Assembly (NCBI GenBank): GCA_963762565.1
Contig: CAVXLD010000001.1
Location: 591,612-655,611 of the forward strand
Length of the DNA stretch: 64,000 nt
Source of the DNA: an uncultured Verrucomicrobiae bacterium
GTDB lineage: Bacteria; Verrucomicrobiota; Verrucomicrobiia; Chthoniobacterales; JAFAMB01
Reading direction: 5' to 3'
The number at the start of each line of letters is the position of its first letter. Position 1 is the stretch's first letter. Position numbers and translations under genes: made by a program. A model generated the notes under the pieces. That model made no database searches. It was given only the letters and a program-made list of their open reading frames with translations, and was not told where the DNA came from. Below, piece by piece: positions 1 to 64,000 of the stretch.

Positions 1-636
1 GGCGGCTGGGAAATCAATGTCCCGTTCACGTTGAATCGTAGCCCAGGGTCAACCCAGATGCAGGCGCCACTAGTCGACATGAACTATGGGTTGCCCCAAC
101 TGCAACTCGAGTTCGATATTCCCTTGGCGGTTGTTAGCGACGACCGGAAAGGGACTAATGCCGGACTAGGCGACCTCTTGTATGGGATCAAATGGCGATT
201 TTACAAAGACGACAAAACCCAAACCCAAATCGGTGTTTATCCACAAATGTTCGCGCCAACCGGAGATTACCAGCGCGGGCTGGGCGGAGGCCGGCCGAAC
301 TACATCTTACCGTTACTGGCGGAAAAGAGCTGGGATAGATGGACGCTATACGGCAACATCGGTTATCGCTTACAAACTGCTCTCGGCCAACAAAACTATT
401 GGTACGCGGGCAGCGTCTTACAACGCGATATCACTGACCGGCTGAGTCTTGGGGTCGAGCTTTTTGGTAATACACCAACTGCCCCAAACAGCCGACCCGA
501 CGTCGCCTTCAATATCGGGGGCAGCTTTAAGTTACAAGAGCACCTGAACTTCATTTTCACCGCTGGACGGGACATCGTGGGTGATACGCACGCGACGCTA
601 TACCTGGGTCTGCAGATCGTGACGAATAAGGAATAG
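1..636 (+). CDS. Putative outer-membrane beta-barrel / transporter family protein, 5' partial
   Basis: Frame is open from position 1 (GGWEINVPFTLNRSPG...). Amphipathic aromatic beta-strand pattern, GLGDLLYGIKWRF motif, C-terminal LYLGLQI strand. Confidence 0.6.
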   Translation, partial: GGWEINVPFTLNRSPGSTQMQAPLVDMNYGLPQLQLEFDIPLAVVSDDRKGTNAGLGDLLYGIKWRFYKDDKTQTQIGVYPQMFAPTGDYQRGLGGGRPNYILPLLAEKSWDRWTLYGNIGYRLQTALGQQNYWYAGSVLQRDITDRLSLGVELFGNTPTAPNSRPDVAFNIGGSFKLQEHLNFIFTAGRDIVGDTHATLYLGLQIVTNKE

Positions 637-935
637 CCGCGAGAGATCAACCAGCGCCAAAGCCCAACCAAAAAGAAAAACCTCACGCAAAAACGCAAAG
701 GCGCAAAGGTTAAGACACAGGCAAGTATTGAGCAAAGTCCGGGGAGACCAGGGGAGACAACAATTCTGAACCAACGCGTTTCTTCGTAGCTCGGCCTATC
801 TTCGCTAGCCAACCAGATCCATCGCTTCGAAATCGGAAACGCTCAGCCCTGCATGGTATTAACCTTTGCGTCTTTGCGTGAGATTTTCTGTGCTTGGGTT
901 GCGGCTATGCCACGCTGTGTTCTCTTGCAGCTATT
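630..935. repeat. Nested inverted 9-mer repeat hairpin between convergent genes
   Basis: cctcacgcaaaaacgcaaaggcgcaaaggttaa (681-713) pairs imperfectly with ttaacctttgcgtctttgcgtgag (859-882). Outer gaatagccgc (631) pairs with gcggctat/gcagctattc (~901-937). Confidence 0.75.
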
Positions 936-939
936 CAGT

Positions 940-3369
940 TTATTCGCGTAGGGCCGTGATCGGGTTAACTCGCACGGCCCGCAAGGCTGGCAGGAGACAG
1001 GCTAACAAAGCAGTCGTGCTAAGCACGACGATCGCAATCAATAGCGAGAGCGGATCAGTCGGCGATACCCCGTACAGCAGGGTGGTCATTACACGGGACA
1101 GGGCCAGCGCGGCCATAACACCAATCACAAGCCCAATCCCGGCTAGTTTCAGTCCGCGGCGTATCACAAGCCGCAAAATGTCAGCCGGGCGAGCGCCAAC
1201 CGCTTTTCGGATACCGATCTCGCGGGTTCGTTGGCTAACCGCGTACGCCAAAACTCCATACAAGCCAATCGCGGAGAGGAACAAGGTAGCCCCGGAAAAG
1301 AAGCCGACCATTAGGATGCCGAGGCGTCGAATTCCAAATTTCTTCGTGATCAACTCGCTCAATGTACCGATCTTGGCCAGAGGAACATCCGGGTCAGCGG
1401 ACGCAATAGCAGAACGGATGCTAGACGTCAGTGCCAGAGGATCACCCGCTGAACGCACAGTCAGGATTCCAAAGCTATATTCGGTCTCTTGACCGGATGC
1501 CAAATACGCATGAAACGGCGCCGGCTGAAAGTCAGGAGCATTATATCGGACATCTGAGGCAACCCCGATAACGCTGTATGACCGGTCGCCGGTCCAACCA
1601 CCAATTCTTATTTGTTTCCCAAGCGGATTCTCATTCCGAAAGAGTTTCTGGGCCAACGATTCACCCAAAATCACAACCGGCTGGCTGGATAAGGTATCTT
1701 GGGTGTTGAAGTCGCGACCTTGCAACAGCGGAACTCTCAGCGTTCGAAAATAGCCCGGTGATACGCCATGTCCGTCTAGCGTGGGCCGACGGCCAGGCCC
1801 CGGGTCGGGCTGGCCCACCACATAGAATGGACTAGCCCAATAAACGAAATTCCAATAAAAAGGCGGGTAATCGCTAACCGCCGCTTCCGTGACCCCCGGG
1901 AGCCGGCGAATCTTCTGTAATACCGAGTCCCAGAAGGCCTGCATCGCTCCATCGTTTCCTCGATATTTTGTGCTCGTGAGATAGAGTTCGCCGGTAAGAA
2001 TATTCCCCGGATCAAAGCCGAGCGGCAAATCCTGCGTCGCTTTAAGACTACGGGCAAGCAACCCGGTACCAACCAGCAAGACGCAGGTTGCGGCCATCTG
2101 TGCGATTATCAAGATTGACTGCGCGTGTTGCCTCTGCGGCCCAGCCGTGCCAGTTCTACCGGTCTCTTGAGTCAGAGTTGAAGAAACATTCGCCTTGGAA
2201 AGACTCCGAGCAGGCAAACAGCCGGAAATTAACGATGCCAGCGCAGTAACTCCCAGCACAAACAGCAACGCTTCACCATTGAGCGTTACACCTTCAAAGC
2301 GATACTGCATGTAATACAAGTCGTGCGGAACCAAAGCTTTGACGGCTCCAATTGTCCAAAAAGCAACTACTAGACCGCCAATTCCTCCGATAAATGAGAG
2401 GCATATAGTCTCTCTGAGAAGCTCTGCTGCCAGCCGTAAACGGCTCGCACCGAGGGCGGCTCGAACCGCCATTTCTCTTCGCCGATCCAAGGCTCGAGCA
2501 AATAAAAGATTGGCAACGTTGGCGCATGAGACCAACAACAGGCCCGCAGCAGCTGCGCTAACCAACCAAATCGTTTGTGAGAATCCAGCCACCAGATTAT
2601 CAATCGGCCTTATTACCCGTATGCCATAACCTTTATCGGTATCCGGATACTCACTACTTAGCCTAGCCTGGATAACGCTCAAGTCAGCCTCCGCATCAGC
2701 AACATTTATTCCGTCCTTTAGCCGACCGATCCCAGTCCCTATATGTCTGTCCCGTTTCCACGGGTCGGAGTCGACCCGTTCAATTGTAGTAATTGGAACG
2801 TATACGTCGCACGAAGCCCAATAGTTGACCTGGGCCGGCACGACTCCGATTACTTCGAAGCTCACACCGTCGAGGATTAGATTCTCACCCACGACCTTTG
2901 GATCGGAGTTGAATCGGGTTCGCCAGAATTGCTCGTTCAGGACCGCGACCAATGGCCCACCTTTCACTTCCTCCGCCGAGGTAAACACGCGGCCGAGAAT
3001 TGGCGGAAGCGCGCTTACCTCAAACATGCTCGCCGATACAAAATCGGTGTTGAGCCGCTGAGCGTCGCCCTTACCCGTCAGGTCTACAAGTCCACTGCAG
3101 ACGAACGCAAGGCTTTCACAGGTATGTTGAGCGGCAGCCATATCCAGGTAATCGGGATAATCGAGCGCGTTCTCCTTCCCTTGGTCCGTCAGATAATACT
3201 GTATGAGTCGATCTGGCTTTGGGTACGAGAATGGCCTTAGTAAAACCCCATCGATGACGCTAAACATGGCCGCGGTCGTACCAATACCGAGGCTTAAAAC
3301 TAAGACCGCCGTAATGGTAAATCCCGGCGACTTGAGAAGTGGACGGATTGTGTGGCGAAGGGGGAACAT
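940..3369 (-). CDS. ADOP-like duplicated MacB/FtsX ABC permease (array 1, gene 5 in transcription order)
   Basis: 809 aa. [14 protein letters not shown]-terminus, two MacB periplasmic + FtsX halves, RRREMAVRAALGA and [14 protein letters not shown]-terminal NPITALRE. Confidence 0.92.
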   Translation of the reverse strand: MFPLRHTIRPLLKSPGFTITAVLVLSLGIGTTAAMFSVIDGVLLRPFSYPKPDRLIQYYLTDQGKENALDYPDYLDMAAAQHTCESLAFVCSGLVDLTGKGDAQRLNTDFVSASMFEVSALPPILGRVFTSAEEVKGGPLVAVLNEQFWRTRFNSDPKVVGENLILDGVSFEVIGVVPAQVNYWASCDVYVPITTIERVDSDPWKRDRHIGTGIGRLKDGINVADAEADLSVIQARLSSEYPDTDKGYGIRVIRPIDNLVAGFSQTIWLVSAAAAGLLLVSCANVANLLFARALDRRREMAVRAALGASRLRLAAELLRETICLSFIGGIGGLVVAFWTIGAVKALVPHDLYYMQYRFEGVTLNGEALLFVLGVTALASLISGCLPARSLSKANVSSTLTQETGRTGTAGPQRQHAQSILIIAQMAATCVLLVGTGLLARSLKATQDLPLGFDPGNILTGELYLTSTKYRGNDGAMQAFWDSVLQKIRRLPGVTEAAVSDYPPFYWNFVYWASPFYVVGQPDPGPGRRPTLDGHGVSPGYFRTLRVPLLQGRDFNTQDTLSSQPVVILGESLAQKLFRNENPLGKQIRIGGWTGDRSYSVIGVASDVRYNAPDFQPAPFHAYLASGQETEYSFGILTVRSAGDPLALTSSIRSAIASADPDVPLAKIGTLSELITKKFGIRRLGILMVGFFSGATLFLSAIGLYGVLAYAVSQRTREIGIRKAVGARPADILRLVIRRGLKLAGIGLVIGVMAALALSRVMTTLLYGVSPTDPLSLLIAIVVLSTTALLACLLPALRAVRVNPITALRE

Positions 3370-3545
3370 GGAGCAGTGAGAGGTGATTAGTGATTGGTGA
3401 TTTGTGATTGGTAGAGGAGCTAGGATCTAGGAGCTAGGAGTCTTACTGTTCTAGTCGATCCTCTTCGCGATCTTCGCGGCCTTGTTGTGGTTGTATTTTT
3501 TTTTGCGCTTTTTGTGCCTTTTTGCGGCTATTCTTTCTGGCTTTG

Positions 3546-4976
3546 TTATTCACGCAGCGCGGTGATCGGGTTGGTTCTAGCAGCGCGCCATGCTGGTAAG
3601 AGACACGCTAAGCCCCCGGTTAGAGTCAGTACGAGAATCGTCAAACCGAGTGTAACGGGATCATCCCCAGATACACCGTAAAGCAAGCTGTTAGTAAACC
3701 GTACTATCAGTAGTGAAATACAAAGCCCAGCGGCCAATCCTAAACCCACAATTTTTAATCCCTGCCCCATTACGAGCTGTACAATATTCAACGCCTGGGC
3801 CCCGACGGCGATGCGTACGCCGATTTCACGGCGTCGTTGGGTAACCGAGTAGGCTAGCACTCCATATAATCCGATTGCGGACAAAAAGAGTGCAAAACCA
3901 GAGAACGAACTCACTAACAAGGTACTGAGCCGTCGAGTCGTCAACTTAGCTTCGATCCAGTCATCAAAGGCGCCAACCTTGGATAGAGCCACGGTAGGAT
4001 CGACCGACGCGACGGCCGCCCGAATAGCGGGTACCATCGCCAATGGATCACCCTCCGTCCGCACCAACAGCGTTCCGTCGCGTAACCAGGCAGGAAAAGG
4101 ATGATAAGCTTGAAATTCCGTTACTCGCACGCCCGGACTATCATGAGCCACATGTTTGGTGACACCGACTATCGTAAAGTACTCTCTCGGGAAGCCGTAA
4201 CGATCGCTAAAGTCGTGAATCTGTTTTCCGATTGGATCCTGGCCCGGGAAGAAGCGATCGGCGATGATCTGGTCGATAATCACGACATTCGGATCCTTTC
4301 GCATGTCGTTCTCTTCAAAATCGCGGCCGGCGATTAATGGTATCTTCAAGGTTTTGAAGTAGTCAGGGCTTACTACCTGCCATTCGTAAGCTGGTTCTTC
4401 GCCCGGTTTCGGATCTGGTTGTCCCGGGATGCCGAAGCGTACGACCTCGCTCCAGTTATTAAACGGGGGGTTTGGATTTAGGGCGGCGGCAGTAACTCCG
4501 GGCTGGCTGCGTACCGTAACGAGCAGGTCTTTAAAGAATTTGAGGCTTCGCCCGTCTTTACCGTAGCGGACACCGGCCAATTCAATTTTAGCCGCGAGCA
4601 GATGGTGCGGATCAAAGCCGAGCGACATCGTCTCCGATGCTTGAAGGCTCCGAGCCAGGAGCCCAGCTCCTATCATGAGAACGCAGGCAATGCCTACTTG
4701 GGCTATTGCAGCCAGATCTTCGAAGCTGCTTTGAGTCCGACAGAAGTCCTGATAATCGGGATAGTCAAACCAGGTCCATGGTGCGTTAGGAATCTCTTGA
4801 TAGATCTGTACTAACCGCTCCGCGTGCGGATAAGGCAGCGGTTTCAGCAGCACCGCGTCGACCAAACTGAAGATCGCCGTATTGGTGCCGATGCCGAAGC
4901 CGAGGATTAGGATCGCGGTGATCGAGAAGCCTGGCGATTTGAGTAGGAGGCGGAGTGTGTAGCGGAGGGGGAACAC
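3546..4976 (-). CDS. ADOP-like permease with large in-frame internal deletion (array 1, gene 4); possibly non-functional
   Basis: 476 aa. Normal N-terminus up to FEDLAA is fused directly to second-half [17 protein letters not shown]; about 330 aa shorter than paralogs. Confidence 0.85.
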
Positions 4977-5172
4977 GGGGCAGTGAGAGGTGATTCGTGA
5001 TTAGTGATTGGTCCAAGCGCTACGAGCCAGAGTCTAGGAGCTAGGAGTCGTACTGGTCTAGTTGGTCGTCTTCGCGATCTTTGTGGCCTTGCGGTGGTTA
5101 AATTCTTGCTCTTTTTGTGCCTTTTTGCGGCTGTTTCCTATTTGATTATTGGCTATTTGTCATGTGCTCGCG

Positions 5173-7617
5173 TCATTCGCGCAGCGCGGTAACCGGGTTA
5201 ATGCGGATGGCTCGTAGGGCCGGTAATAGGCAAGCGGTCGCGGCTGCCAGACCAAGCACTAGAACTGTTACTCCCAACGTGACTGGATCAGCCGGCGATA
5301 CCTGATAGAGCATGCTCTGAATTAGACGGGTTGAGAGCAGGGCAATGCCGACGCCCATCATTAGCCCTACGAGCACCAAACTGAATCCGCGCCGGGCGAC
5401 TAATTTTAAGATATTGCTGGGTTGAGCACCCAGACTGATCCGGATTCCGATCTCACGCGTTTTCTGACGAACCGAATAAGCTAAGAGGCCGTACAGACCG
5501 ATCGCAGACAAAAACAAGGCTACCCCGGAAAACAATCCGACTAACAAAACGCCGACTCGTCTGGTGCTAAACCGGCTGGCAATCCGTTCTTCGAATAGTC
5601 CTATCTTGGATACAGGAACATCGGGATCAATCGAAGCCGCCAATCTTCGTACGCCAGACACCAAAGCGGCTGGATCACCAGCCACTCTGACTAGAAGTTG
5701 GCCATAGCGAGCGAAGCTATAGGGAAAATAGATTTGGAAAACGGCTTGCGGAACATCTGGGCTATCGTGGCGGCTGTTGGCGACGACCCCAACAATCGTG
5801 TAGTAATGGACGGGTTCACCGAATCGCGAGTAGGTATCGCGAATCTGTTTCCCGAGCGGATTTTCGCCTGGGAAAAAGCGCTCTGCCAGCGCCTGATCGA
5901 CAATGGCGACCTTCTTTTCGTGATATTCGTCTTCCGCAGTGACGTCACGTCCGGTCAGCAAAGGAATCCCCATGGTTTGAAAGTATCCTGGAGTGATTGA
6001 TTGGAATTCTGCCTTAGCAGCTTCTCCAAAATACGGATCAGGGTGACCGGCTATTCCGAAAGGTTCGACGATGTTCCAAGCTAAATTGAACGGCGGATCA
6101 TTGGCTATGGACGCACCGATCACCGCCGGCATCAGGCGAACCTTTTCTAGCAACTGATCAAAAAAACGAGCGCCACGAGCTGGATCAGAGTCAAAATGAG
6201 CATCTTCTTGGGAAATTTCCGCGACTAAGAGATGACCTGGGTTGAACCCGAGTGGCACGCTTTGGGCCGCCTGATAGCTCCGAACCAACAAGCCTGCTCC
6301 CATCAAAAGCGCGCAGGTAAAAGCGACCTGCCCAGCAATCAACATCGATTGTAGCAGCTGCCGAGGCCGTCCTACCGTGCCGGTCCGCCCAGCATCACAC
6401 CGAAGCGCAGAATCTAGCTCCCCACCGGATAATCCCCAGGCTGGGATTAATCCAAACAATAGCGATACCGCAAGCGTGGCGGCCAATACGAAAAGGAACG
6501 CCAACGGATCCAGACTTATCCTATGAAACCGGGTTAGGTCATCTTGAGGACACATCGCTTTGACTATGGATATCGCGCAGGAGGCTACGATCAGACCAGC
6601 CGCGCCACCGAGCAGAACCAGGAGGCCATTCTCCAGAAGCAACTGAACAAGCAATTGTGATCGGCTGGCTCCAAGGGCAACGCGGACAGCAATTTCTTGG
6701 GACCGGTCCAGCCCTCTCACTAGGAGTAAGCCGGCCACATTCGCACAAGCGATCAACAACATACAGGCCACGGCGCCACCTAACAGCCAGAGAGTGCTTG
6801 CATAGTCACTCACCTGAGAATCCAGAATCGAACTGACTGAGATACCGTACCATTGGTTAGTCGCTGGATATTGCTTCGCCAACCGAGTGTTGATCACCTC
6901 GAGATCTGCTTCGGCTTCTGCTGCGCTCACGGCCTGTTTAAGGCGGCCGTAACAACCAAATATGTGCAGATCGCGCTCCGGTTTACCCCGATGTGGATCG
7001 TGGAAAGGAGGATCCAGTCCCAGCGGAGTAAAGAAATCTATCCTGGCGCTCCAATCGTCGACTGTCTCCGCGACCACTCCGATCACTTCGTAAATCTGAC
7101 CGTCCATCGTGATGTGGGCACCGAGGATATTGGGATCCGCATCGAAAATGGATCTCCATATACGCTCGTTAATCACGACGACTGACGGTCCGCCCGGCTT
7201 TGCCTCCTTTTCAGTAAAGGGTCTTCCGAGGAGGAAAGGAGCTTGCAAAACATCGAAGAAACTTCCAGTCGCGGATTCGCCGAATAGCTGTTCCGAACCC
7301 TCTTTCGTTCGAAGATGGAAGCTACGATAGTAAATCAGGCTAAGGCTCACGAAACTGTGCTGAGTTGCACAGATCTCCTCGTAGTCTGGGTAATCCATCC
7401 CTCCCCATTTAGCCCCCGGCGAGGGCATGTTGATCTGCAGCAACTGATCCGCGTCCGCAAATGGTAGAGGCCTAAGTAAAATCGCATTGATCAGACTAAA
7501 GATCGCCGTATTAGCTCCGATACCAAAGCTAAGGATCAGGATCGCGGTGATGGTAAAACCCGGCGATTTGAGCAGGAGGCGGAGCGTGTGATGGAGATGT
7601 GAAGTTAGGCTTCGCAT
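5173..7617 (-). CDS. ADOP-like duplicated MacB/FtsX ABC permease (array 1, gene 3)
   Basis: 814 aa with the same motifs ([36 protein letters not shown]). Confidence 0.92.
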   Translation of the reverse strand: MRSLTSHLHHTLRLLLKSPGFTITAILILSFGIGANTAIFSLINAILLRPLPFADADQLLQINMPSPGAKWGGMDYPDYEEICATQHSFVSLSLIYYRSFHLRTKEGSEQLFGESATGSFFDVLQAPFLLGRPFTEKEAKPGGPSVVVINERIWRSIFDADPNILGAHITMDGQIYEVIGVVAETVDDWSARIDFFTPLGLDPPFHDPHRGKPERDLHIFGCYGRLKQAVSAAEAEADLEVINTRLAKQYPATNQWYGISVSSILDSQVSDYASTLWLLGGAVACMLLIACANVAGLLLVRGLDRSQEIAVRVALGASRSQLLVQLLLENGLLVLLGGAAGLIVASCAISIVKAMCPQDDLTRFHRISLDPLAFLFVLAATLAVSLLFGLIPAWGLSGGELDSALRCDAGRTGTVGRPRQLLQSMLIAGQVAFTCALLMGAGLLVRSYQAAQSVPLGFNPGHLLVAEISQEDAHFDSDPARGARFFDQLLEKVRLMPAVIGASIANDPPFNLAWNIVEPFGIAGHPDPYFGEAAKAEFQSITPGYFQTMGIPLLTGRDVTAEDEYHEKKVAIVDQALAERFFPGENPLGKQIRDTYSRFGEPVHYYTIVGVVANSRHDSPDVPQAVFQIYFPYSFARYGQLLVRVAGDPAALVSGVRRLAASIDPDVPVSKIGLFEERIASRFSTRRVGVLLVGLFSGVALFLSAIGLYGLLAYSVRQKTREIGIRISLGAQPSNILKLVARRGFSLVLVGLMMGVGIALLSTRLIQSMLYQVSPADPVTLGVTVLVLGLAAATACLLPALRAIRINPVTALRE

Positions 7618-7631
7618 TCAGTTTAGAATTG

Positions 7632-7731
7632 ATTTACCACAGAGACACGGAGGACACCGAGACAGATCTTCCAAATGGGTTAGATCTTGGGGTGTCCGAT
7701 CTTTGCGCACTCTGTGTCTCTGTGGTGAATT
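7632..7731. repeat. Inverted 9-mer repeat hairpin in the permease spacer
   Basis: atttaccacagagacacggaggacaccgag ... ctctgtgtctctgtggtgaat. Confidence 0.75.
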
Positions 7732-7743
7732 TTGGTTTTTCAA

Positions 7744-10170
7744 TCACTCGCGCAGGACTGTGACTGGGTTGACTCGGATGGCTCGCAGCGCTGGCAACAA
7801 GCATGCGAGTAGCGCAGCGAAAGAGAGCACGACGATGCTGGCGGCAATCGTGATTGGATCGTTACCGCTAACGCCATAGAGCAGACTTCCCAGGAATTGG
7901 CTCAAGACCGACGCAGTGAGTACACCGGCAACGACTCCTATCCCAACCATTTTGAAGCCCTGTTTCAGGACGAGGTTCACGATATGATGCCGCAAGGCGC
8001 CTACCGCAATTCGCACCCCAATTTCAGGAGTTTGGCGAGTCACTGAATAAGCCAAAACTCCGTACAAGCCGACGGCGGCCAAAAGTAAAGCAGTCCCGGA
8101 AAAGATGCTCACTACGAGCGCCACTAATTTTCGCATCGAAAGTGCCCGTGAAATGAAGTTAGAAAAAGTATCGACTCTTGCCAACGGCACGTCAGGATCG
8201 ATTGAGGCAACGGCTTGTCGCAAGGCCGGCAGTAATCCTGACGGATCTCCATCTGATCGTACGAGTAAGATTTCGTAATGAGTGAACTGCTGATAACAAG
8301 GGAAATAACCAGCGAACTTGCGCGAATGATTCGGGCCGCCGTGTCGCATGTCTTGTACAACACCGACGATCGTGTACCGCTTTTGCGACATGTAAGAACC
8401 GGGTACCTCGATCTGTTCGCCGATCGCGCTCTGGCCTGGGAAAAAGGTGCCGGCCAGTGCGTGATTAACTATGACTACCCCTTGGCTATTGCGCGCGTCG
8501 CCTTCGTTGAAATCCCGCCCCTCAATTATCGGGGTCTCTACCGTATGAAAATACCCAGGCGAAATGTTTTGGGCGTTCAAAGTCGGTTCATGACCGGGCT
8601 CAACTTGCGTCTGTTCAGGAACGATGAACGGGTCATACCCGCCGCCCTCCGAGTTAACAAAGGGCGGGTCGTCACTTAACGCTGCAGACGTAACGCCCGG
8701 CACCTGCGACACTTTTTGTAAGACGGCTTTAAAGAAAGCGTCCGCTTGCGATTGTTCTTTATACTTCGCGTTCCCCAGGTTGATTTCGGCAGCAAGCAAG
8801 TAATCGGGATTGAACCCCAGCGGAATGCTCTGCGCTGCCTCGAAACTCCGAACCAGTAGCCCAGTACCAATTAGCAATACGCAAGCCAATGCTACCTGGC
8901 TCATCATCATCACTGATTGCATTCGGCTGCGCTGCGGCCCGGCCGTGCGGTTTCGGCTGCCTGAACCCCTAAGCACCGCCGCTACCTCTGTCTTTGACGA
9001 AATAAAGGCCGGGAAGAGCCCCGATAAAAGAGCGGTCAGCGTAATAGCCCCGGCACAGAACAAAAGTGCTTGGGAACTAAGAGAAAGATCAGAGACCCGG
9101 TTTAAGTCCGCAGGGCTGATCCGCTTTATCAATTGGATTGCCCCTACCGCTAAGGGTATCCCAACCCATCCGCCGGCCAGTGAAAGAAGTGCGCTCTCGA
9201 GGATTAAATGACTAATGAGGCGGAAGCGAGACGCTCCCATGGCGGCTCGAATGGTTAGATCGCGTTGTCGATCCGATGCTCTGGACACAAGTAGAGTTGC
9301 GACGTTTGTGCTCGAAAGCAGAAGCAGGAAAGCCGCTGCCGCGCCCAAAACCCAAAGAGTCGTCGCATAGTCAGATACCTCAGCTTGCAGAATGCTCTCC
9401 AGACGAACCCCGTTACCCTTGTCTTCTGGGTACCGAGCGGCCAGGTCATTGGTGATTATTTTAAGATCCGCCTCAGCCTGCGCCAGCGTGACGCCCTCCT
9501 TCAGCCGACCGAAACACGTAAAGACACCATAGTCACGGTTCCGCCACGCGTCCCAGCCAGAAATGACGTCAGCCGTATTCAGCGGCAACAAAATTCTCGG
9601 AGGCTCGCTGTATTCGCTATAGAATGCTTTTATCACTCCGACGACCTCAAAGCCGACACCATTGAGAACAATGTTCTTGCCAAGGATATTGGGATCGGCG
9701 TTAAATCGGCTCCTCCAGAGCGGTTCCGTGAGCACCGCTACGGCTGGTCCTCCGGGCTGATCCTCCTCGGCGGTAAATGGTCTCCCTAAAATGAACGGCA
9801 GGCCGTAAGCTTGAAACGCGCTTGCGGTATCAAATGCAGCCCTAACCTGTTCTGTTCTGCCGTCGGCACTCAGGTTGATCGAGTCCCAATGTTCCAGCGC
9901 CAGCGTAACGAAAGAGTTCTGTGCCCGGCAGTAATCAAGAAAATCGGGATAGCCGAAGTACCCATAGTAGACGTTTTGAGCCGGGTTCGTCCTAATCACT
10001 TCTACTAACCTGTCCGGTTCTGGATACGGCAGAGGCTTCAGCAGCACAGCATCGATTAGACTAAAGATGGCTGTGTTCGCCCCGATACCGAACCCGAGCA
10101 CCAGCACTGCGGTGATAGTGAACCCGGGTGATTTGAGCAGAAGTCGGAGCGTGTGGCGCAAGGCAGACAT
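7744..10170 (-). CDS. ADOP-like duplicated MacB/FtsX ABC permease (array 1, gene 2)
   Basis: 808 aa; close paralog of 10338..12776. Confidence 0.92.
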
Positions 10171-10337
10171 GGTGAAAGGTGAGAAGTGAAAGGTGAAAGG
10201 AAAGTAGTCAGTAGGTCAGTAATCAGTAACAGACAGGAGCTAGGAGTTAGCAGTCGTATTTCTTTGCGATCTTTGCACTCTTTCGCGGCTATTCCTTCTT
10301 GGCTATCGGCTATTGGCTATTGGTCATGCGCGCAGCG
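10171..10337. repeat. Modular heptamer/nonamer spacer between permease genes
   Basis: Ordered blocks (GGTGAAA)n, (ATCAGTA)n, (GGAGCTA)n, tctttgcgatctttgcac, (GGCTATT/C)n. Homologous to spacers at 46952-47292 and 49735-49913. Confidence 0.85.
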
Positions 10338-12776
10338 CTATTCGCGCAGTGCTGTTACAGGGTTAATTCGGATGGCACGTAGCGCCGGCAACAAGCACGC
10401 GAGTAACGCAGCGAAAGAGAGCACGACGATGCTGGCGGCAATCGTGATTGGATCGTTACCGCTAACGCCATAGAGCAGACTTCCCAGGAATTGGCTCAAG
10501 ACCGACGCAGTGAGTACACCGGCAACGACTCCTATCCCAACCATTTTGAAGCCCTGTTTCAGGACGAGGTTCACGATATGATGCCGCAAGGCGCCTACCG
10601 CAATTCGCACCCCAATCTCAGGAGTTTGCCGAGTGACTGAATAAGCCAAAACTCCGTACAAGCCCACGGCGGCCAAAAGTAACGCAGTCCCGGAGAAGAT
10701 GCTCACTAAGAGCGCAGCTAATTGTCGCGTCGAAAATCGCTGCGAAATGAAGTTAGAGAAATTGTCGACTCTGGCCAACGGCACGTCAGGATCGATTGAA
10801 GCAACGGCTTGTCGTAAAGCCGGTAGTAATCCTGACGGATCTCGGGCTGATCGGACAAGTAAGATTTCGTAATGAGTAAACTGCTGATAAAAAGGAAAAT
10901 AACCGCTGAACTTGGGCGAGTTATTTGGTCCGCCATGTCGCATGTCTTGTACAACACCGACGATCGTCAACCGCTTCTGTGCCATGTAAGAGCCGGGCAA
11001 ATCTATTTGTTTGCCGATGGCACTCTGCCCGGGGAAAAAAATATCGGCCAGCCCGCGATTGACAATGACCACCCCTTGCTTATTGCGAGTGTCACCGTAA
11101 TTAAAATCTCGTCCCTCCACGATCGAGGCTTTTAGCGTACGGAAATAGCCGGGTGAAATGTTTTGGCCGTTCAAAGTTGGTTCATGTCCGGGCTCAACCG
11201 GCGGCTGAGAAGGAACGATGAACGGCGAATATTCCCCGCCCTCCGAGTTAACAAAGGGTGGGTCATCGCTTAGCGCTGCCGCTGTCACGCCAGGCACCTG
11301 CGACACTTTTTCTAGGACGGATTTGAAGAAGGCGTCGGCTTGCGATTGTTCTTTATACTTCGCGTTCGCCAGGTTGATCTCCACAGCGAGCACGTTTTGG
11401 GGTTCGAACCCTAGCGGGATATTCTGCGCAGCCTCGAAGCTCCGGACGAGCAATCCAGTACCAATTAACAAGACGCAAGCAAGCGCTACTTGTCCTGTCG
11501 TCATTATTGATTGTGTCCGGGTTCGCTGCGGGCCCGCAGTCCGGTTTCGGCTGCCGGCACTCCTTAGCACCGTCGCTACATCAGTCTTCGACGAGATAAA
11601 GGCCGGGAAGAGCCCGGATAGAAGAGCGGTAAGGCTAATAGCGCCGCCACAGAACAAAAGCGCTTGGGGACTAAGAGAAAGATCAGGGACGCGAATTATA
11701 TCTGCTGGGCTGATCAGTTTTATCAATTCGATCGCCGCTAACGCTATCGGTATCCCAACCAGTCCGCCCACGAGCGAAAGAAGCGTACTCTCGATGATTA
11801 AGTGACCAATCAAGCGGAAGCGAGAGGCTCCTATGGCAGCTCGAATGGTTAGGTCCCGTTGTCGATCCGATGCTCTGGCAACAATAAGAGTCGCTACGTT
11901 TGTGCTCGAAAGCAGAAGCAGGAAAGCGGCAGCGGCGCCCAAGACCCAAAGAGTCGACGCATAATCCGATACCTCGATTTGCTGGGCGCTCTCCACGTGA
12001 ACGCCGTAGCCTTTATCTTCCGGGTATCGAGCAGCTAAGTTATCTGCGATTACCTTAAGATCCGCCTCAGCTTGCGCCGGTGTGACGCCCTCCTTCAGGC
12101 GCCCCCAACCCATCAGAAATCGGTTGTCACGAGCCCTCCACGTGTCCCAGCCTGCAATCACGTCAGCTGTATTTAACGGCACCAGAATTTTTACAGGTTC
12201 TCTGGACTCGGTCTCGAGTGCTTCTACCACTCCGATAACCTGAAAACCGGCGCCATTCAGAACGATATTTTTCCCAAGAATGTTGGGATCGGCATTAAAG
12301 CGATTCCTCCAAAACGGTTCCGTCAGGACCGCGACCCGCGGGCCGCCCGGCTGGTCTTCCTCGGACGTAAACGGTCTCCCTAAAATGAAAGGGAGGCCAT
12401 AAGCTTGAAATGCGCTTGCCGTAGCAAAGGCAGCCTTGACCTGTTCTGTTCTGCCTCCGGCACTCAGGCCAATCGAATCCCAATGTTCCAGCGCGAACGA
12501 AGCGAATGAGTGTTGCGCTCGGCAGAAATCAAGAAAATCAGGATAGTCAAAGCTCCCGTAATAGACGTTTTGTGCCGGGTTCGGCGTAAGCACTGTTACT
12601 AACCTGTCCGGCTCCGGATACGGCATGGGTCTCAGCAGCACGGTATCGATTAGACTAAAGATGGCAGTGTTTGCCCCGATACCGAACCCGAGCACGAGCA
12701 CTGCGGTGATGGTGAAGCCGGGCGACTTTAGCAAAAGTCGGAGGCTGTAGCGCACAGATGCCAGGAAGCCGTGCAT
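10338..12776 (-). CDS. ADOP-like duplicated MacB/FtsX ABC permease (array 1, first gene)
   Basis: ORF 10338..12869. The likely start is ATG 12776 ([20 protein letters not shown]), because the extension runs through the promoter and a GTGATTG repeat. Confidence 0.9.
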   Translation of the reverse strand: MHGFLASVRYSLRLLLKSPGFTITAVLVLGFGIGANTAIFSLIDTVLLRPMPYPEPDRLVTVLTPNPAQNVYYGSFDYPDFLDFCRAQHSFASFALEHWDSIGLSAGGRTEQVKAAFATASAFQAYGLPFILGRPFTSEEDQPGGPRVAVLTEPFWRNRFNADPNILGKNIVLNGAGFQVIGVVEALETESREPVKILVPLNTADVIAGWDTWRARDNRFLMGWGRLKEGVTPAQAEADLKVIADNLAARYPEDKGYGVHVESAQQIEVSDYASTLWVLGAAAAFLLLLSSTNVATLIVARASDRQRDLTIRAAIGASRFRLIGHLIIESTLLSLVGGLVGIPIALAAIELIKLISPADIIRVPDLSLSPQALLFCGGAISLTALLSGLFPAFISSKTDVATVLRSAGSRNRTAGPQRTRTQSIMTTGQVALACVLLIGTGLLVRSFEAAQNIPLGFEPQNVLAVEINLANAKYKEQSQADAFFKSVLEKVSQVPGVTAAALSDDPPFVNSEGGEYSPFIVPSQPPVEPGHEPTLNGQNISPGYFRTLKASIVEGRDFNYGDTRNKQGVVIVNRGLADIFFPGQSAIGKQIDLPGSYMAQKRLTIVGVVQDMRHGGPNNSPKFSGYFPFYQQFTHYEILLVRSARDPSGLLPALRQAVASIDPDVPLARVDNFSNFISQRFSTRQLAALLVSIFSGTALLLAAVGLYGVLAYSVTRQTPEIGVRIAVGALRHHIVNLVLKQGFKMVGIGVVAGVLTASVLSQFLGSLLYGVSGNDPITIAASIVVLSFAALLACLLPALRAIRINPVTALRE

Positions 12777-12805
12777 AAGTTCCAGGGGGATTCCGTGAAG
12801 TAGAT

Positions 12806-12822
12806 GGCAGGTTACATGCCAG
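12806..12822 (-). promoter_or_regulatory. Sigma54 (RpoN) -24/-12 promoter of permease array 1
   Basis: Minus strand CTGGCATGTAACCTGCC = GG-N10-GC, about 30 bp upstream of ATG 12776. Confidence 0.72.
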
Positions 12823-12986
12823 GTGGAGGGGGGAAGAGGTGATTGGTGATTGGTGATTGGTGGGAGCACCGCGTCAGGCCGAACTGTGGGTGGACGGTAA
12901 CTAGGGATCAGTTCGGGGCTGGTGGTCGCCGTATAGCGGTTTGAAGGCAGGTGCGTGCCGCGCGGATGTCGGTTGTGTGGACAACC

Positions 12987-13021
12987 GTCTCAAAATGAGA
13001 AACGGCGTCTCAACTTGAGAC
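12987..13021. promoter_or_regulatory. Tandem palindromic sites GTCTCA-N3-TGAGAC (putative enhancer-binding-protein UAS)
   Basis: GTCTCAAAATGAGAA (12987) and GTCTCAACTTGAGAC (13007), 20 bp apart, 165-200 bp upstream of the sigma54 site. Recurs at 24024 and 50197. Confidence 0.7.
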
Positions 13022-13049
13022 GGTTGCCGAGACAGCCGAGTAACGTAGT

Positions 13050-13664
13050 GTGCTGGTCATGCCAAGGTTTTTGCTGGGCATTGTCTTTCTGTTTATGGCC
13101 GTTAATTTCGATCCTGTTGTGCATGCCGAAGACAACCGTACAATCCCGAGTACTGGGGGAGAATATTTCGACCACCGCGTGGAAATTCCGGTACCGGCCT
13201 TTGCGCAGGATGATCCGCGGTGGAGCAATGTTCGGCTTGGGCCATCTACGGACACGCTGGGCGACCAGGGCTGCGCGGTGACCTCGGCCGCGATGGTCGT
13301 CGCTTTTTACGGGATCAAAACCGATCCGCAGCAGCTGAATAGTTTCCTTACAAAAGCAGGCGGACTCTCCGATGATGGACTTATTCAGTGGAGCCGGGTG
13401 CCGGCGATCGCGCCCTCCCATTTAGAATTGGCTTACAATGGCTACGCGGCGTACGACCTGATCGACTCGAATTTGCTGACAAAAAATCCCGTCATTGCGA
13501 TCATCCATCTGCGGGACGGCGCTTATCATTTCGTTGTGATCGTGGGTAAGGAAGGCCGCAACTACTTGATCCGTGATCCGGCGGCTCCTGTTTTTCGCCG
13601 ACCCTACCCGCTGTCCTACCTGACCGATCGGATTGACGGTATCTGCTTTTTTCGGACGATATAG
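13050..13664 (+). CDS. Secreted C39-like cysteine peptidase (Peptidase_C39_2-type)
   Basis: Signal-like N-terminus; QDDPRW, GCAVTSAAM (catalytic Cys), HFVVIVG, YLIRDP. Alternative start at ATG 13059. Confidence 0.82.
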   Translation: MLVMPRFLLGIVFLFMAVNFDPVVHAEDNRTIPSTGGEYFDHRVEIPVPAFAQDDPRWSNVRLGPSTDTLGDQGCAVTSAAMVVAFYGIKTDPQQLNSFLTKAGGLSDDGLIQWSRVPAIAPSHLELAYNGYAAYDLIDSNLLTKNPVIAIIHLRDGAYHFVVIVGKEGRNYLIRDPAAPVFRRPYPLSYLTDRIDGICFFRTI

Positions 13665-13678
13665 CGGGACTCGCCATA

Positions 13679-13785
13679 GGCGTTTGGCGTTTGGCGTTTG
13701 GCGTTTGCGTTTGGCGTTCGGCGTTCGGCGTTTGGCGTTTGGCGTTTGGCGTTCGGCGTCGGAAATAGCAAATCGCAAATAGCAG
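13679..13785. repeat. Heptamer tandem repeat (GGCGTTT/GGCGTTC) x ~11, followed by AAATAGC-type heptamers
   Basis: Directly visible just downstream of the C39 stop codon. Confidence 0.9.
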
Positions 13786-14080
13786 ATGCGTTCTGTACGC
13801 GATGAATGAATGGCGGTGCCGACACCTTTATGCATCGTCGCGCTCGGTAGGGGGCGATAAAAAAAGGGGTTTCGCCTGGAATAAAAGAGTTCCCAGGAAT
13901 CTCGGAACAACGACAGATCCTTCTGCGCAGGATTCGCGCAAAATGCATCACATCCGGCTAGCGACGCAGTTTGCAGGTAAAGCAATTGTAATCCTCGCCG
14001 ATACAATTTGACCTACCCCGCCGTCCAATGAACCAAGCAAATAGCACACAAAAAATGCTCCGCAACGCGGCGTTGTTACA

Positions 14081-14397
14081 TCGGCTATCGGCTATTGGCT
14101 ATCGGCTATTCGGAGCGAGCTTCAGGCGAGTCTCCGCGGTAAACCAAGGTGGAATAGCTCGTTTGTCGAAATACTGCCAACTTCCACGCGGCAAAGACCC
14201 GAAGATGAATACAAAATTTCACAACAAGGCATCAAAGGCCGCAGTGCAGCGAGACAGAGGATCCACAATACGGAAAGATCACAAAGGACACAAAGACTGA
14301 AACTGCAAATCGAATTCCTAAGTTCAGTCCTTGTGACCTTTCCGTATTGTGATCTCTGGTTCCGGTCTTCGGGAATTTTCTGCGAACTTGTTGTGTC
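14081..14397. repeat. (GGCTATY)n heptamers plus nested inverted 9-mer hairpin
   Basis: ggctatcggctattggctatcggctatt; cacaatacggaaagatcacaaag ... cttgtgacctttccgtattgtg inside cacaacaag ... cttgttgtg. Confidence 0.75.
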
Positions 14398-14516
14398 ATT
14401 AGCTCACGATGAGGATGATGAGTCGCTTTCTTCGTTTCGTTGGATCCGAAAGTTTCGGCATGATCGCCTCTTCCTCAATTCATGATACCTTTAGCCCCCC
14501 AGGAGTCTTTTTCCCC

Positions 14517-15078
14517 ATGAACAAGCTAATATCCCTCCTCACTATCGGCGCCATCTTCGGCTGCATATCGCCGTCAATGGCGCAGCAGCACAAGCGCATC
14601 AGCCCCCACGAAACTGTCAGCAAGGTTATTGACGGAAATCGGGTCATGGTTGTTTATGGCCGGCCTTACACCAAAGATCCGAAGAGCGGCCAAAATCGGA
14701 AAATCTGGGGTGAACTCGTTCCTTACGGCGAAGTCTGGCGCACCGGTGCTGACGAAGCCACACTCCTGATCACACAAAAACCGATTGTGATGGGCAGTCC
14801 ACGATTCCGGCCGGCGCTTACACCTTGTGGACTTTGCCAAATGAAGACGGCACCGCCAAACTGATCATCAATAAACAGATTGGCCAATGGGGAATAGGTC
14901 CCGGATCTTATGACGAGAAAGAGGATCTTGCGCGCGTTGATCTGAAGAAAGAAGCACTGGATGCGCCCGTCGATCAATTCACGATGGAGGTTTCCAAAAA
15001 ATCGTCTGGTGTGGCGGCGTATTGAGAATGATGTGGGAGAAAACCGCGTTTTCAGTACCGTTCACCGTCCAGAAATAG
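14517..15078 (+). CDS. DUF2911-domain secreted protein (two apparent frameshifts, probably sequencing indels)
   Basis: SPHETVS...VVYGRP...IWGELVPYGEVWRTGADEAT, continued in other frames as LIINKQIGQWG and LRMMWEKTAFSVPFTVQK*. Confidence 0.75.
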
Positions 15079-15222
15079 CGCCGATCATTGGACGTGGCAG
15101 GATCGTGCCGATGACCGGATGCGTTCACCGGTTCAGTCCAGGGACTGCAGATCGATTCGTGTTGATTCGCTGGCCATTCGCAGTTGATGAATCAAGTCGT
15201 TTCGAATCTTTTATCAGTATCA

Positions 15223-17778
15223 ATGTGTAGACTACCGCATCCACCGGTCAGTCTGGCCTGTGGAATTGCCATGCTCAGCCTGCCAATAGGCGGATTCTCG
15301 CAACCGGTTCCCGGGGCAGAGATTTTACGACAGTTGCGCGGCTTCCGCGAAATGGGCAGCGTGCTTTATATTGCGGCGCATCCCGATGATGAAAACACAG
15401 AATTGATCACCTATTTCGCCCGGGGCAGAAATTATCGCACCGCCTATCTTTCGCTTACACGCGGCGATGGCGGACAAAATGTGCTCGGCCCCGAATTTGG
15501 CAGTGAGATCGGCGTGATTCGCACCCAGGAATTGCTCGCCGCTCGACGCATTGATGGCGGCCGGCAATTCTTTTCCCGGGCGGTTGATTTCGGTTTTTCC
15601 AAGGATTACCGCGAGACCTTGAGAATTTGGGATCGGCAAGAGGTATTGAGCGACATCGTGCGGGTCATCCGCCAGTTTCGACCCGACGTCCTGATCACGC
15701 GTTTTTCTCCCATTCCGGGCCGCACGCACGGACACCACACAGCGTCAACGGTGCTGGCCCTGGAAGCCTTTAAACTTGCCGGCGATCCGAAGGCTTTTCC
15801 AGAACAGGGACTGAAGCCGTGGCAACCAAAACGCATTGTTTGGAATGAATCAATTTATCAAAAGGATGATATCGGTGGAGCTCAACAAGTACGCATTGAC
15901 GTCGGCGGCAAAGATCCGGTAACCGGGGAGCCATTCACGGTTCTCGCCGGCCGGAGCCGTTCCATGCACAAGACTCAAGGCTTTGGCAACTTCGCCATTC
16001 CTGTCAGGCCGGGACCGAGATTTGAAACATTCCAACTTCTGGATGGCGCGCCGATGCAAATGATGTGCTCGACGGCGTTGATACTACTTGGGGCCGCGTA
16101 CCTGGCGGCGCTGAAATTGGGAAATCGGTTGACGAAATTATTGCTCAATTCGATTCACAAAATCCGGCCGCAAGCGTGCCCGCATTATTAAAATTGCGGA
16201 GCGAACTGGCTGCATTGCCAATCGGCGATTCTGTGGTGACCGAAAAACGGGCTCAGCTTGACCGTATTTTGCAGGCTTGTCTCGGTCTGGAAGTGCAGAC
16301 CACAATTTCAGCGGCCGAAGTAGTGCCAGGCGAAACGATGAAGCTGCATCACTCTGTGGTGATTCATTCCAGCATTCCAGTCCGTTGGGTCGCGGTACAT
16401 TATCCTGCAATAAAACAGCAAATCGACCAAGGGAAGGACCCAAGTGTGTCCCGGCCCCCAGAATATTGAACTCCTCCCGAATCAATCCAGAACGTTGGAC
16501 TCGACGCCAACCCTGCCCGCCGGCACGCCTTTAAGTCAGCCCTATTGGCTGCGCGAAGAAGGTACTGCAGGAATGTTCCGAGTTGATGATCCTTCATTGA
16601 TCGGTCGCCCGGAGAATCCGCGCCCTTTCCCCATCGAATACGTTTTCGAAGTTGGCGGCCAGACACTGGTCATTCCGGACGAGCCAGTGCAGATCACTAC
16701 GAATTCCGAGAATAGTGAAGTTCACCGTCGCATGGAGGTGATTCCGCCGGTCTCGCTTGATTTTGCTTCTGACATTGCGCTGTTCGCTCCGGGAACATCT
16801 CATCCGGTTGAAGTTGAAATCGTCGCGTCTCGCGCGGATTCGAACGGCACTTTGCGATTGGAAGCGCCTCAAGGCTGGAAGGTTTCACCTGCCGAGCAAT
16901 CATTCCATCTAAAGACCATCGGCGAACGGGCGCAGTTCACATTCACCATCACTGCCCCAGCGCAATCGGACACAGCCAAGATTATCGCCGATGCGGAAAT
17001 CGGGAAGGCGCATTACCAACCGGCCGCATCGAAATCAATTACCCACATATCCCGCCAATTTTGCTTCAGCCGCTGGCCAGTTTGAAAGCCATCAGTCTCG
17101 AACTCGCAACTCGCGGTCACACGGTTGGCTATCTGCCGGGCGCAGGCGACAGCGTGGCTGAAAACCTGAAACAAATGGGTTATGCCGTCAGGACGTTTGG
17201 ACGATACGAATCTCACGCCGGAAGAATTGCACGGGCTCGATGCCGTGGTGATTGGCGTTCGCGCTTTCAATGTCCGCAACAATATTGGGTCAGAATTGCC
17301 GGTGCTGTTTCGCTATGTCGAAAATGGCGGCACCATCGTTGCCCAATACAACCGGCCGGACGGGTTGAAAACGAACGAACTCGCGCCATTTGAATTGCAT
17401 CTGTCGGCCGATCGCGTCACAGACGAAACCGCGGCCGCCACATTTCTCGCCCCGGATAATCCGGTGTTGAACACACCGAACAAAATCACCAGCGCGGATT
17501 TTGACGGTTGGGTGCAGGAGCGCGGAATTTATTTCCCGGACCAATGGGACGACCATTTCACGCCGATTCTCGCCTTCAATGATCCCGGCGAGTCGCCGCT
17601 CAAAGGCGGGCTCTTGGTCGCGCAATATGGCAAAGGTTATTTCGTTTATACCGGTCTGGTGTTTTTTCGGGAGCTTCCCGCCGGCGTGCCCGGAGCTTTC
17701 CGTTTATTTGCCAATCTGATTTCACTCGGCGTGGCCGACGAAGTGAAAGGCGGAGATGCGGCGAAGTCTGCCAAATGA
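15223..17778 (+). CDS. Large secreted PIG-L/LmbE family deacetylase with C-terminal GATase-like domain (multiple frameshifts)
   Basis: AAHPDDE, LTRGDGGQN, DFGFSK, HGHH, RSMHKTQGFG, then GYLPGAGD, DFDGWVQERG, FFRELPAGVPGAFRLFANL across five consecutive ORF fragments. Confidence 0.8.
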
Positions 17779-17916
17779 AACGTCCACAGTTGAACCTGAA
17801 AGTGACGAGACCGGCCTGCCGTGGTTGCGCACCTGGAAAGCGTCTATCTTTTGGTGATCATCCACTTCGTTCTTTGGATCGTTTTGCTGGTCGCCTTGAC
17901 GGATTTCTTTTCATGA
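17775..17916 (+). CDS. Small single-TM membrane protein upstream of the symporter (frameshifted in this sequence)
   Basis: Frame-corrected reading ...ESDETGLPWLRTWK/VYLLVIIHFVLWIVLLVALTDFFS*. Its TGA overlaps the symporter ATG (ATGA). Confidence 0.5.
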
Positions 17917-19626
17917 GCGCGCTGGATTTCGTTGTTCTCATCGGCTCGATGCTCGGCATCGCCGTCTATGGGATCTGGCGCACCCGAGGAAATCGCGGAC
18001 TGAACACATACTTGAAGGGCGATAGCAAGACCGCGTGGTTCGCCATTGGTCTTTCGGTCATGGCCACTCAAGCCAGCGCCATCACTTTTCTATCGACCCC
18101 TGGGCAGGGATACCTGGGCGGACTTGGGTTTCGTGCAAATTTATTTCGGAATGCCGGTTGCCTTGATTATTATTGCCGCCGTTTTCCTGCCGATTTTTCG
18201 GCGGCTTAATGTTTATACCGCCTACGAATATCTTGGACGGCGTTTCGACACCAAAACCCGTCTGCTTGGGGCAGCTTTATTTCTTGTCCAACGCGGACTG
18301 GGCGCAGGGCTGACGATTTACGCGCCCTCGATTGTGCTCGCGACTGTCTTTGGCTGGCCGCTCGATTTGACGATTATCAGCAGCGGATTGGTCGTGATTA
18401 TCTATACCGTGATGGGTGGGAGCAGCGCCGTCACCGTAACGCAAAAATATCAACTGGCCGTCATCTTCGCGGGCATGGTCACCGCATTTTGCCTGGTGGT
18501 GGCGAAGTTGCCCGCCGGGCTCTCCTTTACGGACACCTTTGCCCTGGCGGGTGGGTTTCAGAAACTCAACGCCGTGAATTTTTCAACCAATGTTCATGAG
18601 CGCTATACATTTTGGTCGGGCTTGCTTGGTGGAACATTCCTGATGCTGGCGTATTTCGGCACTGATCAATCGCAGGTTCAGCGCTATCTTTCAGGCGCTT
18701 CTTTGCGCGAAGGCCGGCTTGGCCTCATGTTCAACGCCGTCTGCAAGATCCCGATGCAGTTCTTTATTCTGCTGCTCGGCGTGCTGATTTTTGTCTTTTA
18801 TCAATTCGAACAACCGCCGTTGTTTTTCAATGCAGCCTTAAGCCATTATCTCGCGGAGCATCGCTCTGACGAACAGTTGCACGCTTATGAAACGGATTTC
18901 CATTCGCTCCACGATCAGGCAAACCAGCGGCTCAAAGAGTGGTTAAAAGCGAGACACGACGGCGACCGATCCGCAGCGGCTGCGGCATTCGCCGGCGCGC
19001 TGACCGCGCATCAACAGGGCGAGAAAATCCGCGAGGAGGCTGAGAAATCGTTGTCGCAGATAAGTTCCAGCACCACGGCGACCGACGCCGATTATGTGTT
19101 TATCACTTTTATCCTGCAACAATTGCCGCACGGTGTCATCGGTCTGCTGGTGGCGGCATTTTTCGCCGCTGCACTTTCCTCAAAGGCCGCCGAACTCAAC
19201 GCGCTCGGTTCCAGCACCACCGTTGACTTTTATCGGCAAATCATCAAACGCGACGCAACGGATCAACACTGCTTGGTAGCCTCAAAATGGTTCACCGCAT
19301 TTTGGGGACTGGTCGCAATTGCCTTCGCCCTCTACGCTCATCTGGTCGAGAATTTGATTCAGGCGGTGAACATTCTCGGCTCGATTTTTTACGGCGTGAT
19401 GCTCGGTCTTTTTGTCGTGGCATTTTTCATACGGCACGTTGGCGGCACGGCCGTTTTTTGGTCGGCGCTGGTATCGCAGACACTCGTCTTTGTCCTCTAC
19501 TTCACTCTCACCATTTCCTATCTCTGGTATCCGCTGATCGGCTGCGCCGCGTGCGTGATTTTAAGCATCATTCTGCAGAGCTTTTTTAACGCCGTTGGAG
19601 AAACCGGTAAGAAAAGCAGGACATGA
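17913..19626 (+). CDS. Sodium:solute symporter (SSS family), one frameshift near 18130
   Basis: SVMATQASAITFLSTPGQG, YTAYEYLGRRFD, YFGTDQSQVQRYL, many TM helices. Confidence 0.85.
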
Positions 19627-20393
19627 CGGCTCCAATCATTTGTTTTGGCCAGCAGCCGTGCGGGTTTTTCCCGAAGCGTTTTCTATTTGCAAAAATTCAA
19701 ACTGCGCGCCGGCTGCAAAGTGAAATCGGTGGTGAGATCGTTTTCTTCTTTCACGACAGTGATCATGATCCGCGCGAAACCAGAACCATCCTGCGCCACC
19801 GTAAAACCAATGAGCCGGCGCAACTTAACTTTGCTTTTAAGAATAACATTCAGCGCAGATTTTCACCGCTTTATCTCAAAGAAATTCCCGACGGTTGGCA
19901 GGATAAAACCGCGCGACAATTGCCAAATTATATCCGCCCTGATCTGACGGCGGTTTTTAGAAGAGTATCTGCCGCGAATGTCGCGGACTTCTGCCTGGAG
20001 ATGTATCGATCTCTGGGCTTGCTCGATAATATTCGCGTCGTGCGTTCGAGTACCCCGGATTTTCGCCAGGCGGCTTGTAACATCCCGGATTTTTTTGTGG
20101 ACGTTCCACACGAAGATGAAATTGTCCGTGCCCGTTTTATCGACGGCGCTTTGAAACTGCACAAAGGCGGAGGCTCATTCTTGACCCTGCCGCTGACGGC
20201 ATTCACCAAGCAGCAAATCAGTCCAACCCGCGATACCCGGTTGCGCTGGATGCAGTCTGTGGTGAATTGCAGCCATTACATTGCCGGCGCGGGCGAAAAG
20301 GATTATCTTTGTCCGGAGGAAACTCCGGAAATCAATTTTATCAATCGAGACCCCATTGACCGATCCGATGAAGCCTACACTGAACTCCCCTAA
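19623..20393 (+). CDS. Short BshC-like protein (putative cysteine-adding enzyme core)
   Basis: FGQQP, K..TA..L, VFFFHDSDHD and YIAGAGE..Y resemble BshC GQQ, VFW...EDHD and YVGGPGE..Y motifs. Overlaps bshB1 and precedes bshA. Confidence 0.55.
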   Translation: MTAPIICFGQQPCGFFPKRFLFAKIQTARRLQSEIGGEIVFFFHDSDHDPRETRTILRHRKTNEPAQLNFAFKNNIQRRFSPLYLKEIPDGWQDKTARQLPNYIRPDLTAVFRRVSAANVADFCLEMYRSLGLLDNIRVVRSSTPDFRQAACNIPDFFVDVPHEDEIVRARFIDGALKLHKGGGSFLTLPLTAFTKQQISPTRDTRLRWMQSVVNCSHYIAGAGEKDYLCPEETPEINFINRDPIDRSDEAYTELP

Positions 20394-21103
20394 ACTTGCG
20401 CCATCACTGGCCTTTGGCGCGCACCCCGACGACATCGAATTTGGCTGTGGCGGTATCGCCGCCGCCGAAACGCAGGCCAGACGCCAGGTGCATTTTGTCG
20501 TTTGTTCGCGCGGCGAATCTGGAACGCATGGCACGCCGAGACAACGGATGGCTGAAGCAAAAAAATCCGCCGCCCTGCTCGGTGCGACGATTGAATTCAT
20601 CAAATTGGCCGGTGATGCGCACCTTGAAATTCGCGTTTCCTACACCATTCGATTGGCAGAAATCTTCCGGCGTATCCGTCCGGAAGTTGTGCTGGCGCCG
20701 AGCCCCGTCGAAAACCAGCATCCCGATCATGCCCGTCTGGGAAAATTAGTGCGGGATGCCGCGAGACTCGCCCGTTTCGGTGGTTTGCAGGAGTTGCGCG
20801 GTCAACCACCCCATGCCATCAAACAATTATTTTTTTATGCCATCACCCCAGAAGCTGAGCCGGCCAATATTACTCCGGTGCTGATTGATGTTTCGGCGCC
20901 TGAAATTGTTGCTGCGTGGACCGCAGCCATGAAGGCGCATGCGTCGCAAATGCTCGACCCGCAATTACATCGATTTGCAACTCACCCGCGCCCGTTTGTT
21001 CGGTGCCCGCGCCGGAGTTGAGTATGCCATCGCTCTTTTTCCAAACGAGCCACTCGTCTTTGAGTCGCTAGCCCAGGCGGGACGAGGCGCGCGACGATTT
21101 TGA
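20368..21103 (+). CDS. bshB1: BshB1-like PIG-L deacetylase (frameshift near 20950)
   Basis: [34 protein letters not shown]; adjacent to bshA. Confidence 0.75.
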
Positions 21104-21104
21104 T

Positions 21105-22242
21105 ATGGATTCAGCCGGCGGCCGATTGAGAATCGGCATCACTTGTTATCCCTCGGTTGGCGGGAGCGGCATTCTTGCCTCGGCGCTAGGAGAAGAACTG
21201 GCCGATCGAGGGCATGAGGTGCATTTCATCAGCTACGAACGTCCGTTTCGCATGCAGCGGAAAGTCTCCCCGGATCTTTTTTCATCCGGTAGTGATCAAC
21301 GATTACGGATTGTTCAAGTATCCCGATTATACTTTGCCGCTGTCGGTGAAAATGGCCGAAGTCAGTCGGGACTATCACCTCGACATTCTGCATGTTCATT
21401 ACGCTGTGCCCCATGCCACGGCAGCGATTCTTGCGCGGTCGATGTTGCCTCCTGAGCAACAGCCCCGCGTGGTGACCACCTTGCATGGCACTGACACTAC
21501 ATTGCTCGGTCGCGATCCCGGTTATCGTCCGGCCATCCACCACGCATTGACTCACTCAGACGCGGTCACGGTCGTTTCGGAGTTTCTGAGACGGGAGACG
21601 CAGCGAGTGCTCAGTTTTGACGGACCGATGGAAGTCATCCACAATTTTTTTGAACCGCAAGCACCCCTGCGTTCGCGCGAAGAAGTGCGGCAGGAACTCG
21701 GGTTGCGCGAAGAAGTGCTGCTGTTTCATTCCTCTAATCTGCGGCCCCTGAAACGAATCGATTTGCTGCTTGAAACCGTCGCGCGCATCCGCCCGCGCGA
21801 GTCGTGGAAACTCGTCATTCTAGCGGGCGGAGATTTTTCACCATATCGCAGCGAGGTGCGCCGGCTAGGATTGGAAGACCGAGTGATCGTGCGGGAAAAC
21901 GTCAGACAGATTGAAGATTACTTGCAAGCTGCCGACATCGGATTGTTCACCTCCGAAACGGAGAGTTTTTGTTTGAGCATTCTCGAAGCGATGTGTTTTG
22001 CCTGCCCAAGTATCGCGCCACAGGTGGGAGGAATTCCCGAAGTTGTTCAGGACAACATAACCGGACTGCTCGTCCCGTTCGGTGATACCGAAAAAATGGC
22101 GCTTGCCGCCGAGGATCTCATTCAGAATCCGGCGCGGCGCAAGACGCTTGGCCGTGCCGCTCAGTTACGTGCCCGGAAGGAGTTTTCCGCAAGCGTCATC
22201 GTGCCTCGTTACGAAGCACTGTACCATCGACTCTGTGGTTAA
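21105..22242 (+). CDS. bshA: N-acetyl-alpha-D-glucosaminyl L-malate synthase BshA (frameshift near 21265)
   Basis: [48 protein letters not shown]: characteristic BshA GT4 motifs. Confidence 0.88.
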
Positions 22243-22320
22243 TTACGTTTCTGTTGGCCGCGACTGCTAACTCGGATTGGCGCCCAAAAAGAGAAGTCAC
22301 GTCTCATCTTGAGGCTTCCA

Positions 22321-22641
22321 CTACTCAACGACGTTCACCATCCCGGTCTGAATGTATGGCAGAGCTTGCAAAAGTTTAGGCATGAGCGGCCTGGTGTCGG
22401 CCAAGCGGTTGCTCGGTGCTCGCAGCACAATCACCTTTATTGGAGACGCGGCGAGATTCTGCTGGAAGGCGATGTTAGTGTCCATCGTCACAAGAACCTC
22501 ATAGCCGGATTCGCTAGCCTTTATAAGCAGTAGGCCATTCTGAACTCCGGCCCATCCTAGCCGCACAACCGACTCCACGTCATGCCCAAGCAATTCTCTG
22601 CCTAGCCGCCAATCCAGGTTTTCATCGAGTAAAATACGCAT
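22321..22641 (-). CDS. DUF5615 PIN-like toxin
   Basis: MRILLDENL...LVTMDTNI..QQNL; TGATG overlap with the upstream DUF433 gene. Confidence 0.82.
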   Translation of the reverse strand: MRILLDENLDWRLGRELLGHDVESVVRLGWAGVQNGLLLIKASESGYEVLVTMDTNIAFQQNLAASPIKVIVLRAPSNRLADTRPLMPKLLQALPYIQTGMVNVVE

Positions 22642-22850
22642 CAGTCATGCGCCAGCGCATGCACCTTCGCTTCCTCGAGCAAAACGAGAACCTGTTCCCG
22701 CTTTACGCTCGGAAAACCTTCGAGAAAATCTTCGATCGAATCTCCGGCTTCTAGATGGTCAAAGAAGCTTCTAATCGGCACCCTAGTCCCTGCGAAGACC
22801 GGTTCGCCGCCGAGAATATTCGGGTCACGCAAAACGACTTTAGCCATCAA
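22641..22850 (-). CDS. DUF433 antitoxin
   Basis: DPNILGGEPVFAGTRVP...DFLEGFPSV. Confidence 0.88.
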   Translation of the reverse strand: MMAKVVLRDPNILGGEPVFAGTRVPIRSFFDHLEAGDSIEDFLEGFPSVKREQVLVLLEEAKVHALAHD

Positions 22851-22960
22851 GAGAACTTAGTGCGGCGGTCGGTCTTTTTCGAGTCTTAACTCTAGAACCT
22901 GATTTTTGTTTGTTCCAAAGCCGATTATTGGCTGCCCAGGGTCCCAAATTGAAACGTTAC

Positions 22961-23827
22961 TCAAGGTGCAGCGATATCGACGAACGCCTTAACGAGGTCT
23001 GGCACTGCAGATTTCGCTAAACTCAGAAACAGATATGGCTCGATCAGTTCCAGCTCCATCAGAGTGAACTTTCCGCCAACAGCTACACCGTCGACGCGGG
23101 CAAACAGAAGCGGTCCCTCAATCGCGTTTACGACATTTTGTGCAGCCTCAATATGATCTGGAGGCGGTATGGCTAAATCGAAACTTCCTCCATGCTCTAT
23201 TTGGGTCCGGAATTCGCCTGATTTCGGCCGCTTCAATACCGCATGGCTATATTTCTTGTTAAAGAACAAGAGAGACCATTCCCCTTCGGTTTCAACCACG
23301 TCGAGATACTCCTGGATCAGGCCCCCCGACACACGAAATATTCGATCGATCTGCTCCTGGTCGAGGTGCTCGCCTCCGACCAGTACAGTGCGGTGGCCGG
23401 ATGCTGAGACCCTCGGTTTCACTACGGCGCGCTGCCAACCTTGACTTCGCAGTACCTCTCTTAGGTCGATGCGGTCGCCCTTCTCGACCCAAACCGTGGG
23501 CGGTACCTTAAAACCGTTTTCGTGAAGTTCGCGTAGATAAATTTTATCGATGTTCCAGCGAATTAAGTTTGGACGGTTCCAGATTGAGAGTCCGAGCTCT
23601 TCGATTTTGGTGAGCCATTGCAGAAAGGCTTCATGCCGATGTTGATAATCCCAGCAGGATCGGATCACGATCGAACTAAACCTCGACCAATCGACTGAGC
23701 CGTCGGACCAAACCGCCGCCTCGGCGGTGAGGCCAAGGCGGGCGAGCTCACGCAAAAGAAGTTGATCGTCAGGGCTCAGATCAGGCAGTCGTTCAAATGT
23801 GACAATCGCCAGGCGATTCCTCGTCAT
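22961..23827 (-). CDS. RimK/glutathione-synthetase-like ATP-grasp protein
   Basis: IRSCWDY, NIDKIYL, VVKPRVSASG, IQEYL, EGEWSL, ARVD, ELELIEP. Confidence 0.82.
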   Translation of the reverse strand: MTRNRLAIVTFERLPDLSPDDQLLLRELARLGLTAEAAVWSDGSVDWSRFSSIVIRSCWDYQHRHEAFLQWLTKIEELGLSIWNRPNLIRWNIDKIYLRELHENGFKVPPTVWVEKGDRIDLREVLRSQGWQRAVVKPRVSASGHRTVLVGGEHLDQEQIDRIFRVSGGLIQEYLDVVETEGEWSLLFFNKKYSHAVLKRPKSGEFRTQIEHGGSFDLAIPPPDHIEAAQNVVNAIEGPLLFARVDGVAVGGKFTLMELELIEPYLFLSLAKSAVPDLVKAFVDIAAP

Positions 23828-23850
23828 GTTTCAAAGATGAAGGGAATTAT

Positions 23851-24005
23851 TGCACAACAAGAAGGCTAAGGTCACGAAAGGCGAAAACAAAAATTTCACA
23901 GCAAAGGCCCGAAGATACGAGACAGAAGATCCGTCTTTGTGGCCTTTGCGGCCTGTGCTGTGAAAAATCATTACTGTGGCTGTCTTAGTTGCCTTTGCGT
24001 GAGAC
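23851..24005. repeat. Nested inverted 9-mer repeat hairpin
   Basis: tttcacagcaaaggcc ... ctttgtggcctttgcggcctgtgctgtgaaa; same family as the arms at 61241-61330 and 61918-61952. Confidence 0.75.
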
Positions 24006-24023
24006 GACTCTGGGGTCACCGCC

Positions 24024-24058
24024 GTCTCAAAATGAGAAAAGACGTCTCAACTTGGGAG
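24024..24058. promoter_or_regulatory. Tandem palindromic UAS-like sites
   Basis: GTCTCAAAATGAGAA (24024) and GTCTCAACTTGGGAG (24044); nearly identical to 12987-13021. Confidence 0.7.
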
Positions 24059-24161
24059 GTGTTCGTAAGCCTCGAGATCGACCGAAATCGTTTTTGTTGC
24101 CAAGCATGCGCTCGAGTGGCGGGTAATTCTCCAGAGATAACTCAGAAAGGTGCCGCATCGG

Positions 24162-24178
24162 TTGGCAGACAACTTGCT
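24162..24178 (+). promoter_or_regulatory. Sigma54 -24/-12 promoter of the singleton permease
   Basis: TTGGCAGACAACTTGCT, close to consensus TGGCAC-N5-TTGC, 35 bp upstream of ATG 24214. Confidence 0.8.
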
Positions 24179-24213
24179 CTGTGATTACCAGACCAGTTTG
24201 GGGTCTAGGCTCC

Positions 24214-26682
24214 ATGCGAACCTTGTTTCACGATCTCCGCTTTGCTTTTCGTCAGCTCAGAAGGACGCCGGGGTTTGCAGTGACCGCGGTGCTGACGCTG
24301 GCGCTCGGCATCGGCGCCAACACGGCAATTTTCAGCCTGGTGAACGCCGTCCTGTTCAAACCGCTTCCAGTAACGGATCCCCAACAAATAACGACCCTGA
24401 CCTTCCGCCAGAACCACGGAGCCTTGCAGCGTCCTTTCTCTCTGCCGGAATTCGAAGCGATCCGCGCCCAAAGCCAGACCTCGTTCAGCGACGTCATGGC
24501 AGTCACGGCCGGCATAGACGGGTTTGCCGTCGAAGGGCGGAAGCCGGAACGCATCACGACAGCCTATGTCAGCGGTAATTTCTTCGATGCGCTTGGAGTG
24601 CCGCCGGCGGCAGGTCGGCTTTTTCTGCGGAGCGAAGGCGAGGTTCTCGATAGCGACCCGGTGGTGGTTCTTGACTACAACTTCTGGAAGAAGCGATTCA
24701 ACGGGGATCCAAATGTGGTTGGACGGCACGTCACGATAGATGGGCATCCCCTCTCGGTTATCGGGGTAGCGCCTGAGGGATTTCATGGCTTGCCCAGTGT
24801 AGCTCTTAGAGTCGCGGCGTATTTGCCGCTGTCCCAGTTGACCCTCGAGGGGACTCCCGCAGATGTTCTGAATAGCTGGCAGACTCGGAGCGTTCTTCTC
24901 TACGGACGGCTCCGGCCAGGATTCAGCCTGACCCAGGCGGACGCTGAGCTGAATGTCGTTGCTCGCAACCTGACGCGCGAACAACCGGATGATGAGCCCC
25001 AGCTGGAGTTGGCCGCTTATCCCGAGCAAAGTCTTCGCATCGGAACCAACCCGAGCGCGATCGTCCTGATATCCGCGATATTCCTTGGCCTGGCCGGTAT
25101 GATTCTACTGCTGGCCTGCGTGAACGTGGCTAACCTGGTGCTCGTGCGAGCGACTGTGCGTGAACGCGAGATGGCGATTCGCGCAGCGCTTGGCGCCAAG
25201 GGTTCCCGGCTCCTGCAACAGATGATCACAGAGAGCGTAACCTTAGCACTGATTGGCGGCGCGGTGGGCGTGGTTCTCGGTATGTGGGCCAGCACAGCGC
25301 TTGGTCACGTCAACCTGCATCTCGATGTTCCGTTTTCGCTATCGGTAGAATTCGATTGGCGAATCTTTCTTTACGCTCTGGGGATAGCGGTGCTGGCGGG
25401 GATTGTGGTCGGGATAGTGCCTGCCCTTCGAATGGCCAAGGCTAATGTGAATGCGGTTTTGCACACAGGCGGCCGCGGCACGACCGGAGGACGTCATTGG
25501 ATGCGGGACACTCTGATTATCCTGCAGATTACCGGTTCTCTGGTAATGCTGGTCGTGGCCGGCCTTTTCGTACGCAGTCTGGGAGCTCTCCAGGCAACAG
25601 ATTTCGGTTTTGAACCGGGTCACGTGCTCAATCTCTCCCTCGCTACCAATTTGATTGGGATCAACGATTCGCATACCCAAGATCTGACGGACAACATCCG
25701 GGCACGCCTCCACCAACTTCCTGAGGTAATCGCCGTAAGCCAGGCCACCGAGGTTCCCATGGGCTATTTCAATGGGAATACCGCGATGCTAACGATTGAT
25801 GGCGTCCCGGCTCCCGAAGATGCTCCGGCATTAACCGCAGGGTACAATGTGGTTTCACCCGAATACTTCGAAGTGATGGGGATCAGTCTACTGAGTGGGC
25901 GCAGCTTCACAGACGGAGACGATGCACGCAGCAGAGATGTAGCGGTGATCAGCAAGGGTATGGCCAAGAAGTACTGGCCGAATGAAGATCCCATCGGCCA
26001 TACCTTCCGCCTAGCGAGCGAGAAAGCGCGCGGGCTGGAAGTGGTAGGAATCGCACCCGACGTGGAAATTTCGTCTACCCGCGGCGACAAATCGCAGCCC
26101 TACTTTTACCTCCCGTATGCACAACACGTTAAAGGAAATGGGTTCCTTACCCTGCAGTTGAAAACGCGAGGGGACCCACTGGTGCTAGCGCCAACCGCCG
26201 AAAAAGCGATCCACGAGATTTCTCCCGAGCTTCCCCTGTTTCAAGTGCAAACCATGCATGAAGCGCTCTATTCAATGAATGGATTTTTGCCTTTTCAGTT
26301 GGGAGCTAGCCTGGCGGCAACCATGGGTGGTCTCGGCTTAACGCTTGCCGTGATTGGCCTTTATGGCCTGATCTCGTACGCGGTAAGCCAGCGAGTACAA
26401 GAGATCGGCGTACGTATGGCACTGGGCGCTACCCGGGGATCGGTGTTTGGCATGATCTACCGTCAATCGATGCGGATCGTGGCAGTTGGCCTTGGGATTG
26501 GTCTGGTGGTCGCACTGCTAGTTGCGCAAACCGTCAGCAGCTTAGTGATGGTCAGCCCATGGGACCCTGTGACATTCGCCACCGTAATCTCAGCCTTGAT
26601 TTTTGCCGCTCTCGCTTCCTGCTATCTGCCGGCACGCCGCGCCATGACCGTCGAACCGATGGTCGCGCTCCGCCAGGACTGA
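24214..26682 (+). CDS. ADOP-like duplicated ABC permease, canonical acidobacterial-type singleton
   Basis: [41 protein letters not shown] ... EPMVALRQD; clearly divergent from the array copies. Confidence 0.92.
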   Translation: MRTLFHDLRFAFRQLRRTPGFAVTAVLTLALGIGANTAIFSLVNAVLFKPLPVTDPQQITTLTFRQNHGALQRPFSLPEFEAIRAQSQTSFSDVMAVTAGIDGFAVEGRKPERITTAYVSGNFFDALGVPPAAGRLFLRSEGEVLDSDPVVVLDYNFWKKRFNGDPNVVGRHVTIDGHPLSVIGVAPEGFHGLPSVALRVAAYLPLSQLTLEGTPADVLNSWQTRSVLLYGRLRPGFSLTQADAELNVVARNLTREQPDDEPQLELAAYPEQSLRIGTNPSAIVLISAIFLGLAGMILLLACVNVANLVLVRATVREREMAIRAALGAKGSRLLQQMITESVTLALIGGAVGVVLGMWASTALGHVNLHLDVPFSLSVEFDWRIFLYALGIAVLAGIVVGIVPALRMAKANVNAVLHTGGRGTTGGRHWMRDTLIILQITGSLVMLVVAGLFVRSLGALQATDFGFEPGHVLNLSLATNLIGINDSHTQDLTDNIRARLHQLPEVIAVSQATEVPMGYFNGNTAMLTIDGVPAPEDAPALTAGYNVVSPEYFEVMGISLLSGRSFTDGDDARSRDVAVISKGMAKKYWPNEDPIGHTFRLASEKARGLEVVGIAPDVEISSTRGDKSQPYFYLPYAQHVKGNGFLTLQLKTRGDPLVLAPTAEKAIHEISPELPLFQVQTMHEALYSMNGFLPFQLGASLAATMGGLGLTLAVIGLYGLISYAVSQRVQEIGVRMALGATRGSVFGMIYRQSMRIVAVGLGIGLVVALLVAQTVSSLVMVSPWDPVTFATVISALIFAALASCYLPARRAMTVEPMVALRQD

Positions 26683-26887
26683 GAAAGCGACGCGACTAGG
26701 GTCACGCGGACGGAGACCCGGGATCGTGTAGTGTTGCTATCTTTTCAGAATCGCGAATCGCCCTCGCCGCGCAATTACCTTGTGTTTATGCTCGTTCGGA
26801 GCTAGAGATCCGGTCTAATATGTAGTGTCACTACGTCGTCCGACGCGCTCCAATTGAACGTCGGCCTTCCCCAGCCCCCATCCACCC

Positions 26888-27925
26888 ATGAAAAAGATTC
26901 CGTTCCCCTCGGTCCTCCTCCTCTTGTTGATGTTCGCGGCCGAAAATCTTCGCGCAGCGACATCGACCACGCTCGCGATCTCAATTCGAACTTTATCCAG
27001 TCCTTATCAAGTCATGTACAAGGTCGGGGCTGAAGCGTACGCCAAACAGGTCGGTCTCCCGCTTGATGTCTTGACCACGGAAGCCAATAGCCAAAAAGGA
27101 TTGACCGACATTAAAGCCGAAGTCGCCCGCACCGGAGCCAATCTGGCTTTTTACATTGATCCGAACGACGCGGCAGATGCAGTTCCGATCGCGAAGACGC
27201 TGGATGCGGCCGGCGTTTATTTCGTCACTTGGTGGAGTAAACCCGCGGACGTAAAGGTTTGGGATTATCCGCATTGGATTGCGCATATCTCATTCGACGG
27301 CGTTGCCGCAGGGACTTACACGGCGACGGAGCTCTTCAAGACGTTTAAAACACCAGGGCAAGGCAAGATTATCGCTTTACAAGGACGCCTCGGCGACACG
27401 CCGAATGCCGAACGTTGGCAAGGTCTGCAACAGGTGCTTGCGCAAAACCCGGGAGTGAAATTGCTGCAGTGGGAATCTGCCATGTGGGACCGAACAAAAG
27501 CTTATAACAGCACGAAAGCCATGTTGGTGGCTCACCCCGATATCGATGGGATTTGGACAGCGAATGACGACATGGCGATGGGCGCCATTCAAGCGCTCAA
27601 AGAGGCGAATTTAGCAGGCAAGGTTCTGGTTACAGGTTGCGACGGGATCCCGGAAATGTTCGATGCGATCAAGAGTGGCCTTGCGGCAGCGACGATTTTT
27701 AACGATGGCAAGTATCAAGCCGAATTAGGCCTCGCGATGTCTTTAGCGGCTAAACAAGGGAAACTCGACGTGAAATCGTTGCCGCATGACCGCCGGCAAT
27801 TCGAAATTCCGGCCGTTAATGTGAATCGCGAAAATGTAAATCAGGTGGTGCACGACTATATTGAGAACACCCCGACTTACGACCTCAGCGACTTTTTCGC
27901 GAAGTGGTCAAAAGCGATTCCTTGA
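26888..27925 (+). CDS. Sugar ABC transporter substrate-binding protein (RbsB-like)
   Basis: Signal peptide; WDRTKAY, IWTANDDMAMGAIQAL, VTGCDG. Confidence 0.88.
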   Translation: MKKIPFPSVLLLLLMFAAENLRAATSTTLAISIRTLSSPYQVMYKVGAEAYAKQVGLPLDVLTTEANSQKGLTDIKAEVARTGANLAFYIDPNDAADAVPIAKTLDAAGVYFVTWWSKPADVKVWDYPHWIAHISFDGVAAGTYTATELFKTFKTPGQGKIIALQGRLGDTPNAERWQGLQQVLAQNPGVKLLQWESAMWDRTKAYNSTKAMLVAHPDIDGIWTANDDMAMGAIQALKEANLAGKVLVTGCDGIPEMFDAIKSGLAAATIFNDGKYQAELGLAMSLAAKQGKLDVKSLPHDRRQFEIPAVNVNRENVNQVVHDYIENTPTYDLSDFFAKWSKAIP

Positions 27926-27965
27926 GACAATTGAGGGGAAGAACAAAAGAAAGAGCCAACCGCAG

Positions 27966-28970
27966 ATGTACGCAGATGCTACCGCTAGCCCGGCGTCTTC
28001 GGTCAAGAAGGTGCAACAATGGTTGCGGCGAAGCGGAATCAGTGGCCAGTTATTTTGCCTGGTCTTGATAATGGCCATCTTCGGCATTGGCACTGGTGGC
28101 AAATATCTTTCCTGGGCAAATCTGCAGGTGATCCTCAGCCTGGCCGCTATCCCGGCTATCATTGCGGTCGGGGTACATCAGGTTGTCATTCTGGGGGGAA
28201 TCGATCTTTCCGTGGAAGGAGTGGTGGCGCTATGCGTCGTCGTCGTGGGAACGCTGGAGCAGAATCAATTCAACTCGAACAACGTCGGTCTTTGGATTAT
28301 CCCGATCACCCTAATTCTCGGTGGCCTGGCGGGCACCGTGAACGGCCTGCTGAACACGAAATTGAAAATACCGTCTTTCATTGGGACGCTCGGCATGAGC
28401 TGGGTCCTTTGGGGGCTGGCGGTATTCGCGAGCAAAGGCCAAACGATTCCCTTGGTCGACAGTCCCCTGAGCGGCATGGTTAATGGCTCGTTGTTCGGGA
28501 TTCCAGATCTGGCGCTAGTGGCGTTGGTGCTCGTCATCATCGTGCAGACGATTGAAGATCGGACCCGGTTTGGGCGTTATCTTTATGCCATTGGCGGGGA
28601 CGAAGTTCTTTCCGGACAGGCTGGTGTCAAAGTCGCTACCACCAAGATCATGGTGTTTGCGCTGGCCGGAATGTTCTACGGTCTGTCGGCGCTGTTTCTG
28701 GTGGTGAAACTCAACAGCGCTCAGGCTATCACTGGCAACAATCTGCTTTTTCCCGCGATCACGGCGGTGGCGGTAGGCGGAGTCGCGTTGACCGGTGGAA
28801 TCGGCGGCGCCAAGAACGCAGCTCTCGGCGCCCTAATTGTAACCGCGCTAAACGACGGATTAATCCTTCTCGACGTGAATCCCTACGCGCAAGAAGCAGT
28901 CAACGGAGTTGTCCTGGTGATCGCCGTGGCGTTGACCATCGATCGGAAAAAGCTGGGCTTTATCAAGTAA
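27966..28970 (+). CDS. Sugar ABC transporter permease (RbsC-like)
   Basis: GGIDLSV, KIPSFIGTLG, TRFGRYLYAIGG, VGGVALTGG; start position uncertain. Confidence 0.88.
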   Translation: MYADATASPASSVKKVQQWLRRSGISGQLFCLVLIMAIFGIGTGGKYLSWANLQVILSLAAIPAIIAVGVHQVVILGGIDLSVEGVVALCVVVVGTLEQNQFNSNNVGLWIIPITLILGGLAGTVNGLLNTKLKIPSFIGTLGMSWVLWGLAVFASKGQTIPLVDSPLSGMVNGSLFGIPDLALVALVLVIIVQTIEDRTRFGRYLYAIGGDEVLSGQAGVKVATTKIMVFALAGMFYGLSALFLVVKLNSAQAITGNNLLFPAITAVAVGGVALTGGIGGAKNAALGALIVTALNDGLILLDVNPYAQEAVNGVVLVIAVALTIDRKKLGFIK

Positions 28971-28982
28971 CACAGTCCGATC

Positions 28983-30527
28983 ATGCAGGAAGGACCCAAA
29001 CAATTAGACCCCAACGATCTCGTTCTTGAATTACGCCGGATTACAAAATCGTATCCCGGGGTAATTGCGCTGGATGGAGTTGATTTAAGCATCTATCACC
29101 ACGAACTGGTCGGGCTCGTCGGCGAGAATGGCGCCGGTAAATCGACTCTGATGAAGATCCTGATCGGCGTAGTGCAGCCAGATGAAGGCTCTTATAAGAT
29201 CCGAGGAAAGGTGGTCAGATTAAAAGATGCAAGTCATGCCATTCGCCTCGGCGTAGGTATGGTCTTTCAAGAGGGTTCTCTGATTCCGAACCTCTCGATC
29301 ATGGAGAATTTGTTTCTCTGCCATGAGACCGAGTTTCAAAAGTTCGGAGTTCTGTCGAAGCGAGCGATGCGCCAAGCCGCCCTGGCTGCGCTAGCCCCGG
29401 TTAAAGTAACGGACGACCTGGATCAGCCGATTTCAGAGACCACGCCTGCGACCCGGCAGATGGTGGAGATCGCCCGTCTGCTTTGGCTCTCCCGGTTATA
29501 CGGGCAAAAAAATCCCGTGCTTATTTTGGACGAACCGACCACGGTTCTGACCGACCAGGAGCGCGAAACTCTGTTCACGATCCTGCATGAGATCACGAAT
29601 CAAGCTTCCATCATTCTCATCTCTCATCGGTTACAGGAAATCGTAGAGAACTCGGACCGGATTGTGATTCTGAAAGACGGCAAGAATGTAACCGAGTTCA
29701 GCTCCGCCAACGCCAGGATCCCTGAGATCGAGAACTTGATGGTGGGACACACTTTCTCGGAGGACCGCTACCGGGAGAGCGAACAAATCGAGCCGGGGAC
29801 ACAGATAGTTCTCAAGGTGGAGAAGCTTAGTAGAAAGGGGAAATTTCAACCCATCGATTTCGTGGTGAAAGCGGGCGAGATCCTGAGTTTGGTGGGACTG
29901 GTCGGCTCAGGCAAAGAAGAGTTATGCCGATGTATTACCGGATTAGACAAACCGGATACCGGTTCAGTTAGCATTAAAGGGAAACGATTTACACCAGGTT
30001 TTCCGAGCGAAGCGGTTCGTCTCGGAATCGGTCACGTCCCAATTGATCGGCGAAACGACGGGCTGGCATTAGGGATGAGCATTGCCCAGAATGTGAACTT
30101 GCTGGTGTTGGAAGAGCTCAAGACTGGAGGCTTTGTCAACCCGCTGCGAGAAAGACAGAACGCCTTAAGGTGGATCAACGAATGTAGGATTAAATGCCCC
30201 TCCCCAGCGACCGTGTGCGGAAACTTGAGCGGGGGTAACCAACAAAAAGCGGTGATCGCCAAGTGGCTGACATCCCAAGTTCAGTTGCTGGTACTCGACC
30301 ATCCAACGCGGGGCGTCGACGTGGGAGCGAAAGCAGAGATCTATCGACTGATTCGCAAACTCGCGGATGACGGCCTCGGAATGATCACTATGTGCGATAC
30401 GTTAGAAGAAGATATCGGCCTCTGCAGTCGAATGCTGATCATGAAAGATGGCCGGTTAGTCCGCGAAATTAACTGCCCCTCCTTCCAAAAACCTACCCCA
30501 AGCGAAATTATTAGTTCGATCGTGTAA
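28983..30527 (+). CDS. Sugar ABC transporter ATP-binding protein (two ABC domains, RbsA-like)
   Basis: GENGAGKST, ILDEPT, LSGGNQQK, PTRGVDVGAK. Confidence 0.92.
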   Translation: MQEGPKQLDPNDLVLELRRITKSYPGVIALDGVDLSIYHHELVGLVGENGAGKSTLMKILIGVVQPDEGSYKIRGKVVRLKDASHAIRLGVGMVFQEGSLIPNLSIMENLFLCHETEFQKFGVLSKRAMRQAALAALAPVKVTDDLDQPISETTPATRQMVEIARLLWLSRLYGQKNPVLILDEPTTVLTDQERETLFTILHEITNQASIILISHRLQEIVENSDRIVILKDGKNVTEFSSANARIPEIENLMVGHTFSEDRYRESEQIEPGTQIVLKVEKLSRKGKFQPIDFVVKAGEILSLVGLVGSGKEELCRCITGLDKPDTGSVSIKGKRFTPGFPSEAVRLGIGHVPIDRRNDGLALGMSIAQNVNLLVLEELKTGGFVNPLRERQNALRWINECRIKCPSPATVCGNLSGGNQQKAVIAKWLTSQVQLLVLDHPTRGVDVGAKAEIYRLIRKLADDGLGMITMCDTLEEDIGLCSRMLIMKDGRLVREINCPSFQKPTPSEIISSIV

Positions 30528-30793
30528 CCGCGAAAACTTTCCAACCGCAGATGAACGCAGATTTACGCAGATAAAGATTAAAGCATTAACCGCGAATGGA
30601 CACGAATGAACGCGAATATGCAGGGCGCTAAAGCAGTAACGGATTCATCTGCCGTTTGCTTTTTCTTTGCTTCCAAATCGCAGCCTGTCCGACGAAGCAT
30701 CAGCTCCGCGATCTCGTTAGTTCCACACGTCGCGACGTCGGATGCATTCGCGGTTGATTCTTCCGTCTCTTATCTGCGTTCATCTGCGGTTGG
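30525..30793. repeat. Nested two-family 9-mer inverted repeat inside the ABC operon
   Basis: A: ccaaccgcagatgaacgcagatttacgcagataa; B: aaccgcgaatggacacgaatgaacgcgaat; B': cattcgcggtt; A': ttatctgcgttcatctgcggttgg. Confidence 0.8.
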
Positions 30794-30814
30794 CTTGATT
30801 CTTTTGTCTGAGTG

Positions 30815-31831
30815 ATGCAGAAGAAAATGATTGAGGTGCAAAGGCAAGAACCAGGTGGGATAGCAGGCACATCTCGAACTGCTGGCGCTCGACGTAAGCG
30901 GGCCCGGGTTCCGGCGATTTATTTTTCGCTCGGGTTGTTGTTACTGCTGGTCGTGGTTTTCACTATCGGCAATGGGAATTTTATTTCCCCCTACAATCTC
31001 AATACCATTGCCAGTTACAGCGCGATTCTGTTGATGGTTGGTCTCGGCCAAATGAACCCGATTTTGATCGGGGGAATTGATCTCGCCGTGGGTGGTCTGA
31101 TCTCGTTCATTTCGGTGATCTTTATTACCTTGTTGAAGATAATCGGACCCTGGGCGTTTCCCATCTGCTTGGTCATCGCCGTGGCGTTCGGATTCGTGAA
31201 CGGCAATATTCTTACCCGGATCAAAATCCCCTCTTTTATTGCTACCCTTGGCACCGGAGGAATCCTCACCAGTCTGGCCCTTTTGATTTCGCCTTTGCCA
31301 GTCGACCTACCGCCCGCTGATTACGGGTTGTTGGGACTGGTTAATGGAAACATTCTGGGAGTGCCGAACCTGCTGCTACTGATGGTAGCCGGTTTCTTGT
31401 TTTTCTATCTGGTTCTGCGGTTCACCGTGTCCGGCCGCAGAATTTACTACACCGGCAGCAACATCAAGATGTCTTGGATGTCAGGAATCGACATCGTTAA
31501 AACGCGTAACCTGGCTTTCGCACTTTCGGGTCTGGGAGCAGGGATTGCTGCTATCATGTTATCTTGTACGCAGTTCGGCGGCGACCCGACCTCGGGCAAT
31601 GTCTATATCCTGCAATCCATCGCCGCGGTCGTGGTGGGTGGGACCGCCCTGACCGGCGGCACCGGCGGACCGATTAATACGGTCATTGGAACCTTGATTC
31701 TCGCGGTCATGGAAAACGGGATGAACGTGATCGGAGTAGACGCCTACTTCCAGCAGAGCATTCTGGGGCTCGTCATCATCATCAGTGTGGCCCTAACCTT
31801 CGACCGTAGTAAAACGGCGACGATTAAGTAA
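30815..31831 (+). CDS. Sugar ABC transporter permease 2
   Basis: GGIDLAVG, KIPSFIATLG, SIAAVVVGGTALTGG. Confidence 0.88.
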   Translation: MQKKMIEVQRQEPGGIAGTSRTAGARRKRARVPAIYFSLGLLLLLVVVFTIGNGNFISPYNLNTIASYSAILLMVGLGQMNPILIGGIDLAVGGLISFISVIFITLLKIIGPWAFPICLVIAVAFGFVNGNILTRIKIPSFIATLGTGGILTSLALLISPLPVDLPPADYGLLGLVNGNILGVPNLLLLMVAGFLFFYLVLRFTVSGRRIYYTGSNIKMSWMSGIDIVKTRNLAFALSGLGAGIAAIMLSCTQFGGDPTSGNVYILQSIAAVVVGGTALTGGTGGPINTVIGTLILAVMENGMNVIGVDAYFQQSILGLVIIISVALTFDRSKTATIK

Positions 31832-31849
31832 CGAAAAGATCACAACGAC

Positions 31850-32018
31850 GGGAATAGCCGCCAAAAGGCTAGAGCCTCGCGCAGAGGACGCAAAGGACGC
31901 TACGAAAAGCAAGGAGGGAATGTGGGTTCTCCTGCCTTTCGTTGCGTCCTTTGCGTCCTCTGCGCGAGGTTTACTTCTCTTTCCTTTGCAATCTTTGCGC
32001 CTTTTTTGCGGCTATTCT
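31850..32018. repeat. Nested 9-mer inverted repeat between convergent genes (possible terminator role)
   Basis: cctcgcgcagaggacgcaaaggacgc ... gcgtcctttgcgtcctctgcgcgagg inside gaatagccgc ... gcggctattc. Confidence 0.8.
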
Positions 32019-32104
32019 GTCCTGGCTCTGCTTTTGGACTCCAGGTTACTGGCTCCTCTCCCGCTATCCCCCTCGAATTCTCCGACTTCGCAAAGCCGCA
32101 AAAA

Positions 32105-35100
32105 TCACTCCTTGATGAAATCGAAGATGCCGGCTCGGGAACCTATCCGTTTGCCTGTGCCGCGATTGCCCTTGAATTGGGCGGCTATATCATAACTATA
32201 CGGCGTTCCCGGCCGTGCGTTGTTCATACTGTACTGCTGTGGCCCCGTGGTACCGGCGAGATGTAAGATAGCGTTCCCATCCGGTTTTATTTCCCCCCTG
32301 ATTTGGAAGTGGCTGTGAACGTTGTACTCCGCGTATAGAACTCCGTTCTTAATCGTAGCTGCAAAATTAATGTGATAGCCCTTCGCAACCGCACCGGTAA
32401 CAGGATCTTTGTAATCGGACGTTTCCATTGTGACTGACCACAGGCCATCGAAATTGCCGGTTGCCCGCTGCTCAGTTGGGGTTGCGACGGGGCGACTTGG
32501 AGTTGGCGCCACTAACGCTAGTTTCCGCGAAGGTGTTGGCGTCGCGACACGAGTGGAGTTGGCTGTGGGGGTGGCAACCACTAAGGGACTCGGCGTGGAG
32601 ATGGGGCTGGGAGCCGAAGTTGTGGTCGCAACCGAAGGAGTCGGCATCGCGACTACGAGTGGAGTGGTTGTCGGGGGTAGCGACAACCACGGGACTCGGC
32701 GACGGTGCTGTCGGAGCAGGGGTCGGAGTGGCAAGCGCCACCGGCGGCGGAGCTTCGGGAGCGATCGGCGATGGTGTTGCCGTCAGAACCAAAGGAGCCT
32801 GGGTTTCAGGTGTGGTCGGTCGAGGACCTAAAAAGCGAATCGCGCCGGCAATCCCGAGCGCCACAAGGAAGAGGGCCCCAACGATCGTCCAAATGAGCAC
32901 CCTTCGTTTTGGACGGGGCGCAGCAACCGGCGCCGGAGAAAGCTGGACGGCAGACGGCTCCGCGGATGCTGATACCGAATTGGTGGTTGGTCGGGCCGGT
33001 GTAGCGATGCTGTCATTCAGCGCATTCCAGAACTCCTGGCAGGTGCGATACTTGCCGTCGCGGCCGACGCACGCGAGTCGCAGGATCTCATTACTGGCCT
33101 GATCCAGGACAGGCAAAGGCGTATAGGTTTGCGCATCGATTCTCCGAGCCGGGGCCCGGCCCCCGAGCAGTTCGTACACCAGCCTACCATAAAGACGCAC
33201 TGCTTTGGTCCCCTGGATCCCCGCCTCTGCCTGCGTCATAGAAAGAACTCGGCTGGCAGGAACGATGGTCTGACGATCCCAGCCGTTCCGGCTCCGGAAC
33301 AGCAACGGAGCTACACTCAAAGGGTTCAGTTTCAAATGGCATTTACTCAATCCTTCGGCGTCACCCTTGGCTACAGCCTCAAACCCCTCGCCTTCGACCG
33401 GGCAGACGACCAAGATTTTTCGAACACTGACATCCACCAGCCCCAGCCCTTGACCAGCAACGAAATCGAGGGTCTCGGCCAATGGGTTAAGTAGGGCTCG
33501 CAGCTCAACCGGCTTTAACGACTGCCGCCATCGGAGGAGGTCGTAGAGCCCAAAGCCATGGACCCATTCACGCACAATGCAGGGGCCCTGCGAGGAGCGC
33601 TCCAGCCGGTAATAACGAATTAGATGCGGGTGCGTGCCTTGTTGGATCACGCCCAGCTCGTTCTCCACCAAATCAAGCAGCGCCGGGTCGGCGGCGATGC
33701 CCGGATGCAACAGTTTAATGCCCACTTCCGAGGGTTGATTGCTTGTGTTCTGCTCATCCATCGCCCGAAAAAGGCGCCCTCCGTTTCCCTCCCGCTCCTC
33801 CGACATCAGCCGATACCGGTCAGCCAGCAGGGTTCCCGTCTGCACCGCCAGGTAATTATCAAACAACGGCGAAGCCAGGGGTGCTCGGGCAATTGGTTCC
33901 AGATCCTCTTTTTGTTTCTCGCCGGGCAAAGCCTCCTTCTCGGCTTCGCTAACCACGGATCGCGAGGACGCGATCCCTCCCGGGGTTATGATCCGTTCAG
34001 GCACGGCTCCGAACTCGGCTGAAAGCCGAGTCGCCGCTGCCTCAATCGCCTCTTGCAGTTCCGCAGGCGTTTGGAACCGGTCATTCGGACTCTTTTCCAG
34101 CATCCGGCGAAGCACTGAAATCACCGGTTCCGGTACCTGAGTCAATTGATCGAACGGCGGAGGTTTGATCATCTGTGCGACCATCACTTCTCCGACTGAG
34201 CCGGAGAAAGGCCGCTTCCCGCTGAGCAGATACCAAAGCGTTACCCCAAGAGAGTAGATATCAGATCGGACATCGAGTTTTTTCGCTTCGCATTGCTCCG
34301 GGCTGGCAAACGCTGGGCTACCGACGAAGTCCTGGGTTCGAGTGATTTTCGCGGCATCCAAGGTGTCCGCTCCTGCGCCTTTGGCGAGACCGAAATCAAT
34401 GAGTTTAACGTCCAGAGAGCCTGACCGGTTCGCGATCGCCATGATATTGGACGGTTTGATGTCTCGGTGAATCAGCTCATGGGCCTGGGCCGCTTCCAAG
34501 GCTTGAGCAACTTGCAACGCCACTCGGAGCGCGGTCGCCGGTGAGACGGGACCATGCCCGGCGATATAACGTTCCAGATCTTCACCCTCGACAAACTCCA
34601 TGGCGTAGAAGTAGGCATCTTGCTCTTCCCCGAATTGAAAGATGGTCGCGACATGGGGGTGATGAATTAAGGCGGCGGCTTGGGCTTCTCGCAGAAACCG
34701 ATGTTTGGCTTGCCGGCTTTGCAATAGCTCGCCTGCGATCACCTTCAGCGCGACCGGCCGATTCAGCACTGTGTCGATCGCCTTGTAGGTAACACCCATA
34801 CCGCCCTTGCCCAGCCGGAACAGGGACCCATCCGGGTGGCGCAGGATCCGGAAATGCGCAAACGTTTCTGGAGTCGCCTCCTCTGCCTCCTCGTCTTCGG
34901 GTTGCCTTGAAGAGTCCTTTAGTAATGCGCGCGCATGTTGGAGCAGAGTCGGGAAATGTTGGGAAGGGGGCAGAGGCCGAAAGCCGTCGACCCATTGGTC
35001 AGCTCCCAGAAAATAGGCTAGATCGTCCGCGGGTGCGATCGGTTCGACTCGGAACGTTAACAGATGGTTCTGGCAATGAGCCGCCCGTTCCACCTCTCGC

Positions 35101-35366
35101 AACACATGCTTGGAGCGATTGGATGCCTGGGTTAGGACGAGAAGCAAGATGCGAGCCTCGCGAATTGCCTGGGTGATTTGCCCGGAGTAAGGGCGACCAC
35201 CTTGTACATCACGGGGCGCAATCCAACAACGGACATCGCCGGCTTCGAACGACGCGCAGATGGCATCAGCGATAACCTGGTTTTCGCTGGCATAAGAAAT
35301 AAAAACCGTATGTGGCCATCTGCCTATGTTCGCTGGACGCGCCAACGGCGTATTCGCTTCGCTCAT
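32105..35366 (-). CDS. TIR - Ser/Thr kinase - degenerate kinase - TM - Pro/Thr linker - extracellular domain protein (frameshift near 32670)
   Basis: TIR: VFISYAS...CWIAPRD...REVERA. Kinase: GKGGMG, VALK, HRDIKPSN, DFG, SPE. The second kinase-like region lacks HRD/DFG. TM LIWTIVGALFLVALGIAGAI; ATP repeats continue into ORF 32105..32734. Confidence 0.82.
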
Positions 35367-35511
35367 GAATCGAAGTCTTTGTTAATAGACGACAGAACAG
35401 AACGCGCTTGCGTTGAAAGATGTTCAGCCTCTGGCTCATGAGGTTAGCGACTAGGCCCAAAAGATTCAATATCTTACACCACTCGATCCACGGCTGTAAC
35501 CGGGTGATAAC

Positions 35512-35615
35512 GGAGGCCGATGAGGGGTCGCCACCCGTGGAGCGCTGCCTCGCTTGCGAGGCCGATGAGGGGTCGCCAACCGTGAGAGCACTGCCTCGCT
35601 TGCGAGGCCGATGGT
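35512..35615. repeat. Tandem ~45-bp copies of the GTGGAGCGC-GCCTCGCTTGCGAGGC REP-like unit
   Basis: gaggccgatgaggggtcgcca-ccgtggagcgctgcctcgcttgc repeated about 2.3 times. Confidence 0.8.
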
Positions 35616-35667
35616 GATCAGAGAGACTTTGTCGCCTTCCGGGATCTTAGGGATTGTTTTCCATGCC

Positions 35668-35687
35668 GTGACACGCTACCGTGTCAC
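35668..35687. promoter_or_regulatory. Perfect palindrome upstream of the TA operon (probable autorepression operator)
   Basis: GTGACACG-ctac-CGTGTCAC, 5 bp before ATG 35693. Confidence 0.55.
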
Positions 35688-35692
35688 ACATC

Positions 35693-36016
35693 ATGGATGT
35701 TAAAAAAGACACACCGAAAAGGCGGCTCCGCATGCCAAAGACATCGGTAGGCAGCACGAATCTCAAGGCCGTGAAATCGGTCAGCATTCGGGCGCTTCGA
35801 ACGGATTGGCGCCGCGTGAAAGCCATGGTCACGCGAGGAGCGAAGGTTGTGGTTACCGACAATGGGGTCCCCATCATGCAACTTGTTCCACTCGAGCAGC
35901 CTGTCGGCGCCGAAATCGATTGGCTCGCACACCTGGAGAAGATCCGAGCAATCGCGGGAGGCAAAACCACAGGTGGAAACGCTGTCTTGGAGGAGAGAGC
36001 GTCTTATAAGTCGTGA
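35693..36016 (+). CDS. Phd/YefM-type antitoxin
   Basis: SVSIRALRTDW...VVVTDNGVPIMQLVP; GTGA/TAA-type overlap with the PIN toxin start. Confidence 0.75.
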   Translation: MDVKKDTPKRRLRMPKTSVGSTNLKAVKSVSIRALRTDWRRVKAMVTRGAKVVVTDNGVPIMQLVPLEQPVGAEIDWLAHLEKIRAIAGGKTTGGNAVLEERASYKS

Positions 36017-36453
36017 CCTACTTCGATACAAGTGTTCTGGTAGCCTTTTACGCAAACGAAAGGTCCGCGCTGGAAGCAGCGAGGTCCCTGGCTGGCAGCC
36101 ACCATCCGGCGCCATTTAATCGTATCTTGGAGCTCGAGCTCCGAAATGCGATCCGGCGCAAGGTTCCCAGGAGGGAAGCGACACCCACTCAAGTCCGCGG
36201 TTTTCTACGCCAGTTAGTTTCTGATTTGACTCAAGGAATTCTCGCGTGGCAGGTATTCGACTTCGACCGAGTATTTGATCGGGCTGAGACCCTTGGCACC
36301 CGATTCACCGAGCAGCTCGACACTCGCTCATTCGATATACTTCATGTCTCGATTGCAATCGAGACCGGCTGTGACGCGTTTCATACTTTTGACCACGACC
36401 AGAGACGACTCGCTGCCGCCGCTGGCCTCACCACCAATCCGATTACTCGGTAG
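36013..36453 (+). CDS. vapC: VapC PIN-domain toxin
   Basis: YFDTSVLV, ELELRNAI, RSFDILHVSIA, FHTFDHDQ. Confidence 0.85.
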   Translation: MTYFDTSVLVAFYANERSALEAARSLAGSHHPAPFNRILELELRNAIRRKVPRREATPTQVRGFLRQLVSDLTQGILAWQVFDFDRVFDRAETLGTRFTEQLDTRSFDILHVSIAIETGCDAFHTFDHDQRRLAAAAGLTTNPITR

Positions 36454-36491
36454 GAAAGCTGCCGGATCATGCGCTTCGTCTTGGCTATTGG

Positions 36492-38918
36492 TTATTCGCG
36501 AAGCGCGATCACCGGGTTAATTCTGATGGCGCGTACGGTGGGAATTAGACAGGCTAAAACAGCGGCTAGCGTAAGCGCGGCGATAACGAACGCGATGGTC
36601 GCCGGATCATAACTAGTTATCCCGTAGAGCAAGCCCGATAGGGATTGACCCAGAACCAGGGCTGACACGATTCCCAACGTTAAACCGACAAAAACGATCT
36701 TCATCCCCTGCCAGAACACGATCTGGACAACATCGATGATTTGCGCTCCAACCGCGACCCGGATCCCGATCTCCCGTGTACGCAGGCTGACTGAACGCGC
36801 TAGTATTGCATACACACCGACCAGCGAAAGAGTCAGAGCAAACATCGAGAATAAGGTCACCACTAGCAGGGTTACCTGACGAGTCTCGAACGATTTGGAG
36901 ATGAGATCATCCAGCGTACCTGAAGCAGACAACGGCACATCCGGGTCCAGCGATGCCACCGCCTTTTGAATCGCGGGCAGCAGCGAAATAGCATTACCGG
37001 CGTTGCGAACGACTAAGGTGCAGTCATTTTGCTCCTGTCGATAAGGATGCGGTTGCCCCAGTGGAAAATAAGTCTGAAACAAGATGTATTGCCGTGCCGG
37101 ATTCAGCTGATAGACCGTCGGAACCACTCCTACGATGGTGTAATTCGTACGGGTCAGCCCGAGGGTTTCACCAAAATCATGGATCTGTTTCCCGATGGGG
37201 TTTTGTCCGGGGAAATAGGTGTTGGCCAACGTTTGGTTAACAATCACAACTTTATTCCGGCCCAGCTGATCCTGAGCATCAAATGCGCGCCCTTGTAATA
37301 GCGGGATTTGGAGTGCCCGAAAGTAATCGGGCGAAATAACCTCTAAAGTAAATCTCGGTTTATGGCCGCTGTCAGGCTCGGGCTGGCCGACAACCGCAAA
37401 CGGTCCCGCAAAGCCCTCGTTATCTTCCAGTGAGAAAGGTAACACATCGGCGGTACCGACCGCCGTCACCCCGGGTAGTTTAAGGACTTTTTCAATAATG
37501 ACAGCGAAGAAGGTTTTCCAGTCCGCTAGGGTTCGGTATTTAGACTCCGGAAGATAGATGTCGGTTATTAATAAATTGTTAGGATTGAATCCTAATGGAA
37601 CCTGGCGCAGCGCTTGAAGACTTCGAGCCAACAAGATACAGCCAAACAGTAAAATCGATGCGATCGCCACTTGACACACAATCAGTACAAACTGGGTTCT
37701 TTGCCGCTGCGGGCTACGCGTGCCGCCGAATGTTCCTTTAGTTCGGAGCGCGGAAGTGAGATCAACCCTGGATTGGGCAAAGGCCGGAAACGAGCCGGCC
37801 AGGAGCGAGACGAAAACGGTGGTTCCAAGTACCAGCACAAAGGCGAGGTTGTCGAACTCGAGCTCTTCAAACCGGGGAATACCGGACGGGGCAAGGATCC
37901 TTATCAAACTAACGCCCCAGTGCCCCAGAATGAAGCCGGCAGCTCCGCCGGCCAATGAAAGGACCATCGTCTCACCCATTAGTTGCAGAACGAGACGGGT
38001 TTTGCTGGCTCCGAGAGACGCCCGGATCATCATTTCTTTCTGACGCTCCAGACTTCTCGCGAGATGTAGCCCGGCGACATTGGCGCAGGCAATCACTAAA
38101 AGCAGAGCAACCGACCCTCCAATCAGCCAAAGTGTAGAAGGAAAATCGCCCACCACACTGTCCAGCAAGGGAGCAACCCGGACCGTGATGGTCTTATGGT
38201 TATCGGGAAACCGGGCAGCCAAGCTCTTGGCGGTGATTTCAAGATCCGCCTGCGCCTGTCGGAGAGTCACCCCCTCGGCCAACCTTCCGATGCACCAGCA
38301 GCCATGGTTTGCGCGATCGGTTCGAAGCTCGTCCAGCTCCGGCAACAGGTTAAACGGCAGATAAACGCTCGCAATTTCGTCGGACCGTTGACGGCATACA
38401 CCGATTATTTCGTAGCTAACTTGGTTAAGCTGCACCTTGGCGCCTACAACTGTGGGATCAGCCCGGAAACGTTCGCGCCAGAAACGTTCACCCAGAATGA
38501 CGACCGTTGCTGTGTCCGCCCGGTCTTCACCGGGCCCGAACGGCCGCCCCGCCAGCAAAGGTCTACCTAGTGTTTGGAAATAATTTGCGGTAACAAAGCT
38601 TCCAGTGAGATGCACTGGATCACCTTGGCCAGTGAGAACCAGATCATTATTGTAACTAACCGCTAAGTTTTGGAACGAATGTTGATTGGCACAAAAATCC
38701 AGGTAGTCCGGATAACACATCCGAAACGTCTGTAAATTCCGTAGCGGCTGAAAGACCTCCACTAGTTGATCCGCCCGCGGATAAGGCAACGGCTTTAGTA
38801 AGACCGACTCAATCAAACTAAAGATTGCCGTGTTAGCGCCGATCCCGAGGGCGAGGATTGCTATCGCGGTGATGGTGAAGGCGGGGGACTTGAGGAGGAG
38901 GCGGAGCGTGTGGCGCAT
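36492..38918 (-). CDS. ADOP-like duplicated ABC permease (array 2, last gene)
   Basis: ORF 36492..38999; likely start ATG 38918 ([14 protein letters not shown]); ends NPVIALRE. Confidence 0.9.
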   Translation of the reverse strand: MRHTLRLLLKSPAFTITAIAILALGIGANTAIFSLIESVLLKPLPYPRADQLVEVFQPLRNLQTFRMCYPDYLDFCANQHSFQNLAVSYNNDLVLTGQGDPVHLTGSFVTANYFQTLGRPLLAGRPFGPGEDRADTATVVILGERFWRERFRADPTVVGAKVQLNQVSYEIIGVCRQRSDEIASVYLPFNLLPELDELRTDRANHGCWCIGRLAEGVTLRQAQADLEITAKSLAARFPDNHKTITVRVAPLLDSVVGDFPSTLWLIGGSVALLLVIACANVAGLHLARSLERQKEMMIRASLGASKTRLVLQLMGETMVLSLAGGAAGFILGHWGVSLIRILAPSGIPRFEELEFDNLAFVLVLGTTVFVSLLAGSFPAFAQSRVDLTSALRTKGTFGGTRSPQRQRTQFVLIVCQVAIASILLFGCILLARSLQALRQVPLGFNPNNLLITDIYLPESKYRTLADWKTFFAVIIEKVLKLPGVTAVGTADVLPFSLEDNEGFAGPFAVVGQPEPDSGHKPRFTLEVISPDYFRALQIPLLQGRAFDAQDQLGRNKVVIVNQTLANTYFPGQNPIGKQIHDFGETLGLTRTNYTIVGVVPTVYQLNPARQYILFQTYFPLGQPHPYRQEQNDCTLVVRNAGNAISLLPAIQKAVASLDPDVPLSASGTLDDLISKSFETRQVTLLVVTLFSMFALTLSLVGVYAILARSVSLRTREIGIRVAVGAQIIDVVQIVFWQGMKIVFVGLTLGIVSALVLGQSLSGLLYGITSYDPATIAFVIAALTLAAVLACLIPTVRAIRINPVIALRE

Positions 38919-39125
38919 GGTGGTGAAAGGTGATTGGTGATCGGTGAGTCGTGATTGGTAGGGCGAGGCTCCCGACTCGAGTCTAGGACGTCTTCGCAAG
39001 GCGTCATAGTGCTTTTCTTGAAATGATTAGTTGCGCCCAAGACTGCCGAGCCGGTTCCAACGCGTGCAATCTCCTAGCGTTATTTGTCAGTTGTCATTTG
39101 TCATGCGCTTCGCCTTGGCTATTGG

Positions 39126-41550
39126 TCATTCGCGTAGCGCCGTGATCGGGTTGACGCGCGCGGCTCGAAGCGCGGGGATAAGGCATGCCACTATGCCGGA
39201 CAGGCCTAAAACCAGGATCGTTACGCCGAGCGTCATCGGATCAAGTGGACTGACTCCGTAAAGTAGGTTTGCGATGGCACGTGCAAAACCTGCTGCACCA
39301 ACTATACCAATTATCATGCCAAGGCCGATGAGCTTGACGCCGCGGAGAACCACCCAGTTTAAATGTTCATCTGATCAGCGCCCAGCGCCATGCGGACACC
39401 GATCTCTTTCGTTTGCCGAGCAACATAACCGGCTAGAAGGGCATAAATGCCGACTACCGATAGCGATAAGGCCACAGCGGAAAAGCTGCCGGCAACCGTT
39501 AACTCCATCTTCCGGGTTACGAATTTACCTGCCAGCGTTTGGTCGAATGTCGTTAGCTGACCAATAGGGACATCTGGGTCGACCAAAGCCATTGCTTTTT
39601 TAAGCTGAGGTAGCAGGCGACTGGGATCGGCCTTAGAGCGCAAAAGCAGTTGTTCGGCGTACGCCGGGTCCTGCGTGTACGGGTAGTATTCCTGAAATGG
39701 GGTATCACTATAGTCAGCCGTGTTCTGTCGCACGTGCGGTACAACTCCGACGATGGTAAAGATTGTGACCCCTCTCCCATCCGCTGTAGGAGAGCTAATT
39801 TGCTTTCCCAACGGGTCCATACCGGGGAAATAGCGATCAACCAGAGCCTGATCGACGATGATCACTTTCTGGCGATCCGACTTATCGTTCGCGTTGAAGT
39901 CCCGTCCTCGTAAGATCGGTATACCCATGGTCTGGAAATAACCCGGCGAAATCCGATAGGTATTGAATTTAGCGGTATGGGCGGGATCTGGTTCTGTTTG
40001 TCCGGTGACCCAGAACGGCGAAGACCAGCCATTACTACTTAAGAACGGAGGTCTGTCGTTCAACGCTGCGTCAGTGATCTCAGGAATTTGCCGCGTCTCC
40101 TCCAGCAGTCTGTCGAAGAAAAGGCGCATCCGACCTAGATCTGCGGTATAGTTGCGGTTGGTTAGTATAATCGGGACTGAGATAAGCCGGTTTAGATCGA
40201 ACCCCGTGGGAGTATTCGCAACTGCTTGAAAACTGGAGATGAGCAGCCCTACTCCAAAGAGCAGGACAAATGCTAGCGCAACTTGGGCGACCACCAACCA
40301 GGAATGCATTTGTTGCTGCGGCTTAGAAGCTCCACCACTATGGCCCTTTGGCAGCGATGCCAGGTTGATGCTAGACAGGTTCCACGCCGGCAATAATCCC
40401 GCCAGCACCGCAACCAAAACCGTGAGGCCAAGTACAAAGAGGAGCGCCGTCACGACCTAGATGAGCCTCTTGAAAACGATACAGATCTTGCGGACTTAAG
40501 CTTTTTATTACGCTCAAGGCCCACGAGCCTAGAACCATTCCGAAGAGCGCGCCGGCCGTTGTGAGAACGGTCGTTTCTATGAGCACCTCACTAATAAGCC
40601 GGCGACGAGATGCGCCGACCGAAGCTTTGATGACCATCTCGCGTCGCCGCTCAAGTGATCTAGTAAACAGGAGGCAGCCCACGTTTACGCTCGATATCGC
40701 AAGCAGACCGACCGCAGCTGCAGCGAGCAGCCAAATAGTCGAATGATAGTCACTCCGTCATTGCATCCAACAACGGAACAATCCGAAGTACGTATCCCTG
40801 CTCCGTTACAGGGTATCGACTGGCCACTTGCGAGTAGATACGACCCAAGTCTGCCTCTGCTTGAGCCGCATTGATTCCGTCTTTTAACCTACCAAAACAA
40901 TCTATCCAGTGGGAGCTTCGATCCCACAGGTTAAGATTCAAAGTAGTTACTAAATTGTTAATGGGCGCATAGGCATCGATTGGAGGAGGTCCCCAATCAT
41001 CGACTTGAGATTGCGAAACGCCGATGATCCGAAAGCTCTGACCGCTAAGCACGATACTTTTGCCAATAACGCCGGGATCCGAGTTAAAACGCTTTCGCCA
41101 AAATTGTTCGCTCAGCACAATCAATAACGGACCGTTCGGAATATCCTCTTCTTCCGTGAACGATCTCCCAAGAATCAAAGGACGGCCCGTGACGCGAAAT
41201 ATTCCGGGTGACGCAAAGTCCACGTTGACGCGCGTGGAATAATCCCCTTCGCGCCAATCAAGCCAGTCGCCTCCATCACTAACGCACAAAGTATCGAAAC
41301 TCCGTTGATCAGCAGCGAGGTCAATAAAATCAGGATAGTCGAAATTCGTTCGGCCACTGTTGGGAGCCCGCAGCACCACTTTGACCAATCGATTCGGGTC
41401 GGGATATGGCAAAGGCTTGAGCAGAACTCCATCGATCAGACTGAAAACCGCGGTATTAGCGCCAATACCGAAGGCCAGGATTACGATCGCGGTGATGGTG
41501 AACGCTGGGGACTTAAGTAGGATGCGGAGCGTGTGGCGAAGCCCGAGCAT
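39126..41550 (-). CDS. ADOP-like permease split into four fragments by three frameshifts (sequencing error or pseudogene)
   Basis: ORFs 40750..41550, 40371..40682, 39359..40453 and 39126..39353 are colinear parts of one ~808 aa permease. Confidence 0.78.
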
Positions 41551-41600
41551 GGTGAAAGGTGAGAAGTGAAAGGTGAAAGGTGAAGGAGCTAGGAGCTACC

Positions 41601-41786
41601 CGTGGAGCGCGCCTCGCTTGCGAGGCCGTGGTAAGCAGGGCTGAAGATTGGTCAGGGGCATCGTCGAGCTGCGCTCTGGGGTATGAAAAGGCAGACGTTC
41701 GTAACATAGAGTGATGAGCGTAATAAGGTGATGCGTTACTAGGTCCTTTGTTCACCACGGCCTCGCAAGCGAGGCAGCGCTCCACG
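41601..41786. mobile_element. ~185-bp REPIN/MITE-like element with long terminal inverted repeats (copy 1)
   Basis: cgtggagcgcgcctcgcttgcgaggccgtggt ... accacggcctcgcaagcgaggcagcgctccacg; near-identical copy at 44295-44478. Confidence 0.75.
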
Positions 41787-41799
41787 TTTGCGCTATTGG

Positions 41800-44256
41800 T
41801 CATTCGCGAAGCGCAGTGATCGGGTTAATGCGCACGGCTCGTAGTGCAGGCAACAGGCAGGCCAAGACTGTGGCTATTCCAAGAACGAACACCGCCAGGG
41901 AAAGCGCCAGGGGATCACTAGCGGAGACATTATAAAGGGCGCTCTCGAAGAATCGGACCAGGAGCAAAGCGGACATTAGTCCGATCGCTAACCCGAGTCC
42001 CGCTAACTTCAGGCCTCTCAGGATCACGAGCCTTAGGATATTGGACGATTGAGCTCCAAGAGCGATACGAACCCCTAGCTCACGTCTCCGTTGGCTGACA
42101 GAATAGGCGAGTACACCGTACAGACCCACTGCAGAGAGGCAGAGCGCAGCGCCGGAGATAATGCTGACTAAGAAAGCGCTGAATCGCCTGGTGGCTGACC
42201 GTCCAGCAATCAAGTCATCGAATTTTTGGATTCGATCCGCCGGAACATCCGGATCGATGGAAGCCACAATCTTTTGAATAGCGGGAGCCAGGGTGGCCGG
42301 CTCTCGATCGGTACGTAAAAGCAGGAATGCACGATACAGATTGTCACGTTGGCTATACGGGAAATAAGCTTGATAGGGTGCCAAGCTGTGATCAGGGGCA
42401 TTGTGTCTGACTTGTCCGACCACACCAACAATCGTCCACGTCTTCTGGTCGTCACGCGTCGCCCAGAGATCTTCTATTTGCTTTCCGATCGGATCTCCGC
42501 CTGGGAAAAACCGTTGTGCTAGAGCTACATCAACGATGACAACATGTTGGGTGTCTGCCCGATCGTCGGCGTCAAAATCGCGCCCGGCAACGATCGGAAT
42601 CTGCATGGTTTTGAAATAGTCCGGAGAAATATCTTGGGAGCAGAGACGTTGGCTCTTTACCGGGCTCCGTAACTGGCTGACCTGGAATGTGAAACGGTGC
42701 GTTCAAGTCACCGAACGTCCATTCAAAGGGTTGTTCTTGATTCATGGCGGCATCAGTCACTCCCGGAAGTTCCTTCGCCTTCTCGAGAACGGCAGCAAAC
42801 AGACGCCGGATTTGAGGCATATCGTTATATTTCTTACCGGTAGGATTGATGTTCGCGCTAACGAGATGATCCGGCGTTGAATCCAAGGGGGATTTCCTGG
42901 AAAACCTGGAAGCTACGGACTAACAACCCGGCTCCGATCAATAGTACACAAGCGGCCGCTACTTGACCGGTCACCAGGATAGATTGAGTGCGTTGCCGGT
43001 GCAGCCCGGTGGTGCCACCCCGATTACCTTCTTCTCGGAGGACCGTTTCCAAATTGATCTTCGAAAGACTGAGTCCAGGAAGTAATCCCGGACAACAAGG
43101 TGACAAAGGCGGTGATTAAGAAAATGAAAATTAGAGATGCGCTATCTAAATGGACGTCTTGAAATCGGTTCAGGTAATCCGGGCTTAACCACTTAATCAA
43201 TCCAATCGACCAAAACGCAATAATACAGCCGGTGACACCGCCTAACATCGAAAGGAATGCGGTCTCCAATAACAGTTTTCTAACCAGACGAAAACGCGAG
43301 GCGCCTAAGGTCGAACGAATTGTCATTTCTTTGCGGCGTTCCAATCCGCGAGCAAAAATCAAGTTCGCCACATTGGCGCAAGAAATGAGCAAGAGGCATC
43401 CAACAGCCCCTCCTAGTAACCAGACCGTCGCTGAATAAGTGGCGGCTGTGCTGTCAAAGAGTGAAGCCACCCGAATAATGTAGTTCTTGTCGGCGTCAGG
43501 ATACCGGGCATCGAGGTTGCTTTGAATGATGTTCAAGTCGGCGTTGGTCTGTGCCGGAGTTGCAGCCTGCTGCAAGCGTCCGAAACAGAGCAGACCGTGC
43601 GACGCCCGTTTGTTCGTCCATGGACCTCCAAAGTACTCCGATACATGGATTGGCACATACACAGCGTCGTCCGAAGGAGTGCTGACATCTTCGACCTGTC
43701 TTGGGCAAACCCCAACTACCTGGAAGCTTTCCCCGCTTAGAATGATGTTTTGACCGATGACATTTGCATCGGCATTAAAGTGATCCCGCCAGAGCGCCTC
43801 GCTGAGCACAGCGACCATGGGGCCGCCGGTTTTATCTTCGGCCTCAGTAAATGGGCGGCCTAATACGAACGGCAAATTCGTGACCTTGAACAGGCTGGGC
43901 GACGCATAGATCGCGGTCAGCCGTTGCGGAAGCTGACGAGTCCCCAAATCTAGATAATCCCAGTACTCCACCGCGATGTTACTCAAGGTCTTCTGATCAT
44001 CGCGAAGATCCAGATAATCCGGGTAACTTACCCCACCCCAATCCGACCGGTCCAACACAGAGTTGCTTGTTCTCGATTCAAAGATCTGCATCAGCCGATC
44101 CGCTTGAGGAAACGGTAATGGATTTAGCAACACGGTACTAATCAGGCTGAAAACGGCGGTGTTCGTCCCGATACCGAAGCCGAGGATTAGTACCGCGGTG
44201 ATGGTGAAGCCGGGCGACTTTAGCAGGAGGCGGAGGGTGTGGCGCAGGGGGGACAC
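41800..44256 (-). CDS. ADOP-like permease split into four fragments by three frameshifts
   Basis: ORFs 43024..44256, 42858..43106, 42572..42886 and 41800..42606 are colinear. Confidence 0.78.
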
Positions 44257-44294
44257 GGGGTGATTAGTGATTAGTGATTGGTGATCGGTGATCG

Positions 44295-44478
44295 GTGGAG
44301 CGCGCCTCGCTTGCGAGGCCGTGGTAAGCAGGGCTGATGGTAGGTCAGGGGCATCTTGGAGCTGCGCTCTGGGTTATGAAAGGGCAGACGTTCCTAACAT
44401 AGGGCCTTGAGCGTAATAAGGTATGCATTACTAGGTCCTTTGTTCACCACGGCCTCGCAAGCGAGGCAGCGCTCCACG
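44295..44478. mobile_element. REPIN/MITE-like element (copy 2)
   Basis: Same terminal inverted repeats and homologous core as 41601-41786. Confidence 0.75.
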
Positions 44479-44491
44479 TTTGCGCTATTGC

Positions 44492-46951
44492 TCATTCGCG
44501 TAGCGCCGTGATTGGGTTAACTCGGGTAGCGCGCAAGGCTGGTACGAGACAGGCGATCGCCGCGGCTACGGCTAGAATCAGGACGGCGGCCGCCAGCGAT
44601 ATCGGATCACCTCCGGAAACGCCGTATAAAGTGGTCTCCATAAAGCGGACAAGCAGTAACGCCGTTATCATTCCAATCGTCAGGCCGATCATCACTAAGT
44701 TTAGTCCCTGCCGGACGACCAATCTGAGGATGTTCGACGACTGTGCTCCTAAAGCGATACGCACACCGATCTCTCGCCGGCGCTGAGCAACGAAATAGGC
44801 GAGCACTGCGTATAGCCCGACCGCGGATAAAAAGAGAGCAACTCCGGAGAAGATAGTAGCCAATAGTGCCGTCAGCCTTCCGAGGGCGAACTTTTCCGTT
44901 ATATGATCGTCGAAGCGCATGACTTGCGTAACCGGCACATCCGGATCAAGCTCAGCCACAATTCGTCGGACCTCGGGAATTAGAGCGAGCGGATCGCCCG
45001 AAGTACGCAACAGCAAGAACTCCGTTCCAAGGACTGTCCTTTCATTATAGGGAAAGTAAGCCTGAAATAGCGGCATAGGGGTTTGAGGCCCGTTGTGGCG
45101 CGAATTCTGTACTACACCGACAATCGTCCAAGTGTCCTTTTTATCCCAAGCTCCTAACCATTGTATTTGTTTCCCGATGGGATTCTGGTTCGGGAAAAAA
45201 TGTTCCGCTAAAGCTCTATCTACGATAACGTCCCTCTCGCTATCCGCGCGATCCGCAGAATTAAAGTCCCGACCTTGCAACAGCGGTATTTGCATGGTCT
45301 CGAAATAGCCGGGCGAGATATTCTGAGCAATGAAGGTTGGTTCGTGACCGGGTTCAGGTGGAGGCACTCCAATCACCCGAAACGGAATAGTGAAGTCACC
45401 AACGGTCCATTCAAAAGGTACTTGATCATTCATCGCGGCCGCGGTGACTCCGGGTAAGTGGCGCGCCTTCTCCAAAACGGCGTCAAATAATCGCTGGCAA
45501 GGTGCCGTATCGATATATTTCCGGCTGGTCGGGCTTATGTTCGCGCTCAGCAAATGATGCGGGTTATAACCGAGAGGCAGATCCTGGGTGGCTTTGAAAC
45601 TGCGGATAAATAGTCCGGAGCCGACCAAAAGCACGCAAGCTAACGCGACCTGGCCCACCACCAGGAATGATTGGATTCGCTGTTGTTGTGGTCCCGCGGT
45701 GCCCGCGGTGCCGGACCGGCCGCCTTCATCTCGAAGAGCTAAACCCAATTTCAAATCGGAAAGGTTAAACGCCGGCGGCAGACCGGCAAGGAGCGCTACC
45801 AGCGTCGTAATCCCTAGTACAAACAACAGCGCGACCGGGTTGAACTCAACCTTTTGGAACGCGTAAAGGTAGACTGGGCTACCCCATTTGATGAAATCGA
45901 TCGACCAATGCGCAATCAACACCCCAAGCGCTCCGCCGAGTAAAGAAACCAAGATTATTTCGAGAAGGATTCGAGCGATCAGCCTCAACCGCGATGCTCC
46001 CAACGTCGCTCTGATCATGGTTTCCTTGCGACGTTCGAGTGCTCGAGCGAAAAATAGGTTCGCCACATTGGCGCTCGAGACGAGCAAGAGGCACCCTACC
46101 CCAGCCGCCAACGACCAAACAAAATTCGAGTAGTCACCCACCATCACGTCCGAAAGTTGAACAATGCGGGTGGTGTTGTTCCTGTCAGTGTCCGGGTAAA
46201 GAAAGTCCAGGTTATTCTGAATCGACGTCAGATCTGCCCCGGCCTGGGCGAGGCTGATACCTTCCTTTAATCGACCCGTACAGGCAGTGCCCTGCAGGGC
46301 ACGGTCTTGCAGTGTTCCGCCCCACAACTCGGTAACATGGATCGGGACATACAACAGATCATCAGGCGGGGTACTAACTTCTTCCACTTGTCTGGGGCAA
46401 ACTCCAATCACCTGAAAACTTTCCCCACTTAACAGCAAATTCTTCCCGATAATATTAGGATCAGCGTTGAACCGGTGTCTCCATAATTGTTCACTCAAAA
46501 CCACGACCAATGGACCGCCGGTTTTATCCTCTTCTTCAGTAAATGGCCGGCCAAGAACAAACGGTAAACCAGTTACCTTAAATAAACTCGGCGTTGTGCA
46601 AACTCCGCTAAGGCGCTCGGGATATCTTTGACCTTGACCACCCAAATCCCAAAAAGTCCAGAATGACGCAGAGAGGCTTTCGAAGGTGTGCTGGCTTCTG
46701 CAAAAATCGAGGTAGTCGGGAAAGTCCACGAATTGGTCCGTGCCATCGGTCGTCGTTCCTTTTGACCGTGACTGATAAATCCTGACTAGCCGGTCGGTCT
46801 TTGGATAAGGAGTTACGTTAAGAATGACGGCTTCAATCAAACTAAAGACCGCAGTGTTTGCGCCGATGCCAAACCCGAGGATTAGGACCGCGGTGATGGT
46901 GAAGCCCGGCGACTTTAGCAGTAGGCGGATTGTCTGGCGGAGATGGCGCAC
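44492..46951 (-). CDS. ADOP-like duplicated ABC permease (array 2)
   Basis: 819 aa, GTG start, standard motifs, ends NPITALRE. Confidence 0.92.
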   Translation of the reverse strand: MRHLRQTIRLLLKSPGFTITAVLILGFGIGANTAVFSLIEAVILNVTPYPKTDRLVRIYQSRSKGTTTDGTDQFVDFPDYLDFCRSQHTFESLSASFWTFWDLGGQGQRYPERLSGVCTTPSLFKVTGLPFVLGRPFTEEEDKTGGPLVVVLSEQLWRHRFNADPNIIGKNLLLSGESFQVIGVCPRQVEEVSTPPDDLLYVPIHVTELWGGTLQDRALQGTACTGRLKEGISLAQAGADLTSIQNNLDFLYPDTDRNNTTRIVQLSDVMVGDYSNFVWSLAAGVGCLLLVSSANVANLFFARALERRKETMIRATLGASRLRLIARILLEIILVSLLGGALGVLIAHWSIDFIKWGSPVYLYAFQKVEFNPVALLFVLGITTLVALLAGLPPAFNLSDLKLGLALRDEGGRSGTAGTAGPQQQRIQSFLVVGQVALACVLLVGSGLFIRSFKATQDLPLGYNPHHLLSANISPTSRKYIDTAPCQRLFDAVLEKARHLPGVTAAAMNDQVPFEWTVGDFTIPFRVIGVPPPEPGHEPTFIAQNISPGYFETMQIPLLQGRDFNSADRADSERDVIVDRALAEHFFPNQNPIGKQIQWLGAWDKKDTWTIVGVVQNSRHNGPQTPMPLFQAYFPYNERTVLGTEFLLLRTSGDPLALIPEVRRIVAELDPDVPVTQVMRFDDHITEKFALGRLTALLATIFSGVALFLSAVGLYAVLAYFVAQRRREIGVRIALGAQSSNILRLVVRQGLNLVMIGLTIGMITALLLVRFMETTLYGVSGGDPISLAAAVLILAVAAAIACLVPALRATRVNPITALRE

Positions 46952-47310
46952 GGGGGGAGAGAGGTGAAAAGTGAAAGGTGAGAGGTGAAAGGTGAGAGGC
47001 TAGTAAGCAGTAATCAGTAGGTCAGTAATCAGTGTAGGAGCTAGAATCTAAGAGTTAGGAGTATGTTTTTCTTTGCGATCTTTGCGTTCTTCCGCCTTCG
47101 CCAAGCCTACGGCGCGACAGGTTTTGCAGCTATCTGTCATTTGGGATTTGTTCCGGCGGCTGCCGGATCATGCGCTTCGCCTTGGCTATCGGCTATTGGC
47201 TATTGGTCATTCGCGTAGCGTGTCATTCGCGTAGCGTGATCGCGAGTTTCGCGTAGCGTGTCATGCGCGTAGCGTGTCATGCGCGTAGCGCCTTATTCGC
47301 GTAGCGCGGT
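46952..47310. repeat. Modular spacer with tandem ~16-bp amplification of the permease stop-codon box
   Basis: Heptamer blocks, then tcattcgcgtagcgtg / tcatgcgcgtagcgtg repeated about 5 times next to the true gene end ttattcgcgtagcg. Confidence 0.85.
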
Positions 47311-49734
47311 GATCGGGTTAATCCGGGCCGCGCGTAGCGCCGGTAATAAACAGGCTAAGGTCCCAGCCAGCCCAAGAACAAGAATGGCGAGCCCCAGTGT
47401 AATCGGATCTGCTGGGGAGACTCCATAGAGTAGTCCTGCGATCAAGGGCGCTGCCACCAGCGCGGCGCCGATTCCTATCACCAGCCCGACGCAGACGATC
47501 TTGAGTCCTTGTTCGGTGATTAGTCTTAGGATATTGCGGGATTGCGCTCCCAATGCGACACGGATGCCAATCTCGCGTGTCCGCTGGCCGACGGCATACG
47601 CTAGAATACCATAGAGCCCCGTTGCCGATAGGAAAAGCGCGGCGCCGGAAAACAAAGTTACCAGCAGCATGCATAATTTTCGAGTCGCGAAGTTTTTGGC
47701 AATGACATCGTCGTAAGTGCTCACTTCGTAGACCGGCACCCCTGGATCGATCGAACTGACTACTTTGCGAACCGCCGGAACCAAGACGCCTGGATCAAGG
47801 TCCGAACGCAAGATCAGGTACTCAGAATCAAAATTCCATTGGTTATAGGGGAAATAGGCTTGGAATGCGGTCTCCGTCTGACCGGGGCTTTTGTAACGAA
47901 GATGCGGCACGACCCCGACGATGGTGCAATTCTGCGTGCCCTGCATTTGCTGAACGGTGATGTCCTTGCCGAGAGGATTTTGACCCGGGAAATAATGTTC
48001 CGCCAGAGCAGCGTCGACAATAACGACGTCCGATTTATTCACGGTATCTTGCGAATTAAAATCGCGCCCCTGAAGAAGGGGAACCTGCAGCGTGCGAAAG
48101 TAATCCGAAGAAACCATCTGCCAAGCCAGAACCGGCTGGCGACCCGGGCCAGGGTCTGGTTGCCCGTCGATGGTGAAACGGAACAGGAGCTCCGTATTGT
48201 CTTTCAGCGGCGGAAAGTCATTTAGCGCCGCGTCGGTCACCCCGGGTAGCTGGCGGACCTTCGTGCTTACCGCATCCCAGAAGGCCCGGGTCCGGGCACC
48301 GTCGTTCTCGTATTTAGCGCTGGTAATAGAAATCCCTGCGGTAAGCAGATGATGCGGGTTGAAACCGAGCGGGATATTTTGGGCGGCTTGGAAGCTGCGG
48401 ACCAGCAATCCCGCTCCAATCAATAGGACACAGGCCAGCGCCACTTGTGCGGTCACCAGAGCGGATTGGGTGCGATGGCGCTGCGGACCGCTAGTCCCCG
48501 CGCGGCCACCTTCATCTTTTAGCCCGGGAGCAAGGCTAGCCCGAGAAAGATTCAAAGCTGGGAGGAGCCCTGAAAGCACTGATGTGAGCAGGATTACCAC
48601 AAATACAAACAGCAACGCGTTCAGATCGACGGTGAGCTCCTGAAAACGATATAGACCCGGCGGACTCAGCTTTTTTATAGTCTCAGCAGAACCAAGAGCA
48701 ATCGCCAGGCCGAGTATGCTGCCGAAGAACGTTAGAACCATTGTTTCCAGAAGAAGCTGAGCAATCAGCTGCCGCCGACTGGCGCCGAGGGCAGTTCGCA
48801 CCATCATCTCCCGGCGACGGTGCAAACCGCGCGCAAAAAGAAGATTGGCGACGTTCGCGCTGGAAATTAACAAGAGACAACCAACGGCAACTCCTAAAAG
48901 CCACGTGGTGGCTGCATAATCGTTTACCATGCTATCGAGCAGCGGGATTATGCGAAGTCCATAGCCTCGATTAGTACCCGGGTACCGGGCTGACAGGTTG
49001 GTATGGATGGTCTCGAGGTCCGCTTGCGCCTGCGCGACACTCACTCCAGGCTTCAATCGGCCAAGGCAAAGAAAAAAATGGATGTCCCGAAGCGCCATGG
49101 CATCACCGCGATTGGTAGGGAACAATCCGAAAGGGGCAAGAGTATTGGCCGGCACGTAAACATCGGTTGCAGGCGGGCCCCAGTCGTTTACTTGAGCAGG
49201 AACCACCCCGATCACCTGAAAACTGTGTTCACTGAGGGTGATATTCTTACCAATGATCTCCGGATCAGAATGAAACCGGGTCTTCCAACAACGATCGCTT
49301 AGGACCGCGAGCAGAGGCCCGTTGGGAATATCCTCCTGATCAGTGAACACACGACCGAGAACAGCCGGGAGGCCGGTCACCTTAAAAATGGTGGGAGAAA
49401 CAAAACCAATCTGGAGGTGTGCTGGCTCCTTATCGCTGCTCAGATCAAGACTGTACCGGCCCACCACAGCCAATGCTGCGAACGTATGCTGAGCAGCGCT
49501 CATATCGACGTAGTCAGGATAATCAACGGCCATGAACGGGTTGTTCTGGTAAGGCTCACAAACCCGGACCAGCCGATCAGGCTCCGGATACGGCAGCGGC
49601 TTAAGGATAACCGCATCGATCAAGCTGAAGATGGCGGTGTTAGTCCCGATGCCGAAGCCCAGGATGAGGACGGCTATGATGGTGAAACCTGGCGATTTTA
49701 GCAGGACGCGGATGTTTTGGCGGAGATGGCGCAC
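47293..49734 (-). CDS. ADOP-like duplicated ABC permease (array 2, first intact gene)
   Basis: 813 aa, GTG start, ends NPITALRE. Confidence 0.92.
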
Positions 49735-49913
49735 GGGGGAGTAAGAGGTGAAAAGTGAAAGGTTAGAGGTGAAAGGTTAGTAATCAGTAGGTCAGTGATC
49801 AGTGCGGGAGCTAGGAGTCTGTCTTTGTTTGTGATCTTTGTGTTCTTTTGCGGCTATCTGTCATTTGGGATTTGTCATCTGTCATGCGCTTCGCCTTGGC
49901 TATCGGCTATTGA

Positions 49914-50019
49914 TCATGCGCGTAGCGGCCCCTGGGTCCGGTTGGCCGGTGATGGTAAATCCCGGCGATTTGAGCAATAGCCGGAGCGTGTAACGCAAGG
50001 ACGGCAGTAGGCGATCCAT
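49914..50019 (-). pseudogene. Collapsed ADOP permease relic at the head of array 2
   Basis: Translates [30 protein letters not shown], then runs into the gene-end box ccgctacgcgcatga. Confidence 0.8.
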
Positions 50020-50050
50020 GGTTTTGCGAGGGTTGTCCTGTTATTAGGGC

Positions 50051-50066
50051 GCAGCTTACATGCCAA
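50051..50066 (-). promoter_or_regulatory. Sigma54 -24/-12 promoter of permease array 2
   Basis: TTGGCATGTAAGCTGC (GG-N10-GC); one mismatch in the 15-nt core versus the array 1 promoter; ~31 bp upstream of ATG 50019. Confidence 0.72.
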
Positions 50067-50196
50067 CTCGATACCGGCAGACATCGGCGCCGGTAGAGAT
50101 GCTAAAAAATTATATCTCTACCGATAAACTCTTGTGCTAGAGAACTAGTCGCGTGCAGAGCAGTACTCGGGACCAAAAGCCACCGGGGACTCGAAT

Positions 50197-50232
50197 GTCC
50201 CAAAATGAGAGCAATTTGTCTCATTTTGAGAC
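50197..50232. promoter_or_regulatory. Tandem palindromic UAS-like sites
   Basis: GTCCCAAAATGAGAG (50197) and GTCTCATTTTGAGAC (50218), 21 bp apart. Confidence 0.7.
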
Positions 50233-50238
50233 GCTAAC

Positions 50239-50670
50239 TTACGAAAGCGCTTCGAACACCAGTTGCAATGCGCCCTTAACAGCATTCGTCCACGCTGCAA
50301 CCGTGGCTGGATCGTTCTCCTCAGGATCATCCCAATTTATGGTAAACGCGGTAAAGACCCAGCGGTTGGAAAAGAACATCCCACCTGCGTAACCTAATGC
50401 GTGGTCTCCTGGGTAATCAATACTGCCACCTTTGCCGAACCCGGTTGCACCCAACGGCACCAGCAGGCGGACTGCACCCCCAAGGCTTAGAATGAACTGA
50501 AAGGCGTCCAACGTTGCCGCAGCCAAGAAGAAGTCGCCGACTAACGCGCGGGAATAGTACGAAACTAAATCGTTCGCCGAGGACGCCAAAGTAATCGTAT
50601 TGTTGAGGGGCGGGTTAACAAGTGGAGCGTTGGTTAGACTACTGGAGCGGAGGCCTGTCCCTAACCAGCA
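50239..50670 (-). pseudogene. 5'-truncated fragment of a serine hydrolase / beta-lactamase-like protein
   Basis: NPPLNNTITLASSANDLVSYY...GKGGSID...AGGMFF...FTINW resembles the C-terminal KTG-box region of the family. No SxxK motif and no good start codon. Confidence 0.4.
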
Positions 50671-50762
50671 TCATCCGAACAGCTTGATGGGGATCCGCTA
50701 AACCCGATTTTGGTAAATTGTTGGGCATATTTCTCCGCCCAGTCGCCGTTCTCGGATTCGTT

Positions 50763-52277
50763 TTAACCGAGGTGAATCCAGACAGACTTTGTATGCGTGA
50801 CGGTCAGCAAAGTTTCAAGACATTTATCTCGTCCGGTGCCGGACTGTTTGAACCCGCCCCAAGGCTGAGTCATATCGCCGTGGTCAAAGCAGTTAACCCA
50901 AATCACGCCGGCATCGATGTCCCTGGCCATTTTGTGAGCTGCGGTCACATCAGAGGTCCAGATCCCGGCAGCAAGGCCGTATATCGAATCGTTGGCGATA
51001 TTTACGGCCTCATCGAGGGTCGAGAAACCGAGTACGGCGCCAACTGGTCCAAAGATCTCTTCCTTGGCGATCTGCATCTGATTGTTCACTTCGCTAAACA
51101 AGGTCGGCGCCACATAGGAGCCGCGGTTGTAGCCTGCAGGGATATTTCCCCCAAGCACGAGTTCAGCACCCTCTGTTTTGCCGATATCAATAAACGAAAG
51201 AACCTTTTGTTGTTGGCTCCGGCTTACCAGAGGGCCCATGGTGGTAGCGGGATCAAGCGGATCACCTAATCGTACCGTTGCTCCTACTTTTTCCTTAAAT
51301 CGTTCGATGAATTCGTGGCGAATAGTCCCGTCGACTAAAATCCGGGATCCGGCGCTGCACATCTCGCCTTTGTTCCCGTAGATTCCGTTGACCGCGTAGG
51401 CGACGGCGACGTCTAGATCTGGAACCTGGGCGGTGATGATCTGCGGTGATTTACCGCCGGTTTCCACCGTAACGCGTTTCAGGTTCGATTCACCTGCGTA
51501 AACCATCATTAATTTGCCGACCGTGGTGGAGCCAGTGAAGCTGATTTTGTCGACATCCATGTGTAGAGCCAGCGCTTTCCCGACAATGCTACCGGCACCG
51601 TGCACTACGTTGAATACGCCCGGCGGGCCGCCGGCCTCCACGAACAGTTGAGCCAAGAGGGTAGAGGATAACGGTGATAGTTCGGCCGGCTTCAGCACGA
51701 CGGAGTTACCTGCCGCTAACGCCGGGGCCACCTTCCAGGCGTTCATCAGTAACGGATAGTTCCAAGGTGTGATACACGCCACTACCCCCAGCGGCTGGCG
51801 CAGAATGTAATGGAAGGCATCGGACGCCGTGTTGGTAACGACTCCCTCGATTTTGTCGATGGTTTCTCCGAAGTATTGAAAGGTCAGCGCTGCGGCTGGG
51901 ACATCGCCCGTGAGCATTTCTACCACCGGTTTGCCAACATCCAGCGAATCGAGCAGAGCAAACTCGAGCGCATGCTCATCGATCAAGTTCGCCAAACGAT
52001 AAAGAACCTCCATGCGGGCGCGTGGTTCCATGCGCGCCCAAACACCGGACTTAAACGCTTTGCGAGCCGAGGCTACCGCAAGATCGACATCTTCGCCGGT
52101 CCCTGCCGGCACCGTCGCTAAGACTTGATCATTTGCCGGATTGACGGTCTCGAATCGAGCTCCAGAATTTGTGTCCACCAACTCTCCGTTGATGAACATG
52201 CGCGTTTCCGGTTTTAGGGCCGCAGCGTACCGCCGAAATTCATCGTAACTCAGCGCTCTGGCTTCTTTAGCGTTCAT
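50763..52277 (-). CDS. Aldehyde dehydrogenase (PuuC-like)
   Basis: ITPWNYP, LKPAE, FTGST, ETGGKSP, GEMCSAG, EEIFGP, PWGGFKQSG. Confidence 0.93.
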   Translation of the reverse strand: MNAKEARALSYDEFRRYAAALKPETRMFINGELVDTNSGARFETVNPANDQVLATVPAGTGEDVDLAVASARKAFKSGVWARMEPRARMEVLYRLANLIDEHALEFALLDSLDVGKPVVEMLTGDVPAAALTFQYFGETIDKIEGVVTNTASDAFHYILRQPLGVVACITPWNYPLLMNAWKVAPALAAGNSVVLKPAELSPLSSTLLAQLFVEAGGPPGVFNVVHGAGSIVGKALALHMDVDKISFTGSTTVGKLMMVYAGESNLKRVTVETGGKSPQIITAQVPDLDVAVAYAVNGIYGNKGEMCSAGSRILVDGTIRHEFIERFKEKVGATVRLGDPLDPATTMGPLVSRSQQQKVLSFIDIGKTEGAELVLGGNIPAGYNRGSYVAPTLFSEVNNQMQIAKEEIFGPVGAVLGFSTLDEAVNIANDSIYGLAAGIWTSDVTAAHKMARDIDAGVIWVNCFDHGDMTQPWGGFKQSGTGRDKCLETLLTVTHTKSVWIHLG

Positions 52278-52293
52278 CGCCAAAATCCTATTT

Positions 52294-52823
52294 AGATCCG
52301 CAGATTACTCAGATTACGCAGATTTCTTTGGGGTTGAGCTAAGGTGTTGCGTCATGGGACCAGACAAAGCGCTGGTGCTGCAAACTTGTAGCTCCGAAGT
52401 TGAAGACCAGGCCCCTTTGGTGCCGGCCAGCTTTCAAGTAATTTAGAACTTGAGCTGTCTCTACGTCGCCGAGTTTGCCCAAGGCTTTGAGCTCGACGAT
52501 GATTGAGTCGTAACAAAGCACGTCAGCTCGATAGGATGAGCGGAGTTCTCGGCCTTTGTAAAAAACCGGCATCGCGGCTTGGGGATAGAAAGGAATTCTT
52601 CGATCGGTGAGCTCGAGTTCGAGCGCCTCCTGGTACACCGGTTCCAGAAAGCCGCATCCGAGTTCCTTATGAACCTCCAGCGCCGCTCCAATGATTTGAT
52701 AGGTTTGATCATCCATGCGAAATAATAACATATTAACATAATGTTCTCTACGTCGAATCTCAACCCCGGCGGTACCATTACTCCCAAAACAAAATCTGCG
52801 TAATCTGTGTAATCTGCGGATCT
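52294..52823. mobile_element. GxxExxY cassette bounded by 32-bp inverted arms made of 9-mer repeats
   Basis: agatccgcagattactcagattacgcagattt (52294-52325) versus aaatctgcgtaatctgtgtaatctgcggatct (52792-52823): 31/32 complementary. Confidence 0.6.
52339..52731 (-). CDS. GxxExxY protein (PD-(D/E)xK-like)
   Basis: IIGAALEVHKELGCGFLEPVYQEAL...RADV...IIVELKA...QVLNYLK; alternative start at 52716. Confidence 0.9.
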   Translation of the reverse strand: MLLFRMDDQTYQIIGAALEVHKELGCGFLEPVYQEALELELTDRRIPFYPQAAMPVFYKGRELRSSYRADVLCYDSIIVELKALGKLGDVETAQVLNYLKAGRHQRGLVFNFGATSLQHQRFVWSHDATP

Positions 52824-52842
52824 TTTCGTTTTTGCCGGTTTC

Positions 52843-55143
52843 TCAAAGATCGAGCACAACCTCCCGTTCCCCGCCGGAAGCGGTCTGGGCCAGATCAGAG
52901 CGAGGAATCGAGCAACAGAGCAAAACTTCGCCTGGGCCGCGCACCGCCACCGGTTCTTCCAAGTAATCGACTGCGCCGTTGCTAATGCGCGTGGTACAGG
53001 TCCCGCAGATACCGGAGCGGCACCCGAACTTCGGAGCTAAACCGATCGATTCGGCAAGCTCGAGCAAAGTGCCTTTGTCGCGTGACCATTCGGCGGTGGT
53101 TCCCGATTTGGCAAACCGAACCCGGACCGGAGGAACGTCAGCGTGACCAGGCTCGATCACTGTTTGCGGCCTTCTTTCCGGTTTCAGAACCGTTGCCGGA
53201 CCGAAGGACTCGTAATGGATTCGTTCCTCCCGGACGCCGATTCCGGTGAGGCCATCATAAAGCGATTTCATGAAGGGCGGCGGACCACAGAGATAAAAGT
53301 CGTAGTCGCCAAACGGGAGCATCTGTTTGAGTGTTTCGATGCTGATCCATCCAACGGAATCGCACTGATTATCCGGTCCTGCGTCAGGCTCCGGATGACT
53401 GTAGGCGATATGCACTTTCAGTCCCGGATGCTGGCCGGTGAGATCCCGGATATGCTTGGAGAACGCGTGCACCCTGTGGTTATGAGTACCATGGATGAAG
53501 TAAGCAGGTCGAAACTTCCCCGTGCGGCGCCCCTCGTCGACCAGGTATTCAGCCATCGCGATCATTGGGGTAATGCCGACGCCGCCAGAAATCAGTACCG
53601 GTATTCGACCGTTAGAATTGAGAATAAATTTACCCCGGGGTGCAGCCGCCTCCAGTCGAAAGCCGGGCTTTGCATTGGCATGCAAAAACGGTGAGACCAG
53701 TGCGTTTCCTCCTTCGCGGCGGATACTCAAGCGATAGTGATCGGCATTTGGAGCAGCCGAAAGTGTGTAAGTGCGTAACGCAGGCTCTTTTTGCCCGGGG
53801 ATCGTTATCCGAATCGGTAAAAACTGGCCCGGTTCCCAAGGTTGAAGCGCCTGGCTGTCCGGACGCCGAAAATAGAAGGAAGTGATAATATCGCTTTCGG
53901 GCTCCACCTTAAACAATTCTAACTCGACATAAGCGCTCCGCTCAGTCTCTGAAGCCGCTGAAGAGGTCGGAGCGACCGAGATCGTTTCCGAAACTCCCCG
54001 CACGTCTTCCGCCATCGATTTGAGCGCTGTCGCGTCGCCGGCGACCGCGCTAGCAACCAGCTTTTGAAAATGACCAACCAGATGCTCAGCCCGGGTCAGA
54101 AACCTGCCCCGTTCCGGTATGGCCGCTCGCAATCCGCGCTGGACCGAGTCGGTAAGGACATCATCTTCGAGGCCGACCTGAACGTTGAATCCAATCAGTT
54201 CTTGCGCGAATTCCTGCGAGACACCAGGGCCGAAATACTGTTCAGAGAAGCCCTTCGTGCCATTGGGGCCATTTGGTATCCAGACATCGATCGAAAGATT
54301 CGGGAACCCAGGATTGATATTGACCGTCATGTTTGGCCAGAGCAGGTGATATTGGGCTTGGGCGACTTCACCTCTGGCGTCGTAAATCTTGACCTGGCTT
54401 TTACCTTCCAACGCGGACTGCCGTACCTGACCGACCTGACTCATGAACCAGCCGTGCACACCGAGATTGTAGTTCTCCGGTAAAACATCGATCGCGGCGC
54501 TGAAGCCCGGATGGGCTACGGCGCAGTGATAACATTCGAGATAATTCTCGAGCATGGTCTTCCAATTAGAGTAGGACTCCCATTCTCCGCGCTCGTACAA
54601 AACCAGAGAATCAAGATCGATCCCGCTCCCAGCAACAATCTCAAGCAATTTGCCGAATTGGGTCTTTACGGGTGAGGCACTCGGATCTGCGTTGACAAAA
54701 ACCCACGGGCCCAGCGTATCGACTTTGAGCGGCAGAAGCGGATAATCCTCAAGTCGAAAGTTAGGTTCTGTCGCCGTTCGCGGCGCACCCTTCAGGCGGC
54801 CCGTTAGATCGTAGGTCCAGGCGTGATAACCGCATTGCATCATTTGGGCATTTCCACAGCCCTTCATCACTTCGTGCCGGCGATGCCGGCAAACATTGTT
54901 CAACGCGGTCAGACCGCCTTCGTTACGGATTACCACGGCGGGGATACCGCCCACATAACCGGTGATATAATCGCCGATATTGGTTAGCTGTTTGAGCGGG
55001 CCGATGTAATTCCAGCTTTTCCTGAAGATCTGACTAATCTCTCGGTCAGTGATCGAGGGATCGGTATACCAATACGCGGGTAGGCTTTCACCACGGTCGA
55101 GGCCGGCTACCAAGCCGGCTAGGTTTTCACTAGATTGGTTCAT
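52843..55143 (-). CDS. Fused Rieske non-heme-iron oxygenase (CntA/choline monooxygenase-like) + FAD/NAD reductase + 2Fe-2S ferredoxin
   Basis: Oxygenase: NVCRHR...CGYHAW, NWKTMLENYLECYHCAVAHP, EDD. Reductase/ferredoxin: RTYTLS, GGVGITP, YLCGPPPFM, HYESF, CRSGICGTC...CC. All in one 766 aa ORF. Confidence 0.88.
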   Translation of the reverse strand: MNQSSENLAGLVAGLDRGESLPAYWYTDPSITDREISQIFRKSWNYIGPLKQLTNIGDYITGYVGGIPAVVIRNEGGLTALNNVCRHRRHEVMKGCGNAQMMQCGYHAWTYDLTGRLKGAPRTATEPNFRLEDYPLLPLKVDTLGPWVFVNADPSASPVKTQFGKLLEIVAGSGIDLDSLVLYERGEWESYSNWKTMLENYLECYHCAVAHPGFSAAIDVLPENYNLGVHGWFMSQVGQVRQSALEGKSQVKIYDARGEVAQAQYHLLWPNMTVNINPGFPNLSIDVWIPNGPNGTKGFSEQYFGPGVSQEFAQELIGFNVQVGLEDDVLTDSVQRGLRAAIPERGRFLTRAEHLVGHFQKLVASAVAGDATALKSMAEDVRGVSETISVAPTSSAASETERSAYVELELFKVEPESDIITSFYFRRPDSQALQPWEPGQFLPIRITIPGQKEPALRTYTLSAAPNADHYRLSIRREGGNALVSPFLHANAKPGFRLEAAAPRGKFILNSNGRIPVLISGGVGITPMIAMAEYLVDEGRRTGKFRPAYFIHGTHNHRVHAFSKHIRDLTGQHPGLKVHIAYSHPEPDAGPDNQCDSVGWISIETLKQMLPFGDYDFYLCGPPPFMKSLYDGLTGIGVREERIHYESFGPATVLKPERRPQTVIEPGHADVPPVRVRFAKSGTTAEWSRDKGTLLELAESIGLAPKFGCRSGICGTCTTRISNGAVDYLEEPVAVRGPGEVLLCCSIPRSDLAQTASGGEREVVLDL

Positions 55144-56348
55144 ATTATTTTCGCTGGTTTTTCGCTATTCCCATTAGCTAAAGCTTCCGATGCGGGTGCT
55201 GGCGTGCCTTTTATCAGGAGTGGAAGGGAGAGAACCAGGACCGCAGAAACGCACAACAAGGTTTGATAAAATTGGAGGTGCCCCGCTGCAGTTGCTACGG
55301 CATTACTGGCCATCATCCCTATGGAGTAGGCGATGTTGTAGACTGCATAGACCGCCGTGTAACAACGGAGCCCGCGCCGGTCAACCGCGTTGCCGAGTTC
55401 TGCGGAAGTCGGGTTAAGCATGAAGGCAAACGACATGCTGACCAGACACAAACCGAATCCAGTAAGGACGATTCCTGGTAGGAGTCCAAGGAGCGGCAGA
55501 GTAATCGCCATAGCGAGGGTACCGCCAGCAATCACGATTTTAGTCGGCGCCAGGGTAGCGACCCGACTCACCACCGGAGTAATCAGCCCAAAAGCGATCG
55601 TTGATATGGTGAAAATCATCCCAATCGTGGAAGGAGTTGCCTCGGATCGGCTGAGATGTTCGGGTAGAAGCGGCTCCACAATTCCCCAGCCGAACGCGGC
55701 CAGGGCGACGGCCAATCCCGGCACCAACACTGATTTATCCACCAACAGCGCAAATAGTTCCGCGTTAGACCCGCGATAAGTTACTTTTCCCGGTAACAGA
55801 AAGATGCGTTGCACCGCATCGATCCCGACTAAGACAATCAGAATAAGAAACGGCAACGCGTAGCCGCCGGCTTGATAGAGGAATCCGCCGGCCACAGGTC
55901 CTAGCACCGAACCGGCCGTGCTACCCGCGAGGGCTAAACCCATCATCTGAACCCGGTTTTTAACGTAACCTTCCGCGATCAGCGCCAGTCCGGCGGTCCA
56001 GGTAGCGGCGGACGCGGCGCCCTGGCAAACACGAGCCAGCAATACCAGGGGAAAATTGCCGCCGAACCAGAATAGAAGCGTGGCCGTTAGGGATAACAGG
56101 ACCCCTAAGATTACGATGCGCTTGCCGCCGATCTGGTTACCCAGCAGTCCGAAAACTGGGGTGGCAACAAAGACACCGATAGCGTACCCGCCATAGAGCA
56201 AAGCAAGTCCCTCGTGACCACTAATTTGAGCAGGAGAGTAAGCCGTCAGCGGTACAACCAACCCATAGATGAAATAATCCAGGAACAGCGCATACGTAAT
56301 AACGTAAAACACTTTCCAGGAACCTAGCCGCCTGAACGAACCCAACAT
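55140..56348 (-). CDS. MFS transporter (DHA1 / vesicular amine transporter-like)
   Basis: About 12 TM helices; LFLDYFIYGLVVP, ARVCQG, YAVYNIAYSIG; ATGA overlap with the oxygenase. Confidence 0.85.
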   Translation of the reverse strand: MLGSFRRLGSWKVFYVITYALFLDYFIYGLVVPLTAYSPAQISGHEGLALLYGGYAIGVFVATPVFGLLGNQIGGKRIVILGVLLSLTATLLFWFGGNFPLVLLARVCQGAASAATWTAGLALIAEGYVKNRVQMMGLALAGSTAGSVLGPVAGGFLYQAGGYALPFLILIVLVGIDAVQRIFLLPGKVTYRGSNAELFALLVDKSVLVPGLAVALAAFGWGIVEPLLPEHLSRSEATPSTIGMIFTISTIAFGLITPVVSRVATLAPTKIVIAGGTLAMAITLPLLGLLPGIVLTGFGLCLVSMSFAFMLNPTSAELGNAVDRRGLRCYTAVYAVYNIAYSIGMMASNAVATAAGHLQFYQTLLCVSAVLVLSLPLLIKGTPAPASEALANGNSEKPAKII

Positions 56349-56481
56349 TGGACATTAAGACCAAACCAATTAGCTCCTGCCGAAGAGCCGCAGATACAAA
56401 AGCGTCCTGGAAAAGAAACGGGGTCGTCCTGAGCGAACAAATCGGGGGGGAGAGCTGTAAGCTTAGTACTTCAAGATGACG

Positions 56482-56965
56482 AGTTCAAGAAGTTCTAGGA
56501 ATTCTAGGATTTCTAGGAGTCCGGGGAGTTCTAGGAGCACGACCGTGGAGCGTTGCCTCGGTTCCTCCTCGGCCTTAAAACCGTCGTTCTCGAAAGCGTG
56601 TTCTTAGGGAGCGCTTCGAATTGGTCTGCAGCCGTGGAGGGGAGCCGCTTTGTAAGATGGCAAGTCTATCGGTTTCTAGCAGGCGGCTCCCGGAAACGGT
56701 CCCTGATGCGTTTGTTCTATCAACTCTGCAAGCCCCGTTTTCGAAAGGCCGAGCGGCGATGGAACACGCTGGGTCCTTCCCGGGAGCCGCCTGCTAGAAA
56801 CCGATAGACTTGCCATCTTACAAAGCGGCTCCCCTCCGGCGCGCGGCACACCAATGCCGTACGCTGGGACCGAAACCGGATTCGAGGACAGCTTGTCCGC
56901 CGAAGCCCAGGCTCTATTTCGTCACCCGCCCAAAGTCGGCCTCGCAAGCGAGGCGCGCTCCACAA
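56482..56965. repeat. Composite repeat: (TTCTAGGA)n 9-mers, an outer REP-like pair and an inner perfect 58-bp inverted repeat
   Basis: 56636-56693 is the exact reverse complement of 56780-56837. Flanked by gtggagcgttgcctcg (~56545) and ggcctcgcaagcgaggcgcgctccac (~56938-56963). Confidence 0.88.
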
Positions 56966-57069
56966 GAAGTAATCGGCAAAGACGGAAGGACGAGAACGAA
57001 GCGCCTTCTAAGTTTTGCGCCCTTTTTGCGGCGATCCCCAATCTTCGTATAGTCCTCCCGACTTCAGAA

Positions 57070-58392
57070 ATGCCAGCAGATGTTTTTATCAGCCATTCAA
57101 CCAAAGACAAAACGGTCGCCGAAGCTGTTTGTCACGAATTAGAAGCCAACGGCATCCGATGCTGGATCGCTCCTCGCGATATCGAATTCGGGTCGGACTG
57201 GACGGAAGGAATTACACACGGGATCGCCTCATGCAAGGTGTTCGTGCTGGTGTTCTCGGATTCCGCAAATACGTCGGATCATGTCCGGCGTGAAGTAGCC
57301 AAAGCGTTCTCACTCGGGTTGGCGGTGATTCCGTTTCGGACTGAGGACGTAGCGCCGAATCGGAGTCTCAGTTATTTCCTGGAGACGGTTCATTGGTTGG
57401 ATGCATTCCCCTACCCGGCAGAAACCTATTTTGGTACGTTAGCCGATCAGATAAAGCGCTTGCTGGAACGACCTGCAGCCACCGGCGAGGACGGTGGACC
57501 AGCGGCGCAAACGATCGTCGCAGTCGCTGCTCCCGCGCAAGTTGGAGGCTCGCACCTGTCCTCCTCACCTACAGCGAAGGAAGAAGCGAGACGGGCTCCA
57601 GGCGTGCCGACCCCTTCGGCCGCACAAGCGGGGCGCGCTCCACGGAAGGGCGCGGGATTGAGGCGAACGTTTCTCAGATTTAATTTGGTGTTCTTACCCA
57701 TCTTGGCGGCGGTTGTCGGCGGCGCAGCAGCGATTATCCACAGCCAACTGGAAAGCTACGCTCAACAGCAGATTGTGGCCGTAGCCCAGGTCATGTTAGA
57801 GACAGCCAAAGCATCACGGAAATATACAACCAAGCAGATTGCGCCCTTATTAGAAAGTCTGCAGTCATCAGATCAACAGTTTCATCCGCAATCGATCCCG
57901 TTTTATGCGGCTACAGAAGCATTCAATTATTTCCGACAGGCGCACCCCGATTTCGCTTACAAGGAAGCCGCGCTGAATCCCACTAACCCTCGGGATCGAA
58001 CGGTGGATTGGGAAGCGGATATTGTGAACGCGTTTCAGAAGGACACCTCAAAAACAGAGCTGACCGGCCAGCGAGACACCCCTCTCGGGCCCTCTCTCTT
58101 TATCAGTACTCCGATCAAAGTCGATGACGCCAGTTGTCTAGAATGTCACAGCACGCCGGATAAAGCGCCTCCCGGCATGGTCAAACTTTATGGGAGTGCA
58201 AATGGGTTCGGGTGGCAAGCGGGTGATATTATTGGGGCGCAGATCGTCAGTGTGCCTGCCGCGCTAACGGAAAAAATCGCGAGCAACGCGTTCCAATCGA
58301 TCTTTTGGTGGCTGATCGGCAGCGCGATTGTCCTGTTTGCTGTAGCGAACGGAGCTCTGTTTTGGGTAGTACGCCAAGGAAGAGGCACATGA
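57070..58392 (+). CDS. TIR domain - TM - DUF3365/Tll0287-like heme c sensor domain - TM protein
   Basis: VFISHSTKD...CWIAPRDI...REVAKA; TM; YKEAALNPTNPRDR, CLECH (CxxCH), GFGW...IIGAQIVSVP; C-terminal TM. Confidence 0.82.
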   Translation: MPADVFISHSTKDKTVAEAVCHELEANGIRCWIAPRDIEFGSDWTEGITHGIASCKVFVLVFSDSANTSDHVRREVAKAFSLGLAVIPFRTEDVAPNRSLSYFLETVHWLDAFPYPAETYFGTLADQIKRLLERPAATGEDGGPAAQTIVAVAAPAQVGGSHLSSSPTAKEEARRAPGVPTPSAAQAGRAPRKGAGLRRTFLRFNLVFLPILAAVVGGAAAIIHSQLESYAQQQIVAVAQVMLETAKASRKYTTKQIAPLLESLQSSDQQFHPQSIPFYAATEAFNYFRQAHPDFAYKEAALNPTNPRDRTVDWEADIVNAFQKDTSKTELTGQRDTPLGPSLFISTPIKVDDASCLECHSTPDKAPPGMVKLYGSANGFGWQAGDIIGAQIVSVPAALTEKIASNAFQSIFWWLIGSAIVLFAVANGALFWVVRQGRGT

Positions 58393-58431
58393 TCCAGGCG
58401 GGCGCTGGAACAAATTGCCAAATGACAAATT

Positions 58432-58715
58432 TGGAGGGGAGCCGCTTTGGCGCGTTCTAGACGACCCCACCGATATTTTCCCGACGTTGATTAGTCCGAA
58501 ACGTGAAGTAAACAAGCGGCTCCCGGGAATAACCCAACGTTCGGCAGCTCTGCCGGCCAAAGTGGAATGAACAACAAGAACAGAACGAATCCGCCCGGTG
58601 ATAGCCTACGCTGGGTAATTCGCGGGAGCCGCCTGTTTTCGCACCTGTCGGTTGTTCCCGCGCAGGGAGTAACAGGGCGAGAGCATTAGATATGCTCCAA
58701 AGCGGCTCCCCTCCA
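58432..58715. repeat. Second member of the GGAGGGGAGCCGC double-hairpin family, between convergent genes
   Basis: tggaggggagccgctttgg ... ccaaagcggctcccctcca with internal gcggctcccgggaataaccca ... tgggtaattcgcgggagccgc. Confidence 0.8.
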
Positions 58716-58721
58716 GTGCGC

Positions 58722-61145
58722 TCACTTTGCAATGACAGCTTGCACCGCAGCGACGGCATCGATTAAGCCAAAGCCATCGCCCGGCTGGTAGACGTGGGTT
58801 GCGGGGCCCGGCTTAAAAGCCCCAGAGATCGTCTGGCTCGAGAATCCGGACAAATTGGCGGTGAAGGTTGCGCCATTAGGAAGATCCAGAGCATCGACTC
58901 CTACTCCATAGGCGCTCTGGGTAAAACCTTTAAAACTTCCGGCCTCATTTTGTCCGACAGTGAAGCTGATGGAGGCCCCGTTCGTGAACACACCTTTCTT
59001 AAACTTAAGCGTAAACGTTGACGTGGCGCTGGAAGGAGATTCGACGGTCACTTCTGAGGAGCTGAATCCGTCTGCGGAGCCAATAATAAAATCTGCTGAG
59101 GTTGTATTAAAGACCAGACCAGCCGGGGAACCGTCGACGGTTACGCTATCAATGTATTCGTCGGATGGACCGAAATAATTAATGGTTAGGTAGTTCGGGC
59201 CGAAATAGAATGAGCCCAGCGCAGTAACCGAGATATTGCTTCCGCCATTCGAGCCATGAAAAGATGCTGATTCTTCAAAGCCACGTCGGGGCAACGCCGT
59301 ATTTTCGAGCACCGATCTCACCCGGTCAGCATCGAGCGAAGCGGGTCCTCCGGCAGCCTGCAACATCAGCGCAACTACACCAGCGACGGTTGGCCCAGAC
59401 GCGCTGGTGCCGAAAAATGCGAAAGGATAGTCATAGTAGCCCGGCTTATAAAAGAAAGTAGTAATAACGCCGTCTACCCCTGCCACCTCGGGCTTTAGCC
59501 GCACCTCGGGCGTGCTCAGGCGGACTCCGTTTTCATCGAAATAGATATAGGCTGGTCCCGGCGTAGTGTAGTTCTCTAGCTCAGGCTGATACGGCGGTTC
59601 TGGTTTCCAGTTAAAGACATAGGCTGCCACTCCGATAGCCGACGCGGCGGCCGGATGCCCGTAAATGATGGGGACGTTCAAGGGAGCCGGTTGAAAATAG
59701 GTACCGGTCAGAATGCTTAATCCGTCCAGGCTGGTATACATTGCCAGTTGATGAGTGGCGGGTGGCGGTGGAGCCTTAGGATCGGTCTGCGTGGTCTTGG
59801 TAAAGGCAATCTGATAAGCGGTACCCAAGTTCAGGCTCCCGGTGTACTTGAAAGGTTCCTGGGTTTTGAAGGCATTGCGAGTGCCGCTCAACGCGCGCAA
59901 AAAGTTACCGTTTGCATCAAAAACCAGAAAATTATAGTTGGTGGTGATCCCGTCGTCCTGATCGAACAAATCATCCCATTGTAGAAAAAGGTTGTACAGA
60001 TACTGGGAAGGCCCGGGTACAACCAAAGTCGTGACCGGTTCAGAACCGCCTTCGGGATTCCAGTTGTGCCATCCGCCAGCTGTCAACGCAGGATCCAGGT
60101 AATGAGGCGAGTTCTTATCGGTAACATCCAATTTAAGATTGCCATGCTGGCCTGCCGCCCGCACCTCAGCGTCGGACAGCTCGCGGTAGGCGCTGCGATA
60201 GCCGTTGTTACCATCATTACCGGCCGATGAAGTATAAATCACTTTCTTACCTGGCAAGGTTTTGCTCGTAACTACGGCGTCAACGGCTTGAGAAACGATG
60301 CCATCGGAAAAGACCGGCTCATCGTAATAGCCAAGGTCATCATCAATTACATCGCAATTCGCTTCAGTTCTAAGCCGAACGATATTATTGGCAAAACCGA
60401 CTTCACTGTAATTGCCGGTCGCGAACGCTTCATTACAACTCGGCGCTTCCGCGTAAGCAATCTGACAGATAGCGCGCCCTTCATCGCTACCGGGCTTGCC
60501 CGGTTTACCCCAGTCCTGAAGGACATTAACAACTGGCAAATAACCATCTTTTTCATCCACCTCAGCGGTGGTCCGAGGCGGATGCTTAGCATATTGAGCC
60601 GTGTTGAAGCTGTCGGATAGCACACCGATGGTGATGCCGTTCCCGGTGAGCCCCTGTTGGTTGAGCACATCGGTTTGCAACACTTCGCGGCTCTGAGAAG
60701 AATATTTACCGGCCCGCTTGACGGGCTCGTGTTCCATGGTTAAAGCGCGAACTCCGAGAATACCGGCAATATTGTCCAGTTGATCCGTAGGAACATAAGC
60801 GGCCAGAATGCCGTGACGGTAGGTGGAATTACGATCGAGAACGACTCCTTGCAAAGATTGGAGGTGCTGCGCGACCTGGTCCAGCGAGCTTCGTCCATCC
60901 AATAGCACATGAACCAGCACGCGATCCTGATCGTCGAATCGCCCGCCGATGGCCTCTTTGTCTGTGTCACTGACCTTCGCGATTTGGGAATGCACACCCG
61001 AGGCGCCGGCCTCCGGCATCGACAACTTCGCGTGCTCAGACAAGGTTGCTAACCCCGAATCGAGGTTCTGCGCTGATTCAGCACTAAAAGCGGCGGAGGC
61101 AAACAAAAAGGAAGCAGAGATTGCGGCGTAACGGCTAAGGTTCAT
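58722..61145 (-). CDS. Secreted subtilisin-clan serine protease (S8/S53-like)
   Basis: Signal peptide and propeptide; IGVLSDSF, DEGRAI, SSAGN, KPEVAGVDG, FGTSASGP, GFGLIDA. Confidence 0.85.
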   Translation of the reverse strand: MNLSRYAAISASFLFASAAFSAESAQNLDSGLATLSEHAKLSMPEAGASGVHSQIAKVSDTDKEAIGGRFDDQDRVLVHVLLDGRSSLDQVAQHLQSLQGVVLDRNSTYRHGILAAYVPTDQLDNIAGILGVRALTMEHEPVKRAGKYSSQSREVLQTDVLNQQGLTGNGITIGVLSDSFNTAQYAKHPPRTTAEVDEKDGYLPVVNVLQDWGKPGKPGSDEGRAICQIAYAEAPSCNEAFATGNYSEVGFANNIVRLRTEANCDVIDDDLGYYDEPVFSDGIVSQAVDAVVTSKTLPGKKVIYTSSAGNDGNNGYRSAYRELSDAEVRAAGQHGNLKLDVTDKNSPHYLDPALTAGGWHNWNPEGGSEPVTTLVVPGPSQYLYNLFLQWDDLFDQDDGITTNYNFLVFDANGNFLRALSGTRNAFKTQEPFKYTGSLNLGTAYQIAFTKTTQTDPKAPPPPATHQLAMYTSLDGLSILTGTYFQPAPLNVPIIYGHPAAASAIGVAAYVFNWKPEPPYQPELENYTTPGPAYIYFDENGVRLSTPEVRLKPEVAGVDGVITTFFYKPGYYDYPFAFFGTSASGPTVAGVVALMLQAAGGPASLDADRVRSVLENTALPRRGFEESASFHGSNGGSNISVTALGSFYFGPNYLTINYFGPSDEYIDSVTVDGSPAGLVFNTTSADFIIGSADGFSSSEVTVESPSSATSTFTLKFKKGVFTNGASISFTVGQNEAGSFKGFTQSAYGVGVDALDLPNGATFTANLSGFSSQTISGAFKPGPATHVYQPGDGFGLIDAVAAVQAVIAK

Positions 61146-61240
61146 GAGATTGCTTCTAGGACGTCCCTGAAAAGCTTTTGGGATTCAACAGGTTCAATCA
61201 AAAGACGCAATGAGTTGTCAAAGGTTTTCCACGGATTCTA

Positions 61241-61952
61241 TTTTTCACAACAAAGGCCGCAAAGGCCACAAAGAGGGATTTTTCTGTCTCCTATCTTTGT
61301 GGCCTTTGCGGCCTTTGTTGTGAAATTTTGGGCTTCGACTTTGCGTTCTTGCGTGATATCCCTGCGTTTCGCTGTGACTCTGGTACTTTGCGGCTTTGTT
61401 GTGGCTTTGTCTTTTGGCCGGACTAGGACTACAGAGCTTCCTTAAGGACTACGCGTCGGATTCCGTTCTTCAGAACGACCTCGTGAAAGTTGAACAAAAG
61501 GCCTAACGGCCTTTTGAGGAGCTTCATATAGCTCATGAGCTGGGCTTCGTGGATTGGGAGAATTTCTTGTACGGCCTTAAACTCAAGAATCAGGACGTCA
61601 TCAATCAGAAAGTCGAGTCGCAAAGGTTCCTCGAAAACGAAACCTTTGTACTCCAGTTCAACCCTCAGCTCTCTTACATATGGAATCTGACGAAGCTCGC
61701 ACTCCCGGCCAAAACACTTTTGTAAATCTCTTCGATTAAGCCGGGACCCTCGATCCGATGAACCTCTATAGCCGCCCCGATTACACCGCTGCTCCACACG
61801 TTAGCTTTCCGTAACGAATCCCACATTTCGTTAACCTAGTGAATCCGACACTCAACAACATAGTATTTATATGTTTTATTCTATCAAGAAAACGGAATCA
61901 ACCACGGTCGTTCTGAACCTTTGTGGCCTCTGCGGCCTTTGCTGTGAAATTT
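61241..61952. mobile_element. Second GxxExxY cassette with 9-mer inverted arms
   Basis: tttcacaacaaaggccgcaaaggccacaaag (~61243-61273) can pair with ~61295-61326 or with ctttgtggcctctgcggcctttgctgtgaaa (~61919-61949). Confidence 0.55.
61429..61826 (-). CDS. GxxExxY protein (frameshift near 61722)
   Basis: MWDSLRKANVWSSGVIGAAIEVHRIEGPGLIEEIY/KCFGRECELR...RLDFLIDD..ILEFKAV...AQLMSYMK. Confidence 0.82.
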
Positions 61953-62029
61953 TTTCAGTGGACCTCGACAACTGCGCGGACCGGCAGCCCGGTCCGCGCC
62001 TTGTCTCAAGAAGTCTCGCTGTGCCGGCT

Positions 62030-64000
62030 TTACTTTGTGGTTGCGGGCTTCGCAGTGGAACTGACGGCTTGCACCGCAGCAACGCCGTTGATCAAACCAA
62101 AACCGTCCACCGGACTATAGCCTGTCACCGGTGAGCCAATTAGAAACGGAGCGGTCACCGTTTCACTAGTTGAACCGGGCAATGTCGCGGTAAAGGTGGC
62201 GCCGTAGCCTAAGTCTTCAGACTCACAACCAATTCCGAACTGGTCCTGGGTGAAACCCGTAAATGTGCCAGCCACATCTTGACCGACCGTGAAGCTGATA
62301 GAAGCGCCGGAGGTAAATACCCCTCTTTTGAATCTCAGGGTAAATACCGGGGTTGCCTTGGACGGCTTTTCAACGGTGACATCCGATGCAGTGACCCCGA
62401 TCGTCGGTCCTACAAGAAATTCCTTCGTATTAAATGTCAGACCTGGTTTCGACCCATCAATGGTTAAGGTATCAATCGATTGGCCGGCAGGACCGAAATA
62501 GTTCAAGGTGAGATAAGTCGGTCCGAAAAAAGATTCAGCCAGAGCGGTAACAGACACAAAACCGCCACTAACCGAGCCAATCGCCTGGGTCACCTCCGGA
62601 GTACTGTTTCTGGGCTCGCCGCTGTTTTCTAAGGCAGTTCGTACGGTGTCTAGACTAAGGGAGCTTGGCCCTCCGCCCTCCTGCAACATCAGTGCGACTA
62701 CTCCGGCAACGGTAGGTGCAGCCGCACTAGTGCCAAAGAAGGCGAAAGGATAGTTGTAGTAGGGTGCACCAAAGAACGTGGTAAGGACACCATCCACGCC
62801 GGCCACCTCAGGTTTCAGGCGAGTTTGCGGGGCAGGCAACCGATTATTGTTTTCATCGAAATAAATGATTGCCGGACCCGGCGAGGTGAAATTGTCCAGC
62901 TGCGGCAGGAACGGCCGCGTCGGTCTCCAGTTAAACGCATAAGCGGCAACTGCAATCGCAGATCGAGCGGCGGGATGCCCAAAGATGTTAGGAAGAGTTA
63001 ACGGAGCCGGTTGAAAGTATTTGCCGTACAGCTGGCTCGCACCGTCCAGGAACGTTAATAAAGCAAGCTGGTGGGTGGCAGGGATTGGTCCGGCCAGCGA
63101 GTCCGTTTTCTTCGATTTAGTAATTGCGATTTGGTAAGTCGTCCCCAGGGAGAGGTTACCAGTTTGCTGATAAGCTTCTTGGGTAACAAAAGTGTTACTC
63201 GTGCCGCTCAGCTCCGGGTGGTAGTTCCCATCGGCATCGAATACCAGGAAGTTAAAATCGGTGGTAATACCATGGTCCTCGAAGAATGGATCATCCCACT
63301 GGAAGAAGAGCATGTAAGAAAAGTTGGTCGGTCCGGGTGCCATGACGGCGGTGGACGGCTCAAACCCACCATTCGGATTCCAATTGTGCCAACCGCCGGC
63401 GGTCAAAGAAGAGGCTACATTGGTCAAGTTCAGGTTGCCGTGATTTCCGGCTCTTACAGAGGCATCGCTGAGATTCCGATAGGGATTTCGATAGCCATTG
63501 TTTCCTTCGTTGCCAGCCGAGGATGTATAAATAACTGGCTTGCCCGGTATGGTGGTACTATTGACAACCGTATTGACCGCCTGGGCGACATAGGTATCGG
63601 AAAAAACCCCTTCGTCAGAATAGCCAACATCGTCATCGATGACGTCGCAGTTCGCCTGGGTCCTGAGTGCAACGATATTATTGGCGAACCCAATCTCGCT
63701 AGCGAATGCGGTCGCAAACGCCTCATTAATATGCGGCGCTTCAGAATACACGATTTGGCAAATCGCCCGGCCTTCATCAGTGCCAGGATTACCTGGACCG
63801 CCAAAGTCCTGGAGAACGTTAACGACCGGCAGGTATCCCATTTTCACATCTTGGGCAGCGGTCGTGGCAGGAGGAGGCGTACCGAATTGGGCAGTGTTAA
63901 AGCTATCGGAAAGGACGCCGACGGTAATCCCGTCCCCGTTGAGACCTTGTTTGTTGAGGACGTTGGTTTGGAGGATCACGCCCGATTGCGAAGAAAACTT
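62030..64000 (-). CDS. S8/S53-like serine protease paralog, 5' partial
   Basis: Frame open to the window end; VGVLSDSF, TDEGRAI, FGTSAAAP; colinear with 58722..61145. Confidence 0.85.
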   Translation of the reverse strand, partial: KFSSQSGVILQTNVLNKQGLNGDGITVGVLSDSFNTAQFGTPPPATTAAQDVKMGYLPVVNVLQDFGGPGNPGTDEGRAICQIVYSEAPHINEAFATAFASEIGFANNIVALRTQANCDVIDDDVGYSDEGVFSDTYVAQAVNTVVNSTTIPGKPVIYTSSAGNEGNNGYRNPYRNLSDASVRAGNHGNLNLTNVASSLTAGGWHNWNPNGGFEPSTAVMAPGPTNFSYMLFFQWDDPFFEDHGITTDFNFLVFDADGNYHPELSGTSNTFVTQEAYQQTGNLSLGTTYQIAITKSKKTDSLAGPIPATHQLALLTFLDGASQLYGKYFQPAPLTLPNIFGHPAARSAIAVAAYAFNWRPTRPFLPQLDNFTSPGPAIIYFDENNNRLPAPQTRLKPEVAGVDGVLTTFFGAPYYNYPFAFFGTSAAAPTVAGVVALMLQEGGGPSSLSLDTVRTALENSGEPRNSTPEVTQAIGSVSGGFVSVTALAESFFGPTYLTLNYFGPAGQSIDTLTIDGSKPGLTFNTKEFLVGPTIGVTASDVTVEKPSKATPVFTLRFKRGVFTSGASISFTVGQDVAGTFTGFTQDQFGIGCESEDLGYGATFTATLPGSTSETVTAPFLIGSPVTGYSPVDGFGLINGVAAVQAVSSTAKPATTK

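Follow-up and report, generated by a model that had tools for sequence, protein, structure and literature searches.

Why should ten strongly diverged permease genes of the ADOP family lie head-to-tail in two arrays, with the same short boxes at their ends and similar repeats between them? The sequence-only reading of this locus, a window of 64 kb from an uncultured soil Verrucomicrobiota genome, took the boxes and repeat spacers for recombination substrates and the permease genes for exchangeable cassettes of an actively shuffled, expandable library. In our analysis, the two arrays (A and B) look like ordinary co-regulated operons with an ATPase motor borrowed from a third array, not like DNA-shuffling cassettes. 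According to the best explanation, to which we assign a probability of roughly two-thirds, A and B would each be a polycistronic, sigma-54-dependent operon that contains old paralogs of a permease of the fused-dimer MacB/YbbP type (type VII ABC). The third array (C) would supply the motor, and A and B would evolve by ordinary birth and death, in which genes duplicate in tandem, exchange short conversion tracts, suffer deletions and acquire frame breaks. New here are the sigma-54-type heads with upstream sites, an eleventh gene, and the third array with an adaptor and two ATPases.

Permease genes and their terminal boxes

The window contains, as originally described, ten ADOP-type genes in two head-to-tail arrays, plus a relic. 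Each array has five genes, all on the minus strand; an eleventh intact gene, on the plus strand between the arrays, had been overlooked:

940-3369, minus strand: A5, final gene in array A, an intact ADOP permease of 809 aa (TIGR03434, 824.9 bits)
3546-4976, minus strand: A4, in-frame internal-deletion form, 476 aa (TIGR03434, 501.2 bits, below cut-off)
5173-7617, minus strand: A3, intact ADOP permease, 814 aa (TIGR03434, 834.8 bits)
7744-10170, minus strand: A2, intact ADOP permease, 808 aa (TIGR03434, 837.5 bits)
10338-12776, minus strand: A1, intact ADOP permease, 812 aa (TIGR03434, 841.1 bits)
24226-26682, plus strand: eleventh intact ADOP gene (TIGR03434, 853.8 bits)
36492-38918, minus strand: B5, final gene in array B, an intact ADOP permease of 808 aa (TIGR03434, 797.2 bits)
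39126-41550, minus strand: B4, ADOP gene whose frame is broken at three places, by 1 nt each, in this assembly
41800-44256, minus strand: B3, ADOP gene in several frames in this assembly (N-terminal piece 380.7 bits, below the TIGR03434 cut-off)
44492-46951, minus strand: B2, intact ADOP permease, 819 aa (TIGR03434, 821.3 bits)
47206-47306, minus strand: 16-nt tandem array, 5.9 copies, re-copying the last codons and stop of B1
47293-49734, minus strand: B1, intact ADOP permease, 813 aa (TIGR03434, 878.1 bits)
49900-50019, minus strand: relic, a 39-codon ORF in which the head-gene 5' box is joined to a 3'-box-like end

All eight intact genes of the window exceed the curated TIGR03434 cut-off (622.3 bits), the seven intact full-length array genes with 797-878 bits, and every one of them contains two PF12704 (MacB_PCD) and two PF02687 (FtsX) stretches, the mark of an internal duplication. 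The array paralogs are 41-53% identical in amino acid sequence, and the plus-strand gene belongs to a different sub-branch (29-33% identity to the array genes). In A4, the equivalent of A3 residues 96-428 is missing while the reading frame is kept, and its topology is probably inconsistent.

A 42-kb cluster of ten ADOP paralogs has been described in Psychroflexus torquis (PMC3914696). With the family, this cluster included, the present genes share full-length matches above the cut-off, double MacB_PCD and FtsX domains, an arrangement as many head-to-tail paralogs, and ATP-binding transporter genes in or near some clusters. The host here belongs to the Verrucomicrobiota, not to the Acidobacteria or Bacteroidetes, and its genome has almost no PadR genes; sigma-54-type heads with a palindromic upstream site and heptamer-word spacers further distinguish our arrays from the clusters as presented there.

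Two permease modules are visible in the AF2 model of B1 (mean pLDDT 82.5, pTM 0.72). A Foldseek search initiated with this model identified, as the best hit, E. coli YbbP of YbbAP (9ge6_A, E-value 1.2e-19, full length), followed by MacB, LolCDE and BceAB (9.8e-15 for 5gko_A, 4.5e-11 for LolCDE), and phmmer detected similarity to MacB (9.5e-17). A periplasmic domain between helices 1 and 2, an amphipathic pre-helix and a C-terminal helix are all present, in agreement with the type VII ABC permease fold. The E. coli YbbAP(-TesA) system, which belongs to this type, combines a fused double permease, YbbP, with a separate ATPase, YbbA (PDB 9ge6/9ge7; PMC12646458), the same combination of fused double FtsX-type permease and separate small ATPase as here, and an array C ATPase matches the YbbA model, below its cut-off. 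YbbP is, however, only 13% identical to B1 and, in the sections of the source consulted, a single gene adjoining its ATPase, not a multi-copy array.

Each permease is predicted to begin with a short amphipathic helix and to end with a short C-terminal one, and to carry in between two FtsX modules of four helices each, together with two periplasmic domains that have diverged. The reported divergence of the periplasmic domains is borne out (amino acid identity of 0.21-0.56 in periplasmic windows versus up to 0.74 in terminal and some membrane-helix windows), and the common 5' box and the NP(I/V)TALRE end preceding the stop are both found in all eight translated genes. In the B1 model, the N-terminus forms a helix (2-12), a break at K-S-P-G and a second helix (15-44), and the C-terminus a helix (777-803), a break and a helix (807-812). 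The C-terminal box aligns with the last residues of MacB ('NPITAL' in 5lil_A, 'DPVDAL' in 5nik_J) and, judging by this alignment, is the MacB C-terminal motif. A review of MacB places an amphipathic helix ahead of TM1 and a C-terminal minor coupling helix in contact with the NBD (PMC5985334). The terminal boxes would then be cytoplasmic end elements whose MacB counterparts adjoin or touch the ATPase, and would therefore be conserved as protein, not as DNA.

Exchange and decay among the paralogs

The DNA of the boxes bears directly on the proposal of cassettes defined by conserved ends. The ratio of observed to expected codon identity at identical amino acids is 1.48 in the first 30 codons, 1.48 in the last 12 and 1.08 in the gene body, where the maximum for any 30-codon window is 1.25; synonymous conservation at the extreme gene ends is really, though modestly, raised. 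Within LLLKSPGF, the codon identity of Leu, Pro and Gly is at the chance level. With pS of 0.66 and 0.65 in the boxes versus 0.79 in the gene bodies, the synonymous sites of the boxes are near saturation and are nearly, though not quite, as diverged as those of the bodies, so that the boxes are better described as protein motifs than as cassette ends. Programmed cassette and gene-conversion systems, such as pilE/pilS, vlsE and shufflons, are characterized by near-identical cassette borders, by one expression site with silent donors, or by a dedicated recombinase. Here, in contrast, the borders are diverged as just described, each array copy has its own start codon, all copies lie on one strand with no distinction between silent and expressed ones, and the scan of 37 window ORFs revealed neither a recombinase nor an integrase.

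Some mosaicism is nevertheless present: three of the 66 gene pairs have a significant common run, and the longest of these (A1/A2) sits inside the last membrane module, outside the boxes. A2 is a recent, lineage-specific duplicate of A1 (82% amino acid identity), with a conversion tract at about 7806-8046 / 10400-10640 in which dS is about 0-0.13. B1 and B2 have in common the upstream spacer and the first 7 codons (22 nt from the gene start; p <= 0.0005 for the 66 pairs compared). The relic, which proved to be real, has a congener counterpart in which the B1 ortholog itself begins with this leader; together with the 16-nt amplification of the B1 3' box, it identifies gene ends as sites of rearrangement. 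The A1/A2 duplication, the B1/B2 junction, the relic with its congener counterpart and the tandem copies all speak in favor of cassettes. These tandem-array dynamics, along with the internal deletion and the broken copies, are real but ordinary.

The comparison with relatives points to considerable age. The clades A5, Ca, Cb and Ce contain genes of another genus (G012) with support of 0.95-1.0, and the dN/dS values for the six segments of 10 ortholog pairs all fall between 0.00 and 0.34 (0.00 reflecting saturated dS). Judging by these values, the paralogs are old and under purifying selection. Array content differs among relatives, whereas identical content would have opposed the shuffling of cassettes, and congener contigs suggest different gene orders (B1' then A4' in one; B1', B3', B2' in another). 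These differences in order may, however, be misassemblies, because these short-read MAG contigs end in or cross high-copy spacers. At the joints observed in population contigs the sides are short (<=38 nt), with one exception explicable as an element insertion. Given the diverged box DNA, the clades kept across genera, the low dN/dS and the genome-wide distribution of the spacer words (see below), we consider a recombination-driven library quite improbable and favor birth and death within operons.

Promoters, upstream sites and spacers

The two arrays and the solitary plus-strand gene are preceded by similar elements, and the spacers contain repeats:

10171-10337, minus strand: A1-A2 spacer of ordered heptamer words, with the 33-nt stretch matching 41548-41580
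12807-12821, minus strand: sigma-54-type -24/-12 element TGGCATGTAACCTGC at the head of array A, 45 nt ahead of the A1 ATG
12988-13020, strand not given: upstream-site pair of array A, two TCTCA-N3-TGAGA palindromes located 179 and 199 nt ahead of its promoter
24025-24057, plus strand: upstream-site pair before the solitary ADOP gene
24163-24177, plus strand: sigma-54-type element TGGCAGACAACTTGC before the solitary ADOP gene
41602-41798, strand not given: copy of a ~190-nt inverted-repeat element in the B3-B4 spacer
50051-50065, minus strand: sigma-54-type -24/-12 element TGGCATGTAAGCTGC at the head of array B
50198-50231, strand not given: upstream-site pair of array B

A search of the whole genome for TGGCA-N7-TGC preceded at 60-260 nt by an upstream site identified 10 such pairs, versus 0.18 expected if the two motifs were independent. 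Seven of the 10 precede heads of ADOP transcription units (A1, relic/B1, the plus-strand gene, HlyD and one inner gene in array C, and two dispersed copies), and none precedes any inner gene of arrays A or B; congeners and genus G012 carry the same pairs at their ADOP loci. The elements display GG at -24 and GC at -12 with 10-nt spacing before the first gene, the genome encodes rpoN, and genes for a REC-AAA+-HTH_8 regulator and a histidine kinase are located directly upstream of array C, all of which is consistent with sigma-54-dependent operons. This NtrC-type two-component system would switch all the units on together via the TCTCA-N3-TGAGA site and the -24/-12 promoter; operon structure, promoter use and the link between regulator and site are all predictions from motifs, and among RNA runs none was found to contain the stretch. 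No sigma-70-like site was detected on the coding strand of any spacer and no sigma-54-like element in any inner spacer, and terminator-like sites did not exceed shuffled sequences.

The statement that most spacers use the same ordered blocks holds for five of the nine (those upstream of A2, B1 and B2, and of A4 and A5); among the rest, two are filled by the dispersed ~190-nt element and one by a long hairpin. The 33-nt identity between 10168-10200 and 41548-41580 across the arrays was confirmed. The element copies at 41602-41798 and 44295-44490 are 93% identical, and the family yields 800-900 BLAST hits across the genome. Period-7 arrays number 1590 genome-wide (391 for period 6 and 680 for period 8), with 29 in the three ADOP arrays; six of the seven block patterns tested have 92-98% of their occurrences outside the arrays, and the post-stop pattern 88%. 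Heptamer words occupy intergenic DNA of all gene kinds, before start codons as well as after stops, with different words succeeding each other in a preferred order, often as inverted pairs. The spacers would thus be filled by heptamer-word repeats in the same manner as intergenic DNA throughout this genome. One feature accords with cassettes, namely that the word GCGCATGAC has seven of its 51 genomic occurrences in ADOP arrays; moreover, some ADOP spacer pairs are 79% identical over 125 nt or 79% over 163 nt, longer than any non-ADOP match, and therefore a degree of exchange or constraint at the DNA level exists at the junctions. The TAACTGA repeats of Beggiatoaceae (PMC4679880) and the heptamer repeats of Xanthomonas and Nostoc (PMC4692102) are likewise described as abundant tandem 7-nt words of intergenic DNA, often near gene ends; compared with these accounts, the word set here is different, and so is the ordered succession of several words, often in inverted pairs.

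The heptamer tracts reach the start codons, where a Shine-Dalgarno-like stretch is absent, and such tracts are prone to slippage. These features are compatible with each permease gene being its own transcription or translation unit, switched on and off by changes in the copy number of the tract at its start codon, as in phase variation; repeat-dependent switching is known in other bacteria (PMC12721329), the spacers vary between strains, and in spacer bins the population contigs reach a very high summed depth and loose ends are numerous. However, the same words are found near all kinds of genes and after stops too, the inner spacers lack promoter-like elements of either type, a period of 7 keeps neither helical nor reading phase fixed, and a tract-length difference at these particular genes is not in evidence. 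We regard such switching as unlikely and retain the reading of A and B as operons transcribed from their heads.

Array C and the ATPase motor

ADOP genes are frequently paired with a PadR regulator of the acidobacterial type, and the family was named for the lack of adjacent ATPases ('orphan'). The initial report of no ATPase, membrane-fusion protein or PadR gene in the window requires one amendment, an ABC ATPase at 28983-30527 with two NBDs that is part of a sugar-type importer; a Pfam scan of the 37 window ORFs or pieces revealed no MacB-type ATPase, HlyD or PadR. The genome contains two PadR (PF03551) matches, on contigs C6 and C10. One of them exceeds the cut-off, and neither lies near an ADOP gene or on the present contig, so the frequent pairing is not seen in this genome. 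The suggested genome search for a LolD/MacB-type ATPase was productive:

C1:88319-112366: array C, the third ADOP array, which shares its contig with A and B
C1:107264-108013 and C1:88319-88981: candidate MacB/LolD/DarD-like ATPases

Array C consists of an HlyD gene, an ADOP gene, an ATPase gene (249 aa), six more ADOP genes, of which one is split in two and another contains internal stops, interspersed with a gene for an S51 peptidase, and a second ATPase gene (220 aa). Thus, two MacB/LolD-like ATPases and an adaptor are encoded in array C and no MacB-type ATPase next to arrays A or B; the genome search found only five MacB/LolD-like ATPases, versus 18 intact full-length ADOP genes. The idea of an ATPase encoded elsewhere is accordingly plausible for arrays without a motor of their own, and the sharing itself is suggested by the promoter/site signature. 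From this co-occurrence and common motif, arrays A and B most likely use the array C adaptor and its two MacB/LolD-type ATPases.

The order of adaptor, double permease and ATPase at the head of array C is that of MacAB-TolC and of the darobactin exporter DarBCD. DarB, DarC and DarD give weak matches, and all Dar and MacB matches are far below the cut-offs; the NBD, which MacB carries on the same chain as its permease, is separate here. Unlike in these systems, no outer-membrane factor gene is located near the arrays, the 20 OEP matches in the genome including none within them.

Could the permeases of A and B be true orphans, either ATPase-independent sensors or passive scaffolds, or largely decaying, with the link to array C coincidental? 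The window without a MacB-type ATPase or adaptor and the family name fit this possibility, as do the three of ten array copies (A4, B3, B4) that are damaged in this assembly. We attach little likelihood to it: contigs of related soil populations differ from B4 by single-base indels exactly at its three frame breaks, which are absent in those populations; ortholog dN/dS is low; conservation in these proteins is highest in the N- and C-terminal helices, whose MacB counterparts face the ATPase; and the promoter/site signature is common to arrays A and B and the adaptor/ATPase unit.

ADOP genes of the window, the genome and its relatives

Gene calls and profile scores confirmed that ten permease genes of the ADOP family (the duplicated permeases of TIGR03434) and a relic lie in two head-to-tail arrays, A and B, as proposed in the sequence-only reading, although an intact eleventh gene, located between the arrays, was missing from that inventory.

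ADOP genes of the window (window coordinates)
A1: 10338-12776, - strand, array A ADOP gene
A2: 7744-10170, - strand, array A ADOP gene
A3: 5173-7617, - strand, array A ADOP gene
A4: 3546-4976, - strand, array A, 476 aa, in-frame internal deletion
A5: 940-3369, - strand, array A ADOP gene
Eleventh gene: 24226-26682, + strand, intact
B5: 36492-38918, - strand, array B ADOP gene
B4: 39126-41550, - strand, array B, multiple frames in the present assembly
B3: 41800-44256, - strand, array B, multiple frames in the present assembly
B2: 44492-46951, - strand, array B ADOP gene
B1: 47293-49734, - strand, array B ADOP gene
Relic: 49900-50019, upstream of B1, 39 codons

Every intact copy contains two MacB_PCD and two FtsX stretches and scores 797-878 bits against TIGR03434 (cut-off 622.3 bits); the eleventh gene is 29-33% identical to the array genes. 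Three array copies are damaged (A4, B3 and B4). In A4, the counterpart of A3 residues 96-428 is missing; helix 1 and a 50-residue stub remain, fused to the second half, and the resulting topology is probably non-viable. The relic consists of the 5' box (the conserved gene start), followed by an end resembling the 3' box and then by a normal spacer.

The source genome (G000) contains 44 ADOP matches, 19 of which are full length above the cut-off, including one with internal stops. A third array, array C, is located on contig C1, which also carries the window (at 591612-655611).

Array C (C1:88319-112366, - strand) in gene order, and the genes directly upstream of it
Histidine kinase, directly upstream
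NtrC-type regulator (REC-AAA+-HTH_8), C1:114649-116151, directly upstream
HlyD-type adaptor, -, first gene
ADOP gene, -
ATPase, -, 249 aa
Two ADOP genes, -
Split ADOP gene, -
ADOP gene, -
S51 peptidase, -
ADOP gene with stops, -
ADOP gene, -, penultimate
ATPase, -, 220 aa, last gene

In array C, a 94-codon ORF that matches no family (G000:C1:112369-112653, -) separates the HlyD gene from the sigma-54-type promoter.

At E <= 1e-100, ADOP matches are present in 10 of 21 genomes (the source genome included), among them all five congeners and G012, a two-contig genome from another genus, and the relatives, too, possess head-to-tail ADOP arrays. A B1 ortholog on a contig of a Verrucomicrobiota MAG is 69% identical. 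Clustered ADOP paralogs with ATP-binding neighbours have already been published for Psychroflexus torquis (PMC3914696). That cluster and the present arrays are alike in that ADOP paralogs are clustered and adjoined by ATP-binding genes (here in array C). The locus represents real ADOP paralog arrays of an already known type.

A predicted sigma-54 regulon and its candidate motors

The ADOP permeases are a large family of unassigned function that is motor-less in database descriptions and whose name derives from a phylum other than Verrucomicrobiota. What appears to be new here is a predicted regulon-level link between the 'orphan' arrays and a unit with an adaptor, ATPases and a regulator. A promoter/site pair, defined as TGGCA-N7-TGC (-24/-12) preceded at a distance of 60-260 nt by one or two TCTCA-N3-T(G/T)(G/A)GA sites, was counted 10 times in the genome vs 0.18 expected under motif independence. 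Seven of the pairs precede the heads of ADOP units: A1, relic/B1, the + strand gene, two dispersed copies and, in array C, both the HlyD gene and an inner gene; the remaining three are found near other FtsX-type genes, and the inner genes of arrays A and B have none. Such pairs are also present at the ADOP loci of three congeners and G012; at the examined loci of the relatives, 8 of the 16 matches resembling the -24/-12 element are accompanied by a site, with none in G017. The rpoN gene is present in the source genome. The coding strand of the spacers contains no sigma-70-like site, and terminator-like sites are not enriched (19 vs 14.5 +/- 3.8 and 20 vs 16.0 +/- 4.2). The motif distribution points to probable sigma-54 control of the ADOP units, of which we found no printed report in open-access text.

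The sequence-only reading assumed that the permeases share an ATPase encoded elsewhere. BLAST identified only five MacB/LolD-like ATPases in the genome, two in array C, two adjoining other FtsX-type permeases, and one of 223 aa (C9:166675-167346, +) that has no FtsX-type ORF within 3 kb and is 43% identical to an array C ATPase. This last ATPase is the only candidate for a lone motor of this kind that was detected. Given that 18 intact ADOP genes compare with five ATPases, sharing of motors among the ADOP permeases would be the simplest reading. Within the window, no MacB-type ATPase, HlyD or PadR was detected among the 37 scanned ORFs or pieces (the two PadR matches of the whole genome are both on other contigs), so that the earlier statement is upheld for membrane-fusion proteins and PadR. 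For ATPases it holds for the MacB type but not in general: an ABC ATPase with two NBDs is encoded at 28983-30527, and can be assigned to an importer because its neighbours are a periplasmic sugar-binding protein and two BPD_transp_2 permeases.

In a phylum outside the one that gave ADOP its name, a single upstream-site motif links some 18 intact permeases, spread over five or more sigma-54-type units, to the unit that encodes the adaptor, both ATPases of array C and the two-component regulator. If the prediction is correct, a single signal would activate one motor with many alternative periplasmic 'heads', which would offer a way into finding the signal and the substrates.

Terminal boxes, paralog age and array turnover

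The translations show that the shared 5' and 3' boxes are real as protein motifs; the view of them as conserved DNA borders did not hold. Where members of a set of 10 old paralogs share an amino acid, the codon is also identical at a frequency of 0.42 in the first 30 codons (0.29 expected, ratio 1.48), 0.45 in the last 12 (0.31 expected, ratio 1.48) and 0.34 in the gene body (0.32 expected, ratio 1.08); the highest ratio of any body window is 1.25 for windows of 30 codons and 1.45 for windows of 12. In LLLKSPGF, the codon identity of Leu, Pro and Gly is at chance level, and the Nei-Gojobori pS is 0.66 for the first 30 codons and 0.65 for the last 12 vs 0.79 for the body. In view of these ratios and pS values, the gene ends are under modest extra synonymous constraint, mainly in the first ~10 codons and the last 3, but the box DNA is diverged and the ends are not homogenised; the terminal peak of synonymous conservation expected for cassettes exists, but only in this modest form.

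The C-box aligns with the final residues of MacB ('MPAKKAAELNPITALA' in 5lil_A and 'LPARNAARLDPVDAL' in 5nik_J). In the AlphaFold2 model of B1 (21-sequence alignment, pLDDT 82.5, pTM 0.72), the N-terminus forms a helix at residues 2-12, a break at K-S-P-G and a helix at 15-44, and the C-terminus a helix at 777-803, a break and a helix at 807-812. The top fold match over the full length is 9ge6_A (E 1.2e-19), YbbP, the fused double permease of E. coli YbbAP, followed by MacB, a pneumococcal MacB-like transporter, LolCDE and BceAB. For MacB, a review describes an amphipathic helix before TM1 and a C-terminal 'minor coupling helix' that touches the NBD (PMC5985334). We infer that the boxes form the two ends of the permeases that face the motor on the cytoplasmic side, which would explain their conservation (amino acid identity up to 0.74) while the periplasmic parts drift to 0.21-0.56, the strong divergence originally noted. 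An array of paralogs can have conserved gene ends and similar spacers without cassette recombination; here, the ends are likely protein docking elements and the spacers belong to a genome-wide repeat vocabulary.

The array paralogs are 41-53% identical, with the sole exception of A1 and A2 (82%). A FastTree tree was built from 78 ADOP ORFs or pieces, taken from the window, from array C and from 16 loci in six relatives. In it, every paralog of the source genome clusters with congener orthologs, with support of 0.999-1.0 for B1, B2, B5, A4 and the array C genes Cb, Ce and Cd, and weakly for the B3 clade (0.55); G012 genes fall inside the A5, Ca, Cb and Ce clades (0.95-1.0). Across 10 ortholog pairs, dN/dS lies within 0.00-0.34 for each of the six segments, also in the periplasmic domains; 0.00 is the reading obtained when dS is saturated, as it often is. 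The ADOP paralogs are old genes that are individually maintained.

All-against-all blastn of the three arrays detected one long similarity only, A1 vs A2 (83% over 2413 nt), in which dS ranges from 0.25 to >1.5 and falls to ~0-0.13 across codons ~703-793. A run-length permutation scan placed 3 of 66 pairs at the floor of p <= 0.0005: A1-A2 (176 polymorphic sites), B1-B2 (the first 22 nt, adjoined by a likewise similar upstream spacer) and B5-Ce (16 sites). Rearrangement at gene ends is also indicated by the relic and by 5.9 tandem copies of a 16-nt unit (47206-47306) that repeat the last codons and stop of B1. One congener has the same promoter and 21-residue leader, and there they continue straight into the B1 ortholog; in the source genome this leader forms the relic, and the start of B1 is B2-like. 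Congener contigs with the orders B1', A4'; B1', B3', B2'; and promoter, A1', A5', flank (primes denote orthologs) suggest that gene order differs within the genus, but these are short MAG pieces that cross high-copy spacers, and misassembly is therefore possible.

The arrays, then, show ordinary tandem-array turnover, and the cassette-recombination mechanism is mostly unsupported, with diverged boxes, old paralogs and spacer words that occur genome-wide. Under a bolder alternative, heptamer spacers and conserved ends would be portable joints that raise the rates of duplication and deletion of whole permease genes and of their movement between the three arrays, so that strains of a single population would differ in the permease sets served by one shared ATPase/adaptor motor and one sigma-54 switch. 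This proposal would accommodate the relic, the duplication that gave A1 and A2, the junction common to B1 and B2, the re-copied 16-nt 3' end and the differing congener orders, which we consider quite improbable.

Spacers, population contigs and other genes

The 33-nt identity between the arrays, initially taken as a sign of homologous spacers, is real but corresponds to a (CACCTTT)n-type tract that reaches the ATG and is of a kind found throughout the genome. TRF detected 1590 period-7 arrays in the genome (predominantly of ~15 units) vs 391 of period 6 and 680 of period 8; 1205 of the period-7 arrays are mostly outside crude ORFs and only 29 are in the three ADOP arrays. For six of the seven block patterns tested, 92-98% of the occurrences are outside the arrays (88% for the post-stop pattern), and 7 of the 51 genomic occurrences of the word GCGCATGAC are inside them. 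Clusters of several blocks in the same order exist elsewhere (e.g., on contigs C10 and C12), heptamer arrays frequently form inverted pairs, and they are present at the examined loci of all six relatives. The heptamer tracts are a property of the genome, not of the ADOP arrays alone. Across the genome, the words have strand preferences relative to gene ends and a preferred order; examples in the window are at 13679-13784 and 14080-14109.

Spacers B2-B3 and B3-B4 each contain a copy of a ~190-nt dispersed inverted-repeat element (93% alike) and have 800-900 genome-wide matches each. For five spacers the longest match is another ADOP spacer (e.g., A1-A2 vs B1-B2, 79% over 125 nt, and A3-A4 vs A4-A5, 79% over 163 nt), and these are accordingly kin by descent or exchange, or kept alike by a word-maintaining process. 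Global pairwise identities of the 118-nt upstream segments are inflated by free end gaps and serve for ranking pairs only. In the A2-A3 spacer (7618-7743), a long palindrome, CCACAGAGACAC...GTGTCTCTGTGG, replaces the heptamer block series, and parts of this spacer recur at other loci. A 46-nt tandem repeat (2.2 copies, 35513-35613) has the unit core ..CTGCCTCGCTTGC.. in common with the ends of the ~190-nt element.

Soil metagenome contigs from four studies or runs, aligned to 36200-50400, cover array B at 90-99% identity and break at spacers, with summed depths of hundreds over the bins of the spacers with the ~190-nt element. Because nearly all joints have sides of <=38 nt within repeat words, they were not counted as rearrangements. 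One joint with a 124-nt side, found in X6 and X7 of these data, goes back 5366 nt, from 44484 to 39119, and puts a copy of the dispersed inverted-repeat element behind the stop codon of B4; this may reflect either insertion of the element or tandem duplication of two genes. At each of the three B4 frame breaks, the contigs differ from the source genome by single-base indels. Applied in silico, these restore an 822-codon open frame; related populations therefore carry an intact B4, and the breaks seen here are recent or assembly errors. In B3, applying the two listed differences does not fully open the frame (479 codons).

No Rfam match was obtained for the whole window at gathering thresholds, and a search for RNA runs that contain 44200-50100 gave no match. 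Divergent from the array A promoter region is a stand-alone C39-like peptidase gene (13050-13664, +), adjoined by (GGCGTTT)x11.7. C39 domains usually process exported peptides, and a tie of this gene to the permeases is conceivable. Upstream of array B on the same strand (50763-56348, -), an aldehyde dehydrogenase, a Rieske oxygenase fused to a reductase/ferredoxin (766 aa) and an MFS transporter look like an aromatic-compound catabolic unit. Two TIR-domain proteins, one with a Ser/Thr protein kinase (964 aa, 32472-35366, -) and one Tll0287-like (512 aa, 56854-58392, +), may be signalling or defence genes. Finally, two adjacent large paralogs (58722-61145 and 62030-63979, both -), with a weak subtilase (S8) match as their only hit, have a 96-nt stretch in common at 79% identity.

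Follow-up and report, generated by a model that had tools for sequence, protein, structure and literature searches.

Promoters of the NtrC/glnAp2 and ZraR/AtoC type are known for a response regulator of REC-AAA+-Fis-type HTH architecture, a partner histidine kinase, the presence of rpoN, and two palindromes, spaced by about two helical turns and located 100-250 nt ahead of a GG-N10-GC element. In a sigma-54 promoter, the GG and GC doublets stand exactly 10 nt apart in a context resembling TGGCAC-N5-TTGCW, transcription begins some 12 nt beyond the GC, and an activator ATPase is required; bEBP enhancers are palindromes, often in tandem, 80-250 nt before the -24 element. The loop by which their bEBPs contact sigma-54 canonically reads GAFTGA. 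Another well-known arrangement is the BceRS-BceAB module of Firmicutes, which senses and detoxifies antimicrobial peptides and has an OmpR-type regulator and a 10-TM BceB permease. In MacAB-TolC, a HlyD-family adaptor works with a TolC-type outer-membrane partner and a MacB_PCD/FtsX-type permease to which the NBD is fused. Finally, the acidobacterial duplicated orphan permeases (ADOP, TIGR03434) are commonly associated with a neighbouring PadR-type regulator. Clustered ADOP paralogues are described for Psychroflexus torquis in PMC3914696.

The window analysed here, a stretch of 64,000 nt, comes from a soil Verrucomicrobiota MAG and not from an acidobacterium. It carries three ADOP loci, and we put at about 75% the probability that they belong to an 11-promoter sigma-54 regulon driven by one NtrC-family regulator. 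The class of mechanism is textbook bEBP/sigma-54; the novelty lies in how the ADOP family is wired to it. The NtrC/glnAp2- and ZraR/AtoC-type regulator architecture, partner kinase, rpoN and paired palindromes upstream of GG-N10-GC recur in this genome. Unlike those systems, however, the site is GTCYCA-N3-TGRGAC, the predicted regulon consists of ADOP permeases, an MFP, an ATPase, a beta-lactamase and a Ser/Thr kinase, and the regulator reaches no equivalog cut-off. As in BceRS-BceAB, a kinase without an extracellular sensor domain adjoins an ABC system with an FtsX/MacB-type permease, here predicted to be induced. In contrast to that module, a sigma-54 dependent regulator of the NtrC type takes the place of an OmpR-type one, a HlyD adaptor accompanies a duplicated, MacB-like ADOP of 8 TM helices where Bce systems have the 10-TM BceB, and instead of a single operon the predicted output takes in 11 promoters and over 20 paralogous permeases. 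By analogy, the core system would work like a Bce module without being a member of that class. It shares with MacAB-TolC the HlyD-family adaptor (TIGR01730), the MacB_PCD/FtsX-type permease and a MacB/LolD/DarD-like ATPase, but the ATPase is a separate polypeptide and the permease an internally duplicated single chain. As described for P. torquis, the ADOP paralogues are clustered; unlike the acidobacterial ADOP genes, they belong to a Verrucomicrobiota host and are not next to PadR. The PadR neighbourhood that the earlier note gave as background does not apply here, since a search of the genome with PF03551 found only one match above the cut-off, on another contig (C6:39639), and a weak one on C10, neither near an ADOP gene.

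The ADOP genes of the window are as follows.

940..12776, minus strand: ADOP array 1, five same-strand ADOP genes (10338-12776, 7744-10170, 5173-7617, 3546-4976, 940-3369)
24214..26682, plus strand: singleton ADOP gene, TIGR03434 853.8 bits (cut-off 622.3)
36492..49734, minus strand: ADOP array 2, with intact genes at 47293-49734, 44492-46951 and 36492-38999, and broken genes, in pieces, at 41800-44256 and 39359-41550
49900..50019, minus strand: remnant ORF at the head of array 2, 39 codons made up of 24 ADOP N-terminal codons, an apparent ADOP 3' end and the usual spacer

Eight genes of the window are full-length ADOPs (TIGR03434 797-878 bits against the curated cut-off of 622.3), among 19 genes above this cut-off genome-wide. 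The fourth gene of array 1 (3546-4976) has an in-frame internal deletion that joins HMM positions 5-94 to 421-802. The gaps of this array are 126-196 nt long and composed of heptamer-type repeats, and no ATPase or MFP gene lies within it. At the head of array 2, the 39-codon ORF is what remains of a deleted head gene. Scanning the array gaps revealed no terminator-like site. Because a promoter is found only at the head and the gaps lack such sites, the ADOP arrays are probably long polycistronic units. Promoters beyond the reach of simple scans could still lie in the array gaps of 126-340 nt, or in a gap of about 730 nt within the core operon.

Upstream of the three loci lie the following elements.

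12987..13021, minus strand: tandem enhancer (UAS) of array 1, 15-bp palindromes 12987-13001 and 13007-13021, 20 bp start to start; PWM pair score 43.4; 200 nt upstream of the -24 element
12807..12821, minus strand: -24/-12 element of array 1, TGGCAT-N5-CTGC; GC 31 nt before ATG 12776
24024..24058, plus strand: tandem enhancer of the singleton, sites 24024-24038 and 24044-24058, 20 bp apart; PWM pair score 38.6; 139 nt upstream of the -24 element
24163..24177, plus strand: -24/-12 element of the singleton, TGGCAG-N5-TTGC; GC 37 nt before ATG 24214
50197..50232, minus strand: tandem enhancer of array 2, sites 50197-50211 and 50218-50232, 21 bp apart; PWM pair score 41.9; 167 nt upstream of the -24 element
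50051..50065, minus strand: -24/-12 element of array 2, TGGCAT-N5-CTGC

The palindrome GTCTCA-N3-TGAGAC, with up to two mismatches, occurs eight times in the window against 1.92 expected, a number reached in none of 100 shuffles. Six of the eight form the pairs 12987/13007, 24024/24044 and 50197/50218, with spacings of 20, 20 and 21 bp, so that the pattern search agrees with the pairs that the earlier note had placed at the three permease loci. All three lie 139-200 nt upstream of a TGGCA-N7-TGC element. The two remaining palindromes stand singly, at 22301 and 22941, between convergent genes and without a -24/-12 element. Exact TGGCA-N7-TGC matches number five in the window (2.22 expected), and three of them are the claimed promoters, at 12821-12807 (minus), 24163-24177 (plus) and 50065-50051 (minus). 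A fourth is promoter 1 read on the opposite strand; the fifth, at 7792 (plus), lies inside an ADOP gene of the opposite strand. It had been noted that each locus has GG-N10-GC shortly before its first ATG. The elements stand at all three loci, with the GC of the -12 box 31, 37 and 32 nt from that ATG, but at the third locus the ATG (50019) opens only the 39-codon remnant, the first intact ADOP starting at 49734. In the window searches, neither an exact -24/-12 match nor a palindrome pair was found before the internal array genes, where the earlier note had likewise seen no such promoter.

The proposal of the earlier note, a candidate sigma-54 ADOP regulon common to the three loci, presupposes rpoN, which a profile search of the genome finds encoded at C1:213172-214530 (TIGR02395 422.1 bits, cut-off 277.35). 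A genome-wide scan for tandem pairs, with an enhancer PWM trained on 16 sites and a threshold of 16 bits, gave exactly 11 pairs scoring 31.3-43.4, three of them outside the training set. The next-best score was 19.5, and five shuffled genomes used as a control gave 0-3 matches each. The pairs thus stand clearly apart from background, upstream of ADOP, HlyD and ATPase genes, in support of the proposed regulon as far as sequence can tell. Their consensus is two 15-bp palindromes of GTCYCA-N3-TGRGAC, two helical turns apart. Every pair has GG-N10-GC in the correct orientation 100-247 nt downstream, and in ten cases this is an exact TGGCA-N7-TGC, for which chance predicts 0.005 per 300 nt; the eleventh reads TGGCGT-N5-GTGC. 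Taken by itself, the -24/-12 pattern shows no genome-wide enrichment (212 matches; 197-221 in shuffled sequence); each promoter call rests on its enhancer association. Eight of the 11 pairs head ADOP operons, and these clusters together hold 22 of the 24 ADOP genes or pseudogenes. One pair heads a small ORF and a class A beta-lactamase gene, and another a Ser/Thr kinase gene. The eleventh adjoins a histidine kinase and an NtrC-type response regulator and heads an operon of small ORF, HlyD adaptor, ADOP and ABC ATPase. It was suggested at the outset that the motif might point to the ATPase, MFP and regulator genes that seemed to be absent, and since this pair sits between just such genes, it did. 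The ADOP genes here are not truly orphan, because they are predicted to be co-regulated with one adaptor and two ATPases.

The two regulatory genes of this core locus are listed below.

C1:112912-114300: partner histidine kinase, without a periplasmic domain
G000:C1:114652-116151: candidate activator, NtrC-family response regulator with REC-AAA+-HTH_8 domains

The candidate activator matches PF00072 (78 bits), PF00158 (222 bits) and PF02954 (53 bits). Its best NCBIfam matches are the PEP-CTERM response regulator, AtoC, ZraR and NtrC, all below their cut-offs; the top one, TIGR02915 (388 bits, cut-off 502.6), marks it as a family member with no named equivalog. Its sigma-54 contact loop reads GAFTDA, keeping F and T and differing from GAFTGA in the fifth residue. 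The kinase has TM helices at about residues 22-41 and 49-69, as judged by eye from the sequence. Because only about seven residues link these, the minimal extracellular loop of an intramembrane-sensing kinase, the signal is probably perceived in the membrane or by way of the pump. The core tandem pair is found 150 nt downstream of the kinase gene, to which the regulator gene is adjacent, and 112-113 nt from its TGGCA. Among 14 full-length bEBPs, this regulator is the only one encoded within 34 kb of any pair, at a distance of 2.3 kb. The core operon encodes a small membrane protein, a HlyD-type adaptor that is unique in the genome (TIGR01730 115 bits), an ADOP, an ABC ATPase, four further ADOPs and an S51 peptidase. 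Its ATPase, encoded on its own and 249 aa long, gives partial or below-cut-off matches to DarD (255 bits) and the MacB NBD (232 bits). Among the genes at the 11 promoters, none for an outer-membrane factor was noticed.

The PWM scan found tandem pairs in all five congeners (2-11 each) and in five of the 13 remaining family genomes (G007, G012, G015, G016 and, as a weak match, G018), but none in 12 genomes of other families; a reversed-pattern control gave three matches in total. By this comparison, the predicted regulon is kept in the genus and in sister genera. Of the 46 pairs counted in the relatives, 41 are linked to a -24/-12 element (an exact one in 33 cases), and the other five have none at up to one mismatch. 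The 41 linked pairs precede ADOP genes (26), a small ORF with HlyD (6), a small ORF with beta-lactamase (4), a kinase (1) and genes without identification (4). Orthologues of both kinase and regulator are found in 10 of 31 genomes, nine of which have a tandem pair; G023 has kinase, regulator, promoter and HlyD, yet no site matching the N5-type PWM. No HlyD gene was found within 1.5 kb after the kinase in G001 and G012. In G016, two pairs with exact -24/-12 elements precede non-ADOP genes, while no kinase orthologue is found at E<=1e-30 and the best regulator match belongs to the group of a 55%-identical paralogue; a related activator is evidently able to use similar sites.

More distant loci, across phyla, have a related palindrome, GTCCC-N6-GGGAC, in the same slot. 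It is present at 12 of 12 loci at which an exact -24/-12 element and HlyD follow the kinase, against a background of 0.065 per 200 nt, and at eight of these its start is 112-115 nt away from TGGCA. The recognition helix is RSTFYRRL in all nine regulators from genomes with the N5-type site and RSAFYRRL in all ten beside N6-type sites. Site type thus co-varies with one recognition-helix residue, although one evolutionary event could account for the whole of this correlation. Adjacency, conservation and covariation together make the core regulator the candidate activator, whose dimers most likely bind the palindromes.

Real sigma-54 enhancers might be read by another bEBP, namely the 55%-identical paralogue (C4:30326-31702) or one of the other 12, in which case the kinase/regulator pair would control the core operon only, or nothing here. 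The pairs of G016, with their paralogue-type best regulator match, suit this explanation, as does the HTH of the paralogue, which differs by few residues (LGLSRSAFYRRLQKY vs LGLSRSTFYRRLQQY). We nevertheless regard it as unlikely. Neither a kinase, HlyD or ADOP gene nor a site lies close to the paralogue, only the core regulator among the 14 bEBPs adjoins a site, and regulators of the paralogue type occur in G006, G008, G010, G011 and G014, genomes in which the searches gave no pair. Moreover, the RSAF helix of the paralogue goes with N6-type sites in ten of ten cases, and a separate N6-type tandem with a -24/-12 element at C7:446827 would suit it.

It is still less probable that the palindromes bind a factor other than a bEBP, such as a repressor or an architectural protein, with the true enhancers elsewhere or not needed. 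Palindromes of 15 bp are indeed typical of many HTH dimers, but at 100-247 nt upstream of the -24 element the sites are too far away for promoter occlusion, and enhancers of NtrC-type promoters usually lie at such a distance. Nothing else is conserved between site and promoter, no PadR gene is near an ADOP gene, and the related palindrome travels with the regulator gene, keeping a constant distance of about 113 nt, at every one of the 12 distant loci. The least probable explanation, for which we see very little room, is that the upstream elements are relics of gene duplication, or a dispersed repeat, without present function. Conservation among the 11 copies is limited to the two palindromes and the -24/-12 boxes, the flanks and spacers having diverged to a median spacer identity of 0.24, and all 11 pairs are linked to a -24/-12 element; the palindrome pair is therefore not a dispersed repeat without such a link. 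The ADOP genes are paralogues, and some spacers remain similar (0.58 between C3:858k and C3:956k, 0.47 between the core and beta-lactamase loci). However, the internal array genes, also duplicates, lack the elements, non-ADOP genes (beta-lactamase, kinase, HlyD) carry them, and the layout is kept across genera. Spacer divergence and the census of 41 in 46 thus contradict a relic or dispersed repeat.

Under the preferred reading of one regulon under the core regulator, the histidine kinase would phosphorylate the adjacent NtrC-family regulator, phosphorylated dimers would occupy the tandem palindromes, and the activated regulator would oligomerise, loop to the sigma-54 holoenzyme and open all 11 promoters together. 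This would induce the core operon, from small membrane protein to S51 peptidase; another eight ADOP operons, of which three lie in the window and one ends in a second ATPase; and the small ORF with the class A beta-lactamase, together with the Ser/Thr kinase. Biologically, the regulon is likely to provide an inducible defence when antibiotics or other stresses strike the cell or its envelope, the co-induced beta-lactamase suggesting a response to envelope-active compounds.

It may be that the 20-odd ADOP permeases are exchangeable membrane parts of a single pump system. If so, one HlyD adaptor and one or two co-induced MacB-type ATPases would work with any of the ADOP paralogues that the cell produces, and the whole set would be switched on by a membrane-sensing kinase. 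Such a system would provide a combinatorial efflux or extraction defence, co-induced with a beta-lactamase, against envelope-active compounds in soil. From the helices and sites compared, the regulator lineage also appears to have shifted its specificity from GTCCC-N6-GGGAC to GTCTC-N5-GAGAC with one Ala-to-Thr change in the recognition helix, which would insulate the regulon from a paralogue still using the older site. That both hold, interchangeable modules of one pump and a regulator with changed DNA specificity, is a tentative joint reading.

Duplicated MacB-like permeases (ADOPs, TIGR03434) form a large family that is abundant in soil Acidobacteriota and Verrucomicrobiota. To our knowledge, neither a function nor a partner or regulator has been assigned to these proteins. 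The window contains the following genes of this family:

940-12776, single strand: ADOP array 1 (locus 1)
24214-26682: singleton ADOP (locus 2)
36492-49734, single strand: ADOP array 2 (locus 3)

Eight window genes score 797-878 bits against TIGR03434 (cut-off 622). Among the window ADOPs, one lacks an internal segment, with the frame kept, and two are in broken pieces, and no gene for a MacB-type ATPase or adaptor was found within the window. The earlier note proposed that all three loci share a sigma-54-type -24/-12 promoter and a tandem pair of GTCTCA-N3-TGAGAC palindromes. These elements are present with the positions and layout that it described:

Locus 1, gene strand: GTCTCAAGTTGAGAC-N5-TTCTCATTTTGAGAC, and TGGCATGTAACCTGC 165 nt further on
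Locus 2: GTCTCAAAATGAGAA-N5-GTCTCAACTTGGGAG, then TGGCAGACAACTTGC
Locus 3: GTCTCAAAATGAGAC-N6-CTCTCATTTTGGGAC, then TGGCATGTAAGCTGC

At locus 1, the GC of the promoter precedes the ATG by 31 nt. Palindromes with at most two mismatches occur eight times in the window versus 1.92 expected, a number reached by 0 of 100 shuffles, and the strict -24/-12 pattern occurs five times versus 2.22 expected, three of the five being the promoters of the three loci. One point of locus 3 needs correction: the first ATG behind its -24/-12 element opens a 39-codon stub, and the first intact ADOP runs from 49734. This stub is composed of 24 ADOP N-terminal codons, an apparent ADOP 3′ end and the usual spacer. 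Since it joins the N-terminus to the apparent 3′ end, the original head gene has been deleted internally. Two lone enhancer-type palindromes (22301-22315 and 22941-22955, with one and two mismatches) occupy an intergenic region between convergent genes. As no -24/-12 element is near them, they probably arose by chance or have decayed. This part of the window also holds a bacillithiol-synthesis-like cluster (15184-22242) with BshA (322 bits, above cut-off), two BshB/Mca-like deacetylases and a sodium/solute symporter, and beside it a DcsG-like ATP-grasp enzyme (22961-23827, minus strand). Elsewhere in the window are a 512-aa protein with a TIR-like stretch (56854-58392, plus strand), which weakly matches retron-TIR and Thoeris ThcB4 models, and two large ORFs of 807 and 649 aa (58722-61145 and 62030-63979, both minus strand) without NCBIfam match.

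The array-internal ADOP genes of the window have neither a strict -24/-12 element, as the earlier note also held, nor a palindrome pair. The arrays are predicted to be co-transcribed, judging from the common strand, the absence of further sigma-54 elements and the absence of terminator-like sites in the gaps. Crude scans for sigma-70-like promoters and terminators gave counts at or below shuffle level in the arrays and zero in the gaps, which is not proof of co-transcription. Each gap consists of heptamer-type repeats over 126-340 nt, in which promoters invisible to such scans could hide. These tandem repeats form patchwork spacers (3370-3545, 4977-5172, 10171-10337, 44257-44491, 46952-47292 and 49735-49900), with units such as CCAATAG, CAATCAC, CTCCTAG, CTGATTA, CCTTTCA and GGCGTTT whose order is repeated across several gaps. 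They are also found in two stretches elsewhere in the host genome (L002:6840-6900 and L003:6400-6700), and at locus 1 a block at 12840-12870 separates the promoter from its enhancer, lengthening their spacing.

The host genome, which spans 6.1 Mb over 15 contigs, encodes rpoN, without which the proposal would fail, and 14 full-length sigma-54 activators (bEBPs). The genome was scanned for pairs 19-22 bp apart with a matrix (PWM) built from 16 sites read by coordinate, much as the earlier note had suggested. Eleven pairs score 31.3-43.4 and the next match in the whole genome 19.5; at a 16-bit threshold there are 14 matches versus 0-3 in five shuffled genomes. Every pair has a spacing of 20 or 21 bp and is followed after 100-247 nt by a GG-N10-GC element oriented with the downstream gene, with TGGCA-N7-TGC exact in 10 of the 11. 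Taken alone, the -24/-12 pattern is no commoner in the genome than in shuffles (212 matches versus 197-221; 0.005 expected per 300 nt), and the signal therefore lies in its overwhelming association with the enhancer. Eight of the pairs head ADOP clusters that contain 22 of the 24 ADOP genes or pseudogenes in the genome (our own count from 44 TIGR03434 matches), leaving those at C12:509253 and C5:123591 outside. The other three pairs, located at a kinase/pump locus (the core locus), a beta-lactamase and a Ser/Thr kinase, were absent from the training set and are the most informative.

Could the pair be a dispersed repeat with no link to promoters, or a relic of duplication? When the 11 regions were aligned, positions kept in at least nine were confined to the two palindromes and TGGCA/TGC. 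Spacer identity has a median of 0.24 and a maximum of 0.58, the latter between two loci of contig C3. On this divergence of spacers with the motifs kept, together with retention of the layout across genera, such an origin was rejected. The spacers between enhancer and promoter are 65-66 nt at four loci, 77-78 nt at two, then 104, 131, 165, 192 and 211 nt, and beyond the short classes no clear helical phasing is seen among the 11.

The earlier note expected that the motif could lead to the missing ATPase, adaptor (MFP) and regulator genes. This was borne out, because the core locus holds all three beside one pair. The pair at C1:112731 is located about 150 nt past the stop codon of a 463-aa histidine kinase (HATPase_c; C1:112912-114300), whose two TM helices, near the N-terminus, are separated by only about 7 loop residues. 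Adjacent to the kinase is a 500-aa REC-Sigma54_activat-HTH_8 response regulator (C1:114652-116151); its sigma-54 contact loop is GAFTDA where GAFTGA is canonical, a point against it as activator. The promoter, TGGCACGGCAAATGC, is 113 nt downstream of the pair and precedes this operon:

C1:112369-112611 (L002:6370-6612), minus strand: gene 1, 80-aa single-TM protein
Gene 2: HlyD/RND-MFP adaptor (TIGR01730, 115 bits)
Genes 3-5: ADOP, 91-aa ORF, MacB/LolD/DarD-like ABC ATPase
Operon end: four further ADOPs, then an S51 peptidase

The adaptor has no paralogue in the host genome at E<=1e-15. The next enhancer/promoter, C1:94298, precedes two ADOPs and another ATPase, which shares 45% identity with the core one; between this enhancer/promoter and the core operon sits a ribbon-helix-helix/PIN toxin-antitoxin pair on the opposite strand (C1:94337-95187 = L034:8338-9188, plus strand). 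Upstream of the regulator gene (C1:116151-116431), the PWM list has no site scoring 12 or more that would indicate autoregulation.

Two targets lie outside the permeases. The pair at C12:430285 is followed by TGGCACGCGACGTGC, a 53-aa paralogue of the core small membrane protein (L003 about 6020-6181, minus strand) and a class A beta-lactamase (NF033103, 333 bits versus cut-off 200). The pair at C12:514471 is followed by TGGCACGGAAGCTGC and a 418-aa Ser/Thr kinase. This kinase, a direct predicted target, is separate from the 964-aa Ser/Thr kinase in the window (32472-35366, minus strand), which follows array 2 after 1.1 kb, in the same orientation, and may be read through from it. Immediately upstream of the beta-lactamase enhancer, three genes (C12:430734-433599, L003:6735-9600, minus strand) encode a LolA-like protein, one FtsX/MacB_PCD permease and an ABC ATPase that has 45% identity with its core counterpart. 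The small single-TM protein, in its 80-aa and 53-aa forms, is the first gene after the promoter at the pump operon and again at the beta-lactamase. Congeners keep it at 52-80% identity, and it has no Pfam or NCBIfam match.

Thirty related genomes were searched with 21-bp and 20-bp pair patterns allowing three mismatches, and the sites were then checked with the PWM. All five congeners have the pair (2, 11, 7, 9 and 10 sites), as do four other genomes of the family, G007 (1), G012 (3), G015 (3) and G016 (2). G018 gave a weak pattern match that the PWM did not confirm, and none of 12 genomes in other families of the order has the pair; the reversed-pattern control gave three matches in total. 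The confirmed pairs amount to 46 in nine genomes. A -24/-12 element lies within 300 nt of 41 (33 exact, eight with one mismatch) and is missing from five. These 41 precede ADOPs (26), a small ORF with HlyD or HlyD alone (6), a small ORF with beta-lactamase (4, one each in G002-G005), a Ser/Thr kinase (1) and unidentified genes (4). Because most pairs keep their -24/-12 elements and the same gene classes, both the architecture and the membership of the regulon are conserved.

Which activator reads the sites? PadR regulators are traditionally placed next to ADOPs, an expectation repeated in the earlier note that failed here: the single PadR gene of the host genome is on another contig, away from ADOPs. 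The core regulator is 2.3 kb from a site, and the next nearest of the 14 bEBPs 34 kb. A paralogous regulator on contig C4 was considered as the reader and rejected; it has no nearby site, and the genes around it encode a SpoIIE-GAF phosphatase, a methyltransferase and proteins of UvrA-like and TPR type. Orthologues of both core kinase and core regulator occur in 10 of the 31 genomes, nine of which have the pair. G016 is a genuine exception, with two pairs and exact -24/-12 elements before non-ADOP genes and no kinase orthologue. The order kinase, pair, promoter, HlyD is kept in the host genome, G002, G003, G005, G007 and G015. Neither G001 nor G012 shows it, their pump operon being located elsewhere (shown for G001), and in G004 the contig ends too early. 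The tenth genome, G023, belongs to another family; downstream of its kinase come a -24/-12 element and HlyD, with no PWM match but a site read by eye, GTCCCATTCCCGGGAC.

More distant loci extend the comparison. Among 80 kinase loci with 47-59% identity, mostly from Verrucomicrobiota and Acidobacteriota MAGs, the regulator adjoins the kinase in 75, and in 12 the kinase is followed by an exact -24/-12 element and by HlyD. A GTCTCA-type tandem pair occurs in none of the 80. A related site was therefore sought, and GTCCC-N6-GGGAC (at most two mismatches) was found between kinase stop and promoter in all 12, usually with a second TCCCA half-site after it (background 0.065 per 200 nt). Its start lies 112-115 nt from TGGCA in eight of these loci, which matches the core locus. 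A protein of about 100 aa in the same layout as the small single-TM protein leads seven of the 12. The recognition helix of the regulator differs accordingly by site: it is RSTFYRRL in 9/9 regulators from genomes with the GTCTC-N5-GAGAC site, and RSAFYRRL in 10/10 regulators beside N6-type sites, in G023 and in the C4 paralogue (55% identity). This covariation may reflect a single event. The host genome itself has one N6-type tandem, C7:446827-446864 (L115:2828-2865), with an exact TGGCAC-N5-TTGC promoter (L115:2953) driving two tiny ORFs of 41 and 87 aa, neither assigned to a family. The RSAF-type C4 paralogue (C4:30326-31702) is a plausible activator of this promoter. From nearness, co-occurrence, synteny, the distant loci and covariation, the core regulator is the likely reader of the GTCTCA-type tandem sites.

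The switch follows the standard two-component bEBP/sigma-54 design, and its mechanism is conventional. Like a Bce-type module, it has a putative intramembrane-sensing kinase that would induce an FtsX-type ABC system, and it is not a Bce-family member because regulator and permease classes differ. Its parts resemble MacAB, with the difference that the ATPase is separate. Kinase topology, pump type and the co-regulated beta-lactamase suggest a response to envelope or antibiotic stress. The nearest named relatives of RpoN (94, 86 and 83% identity) are from Verrucomicrobiota MAGs, with Chthoniobacterales at about 70-80%; since the host is a verrucomicrobium, "acidobacterial" in the name of ADOPs is historical here. 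Among public sequencing runs, those listed as containing all or part of the window are seven soil-metagenome DNA rows from four studies, with no RNA run among them.

Full-text literature searches gave descriptive mentions of ADOPs only, with no description of their regulation or of sigma-54 control; one paper presents clustered ADOP paralogues as abundant proteins of unknown role (PMC3914696). What is new is the enhancer sequence and the regulon itself, whose 11 promoters cover 22 of 24 ADOPs together with a beta-lactamase and a kinase. Conservation of the regulon and the covariation of helix and site are likewise new. The finding of a regulon with a known kind of switch is real and well supported. 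The change of helix together with that of site architecture offers a compact natural case for the evolution of bEBP specificity. The regulon ties the ADOP family to a specific DNA site and to identified candidates for sensor and activator. It also links the family to one adaptor and two ATPases predicted to be co-induced, and to predicted co-regulation with a class A beta-lactamase and a Ser/Thr kinase. The finding matters mainly because a large uncharacterised transporter family thereby acquires a regulator, partners and a role that becomes testable by reporters and binding assays, though the host is uncultured.

Follow-up and report, generated by a model that had tools for sequence, protein, structure and literature searches.

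Genes and features of the locus

The window, that is, the whole 64-kb stretch of DNA analysed here (G000:C1:591612-655611), contains a run of four genes on the minus strand. These encode an MFS transporter (55140-56348), a Rieske oxygenase fused to a reductase and a ferredoxin (52843-55143), a 130-aa GxxExxY/PDDEXK_3 protein (52339-52731) and an aldehyde dehydrogenase (50763-52283). As originally predicted, the GxxExxY reading frame has the same orientation as its upstream neighbour in the operon, the oxygenase, and its downstream neighbour, the dehydrogenase. Profile matches place its product in the family, above curated cut-offs and over the full profile: TIGR04256 (GxxExxY) matches at E 4.3e-40 and 136.7 bits (cut-off 35) over profile positions 2-116 of 116, and PF13366 (PDDEXK_3) at E 4.9e-38 and 130.5 bits (cut-off 22). 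Alignments of homologues begin at the second ATG (52716, MDDQ...), which is probably the real start. Just 5' of the gene lies a candidate sigma-70-like promoter, assigned from a consensus match (TTGAGA-17-TATGTT, 52735-52763, minus strand); two promoter-like matches were found against 0.7 expected by chance. No terminator-like site was found in the GxxExxY unit, and no Rfam family reached its gathering score anywhere in the 64-kb window.

The gene is enclosed by a pair of inverted arms. The upstream arm, which is 5' on the sense strand of the gene, occupies 52792-52823 and reads, on the plus strand, as the 9-mers AATCTGCGT/AATCTGTGT/AATCTGCGG; the downstream arm (52294-52325) consists of CAGATTACT/CAGATTACG/CAGATTTCT. 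The original prediction described 32-nt arms with 31 of 32 positions complementary, made of CGCAGATTA-like 9-mers, and this is what is present: the arms are 97% complementary, lie 466 nt apart and hold three such 9-mers each. The further pairing it proposed, between GGGGTTGAG (52330-52338) and CTCAACCCC (52759-52767), is matched at 9/9 positions; the first half is paired in both minimum-energy and centroid RNA folds, and the second overlaps the -35-like hexamer. Gene, both arms and ~10 nt beyond each arm make up a unit of 553 nt (52283-52835), in place of which the related genome G003 has a single base. Of nine intact GxxExxY genes in the genome studied here, seven have their stop codon within 1-19 nt of the downstream arm; leaders measure 70-265 nt.

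Exact CGCAGATTA occurs three times in the window, twice within the arms. The 9-mers of different clades share the form C-R-C-R-R-A-N-N-N, and their polarity is fixed: of the inverted pairs across the genome, 152 have words that read toward the loop and 11 have words that read away from it. The latter can be explained as arms of neighbouring hairpins, because all are spaced at least 775 nt apart. In 151 genomes the reversed array pattern has 0-2 matches per genome as against up to 305 for the forward pattern. The genome contains 2316 inverted pairs (1880 non-redundant) that match at 20 or more bases and lie within 2.5 kb, and arm and hairpin arrays are far beyond chance. A relation to DnaA boxes was considered and dropped: TTATCCACA, which we take to be the DnaA-box consensus, stands at the outer end of just 5/51 arms.

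Insertion and turnover

An empty orthologous site, which the original prediction proposed to look for, is present in G003, a genome of the same genus. Positions 768-1749 of its contig C429 correspond to window positions 51301-52282 and positions 1751-2247 to 52836-53332, both at 91% identity; 52282 is thereby joined to 52836 with one base between and no hairpin at that point. From oxygenase stop to dehydrogenase start, G003 reads TGA-13 nt-ATG. Since the flanks are joined by a single base, and gene and both arms are absent together, the 553-nt unit was gained or precisely lost as one piece, in a 13-nt operon spacer. G003 is the sole genome with this operon among five same-genus genomes, making this a single clean case; conservation of the gene in the operon was examined in that one relative, where the gene is absent. 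The junctions read CGCCA/AAATCC... and ...TTTTGC/CGGTTTC here and CGCCA-G-CGGTTTC in G003. At this one site the junctions carry no target-site duplication or direct repeat, and no excision product was found.

Other cassettes of the same kind differ among same-genus genomes as well. Where G000 has another cassette between genes, G004 carries a short hairpin without a gene, whose arms belong to another family (E1-type). Remnants of such arms flank the G000 cassette on the outside; this suggests that the cassette inserted within an older hairpin. G004 and G005 both carry a third cassette, which G001 and G003 lack; in G002 it stands in the opposite orientation, with 71% identity against 80-82% for its flanks. 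The site corresponding to cassette G000:C1:116793 holds another gene and REP-like repeats in G003 and is not a clean empty site. Contigs assembled from read sets break at the arms, where summed depth reaches 277-2351 as against ~3-16 beside them. The 'joints' seen in such contigs have sides shorter than 30 nt and derive from gene-free hairpins of other loci or organisms.

Association of GxxExxY genes with arms

TIGR04256 has 14 matches at 12 places in this genome. Arms of 26-103 matched bases, composed of 9-mer words, are found at 11 of these; the twelfth, armless place is a 40-residue fragment. The neighbours of the 11 cassettes differ. Two have CGCAGATTA-type arms, the studied one and G000:C11:64668-65562. 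A second cassette in the window (61243-61949) contains a gene split over two frames (about 61447-61790, minus strand) between arms at 61243-61273 and 61919-61949 (29/31 matched), and a complete gene-free hairpin (61243-61274 / 61294-61325, 32/32) lies within it.

The flanks of GxxExxY genes were compared with those of other small genes, as the original prediction had advised, and arms are far commoner at GxxExxY. Together with the absence of the gene from the G003 operon, this turns the refuting test named in the original prediction in its favour. The control consisted of 1540 ORFs of 100-180 aa without overlapping longer ORFs, a set from which the studied gene is missing, presumably owing to its overlap with a longer ORF in another frame. 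At a threshold of at least 24 matched bases, 31 of the 1540 are enclosed by arms: 9 GxxExxY genes, 4 Y1 transposases, 2 four-helix-bundle proteins and 16 ordinary ORFs, a rate of ~1% for ordinary small ORFs. Family-level relatives have arms of at least 16 matched bases at 24/29 loci, as against 0/53 controls shifted by 1 kb. Homologues from many phyla have arms of at least 18 matched bases in 64/77 cases, as against 1/271 shifted controls. The cross-phylum loci (80 found, 77 testable) come from a search with two peptide sequences and sample the clade that holds this gene alone. They lie in Acidobacteriota, Planctomycetota, Verrucomicrobiota, Alpha-, Gamma- and 'Delta'-proteobacteria, Chloroflexota, Cloacimonadota, Ignavibacteriales and Spirochaetaceae, the cultured genera Asticcacaulis, Salinisphaera and Belliella among them. 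Clear arms are missing in 13/77 cross-phylum and 5/29 family-level homologues.

The association also appears at the level of whole genomes. Among 151 genomes of the window's phylum, forward arrays, defined as three C-R-C-R-R-A-N-N-N words in a row, number 0-305 per genome. At least three arrays occur in 57/75 genomes with a GxxExxY gene as against 5/76 without one (Spearman 0.75, relatives not being independent). Exceptions are found in both directions. In G124 (95% complete), nearly all of the 40 arrays belong to a single family and form gene-free hairpins, yet a search at E <= 1 still gives no GxxExxY match; G130, G060 and G179 lack the gene but have three arrays each, and G098 combines eight arrays with gene fragments only. 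Conversely, seven genomes with GxxExxY genes have no array that fits the strict pattern. A phage collection yielded no match to the protein, and in a plasmid collection eight records match it, all typed as non-mobilizable.

Gene-free hairpins

Six gene-free hairpins had been listed in the window as similar to the studied arms. All exist, with arms of 16-37 nt, but they are built of other 9-mers, not CGCAGATTA. The first (693-713 / 859-879, 20/21) has ACGCAAAGG-type arms. The second (7632-7652 / 7710-7730, 21 nt, 90%) has CACAGAGAC-type arms resembling those of the paralogue at G000:C1:116793, and the third (14264-14284 / 14331-14351, 20/21) matches one end of cassette G000:C7:520788-521389 at 92% over 98 nt. 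The ACAAAGGCC-type arms of the fourth (23894-23909 / 23950-23965, 16 nt, 94%) resemble those of the second window cassette. The fifth is nested: within outer CGCAGATGAA-type arms (30541-30562 / 30772-30793, 22/22) it holds an inner CGCGAATGG-type array that resembles the cassette arms at G000:C1:1444956. The sixth (31875-31911 / 31933-31969, 35/37), with CGCAGAGGA/CGCAAAGGA arms, resembles the cassettes at G000:C11:163271 and C15:24163. Three window hairpins correspond to ends of cassettes at other loci of the genome.

Each cassette family has from 2 to ~100 arm copies elsewhere in the genome, and gene-less hairpins with the same arms outnumber the genes 10 to 50 times. The CGCAGATTA family comprises ~98 arm copies, with 27 paired gene-free hairpins whose loops span 74-177 nt, mostly near 90. 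The arms of these hairpins are nearly identical to one another; their loops, compared in 23 of them, have no common sequence or structure save a weak inner stem beside the arms. Only 2/199 outside matches of the studied cassette reach its interior. Among 68 loops of 9-mer hairpins, about half match elsewhere in the genome, mostly through nested repeats, and a small number are true loop-to-loop copies. A few gene-free copies derive from gene-bearing cassettes by internal deletion: G000:C13:1372-1638 retains both ends of a cassette like the studied one with ~280 nt of gene missing, and C5:122415-122600 and C14:122982-123211 are internal deletions of another cassette.

Arm words and protein clades

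The arm word follows the protein. CGCAGATT-type arms are shared by the five closest homologues, which come from three genera of the family, and the arms of cross-phylum loci are mostly ATCC(G/A)CAGATTACGCAGATT, though the proteins are only 52-61% identical to the studied one. Words of the CACAGAGGA type form the arrays of another clade. Mean pairwise arm identity across phyla is 0.71, and 0.60 outside the anchoring motif; the corresponding values are 0.73 for codon positions 1+2, 0.35 for position 3 and 0.29 for DNA just beyond the arms. Conservation of the arm word is thus close to that of the gene's non-synonymous positions.

A quick maximum-likelihood tree was built from 109 proteins; arm type, assigned for 81 of them, changes 16 times on it, as against 24-29 times in 500 label shuffles. 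This agreement is partly expected because gene and arms are inherited together; it reflects linkage and conservation, and is not by itself evidence of recognition. The same tree mixes phyla at short distances, and because it places proteins of different phyla close together, the cassette moves horizontally.

Protein structure and nuclease family

GxxExxY proteins number thousands in databases. The original prediction attributed to them a PD-(D/E)xK nuclease-like fold, and the AlphaFold2 model built here from 109 sequences (pLDDT 89.4) agrees, with a restriction-endonuclease-like alpha/beta core that carries the acidic residues and lysine of the motif. Structural matches include Cas4 SSO0001 (Foldseek E 4.6e-4), the BpuSI nuclease domain (Z 8.1), 3ijm, an uncharacterised Spirosoma protein (Z 8.0), Hjc (Z 5-5.9), R.SwaI and lambda exonuclease. 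Judged from the model, these are generic superfamily members, none of which appears to point to a particular substrate. A sequence search of solved structures gave no match at E <= 1. Six residues (G27, E30, Y33, K82, N111 and F112) are invariant in the 109 sequences, and D70, E80 and Q94 are nearly so (at least 90%); from these conserved residues the predicted active site looks intact. The literature found for the GxxExxY/PDDEXK_3 family, as far as its available text goes, assigns it no function (PMC8934634, PMC3424549).

A second cassette family with a four-helix-bundle protein

Genes of PF05635, the '23S rRNA intervening sequence protein', are enclosed by arms of this kind in five of seven cases in this genome. 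In relatives, arms of at least 18 matched bases are found at 25/27 testable loci, the maximum in 46 controls being 14. The period of the arm word is 7 (13 loci), 8 (8 loci), 6 (3 loci) or 9 (1 locus). The intervening sequence of Coxiella, as described in the available text of PMC4990558, is a selfish element of 428 nt whose terminal stem spans 28 bp; it carries an S23p ORF and, at its 5' end, three tandem heptamers, and it is excised by RNase III. PF05635 and GxxExxY cassettes have the same build, which ties the GxxExxY cassette to a known kind of element. Since the PF05635 protein is no nuclease and yet is found in this architecture, movement of the cassettes may depend on something other than nuclease chemistry.

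A broader proposal can be put only tentatively, and we consider it doubtful. GxxExxY cassettes with 9-mer words and four-helix-bundle cassettes with 6-8-mer words, the 23S intervening sequences included, might form one superfamily of hairpin-armed mobile cassettes in which a tiny protein recognises its own arms by their tandem-word 'address'. In the case of GxxExxY, it would amount to a new mode of moving DNA, carried out by a lone 125-aa PD-(D/E)xK nuclease with clade-specific, programmable words.

A proposed mechanism and its alternatives

The GxxExxY unit is best read as a horizontally mobile, hairpin-armed selfish cassette with gene-less copies. To the mechanism favoured here, in which its nuclease reads and cuts its own arms, we give about an even chance. 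Recognition of the arms by the protein they enclose is, we infer, the most economical mechanism. The cassette consists, in ~0.55 kb, of one GxxExxY nuclease gene and a promoter-like site, bounded by inverted 9-mer arrays. The nuclease would bind the arrays of its own clade on DNA and cut at or near them, and cutting would lead to excision or copying, both of the cassette itself and, in trans, of gene-less hairpins, which would be partly deletion derivatives and partly independent copies. A lone 125-aa PD-(D/E)xK nuclease cannot rejoin DNA unaided; joining would fall to host repair or recombination. As a side effect, transcription through the cassette would yield a 32-bp RNA duplex, and a cut by RNase III, expected by analogy with 23S rRNA intervening sequences, would separate the oxygenase and dehydrogenase messages. 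Hairpin-armed GxxExxY cassettes are apparently a widespread and undescribed kind of element: the literature searched, in a search that was not exhaustive, contains no description of GxxExxY genes paired with tandem-word arms.

A different division of labour has several observations behind it, and we think it possible if rather unlikely. The hairpins would owe their mobility to another agent, such as the Y1 (HUH) transposases or RAYTs of this genome or host recombination at palindromes, and the genes would be nucleic-acid-binding passengers specialised for hairpin loops, which they perhaps stabilise or exploit. Two unrelated protein families, GxxExxY and PF05635, do share one architecture, and G124 maintains its 40 homogeneous arrays with no gene. 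The genome studied here has 10 Y1_Tnp matches over the cut-off, seven of them flanked by REP-like arms, and the cassette with E1-type remnants outside it apparently sits inside an older hairpin. Against passengers of this sort, the arm word tracks the protein clade across phyla, and arm sequence is conserved beyond what pairing requires; given this match and this conservation, the proposal is hard to hold if the protein never reads the arms. Moreover, the arms of RAYTs in this genome are ordinary REP palindromes without tandem words, and the empty site in G003 shows no pre-existing hairpin.

The level at which the arms act, DNA or RNA, bears on a further alternative. The original prediction had offered, as one possibility, an mRNA intervening sequence whose stem hides the insert; here the arms would be selected as an RNA stem cut by RNase III, removing or insulating the insert, with DNA mobility secondary or ancient. 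The structural half of this idea holds up. Folding of the sense RNA (552 nt) gives -207.9 kcal/mol (z -7.15), and minimum-energy and centroid structures alike contain the 32-bp stem and the inner 9-bp one. The cassette is co-directional with the operon, and the Coxiella element, in the available account, has the same combination of 28-bp stem, tandem heptamers, small loop ORF and RNase III excision (PMC4990558). The pattern of mismatches does not follow suit, since no preference for G·U-compatible pairs is seen. The 1243 hairpins compared across the genome contain 758 G·T-type and 755 A·C-type arm mismatches; where a hairpin has two transition mismatches, these are concordant 111 times and discordant 135 times; and the sense strand of 64 cassettes has 36 G·T-type against 33 A·C-type mismatches. 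Because the mismatches are without G·U bias, the arms point to the DNA level. Fixed polarity and conserved sequence, needless for a purely structural stem, which would be equally stable reversed, suggest mobile-element ends or a directional protein-binding array. Cassettes also lie in either orientation relative to their neighbours. The one contig from an RNA library, 212 nt long, covers part of a related gene and differs at 10 positions over 52527-52735. On this analysis, selection of the arms as RNA appears improbable, and RNA-level excision is likely a consequence of the cassette's build, not the reason its arms are kept.

That the gene is instead an ordinary, immobile host gene with regulatory hairpins (a terminator or attenuator), as its position between operon genes and its promoter-like site might suggest, is highly implausible: the joint absence of gene and both arms from G003 already contradicts it, and the want of a terminator-like site in the unit, the 11 copies with different neighbours and the mixing of phyla on the protein tree go the same way.

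If the nuclease does read its own arms, GxxExxY proteins would be linked to a defined DNA partner, the clade-specific 9-mer arrays, which gives a direct biochemical hypothesis that is cheap to pursue. The cassettes would account for a large share of the intergenic hairpin repeats in several phyla and would offer a DNA-level origin for rRNA intervening sequences, which have long been puzzling. A true pairing of protein and word might also yield small sequence-specific nucleases. For annotation, such cassettes are a warning, as they split operons and seed spurious ORFs.

Comparison with known systems

Simple allelic homing, as by a homing endonuclease gene, is argued against by the many different insertion sites of the cassettes. 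Paired GGGAATC heptamers in Xanthomonas and Nostoc, which have been read as G-quadruplex formers, likewise are abundant intergenic tandem words of 7-9 nt near stop codons, but the available text mentions neither an enclosed gene nor mobility (PMC4692102).

As in MITEs, as generally understood, the cassettes have terminal inverted repeats of fixed polarity, short gene-less copies and intergenic insertion, and some of the gene-less copies are internal deletions of the gene-bearing form. They differ from MITEs in having no target-site duplication (at the one site examined) and no recognisable transposase, and most gene-less copies share the arms alone with the gene-bearing form.

A closer parallel is with REPIN/RAYT systems, to which the original prediction had compared the locus as a pair of autonomous and non-autonomous elements. 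RAYTs belong to the HUH Y1 tyrosine transposases, and the repeats that accompany them are short palindromes, not tandem-word arrays. They are also single-copy and vertically inherited, according to the available portions of PMC3116915 and PMC3337134. The general arrangement is alike: a small gene is flanked by inverted repeats that recur elsewhere without it as hairpin doublets, gene and repeat family are linked, and the repeats are commoner in gene-bearing genomes. Insertion as a unit, the many gene-free hairpins, the deletion derivatives and the co-occurrence of genes and arrays all bear the analogy out. It stops at the protein and its inheritance. The gene matches PF13366 and is not a RAYT, GxxExxY cassettes are multi-copy (11 here) and cross phyla, and in G124 the 40 arrays persist without a gene. 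This genome also contains true RAYTs, at separate loci and with ordinary REP arms.

The nearest relatives in build are the intervening sequences of 23S rRNA that carry an S23p/four-helix-bundle ORF, known from Coxiella, Leptospira and others. Differences lie, on the one hand, in the encoded protein, a four-helix bundle there and a PD-(D/E)xK nuclease here, and in the word, which is 9 nt long here. On the other hand, the 23S elements lie inside the 23S rRNA gene, whereas the studied unit stands between two protein-coding genes of an mRNA operon, and gene-less copies, abundant here, are not described for them in the available text of PMC4990558. A further source on 23S rRNA insertions, in its available portion, makes no mention of GxxExxY and describes only transposase-bearing inserts (PMC2672173). 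Both kinds are nonetheless units of ~430-550 nt inside a transcription unit, with terminal repeats that form a stem of ~28-32 bp around one small, loop-filling ORF, and with tandem words in that stem, GACAGAT heptamers there and 9-mers here (PMC4990558, available text). The 23S elements are regarded as selfish, the character proposed here for the GxxExxY cassette.

Cassette edges and the second GxxExxY cassette

The outermost stretch of the insertion with the GxxExxY gene, at window positions 52283-52293, brings an AGGA motif to approximately 8 nt upstream of the ATG of the dehydrogenase gene (sense strand ...TAGGATTTTGGCGATG). Judged from this sequence, the cassette may supply a candidate ribosome-binding site for the downstream dehydrogenase gene. 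A second GxxExxY cassette lies in the window at 61243-61949, its gene broken across two frames. The left arm of this cassette has a perfect partner (32/32) only 19 nt away, with which it constitutes a complete gene-free hairpin, and the same arm also pairs with the arm beyond the gene at 29/31 positions. Hairpin repeats additionally adjoin the breakpoints of a segment of ~3 kb, at about 58400-61400, that is carried by the source genome and two genomes of the same genus (G003 and G004) and is absent from two others (G002 and G005), in which the flanking blocks directly abut.

Arrays without a nuclease gene are found in G124, another genome of the phylum that is 95% complete. It contains 40 arrays of a single word family, CGCAAAGAA/CGCAAAGGA, laid out as gene-free hairpins (for example, C10:12161-12263, C22:30282-30570, and C102:221-543), and a search of this genome for GxxExxY genes came back empty even with the threshold relaxed to E ≤ 1.

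Other repeats and RAYT-like genes

A perfect inverted repeat (58/58, with a loop of 86 nt) at 56636-56693 and 56780-56837, directly upstream of the ORF at 56854-58392, is assigned to a separate repeat family, because spurious ORFs with the peptide GGEPL...RRLP, arising from similar elements, make up a genome-wide cluster of 15 loops. The window also contains tandem repeats of a 46-nt unit (2.2 copies, 35513-35613) and a 16-nt unit (5.9 copies, 47206-47306). RAYT-like Y1 transposase genes (PF01797) of the source genome, at C1:118882-119560, C3:712344-713118, C7:408584-409344, and C3:55304-56077, are flanked on both sides by REP-type arms of 46-61 nt without tandem words. The RAYT-like gene adjoining another GxxExxY cassette, at C1:116793, is reversed in orientation between its arms in G002 and G005.

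Four-helix-bundle cassettes

Genes for the four-helix-bundle family PF05635, whose name is '23S rRNA intervening sequence protein', are likewise enclosed by inverted arms, here of tandem 6-8-mers with words such as GGTGATT, AGGAGCT, and CAGGAGTT. Such arms surround five of seven PF05635 genes in the source genome (C11:15938-16556, C11:105880-106428, C3:44093-44982, C1:1345197-1345776, and C5:382067-382598); in its relatives they surround 25 of the 27 loci that could be tested. Intergenic tandem heptamer arrays are numerous in the window (3383-3440, 10171-10323, 12838-12862, 13679-13784, 38921-39104, 41551-41598, 44259-44297, and 46962-47206), built of the words GGTGATT, GGTGAAA, GGCGTTT, AGGAGCT, and TTGGCTA, and are probably gene-free arms of this four-helix-bundle cassette type. 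The build of the armed PF05635 genes is that of the Coxiella intervening sequence as published (PMC4990558).
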